A stretch of 12,620 nt of DNA from the IMG/VR virus record IMGVR_UViG_3300024518_000024, positions 1-12,620 of that record. One strand, written 5' to 3'. The translations under genes were made by a program, and so were the position numbers. The stretch is from a virus. The notes beneath the pieces are model-generated. The model did no database searches, was not told where the DNA came from, and was given only the letters and a program-made list of their open reading frames with translations. Each line of letters begins with the position of its first letter. The stretch's first letter is position 1. Shown here piece after piece: positions 1 through 12,620 of this stretch.

Positions 1-122
1 ACTCCGAGATCGCAATCTGCAAGCTCAAATATGGGAAAAACTGGCACAAGGCCTACCGAGATCAAGTTATTTCAAACGTTAAAAAGAAACATTAGTTCTT
101 TCCCAAATACAGTTTATTTTAT
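1..122. repeat. Terminal direct repeat, copy A (identical to 12499-12620); marks a circular or terminally redundant 12,498-bp genome
   Basis: Base-by-base comparison: actccgagatcgcaatctgc...agtttattttat occurs at 1-122 and again at 12499-12620 (offset 12,498). Confidence 0.95.
3..95 (+). CDS. Duplicated 3' part of the 61-aa gene at 12408-12593 (partial, caused by the terminal repeat)
   Basis: In-frame translation SEIAICKLKYGKNWHKAYRDQVISNVKKKH* is identical to the C-terminus of ORF 12408-12593. It lies wholly inside the repeat. Confidence 0.6.
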   Translation, partial: SEIAICKLKYGKNWHKAYRDQVISNVKKKH

Positions 123-426
123 CAATCCTGCTTTTCTTACATATAGGGAAGTCTGCTCTTGTGAATTGCCCTGTTTTCGTAGCACAACCCTTACAGAATA
201 ACATTTTGTGATATTTGCATTGATAATAGACATCAAACATCTCATTCTTACACCAAGAGCAATCCAATCCCGTTGAAACTGGCTCAGTAGAATCGGCAAT
301 GCCTTGAGCAACCTTGTTTTCAGAAGCTCTTCTTTCAGCTCTTAGCTTCTGCCTTGCTATCTCTTGAATGTGAGGACTGTTATCACCTTGCCACCTTTCG
401 ACATCAACACCCATCATCTCACTCAT
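79..426 (-). CDS. Cys-rich putative zinc-binding protein (115 aa), function unknown
   Basis: ORF track. The C-terminal half has CSWC-x12-CKYH-x5-CKGC-x15-C spacing typical of zinc-ribbon or treble-clef folds. Its ATG overlaps the upstream RHH gene stop (ATGA, 423-426), indicating a two-gene operon. Confidence 0.6.
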   Translation of the reverse strand: MSEMMGVDVERWQGDNSPHIQEIARQKLRAERRASENKVAQGIADSTEPVSTGLDCSWCKNEMFDVYYQCKYHKMLFCKGCATKTGQFTRADFPICKKSRIDKINCIWERTNVSF

Positions 427-665
427 TTCTTCACCTTCTTAAAAATCTTAGTTTTAAGCTTGTCAATATCCTGTAAACTCTTCATCTGTATATCTGCTCT
501 ACCTATCTCAAACTGCAACTCATCATCAGACATAAGGGCTGTGGGATCATCAGTCTTAAGGAAATGATCCTTAAGAACTTGATTAACCAAAGAAGAGGCA
601 TTCGACTCCTTTCTCAAACGTTCTGCTAATTCCTGATCAATCGAGAATATCTTGTTAGTCTTCAT
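423..665 (-). CDS. Ribbon-helix-helix (CopG/Arc/MetJ-like) transcription regulator, 80 aa
   Basis: The N-terminus KIFSIDQELAERLRKESNASSLVNQVLKDHF fits the beta-strand/helix/turn/helix RHH pattern. It is the first gene of the - strand unit, divergent from the structural operon across the repeat-rich intergenic region. Confidence 0.7.
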   Translation of the reverse strand: MKTNKIFSIDQELAERLRKESNASSLVNQVLKDHFLKTDDPTALMSDDELQFEIGRADIQMKSLQDIDKLKTKIFKKVKK

Positions 666-686
666 GTTTGTTAGTAGTTAGTTAAG

Positions 687-694
687 TATTTAAA
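687..694 (-). promoter_or_regulatory. TATA-box-like octamer TTTAAATA (read on - strand) ending 22 nt before the ATG at 665
   Basis: Plus strand tatttaaa at 687-694 reads TTTAAATA on the - strand. There is no Shine-Dalgarno between it and the ATG (aactactaacaaacATG). Four + strand sites share this geometry. Confidence 0.6.
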
Positions 695-731
695 TATATA
701 GGTAATAGATAGTAGTAGTAGTTGTAGAAAG

Positions 732-752
732 TTCCAGTGGAAATAGGGGGGT
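732..752 (+). promoter_or_regulatory. Archaeal ORB-like element (dyad TTCCA-G-TGGAA, then A-TA and a G6 string); candidate Orc1/Cdc6 binding site
   Basis: The sequence is TTCCAGTGGAAATAGGGGGGT. It has a short dyad plus a downstream G-string and sits next to the AT-rich stretch 666-730. As I remember it, the archaeal ORB resembles TCCACAGGAAACGGAGGGGT. Confidence 0.45.
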
Positions 753-799
753 GTTCCTCTACTACTCTTAATGACAAACCTTAATAACTTTGTTCACTA

Positions 800-819
800 T
801 TGAATCGTACACGATTCAA
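800..819. promoter_or_regulatory. Perfect inverted repeat TTGAATCGT-ac-ACGATTCAA flanked by TTCACT direct repeats; candidate operator
   Basis: The 9-bp arms at 800-808 and 811-819 are exact reverse complements. TTCACT occurs at 793-798 and 824-829 on either side. Confidence 0.5.
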
Positions 820-867
820 AGCATTCACTCATTATTAATGGCATTATATCGTTGCGTAGAGGTTTTA

Positions 868-1108
868 CTGTCACTCAGTGACAATTGTAGTACCTATATT
901 CAGTGACAGTGACAATGTAGTACCTAACCGTAGAGAGGCTCTAGAGGCCATATTTGGGTACTTCAGCCCTTATGCATTTTTCATTGTTACTAAGTGACAG
1001 TTACAATATATATGTCACTACAATTATGTTACAGTGACACTATTGGTTCGCTTAACTGTAACTCAGTGACAGTTACAAATCTGTCACTGTCACGTAGTAA
1101 CAGTGACA
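868..1108. repeat. Iteron-like array: 11 copies of GTGACA/TGTCAC plus related GTTACA/TGTAAC motifs, arranged as nested direct and inverted repeats
   Basis: GTGACA starts at 878, 903, 909, 994, 1034, 1066 and 1103. TGTCAC starts at 869, 1013, 1082 and 1088. A 20/21-nt direct repeat CAGTGACAA(T)TGTAGTACCTA lies at 876-896 and 907-926. The 13-mer GTGACAGTTACAA lies at 994-1006 and 1066-1078. Inverted repeats are TGTCAC-tca-GTGACA (869-883) and TGTAACT-cagtgac-AGTTACA (1057-1077). Confidence 0.85.
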
Positions 1109-1119
1109 CCGACGTTGTA

Positions 1120-1151
1120 GGGGGGGGGATAATGGGGGGGGGTCATCCCCC
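1120..1151 (+). repeat. Twin homopolymer tracts G9-ATAAT-G9 followed by TCAT-C5 (potential G-quadruplex or GC hairpin)
   Basis: Counted directly: G at 1120-1128, ATAAT at 1129-1133, G at 1134-1142, TCAT at 1143-1146, C at 1147-1151. Confidence 0.9.
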
Positions 1152-1161
1152 AGACAAAAAT

Positions 1162-1169
1162 ATTATATA
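1162..1169 (+). promoter_or_regulatory. TATA-box-like octamer ATTATATA ending 22 nt before the terminase ATG (1191), preceded by A-rich BRE-like acaaaaa
   Basis: The sequence is cagacaaaaatATTATATAgttaacagtattaggcgaacaATG. There is no Shine-Dalgarno before 1191. Confidence 0.6.
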
Positions 1170-1190
1170 GTTAACAGTATTAGGCGAACA

Positions 1191-2513
1191 ATGGAGTATG
1201 ACAATTGGCAAAAATCTATACTTGAGGCAGAAGGAGACCTTTTAGCAAATACCGGCAGACAAGTGGGGAAAACGATGACTTTTAGCCACAAAATCGCGAT
1301 TTACCTGCTCAACAACCCGAAGCACCAAGTAATCGTGGTTTCCCTCACGGAAGACCAAGCTCAGCTGATAATCGTGATGATTTTGGACTATCTCCAGAAA
1401 AATCACAAAACACTAGTGCAAAAGGGCAAAAACAAGCCTACGAAGAGCAGAGTTTGGCTAAAAAACGGCGCGCACGTGATAAGCAGACCGGTCGGTAACA
1501 CAGGCGACGCAGTTCGTGGCTTTACCGGAAATGTTCTGTATATTGACGAAGCGAGCGGGATGCCCGAGATGATGTGGAAGGCCAGTATGCCAACCCTTAT
1601 GACAACCGGAGGGCAGATTTGGATGAGCTCCACGCCAAGGGGTAAGTTCATAGCAGGCAGCAGTGAAAAGAATTTCTTTTTCAAGTGTTGGGAGAATTTA
1701 GATGAGAAATGGACTGTTTTCAACATAGACAGCGAAAAGGTCGTCAAAGACAGAGAAATAACGAGTGACTGGACTGAAATAACAAGAGACAAAGCCCTCA
1801 AGTTCCTAGAAAACCAGAAATTGCTCCTCTCAGAGATGGAGTATAACCAAGAATACATGGCTAAATTCCTAGATGACATGAGGCAATGGTTCGAGGATGA
1901 GACAATAATATCAGCCATGACAGAACAAAGACCCAACAAAATAACCAAAGACAGCACATACTTCTTAGGAGTAGATGTGGCAAGGATGGGGGAAGACGAA
2001 AGTACCTTTCAAATTTTCGAGCTAAGAAAGGACAAGCTCTACCAAGTCGAAAGCCAAATCACAACCAAGACTACTCTACCCCAAACCTTCCATCATATAA
2101 AGGAACTGCACCTTCTTTATGACTTTGCAAGAATCTTCATTGATTCCGCCGGGATTGGGGTAGGGGTTTTTGATTGGCTGATGTACGATGATGACACAAA
2201 GCAAATAACCGAAGCAATTGACAACTCAAAGCAGGTCATGAGTGCAGATGGGCGGACAAGAAAGCTCCAAAAGACACTCAAATACAGTCATACTAAAATG
2301 CTGATGGAAACTGGGCGGTTGCACTTACTCGATGACCCAAAGATATTCCAGTCGTTCAAGTCCGTGCAGTACGCCTACACGAACGACAATCTGGGAACGA
2401 GGCATCTCAAGATATTTGGTAACTACACCCACATTGCCGAAGGAACCACTAACGCAGTTTGGGGTGAGAAAACGAAACACTTAAATCTTCAAGTGTACTC
2501 GATTAAAGTATGA
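1191..2513 (+). CDS. terL: Terminase large subunit (ATPase plus RNase-H-like nuclease), 440 aa
   Basis: Walker A is TGRQVGKT, Walker B is VLYIDEA and the coupling motif is MSSTPRG. Nuclease-domain acidic motifs are FLGVDVARMGEDEST and IFIDSAGIGVGVFDWL. This layout is typical of phage TerL. Confidence 0.9.
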   Translation: MEYDNWQKSILEAEGDLLANTGRQVGKTMTFSHKIAIYLLNNPKHQVIVVSLTEDQAQLIIVMILDYLQKNHKTLVQKGKNKPTKSRVWLKNGAHVISRPVGNTGDAVRGFTGNVLYIDEASGMPEMMWKASMPTLMTTGGQIWMSSTPRGKFIAGSSEKNFFFKCWENLDEKWTVFNIDSEKVVKDREITSDWTEITRDKALKFLENQKLLLSEMEYNQEYMAKFLDDMRQWFEDETIISAMTEQRPNKITKDSTYFLGVDVARMGEDESTFQIFELRKDKLYQVESQITTKTTLPQTFHHIKELHLLYDFARIFIDSAGIGVGVFDWLMYDDDTKQITEAIDNSKQVMSADGRTRKLQKTLKYSHTKMLMETGRLHLLDDPKIFQSFKSVQYAYTNDNLGTRHLKIFGNYTHIAEGTTNAVWGEKTKHLNLQVYSIKV

Positions 2514-2653
2514 CTGTGGAGAAACTGATTGAGGAGATGACTGCTATTAAGGTAGCATACCCAACTTTAGAGGTTTCTGAAGTTCTCCAAATATTTGAAA
2601 TACAAGCATTGAGGGAATTGACACTGATGTTGAGGAGGATTGCAAGTGGCTGA
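2510..2653 (+). CDS. Small hypothetical protein (47 aa), translationally coupled to terL
   Basis: My own translation is MTVEKLIEEMTAIKVAYPTLEVSEVLQIFEIQALRELTLMLRRIASG*. Its ATG overlaps the terL stop (ATGA at 2510-2513). It is below the ORF-track size cutoff. Confidence 0.35.
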   Translation: MTVEKLIEEMTAIKVAYPTLEVSEVLQIFEIQALRELTLMLRRIASG

Positions 2654-3017
2654 TTTAGGCACTCTAGCAACAACCGCCCAAGTCTTGCTAGCGATAGGGA
2701 ATGACGCAGGAACGGCACAAGTTTTAGAGGCCAATACTAATATTTGGATTCTAATGGCAGAAAGCGATATCGAAAAGCAATTTGGAGATAATGTGGGTAT
2801 TGTTGCAAACTACGCAAGCATAACCGCGGCAAACAAACAATGGTTAGCAATGGTGGCATCACATAGAGCTGCATTCTATGGAATTAACCAAGACCAAGGT
2901 AGTTGGCAATTATCAGTCAGTCAATCTAAATTAAATGTATGTGATTCTATATGGCAGGGTTTCATTTCAGACCTGAAGGACAATAAGGCCGATATAATTT
3001 CAGACTTAGGGCTATAA
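2640..3017 (+). CDS. Hypothetical virion protein (about 125 aa), possibly a head-tail adaptor
   Basis: ORF track (TTG start at 2640). GTG at 2646 sits 8 nt after GGAGG (2633-2637) and may be the real start. The protein is helical, about 14 kDa, and lies between terL and the portal. The adaptor role is a guess from size and position only. Confidence 0.55.
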   Translation: MQVADLGTLATTAQVLLAIGNDAGTAQVLEANTNIWILMAESDIEKQFGDNVGIVANYASITAANKQWLAMVASHRAAFYGINQDQGSWQLSVSQSKLNVCDSIWQGFISDLKDNKADIISDLGL

Positions 3018-3709
3018 TGGTATTACCCACACCCTTCACAACCTCTTCTCCAACAATAGCCACTTATGACTTTACTGAAATAGCGGAAGCCACGGGTTTC
3101 GTTACCTTCTATGGTAGTCAGTCAATAGATGACACAACCAAGACACACTTCCTTTCTTCTAATAAGACAAACTCCCAATTCATAGTAACCAAAGCAGCCC
3201 TATCCACAGAATCATTCTCCAAAGTTATTGACCTTGATTTTGATGTTCTCTTCAATCTTCCCCAAACTGTAAGGGGTACAGCTAGAGCTAACATAACAGT
3301 TGGCGGAGGTAACCTAGGTTCAGCAAATACAGTCGGTCAGGCATATGCGGTAATAAGGCTTAGGCATTGGGATGGTACAACAGAAACGGAGGTGGCGGAA
3401 GCACAAACCCATAAAATAGAATGGGCATCAAACGCCAACTATTCTGAAATAATGAACGTGGCTTTAGATGCAACTGCATCACAACATTATAAAAAAGGTG
3501 ACACCCTTAGAATGACAGTAGAGATATGGGGAAAGGTAGGCTCAGGTGCTAACGGTTCAGACTGTGGATTTGGACATGACCCAAACGAAAGAATAGACCC
3601 CGGACTTACTGAGGCAATACCCCCAGTTGCAGACACACAGGGGCAAGTAGTAACCGATGCAAACACAACTCAACTATCTTTCCTAATTCCCTTCAGATTA
3701 GAGGTATAA
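3017..3709 (+). CDS. Hypothetical structural protein, beta-rich, 230 aa
   Basis: ORF track. Its start overlaps the previous stop (TAATG). Composition is rich in T, S, G and N, as in beta-sandwich virion proteins. I recognise no family. Confidence 0.6.
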   Translation: MVLPTPFTTSSPTIATYDFTEIAEATGFVTFYGSQSIDDTTKTHFLSSNKTNSQFIVTKAALSTESFSKVIDLDFDVLFNLPQTVRGTARANITVGGGNLGSANTVGQAYAVIRLRHWDGTTETEVAEAQTHKIEWASNANYSEIMNVALDATASQHYKKGDTLRMTVEIWGKVGSGANGSDCGFGHDPNERIDPGLTEAIPPVADTQGQVVTDANTTQLSFLIPFRLEV

Positions 3710-4786
3710 ATGTCACAATTCGACCAAAACAAAGGCACAACCACAGACTTCTCGGCAAATGTAGAAGACTTCATAGTAACATCAAAGGCCTTAGACATAG
3801 CCAGCCCTGTGTCAGGGGAATACTATTGGTACTTTGACAAAGCAACCACAAACTTCGGCTACTACCTAGAGATTCCAGAGATATTCTCAGCAGCCAACTC
3901 CTTAGCAACATGGGCTTTCGGGAGGGGATGGATAACACCAGACCTTAGAATGCAATCACAACTAGAACACGTTAAGGGTTCAGGCATAGACCACTTTGAT
4001 AAAATAGTATTTAATCATGAGATTGTTAAGCTAATTGTAGGGGATGCATTTGCTGAAGTTAAGAAGAGCAACGGCCTTATTGTTAATATTATACCCATCT
4101 CACCGGAAAGAGTAAGGATAGTCTTTGGAAAATCTGGATTGATTAAGCGTTATGATGCATGGAATAATCAAAAGTGGGTTCCTATCAAAGTAGAGAATAT
4201 GTTACATAGTAGAAACAAACCAATCGGTGACAGCGTACATGGACAGAGCCAAGTCGAGCCAGCTAAGTTTATTATAGATGCAAGGAATGAGGCTTTGGCT
4301 GATGAGCGTGTTATCAAGCATAGAGATAAGGCCTTAGGTATTGTTTATTACAAAACGAACAACGCCGGAAAGATAACATATACAAACAGTCAGATAGAGA
4401 AGGCAGTGAACAAGGGGGAGATGCTCGGGCTGCCTGAAGACACAGCTAAGATAGACCCATATCCAAGTAGAAGCAGCGAAGACCGAACAGCATGGATAAG
4501 CTACCTTGAAAACTTCTTTTATCAAGTGTTCGGTGTACCGAGAAGTATTGCAACGAGTGACGGAACGAGTGAGGTGGGTGGTAAGATGGGTCACGTTATC
4601 TTTGAACCGGTATATGTTAAGGAGCAAAAGGACTTCGAGGCAGACCTATTGTTACAGCACTCAATCAAAGTACTATTCAATAGACCTCCTAGCTTAGGGG
4701 GATTGGCTGCTGAAACAGAGCAAAAGAATACCGGACAAACTAGCATTCAACCAAATGATGTGGAGGCATCTATAACAAGAGAATAA
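3710..4786 (+). CDS. Portal protein (HK97/PF04860-like pattern), 358 aa
   Basis: GDAFAEVKKSNGLIVNIIPISPERVRIVFGKSGLIKRYDAW...MLHSRN...GDSVHGQSQVEP and YLENFFYQVFGVPRSI match the conserved portal pattern as I recall it (G.ay...l.pl.p..v...g.i..Y...vlH...G.S and ia.afgvP..l). GAGGT lies 9 nt before the ATG. Confidence 0.75.
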   Translation: MSQFDQNKGTTTDFSANVEDFIVTSKALDIASPVSGEYYWYFDKATTNFGYYLEIPEIFSAANSLATWAFGRGWITPDLRMQSQLEHVKGSGIDHFDKIVFNHEIVKLIVGDAFAEVKKSNGLIVNIIPISPERVRIVFGKSGLIKRYDAWNNQKWVPIKVENMLHSRNKPIGDSVHGQSQVEPAKFIIDARNEALADERVIKHRDKALGIVYYKTNNAGKITYTNSQIEKAVNKGEMLGLPEDTAKIDPYPSRSSEDRTAWISYLENFFYQVFGVPRSIATSDGTSEVGGKMGHVIFEPVYVKEQKDFEADLLLQHSIKVLFNRPPSLGGLAAETEQKNTGQTSIQPNDVEASITRE

Positions 4787-5841
4787 TGCCACATACACGT
4801 GAACACTTTGCAACGGGTACAACAAACCCGAATGCACCAATCCCAATACTGCCCTCAGAAATAGAAGGGCAGGATTTCAGTGTCGATACTGGGAGAGAGG
4901 ATTGTGAAAGACTGGGAGGTACATGGGACGCAGCAGCAAGAATATGCAGGGGTGCTGAATCAAGACCCCCTTTCGACCCAGCACCATTCACACCGGAGAT
5001 AATTAGAGCAGGTAAGGGAGAGCGTAATGAAGGCAGAATAACAGGTACTACGTTACCAGATGGTTCTACATTCTTTGGCAACGAAGCTGAAATAAGGGAC
5101 TTAGTGGGGAAGAGAGTACAACAATTAACTGACCCCTCAGGCTCACAACCGGCTGGTACAACTAGGACTAATATTGAGATTGGAAGGGAGCAATCTTTAT
5201 TGCAATCTCAGGGTGCACAACTAGCGCAACAAGTCGGGCAGATAAGCCCATCAACTGGCATCACTCCAACAAACTTATCTCAAACTGATGCTATTACTGC
5301 TGGTGTCATGAATTCAATACCTAGAGCTTTGGGTTTAGCTGCGGGATATGCTGCAATAGGTGGTGCAGCAGGTTTAGCAACAGGCCCAGCAGCACCAGTT
5401 GTAAGTCCGGCCTTAGCAATAGCAGGTGCAACTGCAGGTCTTGTACAAGGAATAGGGGGGGGAATGATTAGCAATATGAGAGGACAGAGGACAGACAACA
5501 CCAACGCACAACAAAGGGTTCTTGATGAGGGTAAGCAAACCCTGAAGGATTGGAGTACCTTAGCGAAGGCCGACCCAGCAAACAGGGAGTTTTACTTATC
5601 ACAGTTTAACGTACAACTTCAATTAATACAAGATGCTCATGTTCAGATGCTAACCGATACAAACGCAGATGTGGCCAAGTTTGAAAGTGCGGTTCCCAAC
5701 CTAGCTGAGTTTAATTCGTTCTACTCAGCAGGGGGAGAGAGGGATGCCTTAGTTGAGGACATGAGAATATCCCTAACCACACCAGTGAGTATTGAGTATG
5801 CTATGGTAGAGCTGACAACTAGGAGAGCAAATGATATCTGA
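4786..5841 (+). CDS. Hypothetical protein with a central Gly/Ala-zipper membrane-like segment (351 aa); possible internal, ejection or membrane-active virion protein
   Basis: ORF track. Residues ALGLAAGYAAIGGAAGLATGPAAPVVSPALAIAGATAGLVQGIGGGMI form two hydrophobic glycine-zipper stretches. The C-terminal third is helical. The start overlaps the portal stop (TAATG). Confidence 0.6.
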   Translation: MPHTREHFATGTTNPNAPIPILPSEIEGQDFSVDTGREDCERLGGTWDAAARICRGAESRPPFDPAPFTPEIIRAGKGERNEGRITGTTLPDGSTFFGNEAEIRDLVGKRVQQLTDPSGSQPAGTTRTNIEIGREQSLLQSQGAQLAQQVGQISPSTGITPTNLSQTDAITAGVMNSIPRALGLAAGYAAIGGAAGLATGPAAPVVSPALAIAGATAGLVQGIGGGMISNMRGQRTDNTNAQQRVLDEGKQTLKDWSTLAKADPANREFYLSQFNVQLQLIQDAHVQMLTDTNADVAKFESAVPNLAEFNSFYSAGGERDALVEDMRISLTTPVSIEYAMVELTTRRANDI

Positions 5842-5968
5842 CCCCTTACTTAACTACGGCATGGCAGGCATATTCATAGCCTACTTAATCTATGACAGAC
5901 AGGTGCTAGTCAGAGGCCTTGTTAAATCTATTGACAACCTAACTGCTGCAATACAGAAACATTTATAA
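5831..5968 (+). CDS. Small single-pass membrane protein (45 aa)
   Basis: My own translation is MISDPLLNYGMAGIFIAYLIYDRQVLVRGLVKSIDNLTAAIQKHL*. AGGAG (5821-5825) lies 5 nt before the ATG. One hydrophobic helix is followed by an amphipathic tail. It overlaps the preceding gene end by 11 nt. Confidence 0.5.
   Translation: MISDPLLNYGMAGIFIAYLIYDRQVLVRGLVKSIDNLTAAIQKHL
5961..5968 (+). promoter_or_regulatory. TATA-box-like octamer ATTTATAA ending 22 nt before ATG 5990
   Basis: The sequence is gaaacATTTATAActagctgtgtcaggtaagagtATG, with the same spacing as the other four sites. Confidence 0.45.
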
Positions 5969-5989
5969 CTAGCTGTGTCAGGTAAGAGT

Positions 5990-6319
5990 ATGACTGAAAA
6001 TGAACAGACAGATAAGACTAACACCGTTGGAGATGACACTGATTCTAAACCTGCGGTTGCTGAGGCAGATAAACCCGTATCTATTGTGGAAGAAGCTCGT
6101 GCAATCAGAGATGAGATTAAGAAAGAAAGGGAGAAACTCGATGAGGCGAACAAGACCTCGCAGAAAATCCAAGCGGAAAATCTATTAGGTGGCTCAGCTG
6201 GTGGTCACGTTGAAGCAGTTAAGGTTTCCCCTGAAGTCCAGAAGGCAAAGGATGCAGCAACGTTTTTCAAAGGGACACAACTAGAAGAGGACATTAAGAA
6301 AGCCAATGAACAAAGCTGA
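5990..6319 (+). CDS. Acidic, helical scaffold-like protein (109 aa from ATG 5990; the ORF track opens at GTG 5975)
   Basis: The protein is highly charged with coiled-coil character (EEARAIRDEIKKEREKLDEANKTSQKIQAE) and lies upstream of the decoration and capsid genes. No prohead protease is present, which fits a separate scaffold. The function is assigned from position and composition. Confidence 0.5.
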   Translation: MTENEQTDKTNTVGDDTDSKPAVAEADKPVSIVEEARAIRDEIKKEREKLDEANKTSQKIQAENLLGGSAGGHVEAVKVSPEVQKAKDAATFFKGTQLEEDIKKANEQS

Positions 6320-6455
6320 ATGGAAAGACCAGAAAAAGATACTGGTTAAACACCTAGAAACAGCTGAAAAGAACAGAAAGACAGCTAACGACCAAATAGA
6401 TGAGCTAACTCTAACTATCTCAGCATACGATGAGAAAATCAAAACATTTAAATAA
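6306..6455 (+). CDS. Small coiled-coil hypothetical protein (49 aa)
   Basis: My own translation is MNKAEWKDQKKILVKHLETAEKNRKTANDQIDELTLTISAYDEKIKTFK*. It overlaps the scaffold-like gene end by 14 nt and fills an otherwise non-coding gap. Confidence 0.4.
   Translation: MNKAEWKDQKKILVKHLETAEKNRKTANDQIDELTLTISAYDEKIKTFK
6447..6454 (+). promoter_or_regulatory. Canonical TATA-box-like octamer TTTAAATA ending 22 nt before ATG 6476 (decoration and capsid genes)
   Basis: The sequence is atcaaaacaTTTAAATAatccgttcaccgaataactctATG. There is no Shine-Dalgarno and the upstream flank is A-rich. Confidence 0.55.
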
Positions 6456-6475
6456 TCCGTTCACCGAATAACTCT

Positions 6476-6874
6476 ATGGCTAACGAAGCGGTGTGCATTG
6501 AGACCCCTACAAGATTTGCAAGAAGGGTGATAGCAACAGGAACCGCGATACCTTTTGGTTCTATTATGCAGATTTCTAGTGACCCGGACACAGTGACTAT
6601 TTCTGATGGGGATAATGTTTTTGGTGGAATTAACTGGACACCTATACTGGCAACTGATACCTTTACTGAAATTACTGTGGCTTTGAATGGTACATGGGAT
6701 ATCAAGGATTCCGGAGCAGGTATGGCTATTGGAAACAAGTGCTCAGTTAATGGAGTTAATTTGGTTAAGACATTAATAGAGGCAGATACAGTTTTAGGTA
6801 AGGAAGTAGGTAAGGTTTTAGAGACAGCTAGCGCTAGTGAAGTTGTTAGAGTTAGAGTGGGGTCAGGTGAATAA
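6476..6874 (+). CDS. DUF2190-like head decoration or cement protein, 132 aa
   Basis: The pattern GTAIPFGSIMQIS...VFGGINW...ITVALNGTWDIK...GMAIGNKCSVNG...LGKVLETASASEVVRVRV matches the DUF2190 (PF09956) layout as I remember it. The gene lies immediately upstream of the capsid gene. Confidence 0.55.
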   Translation: MANEAVCIETPTRFARRVIATGTAIPFGSIMQISSDPDTVTISDGDNVFGGINWTPILATDTFTEITVALNGTWDIKDSGAGMAIGNKCSVNGVNLVKTLIEADTVLGKEVGKVLETASASEVVRVRVGSGE

Positions 6875-6960
6875 TGATAGATGAAGAAAAGAACACAACG
6901 GAAGAAGAAGGGAAGGATGAAAGCGATACTGAACAATCGACCGAAGGAGAGGAGGAATAA
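6874..6960 (+). CDS. Tiny, highly acidic ORF (28 aa) coupled at both ends (TAATG...TAATG); may only be a translated spacer
   Basis: My own translation is MIDEEKNTTEEEGKDESDTEQSTEGEEE*. The start overlaps the stop at 6872-6874 and the stop overlaps the capsid ATG at 6960. It contains the GGAGAGGAGG ribosome-binding site of the capsid gene. Confidence 0.2.
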   Translation: MIDEEKNTTEEEGKDESDTEQSTEGEEE

Positions 6961-7832
6961 TGGTAGCAGGTAGCGAGTTAGTAAACACAGACTTACGTAA
7001 GGAGTTCATAGATTCAGCAGTTAAGGCAGTTGTTAAGATTGAAGAGAAGTGGAAAGCCATGTGTACAATCGATAGTTCTTCAGCATGGACAGAATCATAT
7101 TTTAGAGAAACAAATGATGATTCCACTGATACAGGAACCGGGAGCCCAATGAAAGGATTAAGAGAATACGCGCCTTTCCCATTCATTGATGTAACGGAAA
7201 CAAAGGTTAGTTCCGTGATTGACAAGTATGCAGGGGAAAGCATTATTTCCTTGGAAGCCCAGTCAAACATCACAGTCCCTATGCTTCAAAGAAAGATTTA
7301 TAGGATTGGAAGAAAGATAATCTACCAAGTTGATGTAGCTATTGAAGCAAGTGTTAGCACAAACGCAGGTAACACCGTAGCAATCGGAGCAGGCAACGAG
7401 TGGGATTCTGCAACCATTGCTAACAGAGACCCGATTAAGGATGTTGCAGATGCGATTCAGACTTTAAGAGCTGACGGTATTGATGCCTTAGATGGCTCCG
7501 GCTTGTTAGTTGTTAATGGGACTGATTACACAAATATCATTACAAACACAAAGGTACTGAACCACCCAACATTCAAGGAAGTCTCCGCTATAAAGAACGG
7601 TAGAGTGAATATGCTGATGGGTCTTACTGTAGTTATAAGTGAAGCAGTCCAACCAGACCAAGCTTATGTTCTAGTTCAAAAGAAAGGTATGGTATGGAAA
7701 GCTGCCGAAGGAATGAAGGTTGTTACAACTGAAGAGCCGGGTAAGTGGACAACTATCCGGGCATGGGAGCGTGGTGTGTTTCAACTTCAGGCACCTAACG
7801 AGGTTTGTAAACTTACAAACACGAGGGCTTAG
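6960..7832 (+). CDS. Major capsid protein, HK97 fold (290 aa)
   Basis: It has the strongest Shine-Dalgarno in the genome (GAAGGAGAGGAGG). The motif layout NEWDSATIANRDPIKDVADAIQTLRADGIDALDGSGLLVVNGTDYTNI resembles the PF05065 pattern (W....dp..di..ai..l...g..p..ivmn..). Its position after the scaffold and decoration genes also fits. Confidence 0.7.
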   Translation: MVAGSELVNTDLRKEFIDSAVKAVVKIEEKWKAMCTIDSSSAWTESYFRETNDDSTDTGTGSPMKGLREYAPFPFIDVTETKVSSVIDKYAGESIISLEAQSNITVPMLQRKIYRIGRKIIYQVDVAIEASVSTNAGNTVAIGAGNEWDSATIANRDPIKDVADAIQTLRADGIDALDGSGLLVVNGTDYTNIITNTKVLNHPTFKEVSAIKNGRVNMLMGLTVVISEAVQPDQAYVLVQKKGMVWKAAEGMKVVTTEEPGKWTTIRAWERGVFQLQAPNEVCKLTNTRA

Positions 7833-7834
7833 CT

Positions 7835-8017
7835 ATGACACACGAGGGTAGGATGGCTCGCGGGAAGGAGAAAATTTCTAAAGGCATTAAAGATATTGAA
7901 ACTGAATACTATGAAGCTAACCAAGAAGTCGTACCTATTACAACTCCGGGTTATCCTAAGATGATTACAGCTATAGCAAAGAAGGAGAAGAAAAATGTCA
8001 AACCCAAGTCAGGATGA
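7835..8017 (+). CDS. Small basic hypothetical protein (60 aa)
   Basis: ORF track. GAGGG lies upstream of the ATG. No family recognised. Confidence 0.5.
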   Translation: MTHEGRMARGKEKISKGIKDIETEYYEANQEVVPITTPGYPKMITAIAKKEKKNVKPKSG

Positions 8018-8192
8018 GTTATACCCTAAGCATCTTGTAATTCCTCAGTACACAACTGCTGAGCGTAACGCTCTGATTGCAGATGTTGGCACCTTAATCT
8101 ATGATTCTACCCAAGATAAGTTAGCATTCTGTAAGGCTAAAGCTGCTGCTGCTGCTAGCTGGGAACTGATTACAAGCGTGGAGGAATCATAA
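7995..8192 (+). CDS. Small hypothetical protein (65 aa) with a fibre-like motif
   Basis: GAAGGAG lies 8 nt upstream of the ATG. LVIPQYTTAERNALIADVGTLIYDSTQDKLAFC...W resembles a motif I associate with N-terminal regions of some tail-fibre-like proteins, which is memory-based and weak. It contains an Ala run encoded by (GCT)5 at 8142-8156. Confidence 0.55.
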   Translation: MSNPSQDELYPKHLVIPQYTTAERNALIADVGTLIYDSTQDKLAFCKAKAAAAASWELITSVEES

Positions 8193-9023
8193 ATGGCCAC
8201 CACAGACATCTATCATATAACTGGTGGGCTTAAAGGCAGGAATGCAGTCATGTTTATTGATGGAGATACAGATGACTACGTACAAGTGAACGCTCACGCT
8301 GTGGCTAGAGTTGCGGCTAACGATACTGTTGGTACTTACAGCGCCTGGGTTAACATCATTAATATTGCTGATACGTTTACTGTCTTAGGAGCAGGTGATG
8401 CTAATGTTGTTGAATTTCTAGAGTTGAACATTGAAGCAGGTCTCTTGACTGCAAGGTGTACTGATGGGACAGTTGCCCAGTTTGTAACTCAAGCTGATGC
8501 TATTGGTTTTAAACCCCACAGATGGTATCACGTTGCAATGGTGCAGAATGCTAACGGGCAGGGAGTACACCTGTATATTGATGGAGAAAAGATAGCCTCA
8601 ACCAATGACACAACAACAGATGTGGATGAGTGGTATAATAATTTGGATGGTATTGATACGTTTAGAATTGGAGCAGCAAACAAAGCAGGGAATGATTCAG
8701 TGACTAATGAAATTACTGGTGGGATTAGTGACGTGAAGTATTGGAGTACAAACCTCACAGACACAGAGGTAAAGAATGATTTTCTTGGGGAAGCAGTGCA
8801 GGCCTCAGCATTACAGCTGCATATAGATTTTGTGGATGACTTGGTTGATGCTGGGCTGGGAGCAGATGATGGCACTATTGTTGGTGCAGTACTTCAATCA
8901 AATAATTATTGTGAGTTTACCTCAAGATTAAGAAATAGCACGGGCACGCCCGTTGTAGCCGATACCGTTCAATGTTTTGCCTCCGGGGAAACCGGGCACG
9001 CTGTGGTGATTCAGGCGGCCTAA
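8193..9023 (+). CDS. LamG / concanavalin-A-like lectin-fold protein (Laminin_G_3-like), 276 aa; probable carbohydrate-binding virion appendage
   Basis: TYSAWVNI...HRWYHVAMVQNANGQGVHLYIDGEKIAS...FRIGAANKAG...GGISDVKYWSTNLTDTEVKNDF is the classic LamG_3 (PF13385) signature. GGAGG lies upstream of the ATG. Confidence 0.75.
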   Translation: MATTDIYHITGGLKGRNAVMFIDGDTDDYVQVNAHAVARVAANDTVGTYSAWVNIINIADTFTVLGAGDANVVEFLELNIEAGLLTARCTDGTVAQFVTQADAIGFKPHRWYHVAMVQNANGQGVHLYIDGEKIASTNDTTTDVDEWYNNLDGIDTFRIGAANKAGNDSVTNEITGGISDVKYWSTNLTDTEVKNDFLGEAVQASALQLHIDFVDDLVDAGLGADDGTIVGAVLQSNNYCEFTSRLRNSTGTPVVADTVQCFASGETGHAVVIQAA

Positions 9024-9024
9024 C

Positions 9025-10917
9025 TTGGCACGCAACCCTTTGATACGACCGCGCAATATTTCTAAAGGCAAGCCAATGCCTACTCGTTCAGCTGGAATAT
9101 TAGATGACCATGCTCTGAGAAAGACTATTGCCACAAAGCAGGGCACTATAGAGCACGTACCCGCTAATGATTCTGATATTGCAAATAAGAAATACGTGGA
9201 TGGTGGGACTTACTTGACAGCTGGTGAGGGGATTGATATTACCGGCACAACTATTTCTGGAGAAGATTCAACAAGTTCTAATAAAGGAATCGTGACGATA
9301 ACTGGAGGCAATGGGATAGATGTTGAATACCCTGTTGATGGGCTGGCCGCAATCTCCGGAGAGCTGGCAACAGATACAAACACAGGCATTGCTAGATTTG
9401 ATGCTACTGGGTTCACAGTCACCGGAGGAAATGTTGTAATCAACGACATTTACGTCTTCAACTCAGGAGACACAATGACGGGACAATTAATTGTTCAGTC
9501 TGGCAACGGTAAAATCGTCACTTCTAATTCTTCTGGCTCTATTGATGTGCAGGATTCAAGTGGAAATGCTGGAAGCATAAGTTTTGGAAACACAGCAGAC
9601 ATTGGAATAAGCAATGATGGAGTGAGCGGTGGTTATGATTATGATGGAGCATTTATTCTAAAACAAAAAACCTCACAACCGGCAGAGAGAGGAGAGTTTA
9701 TCTTTATTGAACAAGGAGGAGATTGGAGATTTGCAATACCTAAGAGTGAGGCAGGAGTGGGGACATACAATCCGAGAAGCATGATTATTGCAGGACCCAG
9801 TACCAACATGACAACAAACTTTCAAGCTTCACATTGGGGATTCACTAACCTAGCTATGGACACAAGCGGAGATGGAGCAGACTTAGGGGTACAAAATGAT
9901 TGTGAAATCTTAGGGGATTTATTTGTTGGAGGGGCAACAGACTTATCTGGAAATATTGATATGAATGAAAACAATATTACAAATATAGGAGATCTAGATG
10001 GTGGTACTGCATTAAATCTTGTAGCAAGTCTATTTCTAACATTCAAATCTCCGGTAATTACATTGGGAGATGGTACTCTTTCGAGTGTTGGCTTATCATT
10101 CAACACAAGCGCAACAGATGGAACAATAACTTTTAATGGAACAAGTGGACAATACGATTTTGACAATCCAATAGACATGAACACGAATAAAATTGTTGGA
10201 GTTGTGGACCCAACCGCAGACCAAGAAGTCGCAACTAAAAAGTATGTTGATGACAACGACCATAGCTCTGTCACAATGTCTGGAACTCCGAACTACATAA
10301 CTCTTGTCGGGCAGGATATTGTGAGAGGCACGGTTGATATATCAGACGATACAAACCTCGCAGTCACAGCCCCAATTGTCTTAACAGGAGATACAGTTTC
10401 GGTAAGCACAACAACCTCAAGCGCTGTTGGAGTAATTGAGTTAGCAACGGAGGACGAAGTCCAAACCGGAACAGACACAACAAGAGCAGTAACCCCAGAC
10501 ACATTGCAATCTATTGCTCCCCCAATCGGAACGGTTATGGCATGGCTAAAATCCTATACTTCAACTCCCGCAACTCTACCGACTGGATGGGTGGAAGCAG
10601 ACGGCGCAACATTAAGCGATGCGGACTCTGTTTATGATGGACAGGTACTTCCCGATCTGAACGGAGGGATATTCTTGAGAGGAAACACAACTTCGGGAGC
10701 AACTGGAGGAAGCTCAACCCATAGATTAACAACGGCTGAAATGCCATCTCACATTCACACAGTTTCTACGAAAGTAGTGGCGGCATCTCCAGCAGGATTG
10801 GGTGGCGTTGCTTTCACAGGAGCCAACACAGTTAATACAAGTTCAACCGGTGGAGATACGGCCCACGAGAACAGACCTCCCTTCTATGATATTGTTTGGA
10901 TAATGAGAATAAAATGA
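9025..10917 (+). CDS. Tail fibre / receptor-binding protein with C-terminal phage tail-collar domain (630 aa from TTG 9025; alternative ATG at 9076)
   Basis: The C-terminus PIGTVMAWLKS...LPTGWVEADGATLS...VLPDLNGGIFLRG...GGSSTHRLTTAEMPSHIHT fits the tail-collar / MdpB-like family (PF07484). (A/V)(N/T)KKYVD occurs twice. VGVIELATEDEVQTGTDTTRAVTPDTL is a common fibre motif. Confidence 0.85.
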   Translation: MARNPLIRPRNISKGKPMPTRSAGILDDHALRKTIATKQGTIEHVPANDSDIANKKYVDGGTYLTAGEGIDITGTTISGEDSTSSNKGIVTITGGNGIDVEYPVDGLAAISGELATDTNTGIARFDATGFTVTGGNVVINDIYVFNSGDTMTGQLIVQSGNGKIVTSNSSGSIDVQDSSGNAGSISFGNTADIGISNDGVSGGYDYDGAFILKQKTSQPAERGEFIFIEQGGDWRFAIPKSEAGVGTYNPRSMIIAGPSTNMTTNFQASHWGFTNLAMDTSGDGADLGVQNDCEILGDLFVGGATDLSGNIDMNENNITNIGDLDGGTALNLVASLFLTFKSPVITLGDGTLSSVGLSFNTSATDGTITFNGTSGQYDFDNPIDMNTNKIVGVVDPTADQEVATKKYVDDNDHSSVTMSGTPNYITLVGQDIVRGTVDISDDTNLAVTAPIVLTGDTVSVSTTTSSAVGVIELATEDEVQTGTDTTRAVTPDTLQSIAPPIGTVMAWLKSYTSTPATLPTGWVEADGATLSDADSVYDGQVLPDLNGGIFLRGNTTSGATGGSSTHRLTTAEMPSHIHTVSTKVVAASPAGLGGVAFTGANTVNTSSTGGDTAHENRPPFYDIVWIMRIK

Positions 10918-11105
10918 AAAAGCAAAAACTAATAAAAAACATCGAATATATTTTAGATTGCTTGGAAGCTGATAAGAAAACTGCATCCCACAATGAGAAG
11001 GAAACCAACGCTATCGTCGATAGAATGATTGATTTTCAGATTCTATACCACCAATATGCAGGGCATTACTATCACCGAAAAGTATATAAAGACTTACTTA
11101 CTTAG
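10914..11105 (+). CDS. Small hypothetical protein (63 aa from ATG 10914; the ORF track opens at TTG 10896)
   Basis: The ATG overlaps the fibre stop (ATGA at 10914-10917). It is the last gene of the structural block. Confidence 0.5.
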   Translation: MKKQKLIKNIEYILDCLEADKKTASHNEKETNAIVDRMIDFQILYHQYAGHYYHRKVYKDLLT

Positions 11106-11111
11106 TAAGTC
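11083..11111 (+). promoter_or_regulatory. TATA-like octamer TATATAAA (11083-11090) followed directly by a perfect 8-bp-stem palindrome GACTTACT-tactt-AGTAAGTC (11091-11111) that abuts ATG 11112
   Basis: The octamer ends 22 nt before ATG 11112 and is preceded by ccgaaaa (BRE-like). I checked the palindrome pair by pair. It fills the whole TATA-to-start interval. Confidence 0.55.
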
Positions 11112-11279
11112 ATGACAATAAAAACATTAAACCTAAATTATTCCTTAACTAATTTTAATTCAATGAAGAAGAAGAAGGATATGTATGAGAAATTAAAGGG
11201 AAAGATTAGCTGGGAAGATTTTGTTTTCATGTGCACCGTCACCTATTTTCCTAAAGATGAGAAGGAGGTGAAAAAATGA
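11112..11279 (+). CDS. Small hypothetical protein (55 aa), first gene of the non-structural module
   Basis: My own translation is MTIKTLNLNYSLTNFNSMKKKKDMYEKLKGKISWEDFVFMCTVTYFPKDEKEVKK*. The stop overlaps the next ATG (ATGA at 11276-11279). The promoter-like box sits at the conserved distance. Confidence 0.45.
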   Translation: MTIKTLNLNYSLTNFNSMKKKKDMYEKLKGKISWEDFVFMCTVTYFPKDEKEVKK

Positions 11280-11575
11280 ATTGTAATAAATGCGGAATTG
11301 GACAGATGGCTTTGAAGTCAGGAAGGAACGGGCAGTTTATGGCCTGTGACCAGTATCCTCAATGCAAGAATACTGAGAACGTGGCACCGGGAACGCCAAT
11401 AATTCCACAAGCAACTGCACCAGCTAAGGAATACCACTTAAGCCCTGAAGAAGTAAATGCTAGAGCCTTGGAAGCTGCTATTAATTGCTCAGACATGGAG
11501 CAGAGACAGCAAACCAATCAATTACTAGACTTAGCTAATGTGTTTGTCAAGTACATAATGGGGAATGGGTACTAA
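11276..11575 (+). CDS. Topoisomerase-type C4 zinc-finger DNA-binding protein (99 aa)
   Basis: CNKCGIGQMALKSGRNGQFMACDQYPQCKNT matches the zf-C4_Topoisom pattern (C.CG..m......G.F.gC..yP.C). A strong Shine-Dalgarno AAGGAGGTG is present. Confidence 0.7.
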   Translation: MNCNKCGIGQMALKSGRNGQFMACDQYPQCKNTENVAPGTPIIPQATAPAKEYHLSPEEVNARALEAAINCSDMEQRQQTNQLLDLANVFVKYIMGNGY

Positions 11576-11916
11576 TGAAAGGACACAGCAGGAATAAGGT
11601 TGCTAAGAAGGAGCTGGAAGCACAGAAGGAATGGAGAAGGCAAGTATTGGAGAGAGATGGCCATAAGTGTCAGATTTGTGACCCTAGTGTTGTTGCTAAA
11701 AGGCTCAATGTCCATCATCTCATCCCGAGGGGAATTAAAGAATATCGGTGGGATGTGGACAATGGAATGACCTTGTGTGTCAGGCATCACACGCTTGGCA
11801 CGTTTTCAGCACATAAACATCCTTTTTGGTTTGTGAATTGGTTATGGAAAACCAAACCAAAGATATACTTTCAAATGGAAAGAAGGAACGCTCTAGCATA
11901 TTCGGAGGCTGGTTGA
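11575..11916 (+). CDS. HNH endonuclease (113 aa)
   Basis: GHKCQIC...LNVHHLIPR...DVDNGMTLCVRHH is a canonical HNH motif with flanking Cys pairs. The start overlaps the previous stop (TAATG). Confidence 0.85.
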   Translation: MKGHSRNKVAKKELEAQKEWRRQVLERDGHKCQICDPSVVAKRLNVHHLIPRGIKEYRWDVDNGMTLCVRHHTLGTFSAHKHPFWFVNWLWKTKPKIYFQMERRNALAYSEAG

Positions 11917-11965
11917 TGGTTCACCAGACGAACCCTGACATCCCGGAAAGACGGGAATTATAATC

Positions 11966-12202
11966 ATGGGAGAAACAGCAGAATTCGTAAAGGAGTTCAA
12001 TAAAGAAAAAAGTTTAAGCGAGAAGATTGAATGCGGAATAGTCCCTTGTGATGAAAAACTGCATAGGAAATCATTGAAAGCAACAGATGTACGAGAAGCG
12101 GTGCGGAGGTTGAAGCAAGCGACAGAGGAAGGACATGACGATTGGAATCTAAGTACAATGCTTAAAGAAATTGATGAGATATTCGGGGAAGCTCTCACAT
12201 GA
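11966..12202 (+). CDS. Hypothetical protein (78 aa), paralog A of a tandem pair
   Basis: It shares K(S/P)LSEK, EAVRRLK and LKE(I/L)(D/N)EIFGE blocks with the next ORF. Nucleotide identity is visible too (gtgcggaggttgaag in both). Confidence 0.6.
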   Translation: MGETAEFVKEFNKEKSLSEKIECGIVPCDEKLHRKSLKATDVREAVRRLKQATEEGHDDWNLSTMLKEIDEIFGEALT

Positions 12203-12417
12203 AACCACTGAGTGAGAAGGTCTTTGATGCAAAAGGGACGTGCTACACGGGTAAAGTCATTGAGGCCTGCAATGTTGCTGAGGCTGTGCGGAGGTTGAAG
12301 GAATTAACAAAGTCATGGATATTTGGAGAAGGCCCGTTTATGATAAACGAAGATAACATTGACGAGTACCTTAAGGAATTGAACGAGATATTCGGGGAGA
12401 TGAGAGAATGGGGATAA
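12199..12417 (+). CDS. Hypothetical protein (72 aa), paralog B of a tandem pair
   Basis: See paralog A. The ATG overlaps the paralog A stop (ATGA at 12199-12202). Confidence 0.6.
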   Translation: MKPLSEKVFDAKGTCYTGKVIEACNVAEAVRRLKELTKSWIFGEGPFMINEDNIDEYLKELNEIFGEMREWG

Positions 12418-12593
12418 CACCAAACAATCTCATGCTTGAGCGTGTGATCATGAAAAGAATGCAGGAACTATTAGATCAAGGTGAAGGGGAGCTCATAGAC
12501 TCCGAGATCGCAATCTGCAAGCTCAAATATGGGAAAAACTGGCACAAGGCCTACCGAGATCAAGTTATTTCAAACGTTAAAAAGAAACATTAG
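12408..12593 (+). CDS. Hypothetical protein (61 aa); its 3' end lies in the terminal repeat and converges on the - strand Zn-binding gene
   Basis: ORF track. It overlaps the preceding gene by 10 nt. On the circular map its last 17 nt overlap the 3' end of the - strand gene (coordinates 79-95). Confidence 0.5.
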   Translation: MGITPNNLMLERVIMKRMQELLDQGEGELIDSEIAICKLKYGKNWHKAYRDQVISNVKKKH

Positions 12594-12620
12594 TTCTTTC
12601 CCAAATACAGTTTATTTTAT
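12499..12620. repeat. Terminal direct repeat, copy B (identical to 1-122)
   Basis: See copy A. Confidence 0.95.

Follow-up and report, generated by a model that had tools for sequence, protein, structure and literature searches.

Isolates of tailed viruses with genomes of 11.6–11.7 kb have been described, and tailed phages assembled from metagenomes show a known minor peak at 12.6 kb (PMC7762592). Small DTR-bearing HK97 genomes have already been catalogued, and no description was found of the family presented here or of its origin. As for replication signals, the Origin Recognition Box (ORB) of Archaea follows the consensus CTTCCAGTGGAAACGAAAGGGGT (PMC4153887; PMC1868953). A single full ORB shows good binding in vitro, and Cdc6 was not bound stably by a single short mini-ORB in vivo (PMC1904270). 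Given the described isolates and the 12.6-kb peak, the genome in the window (the whole 12,620-nt stretch of DNA analysed here) is of extreme size, yet with precedent. New with respect to the first-pass annotation are an archaeal host and an ORB, close to the Archaea consensus, in the non-coding region. It is rather likely that the window represents the complete dsDNA genome of a minimal, autonomous archaeal virus of the HK97 class (Caudoviricetes-type), replicated by means of the Orc1/Cdc6 and replisome of its host.

Genome closure and family

Sequence self-comparison shows that positions 1–122 and 12499–12620 are 100% identical, with a spacing of 12,498. The junction from 12620 to 1 is read through in two independent assemblies from samples other than that of the window, L072 (ENA ERZ27250004, MEGAHIT contig k141_4470, 12,883 nt) and L075 (Logan SRR7615941). 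Each of them contains the 122 nt only once, so that this terminal direct repeat is an assembly overlap and does not reflect a chimera. The molecule behind it is circular, circularly permuted or concatemeric. A third sample with an identical genome sequence is L073 (JGI 3300024520). The window is thereby confirmed as a real and complete genome, a closed 12,498-bp unit, as first claimed, and no continuation into other sequence was found as far as the tools allowed.

At least five IMG/VR relatives also self-close, at 11,191–12,076 bp, and the longest homologue-bearing contigs pile up at 11–13 kb. A search with the capsid protein retrieved 1,623 protein clusters (E<=1e-10). The family to which the virus belongs is large, uncultured and found worldwide, and its genomes measure about 11.2–12.5 kb. 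Family genes are also carried by outlier contigs of 21, 23, 49 and 72 kb, as would be expected if the closed unit were an assembly artefact or a piece of a larger genome. Nevertheless, such an origin is extremely improbable, because this genome was assembled concordantly three times, from different samples and with different assemblers (two of the assemblies span the junction), five relatives circularise independently with differing break points, and the size distribution ends at ~13 kb. In addition, the point at which the 21-, 49- and 72-kb outliers depart from contigs closing or spanning the circle lies within the fibre gene.

Structural operon and virion proteins

Approximately 8.5 kb form a single rightward operon from TerL through the fibre gene (+ strand), and another ~3 kb hold small, fast-evolving genes (HNH, Zn-ribbon and regulators) and a non-coding control region of ~525 nt. 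The earlier assignments of TerL, portal, HK97-type capsid, decoration, LamG and collar-type fibre proteins are all upheld by profile matches, weakly in the case of the decoration protein. The large terminase subunit TerL (440 residues, 1191–2513) matches Pfam Terminase_6N (2.8e-16) and phrog_2 (5.7e-36), and its lowest E-value among GenBank viruses (2e-20) is obtained with the archaeal Halogranum tailed virus 1. It is followed by a 47-residue ORF (2510–2653), called as a gene in L072–L075 and without a match in the Pfam scan, and by the core gene g05 (123–125 residues, 2646–3017), kept in 30+ loci. The position of g05 suggests a putative head-tail adaptor/connector; PDB and PHROG profile searches gave no assignment. 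The portal protein (358 residues, 3710–4786) has a PF04860 match precomputed for an identical protein, a phrog_2662 match (2.4e-4) and portal 8cez as its single PDB profile match, and PF04860 is matched by 19 of the 24 members of its family (best E 5.6e-17).

Further downstream, g09 (5990–6319), called as a gene and kept in 37 loci, encodes a charged, helical protein of 109 residues. Position and composition fit the scaffold-like role given to it before, and Pfam and PHROGs hold no family match. The decoration/cement protein (132 residues, 6476–6874), whose gene is kept in 49 loci, matches Phage_cement_2 at 8.1e-4, under the curated cut-off, and its relatives match PF09956 weakly. The HK97-fold major capsid protein (290 residues, 6960–7832) is identified by phrog_1650 (6.8e-18) and PF25209 Phage_capsid_4. 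The small proteins encoded 3′ of it (7835–8192), g12 (60 residues) and g13 (65 residues, kept in 26 loci), have sub-threshold PHROG matches only and are putative virion-associated proteins.

Structure prediction, which had been called for in the case of the two largest unassigned genes, gave a jelly-roll for g06 and a helical protein for g08, and no replication fold. The core gene g06 (230 residues, 3017–3709) yielded an AlphaFold2 model (pLDDT 88.6, pTM 0.84) with a TNF/C1q-like jelly-roll beta-sandwich, which is neither a Rep nor a polymerase fold. Its top Foldseek matches are jelly-roll domains, some from phage tail-fibre proteins, at TM values of about 0.45–0.5, and the model resembles fibre knobs, suggesting a putative virion-surface or tail-knob type protein. 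The alignment of the core gene g08 (351 residues, 4786–5841) exhibits an N-terminal domain with a Cys pair, Gly/Ala-rich hydrophobic helices and a conserved C-terminal helical bundle. The AlphaFold2 model (pLDDT 75.5) is all-alpha beyond residue 100 and found no significant fold match in Foldseek. Within the family, 8 of 25 members match phrog_1047 'tail associated lysin', and three tape-measure PHROGs together collect 6 member-hits. This helical, tape-measure-like membrane protein may have an ejection (pilot) role.

The operon ends with a LamG/concanavalin-like lectin-fold protein (276 residues, 8193–9023; Laminin_G_3, 1.4e-14), a putative adhesin, and with the fibre (613–630 residues, 9025–10917), matching phrog_8469 (2.6e-13), the tail-collar phrog_1800 (5.9e-11) and Gp10_C (1.3e-3). 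The fibre comprises a family-conserved N-terminus of ~60 residues, to which conservation in relatives is limited, a variable shaft and a collar/Gp10_C-like C-terminus. The particle would be podovirus-like, with a very small capsid (the genome size is consistent with a published T=3 prediction), a portal with few small proteins and fibres, and no tube, the DNA-delivery channel being formed by the hydrophobic g08 protein.

No ORF of the window showed a significant match to replication, integration, protease, tail-tube, tape-measure or lysis families in Pfam, PHROGs and NCBIfam. Polymerase, primase, helicase, Rep and integrase, as well as prohead protease, tail tube and endolysin, were likewise absent by profile searches, profile-versus-PDB searches and AlphaFold2/Foldseek of g06 and g08. 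The gene set therefore lacks recognisable replication, integrase, protease, tail-tube and lysis genes, as originally reported, and as far as the tools allowed it hides no polymerase, primase or Rep. Neither tRNAs nor Rfam families occur in the window. Since no tail adaptor, nozzle or tube was identified in it either, "tailed" (from portal and fibre) and "autonomous" are inferred. The virion-forming HK97-class set holds by its profile matches.

The absence of tail-tube, baseplate, lysis and replication genes, together with a genome size within the satellite range, would also suit a capsid-forming satellite comparable to cf-PICIs or P4, which builds its own small head, packages itself and takes tail parts, lysis and perhaps replication from a larger helper. 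Three larger contigs have fibre sequence in common with family genomes, including those of 49 and 72 kb, which share it with relatives of 11.7–12.0 kb. However, related genomes and larger contigs diverge within this hypervariable gene and sister contigs close the circle, a pattern expected of assembly cross-overs. We regard a satellite as quite unlikely, considering that the genome encodes a fibre of its own, whose anchor is conserved in the family, as well as LamG, jelly-roll and tape-measure-like proteins, that it lacks an integrase and any recognisable gene for helper interference, that the ORB indicates replication by the host rather than by a helper, and that the very large family varies little in genome size.

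Promoters and host

TATA-like boxes with a leaderless geometry precede several genes. That of TerL and the structural operon (1156–1170, + strand) ends ~20 nt before the ATG, and L010, L018, L048, L051 and L058 have comparable boxes ahead of TerL. The late promoter AAAACATTTAAATAA (BRE/TATA; 6441–6455, + strand) ends 20 nt before the decoration ATG. Upstream alignment revealed five genes of the window whose box stops ~20 nt short of the start codon, among them g02 (20 nt) and g17, which has its own box 20 nt upstream. In the family, 30 of 39 decoration genes have a box ending 16–24 nt before the ATG, compared with 64 of 5000 random positions (1.3%). Transcription would rely on the host RNA polymerase with TBP/TFB.

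These boxes and leaderless starts, the ORB, the archaeal resolvase Hjc encoded in relatives, the archaeal top match of TerL and the MAG/NCBI labels of relatives (Nanoarchaeota twice, Pacearchaeota twice, 'archaeon' and Methanosarcinales) together indicate an archaeal host. The binning labels point to an ultra-small DPANN lineage (Nanoarchaeota/Pacearchaeota) as the probable one. Other labels name CPR bacteria (Saccharibacteria, Parcubacteria) and Hydrogenedentota, which could mean a phage of ultra-small bacteria (CPR/Patescibacteria). This is very unlikely in view of the ORB elements, the BRE/TATA boxes ~27 nt upstream of leaderless starts, the archaeal Hjc and the lowest-E-value TerL match to an archaeal virus, and short viral contigs are easily mis-binned.

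Control region and small genes

The window holds one strong ORB, GTTCCAGTGGAAATAGGGGGGT (731–752, + strand), in which TTCCAGTGGAAA is exact and the G-string is also present. It scores 26.6 with the PWM, compared with a mean of 6.8 and a maximum of 20.1 in shuffles, and differs from the Methanomassiliicoccales consensus GTTCCAGTGGAAATGG-AGGGGTA (PMC4153887) at 2 of 22 positions by direct comparison. Of 72 sequences, 27 contain ORB-class sites, compared with none of the shuffles, and nearly all of these sites lie 5′ of TerL. They form clusters upstream of TerL in some relatives and inverted pairs in L046 and L035, the latter with two pairs enclosing ~100 nt of AT-rich DNA. In the window, the ORB adjoins an AT-rich spacer (666–730) that includes the TATA box of g02 (about 686–700, minus strand) and is a candidate unwinding region (DUE). 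The host Orc1/Cdc6 would bind the ORB beside this stretch, followed by MCM loading, and the cellular replisome would copy the circular genome, so that no viral initiator or polymerase would be needed. The ORB is most likely why the window needs no replication gene, although the presence of only one strong site counts against this reading in the light of the published mini-ORB result. In closed or near-complete relatives inspected, non-structural ORFs do not exceed ~200 residues, and the accessory genes identified encode methyltransferases, Hjc, RusA and HNH, and no initiators.

Three closed relatives (L003, L019 and L061) have no ORB-class site whatever, which means that the family as a whole cannot rely on the ORB as its origin and must also use some other mechanism. 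A 130-residue protein, winged-helix-like by eye, is common to ORB-less loci (5 ORB-negative and 0 ORB-positive loci), which hints at small virus-encoded origin binders in the family. An initiator of this kind, recruiting host MCM/primase from ORB-like dyads or from TGTCAC palindromes, could also serve the window, its likeness to cellular ORBs then being mimicry or coincidence and host Orc1/Cdc6 remaining unused. Several small proteins of DNA-binding type adjoin the control region, candidates being g18, g01/g02, g20–g22 and the winged-helix-like proteins of relatives, and operator-like palindromes lie at 864–1109. We hold this to be unlikely for the window, whose ORB departs from a published cellular consensus at only 2 of 22 positions, shares its asymmetric G-string and belongs to a motif that is conserved where the small-gene module is not. 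Moreover, no accessory protein family tracks the ORB, the commonest reaching 6 of 15 ORB-positive loci, which argues for a host factor rather than a viral ORB-binder.

The palindromes (TGTCAC-N3-GTGACA, at least four sites; repeat D2 and inverted repeat I1) are placed between the ORB and the TerL promoter. They would set transcription timing together with the divergent small regulators. They are followed by a conserved element, CCGACGTTG-N2-G9-ATAAT-G9-TCATCCCCCAGA (1109–1154, + strand), which recurs on the + strand ahead of TerL in over 20 distinct relatives, ORB-less genomes included, and is a candidate cos/pac site or origin-associated element. TerL and the HNH nuclease would cut and package unit genomes, possibly at this element in its general form CCGACGTTG-G9-N5-G9-TCATCCCCCAGA.

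The small-gene module is not conserved across relatives. Divergent from the structural operon lie g01 (79–426, minus strand; L072/L073/L075 likewise have a gene call here), which encodes a Cys-rich protein of 115 residues and putative Zn-binding regulator, and g02 (423–665, minus strand), an 80-residue putative repressor with a ribbon-helix-helix-like N-terminus by eye and homologues in L003 and L016. Neither of them, nor g16 and g17 (10896–11279, + strand), nor the tandem paralogues g20 and g21 (78 and 72 residues) and g22 (61 residues; 11966–12593, + strand, repeats D3 and D5), had a significant match in Pfam, PHROGs or NCBIfam. On the other hand, g18 (99 residues, 11276–11575, + strand) combines a topoisomerase-I-type C4 Zn ribbon (Zn_ribbon_Top1, 1.3e-13; NCBIfam matches limited to the topA C-terminal) with a helical tail, and is a putative small DNA-binding protein. 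The adjacent HNH endonuclease (113 residues, 11575–11916, + strand) matches phrog_8048 (7.9e-11), 20+ further HNH PHROGs and Pfam HNH (2.7e-4), and probably assists TerL in packaging. L016 carries its HNH gene directly 5′ of TerL, and L079 has a 100-residue gene at the equivalent position. Both the HNH nuclease and the Zn-ribbon protein had been overlooked in the earlier reading.

Closure and size of the genome

The window begins and ends with an identical stretch of 122 nt, which defines a unit of 12,498 bp; this unit had been taken as a complete closed genome in the first-pass annotation. This claim holds, since the junction is also crossed by contigs from other assemblies that carry the window genome itself. 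In L072 (ENA, a MEGAHIT contig of 12,883 nt in another rotation), window positions 11935-12620 run into position 1 and onwards with one copy of the 122 nt, and the Logan contig L075 reads through the junction likewise, with the 122 nt present once; two further contigs, L073 (JGI) and L074 (Logan), match the window at 99.97% identity or above. Because independent contigs cross the junction with a single 122-nt copy, the molecule present in the samples is a circle, a circularly permuted form or a concatemer. The terminal repeat is direct, not inverted, and the window holds neither a tRNA nor an Rfam family.

IMG/VR contains at least 64 loci related to the window, and five relatives with terminal overlaps of their own close at 11,191, 11,368, 11,727, 11,793, and 12,076 bp, with differing break points. 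The family, which amounts to 1,623 capsid-protein clusters at 90% identity, is also uniform in length: when a collection of 5.8 billion proteins was searched three times, the longest contigs with family proteins concentrated at 11–13 kb, and they never exceed 13.0 kb except for four outliers. Three of these outliers—L076 (21 kb), L026 (49 kb), and L079 (72 kb)—were inspected together with L023, which bears flanking cell-like genes and a GTPase gene. That these contigs represent a provirus or a larger genome was rejected, given that each of them splits inside the fibre gene (L026:11697-11826, L079:3171 and 15182, L023:5774, L076:9389) from a sister contig; those of L026 and L076 join or cross the circle, and that of L079 is a near-unit-length contig of 12.1 kb. 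Such departure points are the pattern expected if an assembler crosses between replicons sharing fibre sequence, and the four contigs are treated as assembly cross-overs or shared fibre modules. The C-termini of the fibres appear to be exchanged with another replicon, either a larger virus or a host surface protein. In L079, the reading frame upstream of the break encodes a giant, internally repetitive protein longer than 2,083 aa.

Virion genes and particle type

Every large gene of the window lies on the + strand. The presence of TerL, a portal and an HK97-fold capsid protein, which are features of Caudoviricetes (Duplodnaviria) and were proposed in the first-pass annotation, is corroborated by profile matches. 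TerL (1191-2513) is borne out by family matches (Terminase_6N, 2.8e-16; phrog_2, 5.7e-36), and the capsid protein (6960-7832) matches phrog_1650 (6.8e-18) and PF25209. The portal (3710-4786) is weak when taken alone but solid for the family as a whole; PF04860 is precomputed for an identical protein and occurs in 19 of 24 family members (best 5.6e-17), and the sole PDB profile match is a portal. The set further includes a weakly assigned decoration protein (6476-6874), a LamG protein (8193-9023) and a fibre with a collar-type C-terminus (9025-10917), as well as two genes previously overlooked, which encode a Top1-type Zn-ribbon protein (11276-11575) and an HNH endonuclease (11575-11916). The adjacent products g20 and g21 (11966-12417) are tandem paralogues with the common motifs EAVRRLK and LKEIDEIFGE (repeat families D3 and D5).

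The core conserved across the relatives comprises TerL, g05 (2646-3017), g06 (3017-3709), the portal, g08 (4786-5841), the scaffold-like g09 (5990-6319), the decoration and capsid proteins, and the first ~60 residues of the fibre, and it is accompanied by a variable module of ~3 kb made up of small genes. The family defines an HK97-class virion gene set of ~12–14 core genes in ~8.5 kb and constitutes a large natural set for the minimal gene content of such virions. The TerL of the relative L048 is 76% identical to that of the window, but its decoration and capsid genes (L048:6977-8259) have no BLAST match to those of the window, a discrepancy that suggests an exchange of head modules within the family. 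The N-terminus of g06 (PTIATYDFTEI) resembles a segment of the decoration protein (PILATDTFTEI), with 75% DNA identity over 32 nt (3050-3081 versus 6641-6672), which may reflect chance or a shared capsid-docking motif.

The absence of recognizable genes for replication, integration, prohead protease, tail tube or lysis, also noted in the first-pass annotation, persists after profile scans and after structure prediction and Foldseek searches for g06 and g08. No polymerase family was matched in any window ORF, the fibre being the only one longer than 440 aa. No integrase family was matched in the window ORFs either, and the matches in a genome collection are contigs of at most 8.2 kb, not shown as chromosomal insertions. 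AAA+/Orc1 families are likewise missing from the window ORFs, and the closed relatives inspected hold no ORF large enough for them; in the closed or near-complete relatives inspected, non-structural ORFs do not exceed ~200 aa. Key accessory proteins of the relatives were scanned singly, and the genes recognized among them encode C5 and Dam-like methyltransferases, the archaeal Hjc resolvase, RusA, and HNH. The accessory family that recurs most often (172 aa, 20 loci; e.g., L055:576-1094) has no Pfam match and no window homologue; like a 111-aa protein of the relative L076 (L076:11632-11967), it looks OB-fold/SSB-like by eye.

Profiles of g05, g06, and g08, built from alignments of relatives, gave nothing usable against PDB sequences. 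The AlphaFold2 model of g06, predicted with confidence (pLDDT 88.6), is a jelly-roll beta-sandwich, whose best Foldseek matches are jelly-roll domains, among them parts of phage tail-fibre proteins. The g08 protein combines a small domain with a Cys pair, hydrophobic helices rich in Gly/Ala and a conserved bundle of helices, and its model has no Foldseek match at E<0.1. Neither protein exhibits a polymerase, primase, helicase or Rep fold. In the hydrophobic segment of g08, eight of 25 family members match the PHROG 'tail associated lysin', and six member-hits are spread over three tape-measure PHROGs; g08 is read as an ejection or tape-measure-like protein.

Families of tube, sheath, baseplate, nozzle, adaptor, protease, and lysin proteins were not matched in the window ORFs, and no member of the g05 family matched an adaptor when scanned against PHROGs, so that a putative adaptor role for g05 is positional only. 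The tail-related features seen are the fibre, the LamG protein, the jelly-roll protein, and the tape-measure-like protein. Since the set conserved beyond the head and packaging genes consists of g05, g06, g08, small proteins and fibres with a conserved anchor, the particle is suggested to be podovirus-like or almost tail-less. The window length, like that of the smallest isolates, fits a predicted T=3 capsid (PMC7762592; PMC11476376), and the closed genomes of 11.2–12.5 kb coincide with the length predicted for tailed viruses with such capsids (PMC7762592); from size only, the family would thus have a T=3 HK97 capsid. When this prediction was published, no high-resolution reconstruction of a T=3 tailed capsid existed (PMC7762592). 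A gene transfer agent was also considered and rejected, since the unit is closed, packages itself, has a putative origin of its own, and occurs as many strains.

Archaeal-type promoters and the proposed origin box

In most relatives, the decoration gene is preceded by (A/G)AAACATTTAAATA(A/G), ending 20–21 nt before the ATG. A TATA-like box is found in this position for 30 of 39 decoration genes, compared to 64 of 5000 random positions. The same geometry is observed in the window for g02 (423-665, - strand), TerL, g09, the decoration gene, and g17 (within 10896-11279), while the internal genes have ribosome-binding sites of the GGAGG type. Leaderless starts with a TATA box centred ~27 nt upstream follow the archaeal, not the bacterial, arrangement. 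In addition, relatives carry Hjc (PF01870), and the best E-value of TerL among GenBank viruses is with Halogranum tailed virus 1. On these sequence grounds, the host of the family is archaeal. Capsid-gene matches in a species-level genome collection fall in bins labelled Nanoarchaeota (2), Pacearchaeota, 'archaeon', Methanosarcinales, and Saccharibacteria (2), and the NCBI names on family contigs include Pacearchaeota, Parcubacteria, and Hydrogenedentota, such labels being unreliable for short viral contigs. A DPANN host is the leading guess, not a result, and has about an even chance of being correct.

The non-coding region of 525 nt that separates the divergently read g02 and TerL genes contains, at 731-752, an Origin Recognition Box (ORB), GTTCCAGTGGAAATAGGGGGGT. 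By sequence comparison, it fits the published archaeal consensus sequences, which are CTTCCAGTGGAAACGAAAGGGGT for Archaea and GTTCCAGTGGAAATGG-AGGGGTA for Methanomassiliicoccales (PMC4153887), GTTCCAGTGGAAAC-AAA----GGGGG for Euryarchaea (PMC1868953), and TTCCAGTGGAACT for the Pyrococcus mini-ORB (PMC1904270). The variants in the family include TTCCAYAGGAAATGRAGGT and GTTCCAGTGGAAATAGGGGGGT. A strict ORB-plus-G-string pattern had no match in the relatives; a relaxed pattern was followed by a position weight matrix made from the family instances, with which the window box scores 26.6 (shuffles: mean 6.8, maximum 20.1). At a score of 15 or above, sites are present in 27 of 72 sequences and in none of the shuffles, nearly all of them 100–1500 nt upstream of TerL.

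Two to four sites each are found in the relatives L016, L035, L046, L050, L054, and L080. In L046, AT-rich DNA follows two inverted ORB pairs, and L035 has ~100 nt of AT-rich DNA flanked by two ORB pairs; judged by sequence, inverted pairs flanking AT-rich DNA are the textbook layout of oriC. The window holds one ORB, beside an AT-rich stretch, and three closed relatives have no site. Archaeal chromosomal and plasmid origins, with their ORBs, AT-rich unwinding element and orc1/cdc6 gene, are thus matched by a near-identical ORB and by the inverted pairs of the relatives; however, the window differs from them in being a viral replicon with a single ORB and no orc1/cdc6 gene, adjacent or elsewhere. 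The minimum of the cumulative GC skew falls within positions 1-1000, where the ORB lies, with a monotonic rise afterwards, although transcription confounds this pattern as the genes are nearly all on one strand.

If replication depends on the ORB and Orc1/Cdc6, the initiator would have to be that of the host, because no orc1/cdc6 gene is found in the window or in the closed relatives inspected. The fact that no accessory protein family is common to more than six of the 15 ORB-positive loci argues for a host-derived binding factor. Host Orc1/Cdc6 would recognise the window ORB and load MCM onto the adjacent AT-rich DNA, and the cellular replisome would then copy the circular viral genome, a route considered fairly probable. 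A 130-aa protein, winged-helix-like by eye (L030:3761-4153 and four other loci), is encoded in five ORB-negative and none of the 15 ORB-positive loci, and may be part of an alternative origin/initiator module. Replicon modules therefore seem exchangeable within the family, judging from the single ORB of the window, the ORB-less closed relatives and this protein in ORB-less loci. Carrying a consensus ORB but no initiator gene would amount to clear-cut origin mimicry, which predicts binding by host Orc1/Cdc6, and the ORB variant may help to link viruses with their archaeal host lineages in metagenomic data. The literature searched contains no report of a virus with consensus ORBs and no initiator gene; in one preprint, the absence of ORBs is used as an argument that a virus cannot replicate autonomously.

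Two other elements lie between the ORB and TerL. The first, CCGACGTTG-N2-G9-ATAAT-G9-TCATCCCCCAGA at 1109-1154, is directly upstream of the TerL TATA box. More than 20 distinct relatives (L001, L003, L040, L044, L046, L048, L050, L052, L054-L063, and L079-L081), with and without ORBs, share it at the corresponding site and in the window's orientation, with the family form CCGACGTT(G/C)-N3-5-G8-9-(A/T)3-5-G8-9-TCATCCCCCAGA. Given the HNH–TerL pair, it is an obvious candidate for a cos/pac site; an origin-linked or G-quadruplex role is an equally open candidate, and in relatives the element often abuts the ORB cluster. A G-quadruplex could arise from its two G-runs, and a hairpin from GGGGG-TCAT-CCCCC. 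The second consists of at least four palindromes TGTCAC-N3-GTGACA at 864-1109, which resemble operators bound by a dimeric regulator, with g02 as a possible candidate.

Relation to known small and archaeal viruses

The smallest tailed isolates are Mycoplasma virus P1 (11.7 kb) and Salmonella phage astrithr (11.6 kb), and 12.6 kb is a minor peak among tailed phages assembled from gut metagenomes (PMC7762592); the phi29-like Picovirinae reach ~17–20 kb (PMC7762592; PMC11476376). The window shares with the smallest tailed phages its genome-size class, HK97-type capsid, portal, and short-tail/fibre gene set, but it differs from the isolated ones in its archaeal host, as predicted here, and in lacking sequence likeness except for TerL (~23% identity). 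The phi29-like phages are linear and encode a protein-primed DNA polymerase, whereas the window has no polymerase and assembles as a circle. Mycoplasma P1 also replicates a linear genome by a protein-primed DNA polymerase. Such replication was rejected for the window, which lacks inverted terminal repeats and any match to a polymerase family.

Archaeal tailed viruses (of haloarchaea, methanogens, and the Asgard 'verdandiviruses' of ~19.5 kb) share with the window the HK97 capsid, portal, TerL, and archaeal promoters. However, the window lacks a recognizable tail tube, sheath, baseplate, and replication genes, and at ~12 kb it is shorter than Verda V2 (19.5 kb), the smallest RefSeq archaeal tailed virus mentioned (10.1101/2025.06.18.659913). 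The cf-PICI/P4 elements resemble it in size (10–15 kb), in HNH and TerL, and in the absence of a tail tube, and cf-PICIs have their own small-capsid and packaging genes; unlike them, the window has no integrase, no primase-helicase or Rep, was not found integrated, is archaeal, and carries its own fibre and adhesin.

Whole-genome megablast and capsid tblastn against 50,697 GenBank phage records returned nothing, and an exact-sequence look-up of the capsid protein found no match, whereas the g06 protein led to source-like contigs. The literature covered, outside which lies the work on DPANN viruses by Wu et al. (2024, Nat Microbiol), contains no description of archaeal tailed viruses of ~12 kb. 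The family is tentatively proposed as the smallest autonomous head-tail lineage of Archaea, possibly genome-reduced like its DPANN hosts, which would do without replication genes by means of a true cellular-type origin (ORB) fired by host Orc1/Cdc6 and would build a T=3 HK97 capsid. Whether viruses of CPR and DPANN underwent genome reduction like their hosts has been stated to be unclear (10.1101/2025.02.15.638363), a question on which the family bears directly. What is added to the first-pass annotation is the assignment of the host to Archaea, tentatively to DPANN, the large and uniform family, and a testable account of the missing replication genes.

Another parallel is offered by the 'twilight-zone' mini HK97 entities (Luque 2020; Aguilar 2025 preprint), metagenomic genomes of ~5–20 kb with direct terminal repeats (DTR) and HK97-fold capsids, which share with the window family the idea of missing T=3 tailed viruses. 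In a survey of thousands of DTR genomes below 20 kb, the dominant mini clade is encapsulin-like, is from the human gut, has ~8.9 kb, is temperate, and carries RepA/helicase and integrase genes without terminase, portal or tail genes (10.1101/2025.06.18.659913). The window family, predicted to be archaeal, differs in encoding TerL, portal, and fibre but neither Rep nor integrase. Some of its members are found in the marine Tara data.

Follow-up and report, generated by a model that had tools for sequence, protein, structure and literature searches.

A canonical archaeal origin recognition box in a small viral genome with no detectable replication genes: a candidate cis-only replication origin

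An archaeal replication origin is defined as a DNA unwinding element that is flanked by several origin recognition boxes (ORBs) (PMC5333045). The consensus of these boxes reads CTTCCAGTGGAAACGAAAGGGGT for archaea in general, GTTCCAGTGGAAAC-AAA----GGGGG for euryarchaea, and GTTCCAGTGGAAATGG-AGGGGTA for the Methanomassiliicoccales (PMC4153887). In Haloarcula hispanica, oriC1 has two ORBs; deletion of either one, or mutation of the ORBs or their G-strings, abolishes its activity, and the same origin is equipped with an enhancer in the form of a G-rich inverted repeat (PMC3936714). As to the replication of archaeal viruses without replication proteins, authors usually say just that the virus 'possibly uses the host replisome'. 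Classical ORBs have been looked for in the virus of the AGV1 preprint and in the Thermococcales viruses of a second preprint (PMC12934983), and none were found in either case. Classical ORBs are already known; for a virus in which an ORB is the sole replication determinant that can be recognised, and is conserved over a large family of unusually small tailed viruses, we found no published description, and our literature search likewise returned no account of the virus family treated here or of ORBs in archaeal viruses that lack an initiator gene.

The stretch of DNA analysed here (the window; 12,620 nucleotides of the IMG/VR viral record IMGVR_UViG_3300024518_000024) holds one complete genome of a tailed virus, 12,498 bp in length. 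Its first 122 bases recur at its end, which identifies the genome as complete and either circular or terminally redundant. The gene for the large terminase subunit (TerL), which served as the anchor for all comparative analysis, is the first of a rightward structural operon (Table 1). Further structural genes encode a LamG-domain protein and a tail fibre, and small genes encode a Zn-ribbon protein, an HNH endonuclease and a few proteins of unknown function. Two genes run leftward, and the product of the first has no match in Pfam or PHROG; it clusters with a protein of a related contig (L005:2293-2676), and its positional counterpart in another relative (L021) matches CcdA/RHH. Judged by eye, its fold is possibly that of a ribbon-helix-helix (RHH) DNA-binding protein.

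Table 1. Features of the viral genome and of the region upstream of TerL, in window coordinates
Feature	Position	Strand	Evidence or remark
Second leftward gene, 115 aa, Cys-rich	79-426	-	downstream of the 423-665 gene
Leftward early gene, 80 aa	423-665	-	ORF
AT-rich least stable duplex, candidate DNA unwinding element	671-730		abuts the dyad side of the ORB
TATA-like element TTTAAATATATA	689-700	-	~29 bp upstream of the leftward ATG at 665
Canonical origin recognition box (ORB) GTTCCAGTGGAAATAGGGGGGT	731-752	+	sequence; sole full copy in the genome
Palindrome TTGAATCGT-AC-ACGATTCAA	800-819		sequence
Iteron array based on GTGACA/GTTACA, direct and inverted	863-1120		repeat families D1-D4, I1-I9
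Conserved block CCGACGTT-GTA-G9-ATAAT-G9-TCAT-C5	1109-1151	+	alignment of 19 loci
BRE/TATA-like late promoter (predicted) AGACAAAAATATTATATAG	1152-1170	+	~26 bp upstream of the TerL start codon
Large terminase subunit (TerL)	1191-2513	+	Pfam Terminase_6N 2.8e-16; PHROG 2 5.7e-36
Portal	3710-4786		
HK97-type major capsid protein	6960-7832		
HNH endonuclease	11575-11916	+	Pfam and PHROG HNH

Pfam and PHROG searches of the window detect no initiator, helicase, primase, polymerase, clamp or Rep family protein, and replication proteins are equally absent among 49 accessory ORFs of related viruses. The preliminary description of this DNA had seen no initiator or polymerase in the genome, and the wider search agrees. 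A Cdc6/AAA+ initiator gene is found neither in the window nor in the relatives, such that the box described below has no cognate orc1/cdc6 gene beside it. It is important to point out that the lack of an adjacent orc1/cdc6 gene is exactly what a model of a borrowed initiator is about.

The box is located in the 525-bp intergenic region between the start of the leftward gene and that of TerL (666-1190), where no ORF of at least 40 aa lies over positions 666-993. Positions 732-752 read TTCCAGTGGAAATAGGGGGGT, exactly as first reported, and consist of a short dyad, TTCCA-G-TGGAA (732-742), and a string of six G residues (746-751). The dyad includes TTCCAGTGGAAA, the core of both the archaeal and the euryarchaeal consensus, and the entire layout, in which AAAY, a linker of purines and a G-string follow a TCCA-N-TGGA-type core at constant distances, is that of an ORB, here in the short 22-nt form of the Methanomassiliicoccales. 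The box is identical at 20 of 22 positions to the published ORB2 of M. luminyensis and ORB1 of M. alvus. On a weight matrix that was derived only from 10 published Methanomassiliicoccales ORBs (PMC4153887), and is thereby independent of the virus, the box scores 32.3 of 35.5 bits. The published ORBs score 11.4-33.9 bits on the same matrix when each is left out in turn; in 1000 genomes simulated from the window with a first-order Markov model, the best hit averages 10.7 bits and reaches a maximum of 24.6. The probability that the match arose by chance is negligible, and the assignment of the box as an ORB-type element is well supported. The suggestion of an archaeal ORB-like motif in the preliminary description thus holds. 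It had been based on an Aeropyrum ORB sequence; the published consensus fits the box better than that sequence does.

Archaeal origins hold several ORBs, usually inverted, around the unwinding element; the window contains a single full box. The 12-mer used as query has one perfect match, and its matches with up to three mismatches (13, compared with 14.2 expected from shuffles) show no excess. A second ORB or mini-ORB was sought with this search, with the full matrix and with the core matrix, and none emerged. Structured RNA around the box was likewise considered and discarded; Rfam returns nothing, there are zero tRNAs, and the fold z-score is 0.18.

The DNA that adjoins the box is easily melted. 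Windows covering 670-719 are 80-83% AT as compared with 58% for the genome, and by nearest-neighbour energies no 40-bp duplex of the genome is less stable than 671-710 and no 60-bp duplex less stable than 671-730 (rank 1 of ~12,560), which bears out the earlier remark that the sequence just upstream of the box is strongly AT-rich. An AT-rich candidate unwinding element is hence found next to the box, as in an archaeal origin, and the same segment also holds a TATA-like element. With the window counted, 7 of 15 box-bearing loci have their least stable 60-mer 3-89 bp from a box. The idea that the AT-rich flank lies consistently on one side of the box was rejected, the tendency being weak in cells (26/35) and absent in viruses (13/20). 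The TATA-like element TTTAAATATATA is likely to be an archaeal-type early promoter, a call that rests on its position and on the archaeal TATA consensus (TTTAWATA, ~25-30 bp ahead of a leaderless start); since the element lies within the AT-rich stretch, the promoter would explain part of the AT richness. Of 20 related loci, 15 have the 8-mer TTTAAATA in the DNA that precedes TerL. GC skew has its minimum at 500-700; it is uninformative about an origin because skew in this genome tracks gene orientation, and it was dropped as evidence.

The remainder of the intergenic region is densely populated with other elements. The palindrome at 800-819 is a probable operator for a virus-encoded regulator, and the corresponding region of relatives has another palindrome, GTTATTCGGTATACCGAATAAC. 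The iterons that follow are virus-specific and have no detectable neighbouring Rep, primase or helicase gene of the kind that characterises an iteron origin. The preliminary description held that the CAGTG core of the box recurs in the CAGTGACA iterons, and this relationship could not be sustained; the iteron units reach at most 7 bits on a 14-nt ORB core matrix, compared with 22.5 for the box, and relatives carry other iterons, with ACTGTCACTCAGTGACAAT common to L006 only, so that a view of the iterons as degenerate ORBs was abandoned.

Next to the iterons lies a block with two G9 runs (1120-1128 and 1134-1142), whose conservation in the family surpasses that of every other non-coding feature. 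Its G-run 8-mers are present in 14-16 of 20 loci, while the maximum among shuffles is 11. Relatives without a box have this block too, which assigns it a function separate from that of the ORB; most likely it serves packaging (cos/pac) or late transcription and its regulation. It is a better cos/pac candidate than the box; the assemblies are circular or concatemeric. The adjoining element AGACAAAAATATTATATAG is a predicted late promoter, and its consensus, AGAAA-TTTTTATAAA, is conserved in the 19-locus alignment.

Where else does this box occur? The 20-mer TTCCAGTGGAAATAGGGGGG was scanned over one genome per species for 185,579 prokaryotic species (596 Gb), for which about one match would be expected by chance (an estimate obtained by dividing the letters on the two strands of the 596 Gb by 4^20). 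There are 35 exact matches, 34 of which are archaeal: nine in Poseidoniales (Marine Group II), 12 in other Thermoplasmata, seven in DPANN and six in others. Thermoplasmatota thereby account for 21 of the 35 loci. The lone match with a bacterial label comes from a contig of 1.5 kb that was assigned to a Pirellulales bin. Archaea constitute a small minority of the GTDB genome collection, and the sequence type of the box is hardly ever met outside archaea. Eight of the genome loci (L037, L043, L049, L050, L057, L061, L063 and L065) match the box over all 22 positions. None of the loci with the 20-mer carries virus genes, which identifies them as cellular copies.

The surroundings of the cellular copies are only in part those of an origin. 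A second, separate high-scoring ORB lies within 1.6 kb in 14 of the 35 loci and is often inverted. The box precedes the mcm start codon by 50-80 bp in five Poseidoniales species. The only loci with cdc6 near the box are L051 and L045; one Thermoplasmatales cdc6 gene is situated between two inverted boxes, and another lies 1.3 kb from its box. The neighbours in L042 and L060 are isocitrate/isopropylmalate dehydrogenase genes according to Pfam; besides the five species with mcm, two other Poseidoniales species have the box 36-55 bp upstream of such a gene. Overall, mcm or cdc6 is present inside the fetched 8 kb in seven of the 35 loci, and the other 28 have only housekeeping neighbours. An ORB sequence on its own is therefore no proof of an origin, and may serve regulation.

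Related viruses provide the second line of comparison. TerL has 793 homologues in public data, largely from marine samples. Contigs of this TerL family top out near 12-13 kb, and one contig of 23 kb consists of two tandem genome copies. For comparison, 25 related viral contigs were fetched whose TerL is 59-83% identical, and further copies were obtained via protein look-ups. ORB-type boxes are found upstream of TerL in 16 of the 25 loci, at TerL identities down to 59%; typical examples are GTTCCAGTGGAAATAGAGGTTA, CTTCCACTGGAAATGGAGGTGT, TTTCCACAGGAAATAGGGGTCA and GTTCCATAGGAAATGAAGGTCT. The pattern TCC-N3-GGAAA[CT] occurs 38 times in the 26.9 kb upstream of TerL, with 12 of these boxes coming from three near-identical contigs, as compared with once in 165 kb elsewhere, an enrichment of ~230-fold. 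When the sequences are aligned on the box, TCCA..GGAAAT...GG is invariant and the flanks are unalignable; the box is the sole conserved island in its surroundings, which indicates selection. As in cellular origins, boxes are clustered in four relatives (L005, L007, L011 and L015), where 4-5 of them, in both orientations, fall within 100-300 bp. The G-string of the relatives' boxes is often weak, as in AGAGGTTA.

The genes around the box are far less constant than the box itself. The early gene beside it varies among box-bearing relatives, encoding either an RHH-like or another small protein, the orientation of the box relative to TerL flips, and its distance to genes varies too. A box that is kept despite a changing early gene and a flipped orientation fits a host factor better than a factor encoded next door, and no core DNA-binding protein was found that all box-bearing genomes share. 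About one-third of the relatives are without a box. Among them are five, including two complete genomes, for which 1.28 kb or more of upstream sequence is available; four of these five, together with L019, are scattered over the TerL tree, and the box is thus not indispensable to the family. Several box-less relatives have ACGTATACGT palindromes instead. Beyond the family, the canonical pattern TTCCAGTGGAAATNNNGGGGT is present in only three of 2.9 million IMG/VR contigs, two of which are small, encode a TerL with 28-32% identity and carry the canonical ORB upstream of TerL. The exact 20-mer TTCCAGTGGAAATAGGGGGG has no match among IMG/VR viral contigs.

An archaeal host is well supported by these comparisons. 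The preliminary description held that a bacterial host would speak against its reading; as far as sequence can tell, the archaeal origin of nearly all exact matches points the other way. The closest cultured TerL match is that of Halogranum tailed virus 1, a haloarchaeal virus, and BRE/TATA-like elements are situated 26-29 bp before start codons. The major capsid protein has no match among deposited phage and archaeal virus genomes, and the NCBI copy that was examined for a host via binned relatives lies in a bulk metagenome assembly. Tetranucleotide usage is nearest to Thalassarchaeaceae/MGII loci (r = 0.61-0.63), a value similar to the correlation with related viruses. Taken together, the 22-nt spacing of the box, the Thermoplasmatota share of the exact matches, the marine spread of the family, a GC content of 42% and the tetranucleotides fit best with a marine member of the Thermoplasmatota such as Poseidoniales as host, on circumstantial grounds, with DPANN archaea also possible. 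Some DPANN loci hold ATA-centred boxes, like several viral relatives. Box variants with AGT, ACT, ATA or ACA centres might mirror differences between the ORBs of the respective hosts, and the box could then be read as a host marker.

We consider it probable, with considerable room for doubt, that the box is a cis-only replication origin which recruits the Orc1/Cdc6 and MCM proteins of the host. The model builds on computed properties: the identity of the box as an ORB, its archaeal specificity, the lack of detectable replication genes, the stability minimum beside the box and the recurrence of boxes in relatives. Orc1/Cdc6 binding, MCM loading, the use of the site as an origin and the identity of the host are what we infer. 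After entry, the viral genome would circularise. Host Orc1/Cdc6 would bind the box, its winged helix contacting the dyad and the initiator-specific motif of its AAA+ domain the G-string, and would recruit the host MCM helicase onto the unstable segment 671-730, whereupon the host replisome would copy the viral genome. The palindrome, the iterons and the G-run block would act in the control of early and late transcription and in packaging by TerL with HNH. Several observations weigh against the reading of the box as an origin. The window has a single box, and cellular origins use several; about a third of the relatives manage without one, and the G-strings of many others are weak; and the AT-rich stretch probably doubles as a promoter and, across relatives, lies on no consistent side relative to the polarity of the box.

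The same box could also bind host Orc1/Cdc6 without starting replication, either by coupling the divergent early promoter to the cell-cycle state of the host or by titrating Orc1/Cdc6 away from the host chromosome. Boxes in a promoter-proximal position precede mcm and dehydrogenase genes, most cellular copies lack mcm and cdc6 within the fetched 8 kb, and titration by an ORB cluster is documented for the ORB-rich region of H. hispanica oriC2 (PMC3936714); the viral box itself is 31 bp from the early TATA-like element. Such a non-replicative role is nonetheless unlikely in our view, as it leaves a virus that needs some origin, and encodes no replication protein, without one. Neither the contact of the box with the least stable duplex of the genome nor the origin-like clusters in both orientations speak for such a role, and the orientation and gene distance of the boxes vary in a manner unlike that of a fixed promoter operator. 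A virus-encoded ligand is a somewhat less probable alternative still. The box would then be the site of an RHH-like or winged-helix-like protein, of the Zn-ribbon protein, or of HNH and terminase, and its likeness to an ORB would be convergent. The dyad is a perfect palindrome, typical of dimeric regulators, and the box lies between divergent promoters and upstream of TerL, in a region where packaging sites often occur. HNH homologues are present in 8 of 16 box-bearing loci and in none of the six box-less loci that were scored, counts that come from incomplete contigs and related genomes; on this distribution, a packaging-related role of the box is conceivable. Convergence, however, hardly explains an identity of 22 out of 22 positions, G-string and spacing included, with eight genome loci, or a score equal to that of genuine ORBs. 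A viral operator would also sit poorly with the exchange of the neighbouring early gene and with the lack of a DNA-binding protein shared by all box-bearing genomes, and the element most tightly tied to TerL is the G-run block, which is kept in box-less relatives.

Finally, the box could be a functionless scrap of a host origin that was captured recently, or a chance match. A single copy in the window, relatives that do without it and the failure of the exact 20-mer to turn up in IMG/VR viral contigs would all be in keeping with this explanation, which we regard as very improbable. The simulations leave next to no room for chance, boxes recur in the 16 loci and in the two contigs with distant TerL proteins at a density far above that of the remaining sequence, and selection is indicated by their conservation amid unalignable flanks.

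If the box is indeed an origin that is served by host proteins, the implications reach beyond this genome. A broader proposal, which we put forward tentatively and with slightly less than even confidence, is that a globally distributed family of tailed archaeal viruses of ~12 kb has shed all replication genes and carries chromosomal-type ORBs that load host Orc1/Cdc6 and MCM, which would be the first case of viral origin mimicry in Archaea. An ORB in a complete, gene-poor viral genome offers a concrete mechanism, the direct recruitment of host Orc1/Cdc6. It may represent a minimal system for asking if one ORB suffices for MCM loading, and a natural replicon as short as a few hundred bp could provide a vector origin for archaea that are uncultured or hard to handle. 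The box may furthermore be used as a sequence marker that predicts archaeal hosts of metagenomic viruses.

The closest relatives of the viral box in terms of sequence are the ORBs of cellular oriC regions in Sulfolobus, Pyrococcus, Haloferax and Nitrosopumilus, and those predicted for Methanomassiliicoccales. They share the TTCCAGTGGAAA core, the A/G linker and the G-string with the virus; identical 22-mers exist in cells, and an easily melted AT-rich segment adjoins the viral box. The virus differs in having one box, no orc1/cdc6 gene beside it and a viral replicon of 12.5 kb. The long G runs of the virus (G9...G9...C5, 1120-1151) are reminiscent of the H. hispanica oriC1 enhancer in that they lie near an ORB; unlike the enhancer, the viral block is 370 bp away from the box, next to the TerL promoter, and is kept in genomes without a box. 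Archaeal viruses, proviruses and plasmids that encode their own Orc1/Cdc6 or MCM, such as the MSTV1 provirus of Methanobrevibacter smithii, DHTV-4 and Thermococcales viruses with MCM, are alike in their dependence on host initiation of the Orc1/MCM type. These elements carry a gene for an initiator or a helicase, whereas the present virus has only the cis site.

Parallels can also be drawn outside the archaea. Bacterial plasmid and phage origins with DnaA boxes (P1 oriR, pSC101, F) are mobile replicons that carry the site of the host initiator, and nearly always they also encode their own Rep protein and contain iterons. The logic is the same as that proposed here, but the domain of life and the initiator family differ, with DnaA in one case and Orc1/Cdc6 in the other. 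At the latent origins of herpesviruses (EBV oriP and the KSHV terminal repeats), host ORC and MCM license the episome without a viral helicase. EBV and KSHV recruit the host machinery via a viral adaptor (EBNA1 and LANA, respectively), whereas in the present virus the DNA itself would be the recognition sequence of the host initiator.

An origin recognition box (ORB) identical to that of the window lies 50-80 bp upstream of mcm in five Marine Group II species (L044, L046, L056, L059 and L064; Poseidoniales/Thalassarchaeaceae), in some of which it forms a two-sided palindrome with G-strings at either side. For this uncultured order, the arrangement suggests either an origin beside mcm or control of mcm expression by Orc1. 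In DPANN loci carrying the exact 20-mer of the box (Nanoarchaeota/Woesearchaeota: L032, L038, L040, L052, L053 and L065), a conserved TTCCAACA(G/A) comes after the box; in L065, it follows a neighbouring ATA-centred box instead. Box and TTCCAACA(G/A) make up a stretch of ~30 nt that is common to these MAGs and that falls, in four loci, within a mechanically called ORF of 250-290 aa; one of the four ORFs has a winged-helix match at its C-terminal end.

In the virus itself, the trinucleotide repeats on the two sides of the box constitute an imperfect inverted repeat (AGTAGTTGTAGAA / TTCCTCTACTACT), and the predicted fold of the repeat-flanked box is no better than that of shuffled sequence (z = 0.18). 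Similar TAG/TAC repeats are found ahead of the boxes of L024 and L067. Where related viral contigs lack an ORB-type box, multiple ACGTATACGT palindromes occur upstream of TerL (the L004, L019, L020, L022 and L028 regions); L020 combines these palindromes with an ORB-type box. The ACGTATACGT palindromes may represent an alternative origin or a regulatory module that is swapped within the virus family. A different palindrome occurs downstream of the window's box, and the corresponding region of several relatives contains GTTATTCGGTATACCGAATAAC (listed: L004, L005, L013, L024, L026 and L028); both resemble operators to which small regulators encoded by the virus would bind.

The most conserved of the family's non-coding elements is a G-run block located at the same position in L002, L004, L006, L012, L013, L019-L022, L024 and L028. 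Almost all G runs of length at least 7 are carried by the TerL strand. The block might serve as a cos/pac site or as a late-promoter element, or it might fold into a G-quadruplex.

Features of the window virus outside the ORB
Feature	Window position	Remark
Structural genes		TerL, portal, HK97-type capsid, fibre
GTAGTAG-type trinucleotide repeats	702-729 and 754-775	both sides of the box
Palindrome TTGAATCGT-AC-ACGATTCAA	800-819	
G-run block CCGACGTT-N-G8/9-AWAA-G8/9-TCAT-C4/5	1109-1151	40-80 bp upstream of TerL
HNH endonuclease gene	11575-11916	
Two adjacent small paralogous genes	11966-12202 and 12199-12417	

HNH genes were detected in eight of 16 box-bearing loci versus none of the six scored as box-less, an association that may lack meaning because the contigs are incomplete and related. 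L026 has its HNH gene immediately upstream of TerL. The products of the two small paralogous genes share 41% identity (E = 9e-9), with EAVRRLK and EIFGE motifs common to both.

The window represents a complete tailed-virus genome of 12,498 bp, the ends of which repeat (1-122 = 12499-12620). Its family comprises 793 TerL homologues, mostly marine, and no published description of it was found in the literature. In the lineage L027-L030, TerL is represented by two called ORFs of 122 and 317 aa. L027 (JGI 3300002518 contig, 23.2 kb) contains an 11.7-kb relative twice in tandem, either as a concatemer or through assembly wrap-around. With its largest contigs at 12-13 kb, the family is far below the described archaeal tailed viruses in genome size and is among the smallest Caudoviricetes.

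Follow-up and report, generated by a model that had tools for sequence, protein, structure and literature searches.

The mechanism of the archaeal basal promoter is textbook knowledge, and several described systems provide a reference for the arrangement of its elements. The fusellovirus SSV1 of Sulfolobales has a compact circular genome in which the distance from the end of an A/T 'box A' to the mapped starts of T3, T4, T9 and Tind is 22-25 nt, transcription begins on the ATG or one base earlier, and promoters either directly follow the upstream gene or lie within its end. In its record (NC_001338) the annotated mapped transcripts T3, T4 and T9 begin 1 nt before the ATG, and the boxes of T3 and T4 end 22-23 nt before the start. 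The promoter map of Thermococcus kodakarensis places the TATA box ~23 bp and the BRE ~33 bp before the transcription start; many promoters there are located within the 3' end of the preceding ORF, and leaderless mRNAs represent only ~14% (PMC4247193). Haloarchaeal promoters carry a 'CGAAA' BRE directly upstream of a TATA box with a core of only 4-5 conserved bases and show an A/T preference near -10; most first genes are leaderless, and a Shine-Dalgarno site precedes <10% of genes, even inside operons (Brenneis et al. 2007, PMC2151090). For Sulfolobus and Pyrobaculum, work cited in PMC2151090 describes leaderless proximal or single genes and Shine-Dalgarno sites before distal operon genes. For the archaeal tailed virus isolates covered in PMC8651126, genome sizes are 35-105 kbp.

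We examined a stretch of 12,620 nt (the window) from a virus whose genome is a circular unit of 12,498 bp and which, unlike SSV1, is head-tailed, with a terminase, a portal and a phage-head-type major capsid protein. The first-pass annotation had proposed five A/T-only octamers, each ending 22 nt before an ATG, as archaeal-style leaderless promoters. All coordinates were rechecked, and the five octamers and their ATGs (665 on the minus strand; 1191, 5990, 6476 and 11112 on the plus strand) lie where claimed, with 22 nt from box end to the A of the ATG in every case. We estimate at roughly 85% the probability that these boxes serve as archaeal basal promoters and are read by the transcription machinery of the host of this small circular tailed virus. 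The value of 22 at 6476 depends on the chosen register, because the A/T run there spans 6446-6456 and its edge is 20 nt from the ATG; the register giving 22 is backed by the family matrix. At 665 and 1191 the octamer forms the part of a 14-nt A/T run nearest the ATG, and at 5990 the matrix favours a register 1 nt closer, with a predicted +1 at 5991.

Comparison with the many marine relatives of the virus indicates that the five boxes are conserved, with box and spacing maintained while the spacer and adjacent coding sequence diverge. The family consensus is (c/a)(g/a)AAA(c/a)a-TTTAAATA-N21-ATG, with g as the next base after the box, A as the final box base in 93% of sites, T at -1 in 67% of sites and an A/T-rich segment from -10 to -3. 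This layout, a cGAAA-type BRE, TTTAAATA at -29 to -22 and T(-1)/A(+1), reads as BRE, TATA box and initiator at the geometry mapped for SSV1 and Thermococcus. A matrix trained on the relatives only, with the window left out, placed four of the five sites at ranks 1-4 of 25,202 window positions, each with its +1 at the A of the ATG. The likeness to SSV1 extends to the compact circular genome, the box distance, the start position and the placement at upstream gene ends, but the SSV1 boxes (TTTTTAAA or TTTATAAA) lack a cGAAA-type BRE, and its starts were experimentally mapped whereas those given here are predicted. Haloarchaeal promoters share the CGAAA BRE, the A/T preference near -10 and the leaderless first genes; the box here, however, is a full 8 bp and the internal genes are enriched for Shine-Dalgarno sites, a combination of putatively leaderless first and Shine-Dalgarno-led distal genes that resembles the operon pattern cited for Sulfolobus and Pyrobaculum. 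The TATA and BRE distances and the promoters in upstream ORF ends recall T. kodakarensis, but essentially every recognisable promoter here is at leaderless distance.

A box ending at -22 precedes five of the 25 gene starts in the window, and three nulls that take the selection of the offset into account gave P values of ~2e-4 to 5e-3. These nulls used random ATGs as pseudo-starts (P = 1.5e-4; 2e-4 for the maximum over all offsets), rotation of each upstream region (P = 3e-4) and shuffling of each upstream region (P = 5e-3, maximum over all offsets), and the 22-nt spacing was enriched under each. Octamer enrichment at -30 to -23 was strongly positive in the window and far more so over 29 non-redundant relatives (genes called with ATG starts only), where the box ended at -22 in 61 and at -23 in 46 of 177 genes with an upstream gap against a background of ~10, although these counts overstate the number of independent events because orthologous promoters are not statistically independent. 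With genes of decoration-protein and terL size removed, a box at -22 was still present in 46, versus a median of 7. The octamer profile of 315 operon-internal genes in the same relatives was flat, without a peak. In control genomes, the same test gave a peak at 23-24 for SSV1 and no sharp peak for phi29 or pelagiphage HTVC010P.

The contrast in ribosome binding sites that had been claimed between first and internal genes was also borne out. No GGAGG-like site precedes any of the five box-led ATGs, and the weak aggtaagag before 5990 is not conserved, because relative L036 reads atgtaatag there. The five sites claimed for internal genes were all found on the plus strand: GAGGT at 3701-3705, 4 nt before the portal ATG 3710; AGGAGAGGAGG at 6945-6955, before the capsid ATG 6960; AGGAG at 7983-7987, before ATG 7995; GGAGG at 8180-8184, before ATG 8193; and AGGAGGTG at 11263-11270, before ATG 11276. 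Across the family, five-base Shine-Dalgarno-like words occur at 5% of box genes, equal to the background of 5%, and at 22% of internal genes (P = 4.6e-4), which upholds the pattern statistically. The spacing and the absence of Shine-Dalgarno sites together suggest leaderless mRNAs for the first genes.

As archaeal basal promoters, the boxes would operate by the known mechanism. Host TBP would bind the 8-bp TATA box at -29 to -22, TFB would read the purine-rich BRE (cGAAA type, approximately -36 to -30) and set direction, and archaeal RNA polymerase would melt the A/T-rich region near -10 and start at the A of the ATG, usually after a pyrimidine; translation of the first cistron would therefore proceed from a leaderless mRNA. 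The cistrons further downstream abut or overlap, and their translation would depend on Shine-Dalgarno pairing and on coupling. In three cases the promoter lies in the last codons of the preceding gene, and these embedded promoters probably add to read-through and thereby raise expression of the scaffold-like, decoration/capsid and small-gene modules.

A related reading, in which the mRNAs carry very short leaders and are not strictly leaderless, is unlikely. The family octamer peak has a second maximum at 23 and a tail to 24-28, boxes in terL relatives are spaced at 21-28, T3, T4 and T9 of SSV1 begin at -1 and not at the A, and the matrix +1 falls beyond the A of ATG 5990. However, the mode is sharp at 22, which equals the box end-to-start distance of SSV1 T4, box genes show no Shine-Dalgarno enrichment, and leaders of up to 8 nt conventionally count as leaderless.

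A bacterial host is very improbable. Under this reading the A/T box would serve as a -10-like or UP-like element, or would be recognised by a factor that the virus encodes, and a ~15-nt leader without a Shine-Dalgarno site would follow. The proposal draws on one relative's capsid protein (5.9-kb contig), which belongs to a Hydrogenedentota bin and carries the NCBI label Candidatus Hydrogenedentota bacterium, on TATAAT-like A/T-rich hexamers (at least 5/6) within 38 of 61 boxes, and on accessory genes (CcdA-like, RusA, Dam) that are not domain-specific. Sigma-70 promoter architecture was not found, however, either in the window, where sigma-70-like sites number 19 against 24.5 +/- 4.5 expected and are not enriched, or in the family, where 19 candidate -10 hexamers all lack a -35 partner and positions -70 to -46 hold no information content. 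The predominant final A of the box is at odds with the T expected at -7 of a -10 hexamer, a conserved cGAAA lies directly upstream, the bacterial phage controls lack the octamer peak, and the protein scans gave no RNA polymerase or sigma-like family, in a genome of just 12.5 kb. A compositional or annotation artefact, by which A/T-rich gene ends with TAA stops and short gaps put octamers at one offset, is scarcely credible: three boxes do overlap or fall within the 3' end of the preceding gene, with the TAA stop being part of the box in two cases, the offset was picked after looking, and TTTAAATAG closes two reading frames and could bias ORF-based start calls, but the nulls correct for offset choice, the peak is missing at internal genes and in control phages, the box is intergenic and away from a stop in several relatives, frame-closing bias would yield decaying distances and not a spike at 22-23, the TerL and decoration gene starts are fixed by their conserved N-termini, and an independent gene caller agrees (the collection's own calls on other contigs of this virus yield the same products, including a 109-aa match to the ATG 5990 product).

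The archaeal basal promoter reading implies that the virus family probably infects archaea, a conclusion that comes mainly from promoter grammar and would assign a host domain to a widespread and apparently undescribed family of very small (11.7-12.6 kb) head-tailed viruses. The promoter grammar supports the archaeal host named in the first-pass annotation, but independent host evidence is weak, mixed and in part conflicting. The best TerL match among GenBank viruses, and the only one at E < 1e-14, is Halogranum tailed virus 1 of haloarchaea (HGTV-1; 2e-20, 23% identity). The present virus shares a head-tail gene set with archaeal Caudoviricetes such as HGTV-1, but the HGTV-1 record is 144 kb and the isolates of PMC8651126 have 35-105 kbp, compared with 11.7-12.6 kb in this family. 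GTDB species representatives gave one match, a 2.8-kb contig binned in a Nanoarchaeota genome. The family capsid and portal proteins had a tblastn match in 0 of 50,697 GenBank phage records, and none of 67 accessory proteins of the family gave an archaea-specific protein family. The evidence does not single out Sulfolobales, and the BRE is similar to the CGAAA type described in haloarchaea. Family G+C content is 33-47%, which, given haloarchaeal base composition, argues against a haloarchaeal host.

The predicted promoters divide the genome into five transcription units, one per promoter, in agreement with the earlier proposal of at least five, and an A-rich, BRE-like flank is present at four of the five (caaaaat, cagaaac, tcaaaac, cgaaaag). 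The exception is promoter P1 (687-701, minus strand), where TATA TTTAAATA at 694-687 is preceded at the BRE position by ctatata (701-695), without an AAA core. Its cross-validated matrix score of 13.7 ranks third of the 25,202 positions, with a predicted start at the A of ATG 665. Similar small minus-strand genes with a box at -22, divergent to terL and with starts facing it, occur in L026, L031, L021, L012, L011, L013, L002 and L006. Predicted unit 1 (79-665, minus strand) holds a putatively leaderless 80-aa gene (665-423) and a Cys-rich 115-aa gene (426-79) preceded by aaggtga.

On the plus strand, P2 (1155-1169) combines caaaaat (1155-1161) with TATA ATTATATA (1162-1169) and would drive the large terminase gene; it scores 11.3, ranking fourth, with a predicted +1 at ATG 1191. 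In ~12 relatives terL has a TTTATAAA-type box 21-28 nt upstream and no convincing Shine-Dalgarno motif. The genes of predicted unit 2 (1191-5968) abut or overlap: terL 1191-2513, 2510-2653, 2640-3017, 3017-3709, portal 3710-4786 (PF04860 in the collection's precomputed annotation), 4786-5841 and 5831-5968. P3 (5954-5968, plus strand) consists of cagaaac and TATA ATTTATAA at 5961-5968, a box that takes in the TAA stop of gene 5831-5968. It is the weakest of the five (8.9, eighth), with a predicted start at ATG 5990 +/- 1 nt, and the L036 homologue of gene 5990 has ggaaagg-TTTTATAAA at the same distance without a Shine-Dalgarno site. Predicted unit 3 (5990-6455, plus strand) comprises a 109-aa and a 49-aa gene.

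P4 (6440-6454, plus strand) has the BRE tcaaaac(a) and TATA TTTAAATA at 6447-6454, overlapping the TAA stop of gene 6306-6455, and is the top match (19.5); the predicted start is ATG 6476 of a decoration/cement-like gene, with the major capsid gene downstream. The dedicated decoration and capsid promoter of the first-pass annotation proves to be the best-conserved promoter of the family: aaacaTTTAAATA-N21-ATG is kept upstream of 14 homologues at 34-78% amino-acid identity while the spacer varies, with pairwise identities of 0.93 for the box, 0.68 for the BRE, 0.40 for the spacer and 0.36 further upstream. Predicted unit 4 (6476-11105, plus strand) contains decoration 6476-6874, a 28-aa ORF, major capsid 6960-7832, 7835-8017 and 7995-8192, and continues from 8193 with a LamG-domain protein (8193-9023), a tail fibre with a TTG start (9025-10917) and 10914-11105.

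P5 (11076-11090, plus strand) lies inside gene 10914-11105 and pairs the canonical BRE cgaaaag with TATA TATATAAA at 11083-11090; it ranks second (14.7), with a predicted start at ATG 11112. Similar promoters, accgaaaag or accgataag with TATATAAA or TTTATAAA, occur in L005, L016, L024 and L025. Predicted unit 5 (11112-12593, plus strand) is made up of small non-structural genes: a 55-aa gene, a Zn-ribbon protein (11276-11575), an HNH endonuclease (11575-11916), 11966-12202, 12199-12417 and 12408-12593. A perfect palindrome with 8-bp arms, GACTTACT-TACTT-AGTAAGTC (11091-11111), fills the P5 spacer from TATA box to ATG and, lying over the predicted start site, could act as an operator, making it a candidate repressor target; palindromes occupy the equivalent place at L025:8167 and L016:505.

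Octamers composed solely of A and T were located at 694-687 on the minus strand and at 1162-1169, 5961-5968, 6447-6454 and 11083-11090 on the plus strand, and each ends 22 nt before the A of an ATG (665 on the minus strand, 1191, 5990, 6476 and 11112; predicted promoters P1 to P5, respectively), as the first-pass annotation had described. Relative to this codon, which is the start codon at all five sites, the octamers occupy -29 to -22, corresponding to a TATA box of ~8 bp centred ~26 bp upstream. The spacing of exactly 22 nt needs qualification at two sites. At 6476 the octamer does end at this distance, but the A/T run reaches 6456, so that the value there is a choice of register; at 5990 it likewise ends 22 nt before the ATG, but a log-odds matrix built from the boxes of related viruses favours a register 1 nt nearer. 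The gene calls are supported by the collection's calls on four other contigs of the same virus, which yield the same products, and a 109-aa protein in the collection's calls matches the product starting at 5990. There are 39 A/T-only runs of at least 8 nt in the window; an octamer ends at -22 in 5 of 25 gene starts, with at most three at every other offset. When the permutation analysis proposed in the first-pass annotation was carried out, the box at -22 exceeded chance in the window under three null models: 25 random ATGs of the same genome (P = 1.5e-4, or 2e-4 for the maximum over all offsets), rotation of each upstream 70-mer (P = 3e-4), and shuffling of each upstream 70-mer (P = 5e-3 for the maximum over all offsets).

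The same geometry recurs among related viruses. A terminase search identified 25 related IMG/VR contigs with 59-83% identity, and public data contain 697 capsid-protein homologues, a Tara entry among them, with source contigs of up to ~12.6 kb for the best 120 of the 697. Further complete relatives were included, and redundancy removal then left a family set of 29 genomes or fragments. Its genes were called by a simple ORF rule, which recovered most of the calls made by the collection for one relative (L031); this caller imposes ATG, and the family analysis hence carries no information on the start codon. Among 177 family genes with an upstream gap of at least 15 nt, 61 have an A/T-only octamer ending at -22 and 46 have one ending at -23, against a background of ~10 at other offsets, and the 315 genes without a gap give a flat profile (18 at -22). 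Exclusion of decoration-sized and terminase-sized genes still leaves 46 boxes at -22 versus a median of 7. The consensus of the 61 aligned sites is (c/a)(g/a)AAA(c/a)a from -36 to -30, TTTAAATA from -29 to -22, then g at -21, with A/T-rich sequence from -10 to -3, and this motif is a BRE (the element directly upstream of the TATA box), a TATA box and an initiator. The exact box TTTAAATA is found in 22 of the 61 sites, and 36 match TTTAWATA at 7 or more of 8 positions. Within the BRE, A is present in 70-75% of sites at -34 to -32, after c/a and g/a; in the window, the A-rich, BRE-like flank that had been ascribed to most sites is found at four of the five and is absent at 665. The base at -1 is T in 41/61 family sites (67%) and C in 11/61, and +1 is the A of the ATG, which gives the pyrimidine at -1 and purine at +1 of an initiator provided that transcription starts at the ATG; the five window sites read c, a, t, t and c at -1. 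The matrix, built from relatives only and applied to both window strands, ranked 6476, 11112, 665 and 1191 as the top four of 25,202 positions with the predicted +1 at the A of each ATG, and ranked 5990 eighth with +1 at 5991.

Conservation at individual promoters follows the elements of this motif. Homologues of the decoration gene (34-78% amino-acid identity) are preceded by aaacaTTTAAATA, then 21 variable bases, then the ATG, and pairwise identity falls from 0.93 in the box to 0.68 in the BRE, 0.40 in the spacer and 0.36 in the sequence lying further upstream, which is coding in most genomes. Since this box is intergenic in some relatives, it is more than the mere end of the upstream gene. 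Upstream of terL, a TTTATAAA-type box lies 21-28 nt from the start in approximately 12 relatives, with no convincing Shine-Dalgarno motif there.

Translation signals separate these promoter-proximal genes from the operon-internal genes. The Shine-Dalgarno sites claimed for the genes at 3710, 6960, 7995, 8193 and 11276 are all present, and all five promoter-proximal genes are without a GGAGG-like site; the weak aggtaagag preceding 5990 is not kept, reading atgtaatag in the relative L036. Across the family, five-base Shine-Dalgarno-like words precede 22% of internal genes versus 5% of genes with a box at -22 (Fisher P = 4.6e-4), the latter being equal to the 5% found at random positions.

For comparison with mapped promoters, we used the experimentally derived 'box A' and transcript-start features in the GenBank record of Sulfolobus spindle-shaped virus 1 (SSV1). 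Transcript T3 has its box end at 7828, start at 7851 and ATG at 7852, and T4 has the corresponding positions at 9151, 9173 and 9174; T9 starts at 13551 with its ATG at 13552, and the start of Tind coincides with its ATG at 5177. Because the box-to-ATG distance of 22-23 nt in the viral family equals the distance from box end to transcript start in T3 and T4, a 5' UTR of 0 to ~8 nt would be predicted for the box genes. The octamer test gave a peak at 23-24 for SSV1, no sharp peak for Bacillus phage phi29, and only a broad rise at 12-18 for Pelagibacter phage HTVC010P. Published archaeal promoter maps agree with the family geometry: in Thermococcus kodakarensis transcription starts ~23 bp downstream of the TATA box and ~33 bp downstream of the BRE, and many promoters are embedded in the 3'-terminal part of the preceding ORF (PMC4247193). 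Haloarchaeal promoters have a CGAAA BRE and a WW element at -10/-11, and most haloarchaeal transcripts are leaderless; in Sulfolobus the distal operon genes carry Shine-Dalgarno sites with the proximal genes leaderless (PMC2151090).

The promoter grammar indicates archaeal transcription machinery, and we accept an archaeal host with a probability of about 0.85. Host links independent of the promoters are few and mixed. The Halogranum tailed virus 1, a haloarchaeal virus, is the only GenBank virus that matches the large terminase (TerL) below 1e-14 (E = 2e-20), and a scan of GTDB species genomes returned one match, a 2.8-kb contig binned as Nanoarchaeota. A bacterial host has in its favour one relative, a 5.9-kb contig labelled as a Hydrogenedentota bacterium, which was the sole name obtained from an NCBI look-up of eight capsid clusters. 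Bacterial sigma-70-like promoter sites, taken as -35 TTGACA and -10 TATAAT elements 16-18 bp apart and ~7 nt upstream of the start, are not enriched in the window (19 versus 24.5 +/- 4.5 in shuffled sequence), and none is positioned as a promoter of the five box genes. In the family, a -35 partner was found for 0 of 19 acceptable -10-like hexamers, and the sites hold no information content at -70 to -46. A -10 hexamer needs T at the position matching the last box base, and this base is A in 93% of family sites. Other searches for a lineage signal returned none: a Pfam scan of 67 accessory proteins detected no archaea-specific family, the homologue search for a C5 methyltransferase (L026) gave no lineage signal, and that for a glycosyltransferase (L015) gave a self-match only. 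No integrated copy was seen among the source contigs of the best 120 of 697 capsid homologues, none of which extends beyond genome length save a two-unit concatemer. This 23.2-kb contig was considered as a provirus and rejected as such, as it consists of two 11,687-bp units.

By its gene content, the window is a head-tailed virus of very small size. The 12,620-nt sequence has an exact direct repeat of 122 nt at its termini, which implies a unit of 12,498 bp and a genome that is circular or assembled from concatemers; G+C content is 42.5%, and family genomes range from 11.7 to 12.6 kb with a G+C of 33-47.5% (median near 36-37%). The virus has been recovered from the sites represented by ENA ERZ27250004, JGI 3300024520, SRR7615700 and SRR7615941. 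On the plus strand are TerL (1191-2513; PF03237, 2.8e-16; phrog_2, 5.7e-36), portal (3710-4786; PF04860 in the collection's precomputed annotation, weakly phrog_2662), a cement-like decoration protein (6476-6874), major capsid protein (6960-7832; precomputed PF25209 Phage_capsid_4; phrog_1650, 6.8e-18), a LamG-domain protein (8193-9023) and a tail fibre (9025-10917), together with a Zn-ribbon protein and an HNH endonuclease, and two small genes (665-423 and 426-79) are the sole minus-strand genes. The combination of predicted large terminase, portal and HK97-type major capsid protein places the virus in the Caudoviricetes. The scan of window proteins detected no polymerase, primase or Rep family; when 62 accessory proteins of relatives were searched against Pfam along with the window proteins, no replication protein, integrase or lysis enzyme was recognised, and no Rfam family or tRNA gene was found in the window. 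In L026 (2817-4181) and L029 (53-1417) the gene calls split the terminase into two ORFs (122 and 317 aa) with 43 nt between them, although tblastn aligns residues 1-440, and a frameshift, small insertion or assembly error is possible. The tail-fibre gene has an apparent TTG start at 9025 directly after the LamG gene stop, and the collection's gene caller places the start instead at ATG 9076 (613 aa). The fibre homologues of L022, L001 and L029 have ATG starts; an A/T-only box ends 22 nt upstream in L022 and L029, and L001 has an A/T-rich box ~25 nt upstream. Insertion of the LamG gene may have separated the fibre gene from its promoter.

The pairing of archaeal BRE/TATA promoters with leaderless first genes is already well known, in viruses too; as the mechanism is textbook, the value of these results lies in classification and annotation rather than new transcription biology. 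Their interest is that they assign a host domain to tailed viruses of unusually small size, which form a large family that appears not to have been described. No GenBank phage record matches the capsid or portal protein, TerL has only distant matches among GenBank phages, and neither ~12-kb archaeal tailed viruses nor a description of the family was found in a limited search of the openly accessible main-text literature. Those archaeal tailed virus isolates that PMC8651126 describes have genomes of 35-105 kbp. If the hosts are archaeal, the 12-kb genomes would be about three times smaller than those isolates, and an abundant, overlooked virus group would be added to marine archaeal ecology. 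A fuller proposal, which we advance tentatively and at somewhat less than even odds, is that the window belongs to a family, not yet described and distributed worldwide, that comprises the smallest archaeal head-tailed viruses known. Their genomes would be circular or concatemer-forming, 11.7-12.6 kb long and with no recognisable replication gene; only the uniform promoter grammar cGAAA-TTTAAATA-N21-ATG would identify them as archaeal, and a marine lineage with small genomes, such as DPANN/Nanoarchaeota, could be the host. The grammar provides a cultivation-free marker of host domain and a simple motif for finding further archaeal viruses in metagenomes.

The window contains five conserved promoter-like modules at a fixed geometry, with a contrast in Shine-Dalgarno usage, and the resulting promoter map yields a five-unit transcription plan and a candidate regulated promoter, P5. 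In this plan TBP and TFB would bind the modules, transcription would initiate at the A of the ATG, the first cistron would be translated leaderless, and translation of the remaining cistrons would be Shine-Dalgarno-dependent or coupled. The predicted units are 665 to 79 on the minus strand and 1191-5968, 5990-6455, 6476-11105 and 11112-12593 on the plus strand. Because P3, P4 and P5 overlap upstream coding sequence with no separating terminators, they probably add to read-through rather than producing isolated transcripts. T-rich tracts follow both convergent gene ends (near 30-45 and 95-140) and fit archaeal termination, as weak evidence. At P5, the sequence separating TATA box and ATG consists of a perfect palindrome, GACTTACT-TACTT-AGTAAGTC (11091-11111), a candidate operator overlapping the transcription start, and other palindromes occupy the same place in L025 (8167) and L016 (505).

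Several further elements were noted near these promoters. The 14-nt A/T run of P1 (687-700) is nearly symmetric, and its plus strand also reads TTTAAATA (689-696; matrix score 7.6, +1 predicted near 718), which might drive transcription into the ORF-less repeat region. Within the 3' end of terL, cgaaacaCTTAAATC (2474-2510) has a predicted +1 at 2509, adjoining an ATG at 2510, with a score of 5.9; L019 and L020 read aaacaTTTAAATC at the matching position, and the element could be a weak sixth promoter or just conservation of the TerL C-terminus. The start of gene 11966 is preceded by a small hairpin at 11935-11965, CCCGGAAAGACGGG, and a similar hairpin, CCCTGAAAGACGGGG, lies upstream of the HNH homologue in L023. 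The window hairpin is overlapped by a near-consensus sigma-70 match, CTGACA-N18-TATAAT (11/12; 11935-11964), which was rejected as a promoter, as transcription from it would begin within gene 11966 and matches of this kind are not enriched.

P1 and P2 are separated by a divergent non-coding region of ~525 nt (666-1190), in which approximately ten direct and inverted copies of GTGACAG/GTTACAG, for example CAGTGACAGTGACA and TGTCACTGTCAC, are found at 858-1120. These repeats look like iterons or sites for a DNA-binding protein and, because no replication gene is recognisable, are possibly located at an origin. Directly upstream of the terL promoter is a single-copy element, CGACGTT-N4-GGGGGGGG-ataat-GGGGGGGGGTCATCCCCCAGA (1109-1155, core 1121-1155), whose G-run and C-run could form a hairpin. 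The same element is present in 17 of 29 non-redundant relatives, once per genome and on the plus strand; next to it there is usually, on the downstream side, an A/T run containing an oligo-T tract, and then the BRE/TATA promoter of terL or an HNH-like gene. This element is a candidate packaging (cos/pac) site or origin, and both an HNH endonuclease and a large terminase are encoded in the family.

Follow-up and report, generated by a model that had tools for sequence, protein, structure and literature searches.

A GTGACA repeat array upstream of terL in a small tailed virus: possible origin-associated iterons

Introduction

What is a dense array of GTGACA/TGTCAC hexamers doing immediately upstream of the gene for the terminase large subunit (terL) in a very small tailed virus? 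The array occupies positions 868-1108 of the window, by which is meant the whole stretch of viral DNA analysed here (12,620 nt; positions 1 to 12,620 of IMG/VR record IMGVR_UViG_3300024518_000024). From the letters of this DNA and its open reading frames, the original prediction had proposed a pac-like packaging site, a regulatory array bound by one of the virus's own small proteins, or an accessory part of the replication origin. The last of these proposals is favoured in the present analysis, because a canonical archaeal origin recognition box (ORB) is present in the same intergenic region and because GTGACA repeats and ORB clusters alternate in one slot among related viruses. With a rough probability of 0.45, the array is read as a set of origin-associated iterons, that is, expanded binding sites for a dimeric factor that is probably supplied by the host.

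Genome organization and probable host

The window ends in an exact 122-nt terminal direct repeat, and the genome is therefore taken to be 12,498 bp long and circular or circularly permuted. Its gene content comprises the terminase large subunit, a probable portal, a major capsid protein, a LamG-domain protein and a tail fibre, together with an HNH nuclease, a Top1-type zinc-ribbon protein and small ORFs; scanning of 20 ORFs with Pfam and PHROGs returned no replication domain or protein. The array lies inside the longest non-coding stretch of the genome (666-1190), which has on one side a minus-strand pair of genes encoding p80 and a Cys-rich protein (115 aa), and on the other side terL (1191-2513, plus strand), the first gene of the structural operon. 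The placement given in the original prediction, between divergent promoters and just 5' of terL, agrees with this position between the minus-strand pair (79-665) and terL. From the end of the array to the terL ATG (1191) there are 83 nt, so that the array has the adjacency to a terminase gene that is expected of a cos or pac site.

No close relative was found among cultured phages, and the major capsid protein had no match; in comparisons with cultured viruses, the best TerL E-value was obtained with a haloarchaeal tailed virus. In genome collections, the closer TerL relatives are carried on small contigs assigned to bins of CPR bacteria or of Nanoarchaeota and Woesearchaeota (DPANN), and more distant ones are located inside Bathyarchaeia chromosomes. 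The operon-first genes p80, terL, p132 and p55 are leaderless, with TATA-like boxes centred approximately 26-30 nt before their start codons, and internal genes carry Shine-Dalgarno-like motifs. Judged by known archaeal promoter geometry, the TATA-like box ATATTATATAG (1159-1170, plus strand), whose centre lies about 26 nt ahead of the terL start codon, appears to be the archaeal-type promoter of a leaderless late operon. Taken together, the TerL relatives, the promoter layout and the ORBs described below indicate that the host is probably archaeal, and plausibly belongs to DPANN. In the literature searched, neither this virus group nor an archaeal factor that binds GTGACA was found to have been described.

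Composition and anatomy of the repeat array

Across the window, GTGACA/TGTCAC is found in 15 copies on both strands, 11 of them within 869-1108 and 4 elsewhere. A motif scan placed the exact copies of the array at 878, 903, 909, 994, 1034, 1066 and 1103 on the plus strand and at 869, 1013, 1082 and 1088 on the minus strand. The expected count in 240 nt is about 0.13, and the maximum reached in 2000 dinucleotide-preserving shuffles of the genome was no more than 4 per 240 nt, compared with the 11 observed. The cluster is real and lies far above chance, and the eleven exact hexamers on both strands reported in the original prediction are borne out. The variant copies that it had also mentioned (GTTACA/TGTAAC) are present as well: seven GTTACA/GTAACA (GT[T/A]ACA) hexamers within 869-1108 bring the total to 18, with the consensus cA-GT[G/T/A]ACA-[G/A]T. 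Positions G1, T2, A4, C5 and A6 are invariant in all 18 hexamers, while the flanks have diverged, and the commonest start-to-start spacings are 6 nt (direct and contiguous) and 9 nt (inverted, with a 3-nt spacer). Five more assemblies of this virus, obtained from other samples, cover the array, three of them in full and two in part, and all agree with it letter for letter.

The hexamers are grouped into six composite units spaced 31-38 nt apart. These fall into two clusters, one at 869-926 and the other at 985-1108, with a GC-rich spacer in between. Two unit forms recur, TGTNAC-N3-GTGACA and GTGACAGTNACA, and TGTAACTCAGTGACAGTTACA may serve as an example of one unit. Every higher-order unit listed in the original prediction was recovered at the spacing given there. 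Unit 1 (869-883) is the inverted pair TGTCAC-tca-GTGACA, or TGTCACtcaGTGACA, and its 19-mer ACTGTCACTCAGTGACAAT is exactly matched in relative L006. Two direct copies of CAGTGACAA(T)TGTAGTACCTA follow on the plus strand at 876-896 and 907-926, 31 nt apart; their span (876-926) includes unit 2, GTGACAGTGACA (903-914, plus strand), and a GTAGTA(C) sub-motif that recurs in L052. The spacer contains the motif TAGAGAGGCTCTAGAGGCC (931-949), to which the GAGGCTCTA/GGCTCTA motif found in L005, L013 and L052 is related. Unit 3 (985-1005), TGTTAC-taa-GTGACAGTTACA, consists of an inverted hexamer and a direct double hexamer, and unit 5 (1057-1077), TGTAAC-tca-GTGACAGTTACA, is a copy of it that also forms a TGTAACT-N7-AGTTACA palindrome; two copies of GTGACAGTTACAA, at 994 and 1066, are 72 nt apart. 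In unit 4 (1013-1039), TGTCACTAC is followed by GTTACAGTGACA, the former being the reverse complement of GTAGTGACA, the form kept in relatives. Unit 6 (1082-1108) is a 12-nt inverted repeat, TGTCACTGTCAC-gta-GTAACAGTGACA, with TGTCACTGTCAC at 1082-1093 and a right arm that abuts C-CGACGTT. Among the units, duplication is evident as exact repeats of 20/21 nt and 13 nt and as a 35-nt family with 63-71% identity.

Folding of 860-1112 as single-stranded DNA gave a z-score of -5.2, as expected because inverted repeats are present, and this value does not separate the readings discussed below. An Rfam search of 600-1300 returned no credible RNA, and there were no tRNAs.

A family-wide element and a probable origin upstream of terL

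TerL searches identified 25 IMG/VR loci and later searches added more, giving approximately 25 lineages in which the relevant region is available. Directly 3' of the array, at 1109-1156 on the plus strand, lies the element CCGACGTT-gta-G9-ataat-G9-TCATCCCCCAGAC, which is represented in 24 loci and is located upstream of terL or of HNH-terL in all of them. In general terms it reads (C)CGACGTT-N4-8-G7-9-N3-7-G7-9-TCATCCCCCAGA, after which comes an A/T-rich TATA region (BRE/TATA), and it constitutes the most conserved non-coding element of the family. Other palindromes that recur in the intergenic region of the family are TTATTCGG-N4-CCGAATAA, GTGCACTAAGGT and GAGGCTCTA; at the place of the first of these, the window has the perfect palindrome TTGAATCGT-ac-ACGATTCAA (800-819).

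The same intergenic region is enriched in ORB dyads. The pattern [TC]TCC-N3-GGA[AG] occurs 33 times in 14.0 kb of equivalent intergenic zones from 20 loci, compared with once in 134.8 kb elsewhere, and the dyads of the family are often followed by ATAGGGG. The window carries a canonical ORB, TTCCAGTGGAA-AT-A-GGGGGG (equivalent to TTCCAGTGGAAAT plus AGGGGGG), at 732-751 on the plus strand; its 13-nt core, assigned by motif, matches the Pyrococcus mini-ORB at 13 of 13 positions. Pyrococcus ORBs are bound by Cdc6/Orc1 in vitro (PMC1904270; review PMC4010727). The strict ORB pattern is found in the window only at 732-742, outside the array, and the array units do not match the core dyad TTCC-N3-GGAA.

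The setting of this ORB resembles that of an archaeal origin. It lies beside an AT-rich stretch (666-731), which is a possible unwinding element and which also holds the TATA box of the RHH gene (689-700) and AGT-rich repeats (672-688 and 709-727), and G9 runs are present at 1120-1142. Because ORBs are concentrated in the intergenic region and the window's ORB core is identical to that of Pyrococcus, this region is very probably the viral replication origin. No recognisable viral initiator is encoded, and a viral origin would therefore depend on host Orc1/Cdc6.

Distribution of the motif in relatives and alternation with ORBs

The fate of the repeat in related genomes differs between the array and its building block. 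GTGACA upstream of terL is absent from most of the 22 TerL-related IMG/VR loci tested, and the hexamer array is restricted to the lineage of the window, other lineages having 1-3 GTGACA copies. Some relatives have their own, different repeats at the array position, including TTTTCA/TGAAAA in L013 (7-10 copies), TAGACGTA in L019 (5-6 copies) and ATTTACACACTACATT in L009 (4 copies). A repeat array in L016 (1084-1215) was also considered as a counterpart and was rejected, since it codes for a CxxC peptide repeat. A single inverted repeat, TGTYAC-N(9-19)-GTAGTGACA or a close variant, precedes CGACGTT by no more than 120 nt in eight lineages besides that of the window (L006, L009, L024, L022, L036, L154, L155 and L156). 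Counting the window, 9 of 25 lineages thus have GTGACA in the 120 nt ahead of CGACG; their TerL identity to the window is 37-83%, and the junction GTAGTGACA-(C/A)-CGACGTT is common to the window, L154, L155 and L156. The original prediction had named the lack of any conserved repeat at this position in related genomes as a refuting result, and on this point the outcome is split: the array as such proved to be confined to one lineage, and the single inverted repeat is kept at the same position in eight others. An older module of the family has therefore been amplified in the window.

At the junction held by GTGACA in the window, an ORB dyad abuts CGACGTT in L011, L012 and L002. Within the 450 nt upstream, all nine GTGACA-positive lineages have 0-1 ORB dyads, whereas 9 of the 16 GTGACA-negative lineages have 2-4 (hypergeometric P of approximately 0.006, computed over about 25 partly related, mosaic and non-independent lineages that include several incomplete contigs). 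The complete genome of L155 (12,489 bp) contains no ORB dyad, nor do L154, L006, L022 and L036, and the window, L009 and the full L024 contig contain exactly one each. Given this alternation in one slot, GTGACA repeats and ORB clusters seem to substitute for each other in a single task, and origin recognition is, to our knowledge, the only established task of ORBs.

Wider searches of viral contigs were also performed. A scan for GTGACA arrays gave 94 matches, none of them in this family, and a second scan for GTGACA...CGACGNT...G6 added only the full L024 contig. A search with a 17-mer palindrome identified one relative, L006/L028, and three other matches, about as many as expected by chance. 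L084, an unrelated high-GC phage, carries a GTGACA operator-like array of its own.

Candidate binding proteins

Among the viral proteins, the candidate encoded next to the array is p80 (423-665, minus strand), an 80-aa protein that begins with an RHH-like segment, ends in a long helix and is transcribed away from terL. Proteins of its family have 70-150 aa and the N-terminal pattern MK-x-x-K-x-F-S-L-D-x-E-L...N-A-S-x-L-V-N. An exhaustive search yielded 45 representative homologues, and a word-index search returned p80 alone; the search for p80 loci used a subset of the alignment, as the full alignment was too diverse. An AlphaFold (AF2) model of p80 (pLDDT 82) shows an extended segment (1-10), helices at 11-19 and 23-39 and the long C-terminal helix. 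Sequence pattern and secondary structure are compatible with an RHH fold; neither Foldseek nor a PDB profile search gave a significant match. When p80 is aligned with the strands of CopG- and ParG-type proteins, the residues predicted to read DNA are those at positions 4, 6 and 8.

The array could be an operator of p80, possibly together with the Cys-rich protein, comparable to the arrays of omega, ParR and CopG. The adjacent, oppositely transcribed p80 gene and the order of the predicted fold (extended N-terminus, two helices, long helix) speak for such an arrangement, as does the resemblance of the contiguous direct and inverted short repeats to omega heptad arrays; the RHH protein omega binds heptads in both direct and inverted arrangement. 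The evidence from relatives is against it. The predicted DNA-reading residues N-I-S are shared by the window, L030, L052 and L053, although the intergenic arrays of these four are unrelated, so that residues and repeats do not co-vary. AGT-rich repeats flank the TATA box of the RHH gene in the same four genomes. The variant L158 is identical to the window up to about 557, continues with a different RHH N-terminal domain (MKFQKMICLD...) and ends at about 755, and around its RHH TATA box it has GAAGAA repeats where the window has TAGTAG. L162, another contig of that sample, begins at 756 and matches the window at 100% identity over the entire array; the two contigs join exactly at the end of the divergent segment, which is the pattern of an assembly-graph branch point. 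This configuration implies that the swapped RHH domain goes with the promoter-flanking repeats and apparently not with the array. In addition, the GTGACA-positive relatives L155, L154 and L006 lack an RHH gene and have genes for wHTH-like and zinc-ribbon proteins instead, and about 170 nt separate the p80 TATA box from the start of the array, which is too far away to overlap that promoter as an operator would. The AGT-rich repeats at 672-688 and 709-727 appear to be the better candidate for an RHH operator, and binding of the array by p80, which the original prediction had suggested, is now regarded as highly improbable.

The other viral candidates fared no better, in that none of the relatives connects the array with the zinc-finger or the Cys-rich protein, both of which had likewise been suggested. 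Apart from L158, homologues of the Cys-rich (115 aa) and zinc-ribbon (99 aa) proteins are located on contigs too short for context. Pfam searches of the relatives' small nuclease, wHTH-like and OB/zinc-ribbon proteins gave nothing usable, and a label of 'Hjc-like resolvase' assigned by eye was dropped for want of Pfam support. None of the window's non-structural proteins is common to the GTGACA-positive genomes, and a host factor or a conserved packaging protein would therefore be the more economical binder. Two resemblances of the motif are presumably coincidental and were dropped: GTNAC is the recognition site of MaeIII, and TGTCAC/GTGACA is similar to the TrmBL1 motif, TATCAC-N5-GTGATA.

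Proposed function and competing explanations

The array may represent a lineage-specific expansion of TGTYAC-Nx-GTAGTGACA within a control region that would combine the origin and the late promoter, in a family of approximately 12-kb head-tailed viruses with probably archaeal hosts. Since these viruses encode no recognisable replication protein, host machinery must be recruited through their own DNA sequences. In many relatives this recruitment would be achieved by ORB clusters (host Orc1/Cdc6 sites) set against CGACGTT-G8-N5-G8, and in a second group the slot would be filled by the GTGACA inverted repeat. A dimeric protein with sequence specificity might then bind cooperatively to the six composite units with their 18 hexamers; as the GTGACA motif is not tracked by any viral protein, this binder would most likely come from the host. 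The resulting nucleoprotein complex, formed beside the single remaining ORB and the AT-rich stretch, would help the origin to fire, and because it would touch the upstream element of the late promoter, it could couple late (terL) transcription to origin firing. Binding by a protein, the nature of that protein and the origin function of the array are all things that we infer from the pattern of repeats. A precedent for a non-ORB origin motif bound by a non-initiator protein is provided by ucm and UBP in Sulfolobus (PMC12141716).

Several observations count against assigning the array to the origin. GTGACA does not match the TTCC/GGAA core of ORBs, and the large amplification is seen in one lineage only, so that the array could be dispensable. 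We know of no initiator that binds GTGACA. A role in packaging, or in transcription alone, would be equally compatible with the position beside the element conserved upstream of terL, and the close TerL relatives are binned with CPR bacteria as well as with DPANN archaea.

The array might instead be a purely transcriptional upstream element, in which host or viral activators or repressors act on the late terL promoter and replication plays no part. The proximal unit ends approximately 50 nt upstream of the TATA-like box, itself about 26 nt before the terL ATG, and the GTAGTGACA-C-CGACGTT junction is fixed in four lineages, which suggests one composite promoter-upstream site; moreover, the promoters upstream of p132 and p55 have neither the G-rich element nor GTGACA, and the combined G-rich/GTGACA element is therefore specific to the terL operon. 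Yet 18 sites over 240 bp are far more than the operators and upstream activating sites of archaea known to us would need, no viral regulator co-occurs with the motif, and the slot is filled in other lineages by Orc1/Cdc6-type ORB dyads, which point to replication factors. A purely transcriptional role is accordingly judged unlikely, if worth keeping in view. An unlikely explanation too is a cosB- or pac-like packaging site, where the terminase, possibly with the HNH nuclease, would cut CGACGTT-G8-N5-G8 and a small-terminase-like protein would assemble on GTGACA. HNH nucleases assist cos cleavage in HK97-like phages, and the window, like many relatives, encodes such a nuclease. Directly beside the array stands the best-conserved non-coding element of the family, which in every case precedes terL or HNH-terL, and the 31-38 nt unit spacing of the array could suit DNA wrapped on an oligomeric ring. 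In L030, L054 and L056, furthermore, the p80 relatives (143-147 aa) are encoded co-directionally just upstream of terL, which is classically the position of a small terminase. A packaging site, however, has no reason to exclude ORB clusters as observed here, and many relatives (L007, L015-18, L016 and L021) have no repeat array beside the conserved element; the small DNA-binding proteins also differ, with an RHH protein in the window and wHTH-like ones in L155, L154 and L006. The conserved element stands between the array and terL, and independent assemblies of the virus show no break near 1100-1160, although this last argument is weak.

Two further explanations were weighed. It is doubtful, though conceivable in view of the alternation, that the GTGACA repeat and CGACGTT-G8-N5-G8 together form a non-canonical ORB-like composite of dyad and G-string that is exchangeable for ORBs; viruses would then switch the hijacked host initiator or origin factor by swapping the dyad, and the window would be a hybrid with one ORB and an amplified alternative dyad. 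Neutral expansion, in which a short palindromic module multiplied through replication slippage or recombination and the extra copies went unused, is very unlikely. It would account for a large amplification in one lineage where others have 1-3 copies and for units that are plainly duplicates of one another, but strict conservation of the core in 18 of 18 hexamers with diverged flanks is what selection acting on a binding core produces. The identity of the array in assemblies from five other samples argues in the same direction, and a 12.5-kb genome with overlapping genes leaves little space for 240 nt of junk.

Implications

If origin-associated iterons are indeed what the array represents, a very small tailed virus without a recognisable replication protein would recruit host replication and transcription through a landing pad of approximately 500 bp. 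The family then offers a natural experiment, in which ORB clusters and GTGACA repeats alternate beside an invariant G-rich element. Such a system bears on host factors that recognise non-ORB origin motifs in archaea outside Sulfolobales, on the takeover of Orc1/Cdc6-dependent initiation by minimal archaeal viruses, and on the coupling of replication, late transcription and packaging in one compact region. The array and the conserved G-rich element are also easy metagenome markers for finding and classifying an undescribed virus group. Arguably, the features shared by the family, namely an ORB-bearing origin without replication genes and an invariant G-rich element, are of greater interest than the array itself.

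Comparison with known systems

RHH operator arrays, such as those of omega from pSM19035, ParR/parC, CopG and MetJ, share with the present array contiguous direct and inverted repeats and a divergent RHH-like gene. They differ in that residues and repeats fail to co-vary here, the repeats that go with the RHH gene seem to be the AGT-rich set around its own TATA box, and GTGACA-positive relatives lack the RHH gene. Lambda cosB, with its R sites by cosN, likewise has variable repeats in two orientations beside a conserved site and near a terminase gene, but no small terminase was identified here, and the array is separated from terL by the conserved element and tends to exclude ORB clusters.

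Closer parallels exist among replication origins. The iterons of plasmid and phage Rep systems are dense arrays of a specific short motif beside an AT-rich stretch, clustered beyond chance as the hexamers are here, and their motif varies among related replicons while the position is kept. Unlike those systems, the window has no Rep or initiator gene near the array and no viral protein that co-varies with it, and its units are hexamers and 12-mers in both orientations rather than direct repeats of 17-22 bp. The ORB and mini-ORB clusters of archaeal oriC regions (e.g., Pyrococcus) resemble the locus in having dyad repeats in both orientations, an intergenic origin, a canonical ORB and G-strings; the array repeats abut a G-rich extension, and real ORB dyads take the same slot in relatives. 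The GTGACA core, on the other hand, is not TTCC-N3-GGAA, and no orc1/cdc6 gene is found beside the array, which belongs to a viral element. Since the units lack the ORB sequence and an initiator gene is not found nearby, the array has been assigned neither to ORB clusters nor to Rep iterons. The ucm motif of Sulfolobus differs from it as well, being one AT-rich motif of 11 bp within the unwinding element rather than an array, having no sequence similarity to it, and being served by UBP, a protein restricted to Sulfolobales and Desulfurococcales. What ucm has in common with the favoured reading of the array is the principle of an origin motif that is distinct from the ORB and is bound by a host protein other than the initiator (PMC12141716).

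Repeat Arrays and Conserved Elements Upstream of terL

Directly 3′ of the GTGACA/TGTCAC hexamer array (868-1108), a conserved non-coding element, CCGACGTT-N-G8/9-N5-G8/9-TCATCCCCCAGA, is found at positions 1109-1156 of the window and at 24 related loci. This G-rich element is strongly conserved and always lies upstream of terL or HNH-terL, with a variant (CGACG-C8-G-C6-G-C5-GC-G8) present even in L030, a relative with a TerL identity of 35%. It could serve as an upstream part of the promoter, be a site of cleavage, or represent extended G-strings.

The slot upstream of this element is filled by a different dense array in each of three other family members. In L013 (887-1190), TTTTCA/TGAAAA hexamers are densely arranged in two orientations and directly abut CGACG. 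L019 (266-427) carries tandem 8-mers (TAGACGTA) and L009 (687-745) four copies of ATTTACACACTACATT. Outside the family, an intergenic GTGACA/TGTCAC array also surrounds a pair of G6 runs at 320-450 of L084 (IMGVR_UViG_3300037049_000005), a contig from an unrelated phage of high GC content; this array looks convergent and operator-like. Another candidate iteron array, in L016, was rejected, since its 9-nt-period DNA repeat arises from the coding sequence of an 88-aa ORF (1084-1350) built largely of CxxC tripeptide-pair repeats (CKFCNYCDYCDYCNYCDYC...).

Upstream of the hexamer array, the window contains a perfect palindrome, TTGAATCGT-ac-ACGATTCAA (800-819), whose counterpart in eight relatives (L001, L004, L005, L013, L020, L021, L036 and L037) is TTATTCGG-N4-CCGAATAA; both arms are altered between the two forms, with symmetry retained. 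The half-motif of the family palindrome, CACCGAATAACT, also occurs at 6446-6472, downstream of a TATA box (TTTAAATA) and ahead of the start codon (6476) of a 132-aa gene, where it may act as a promoter-proximal or leader element.

RHH-Like Proteins and Their Putative Operator

Within 666-731, the RHH gene's TATA box has AGT-rich repeats, TAGTAGTTAGTTAAGTA and ATAGTAGTAGTAGTTGTAG, on either side. In L158 (1-100), a natural variant of the window virus in which the RHH N-terminal domain has been swapped, GAAGAA repeats replace them at the same TATA box. This joint change suggests that the repeats are a putative RHH operator, and that the DNA-binding domain and its putative site may have been exchanged together as a single module.

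In the more distant relatives L030 (1650-3387), L054 (176-2237) and L056 (1018-3262), the protein corresponding to p80, the RHH-like protein of the window, is 143-147 aa long and comprises an RHH-like domain at the N-terminus, a coiled coil, and a further domain at the C-terminus. Its gene lies a short way upstream of terL and is co-directional with it, with a small nuclease gene between the two in L054 and L056, and this location matches the place expected for a small terminase.

Genome Form and Probable Replication Origin

An exact terminal direct repeat of 122 nt (1-122 and 12,499-12,620) indicates a circular or circularly permuted genome of 12,498 bp, which is unusually small given that it encodes TerL, a portal, an HK97-type capsid protein and a tail fibre. 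Near its end (11,966-12,417), neighbouring 78-aa and 72-aa proteins are paralogues with a common ...EAVRRLK... motif and a C-terminal EIFGE; this paralogue family is also present in L021, L022, L024 and L155.

The virus has no recognisable replication genes. In equivalent intergenic regions of its relatives, the dyad of the archaeal origin recognition box (ORB) occurs 33 times in 14 kb, compared with once in 135 kb elsewhere (>300-fold enrichment). The window itself bears a canonical ORB assigned by motif, TTCCAGTGGAAAT-A-GGGGGG (732-751). Together with the dyad enrichment, the identity of its core to that of the Pyrococcus mini-ORB implies a putative origin dependent on host Orc1/Cdc6.
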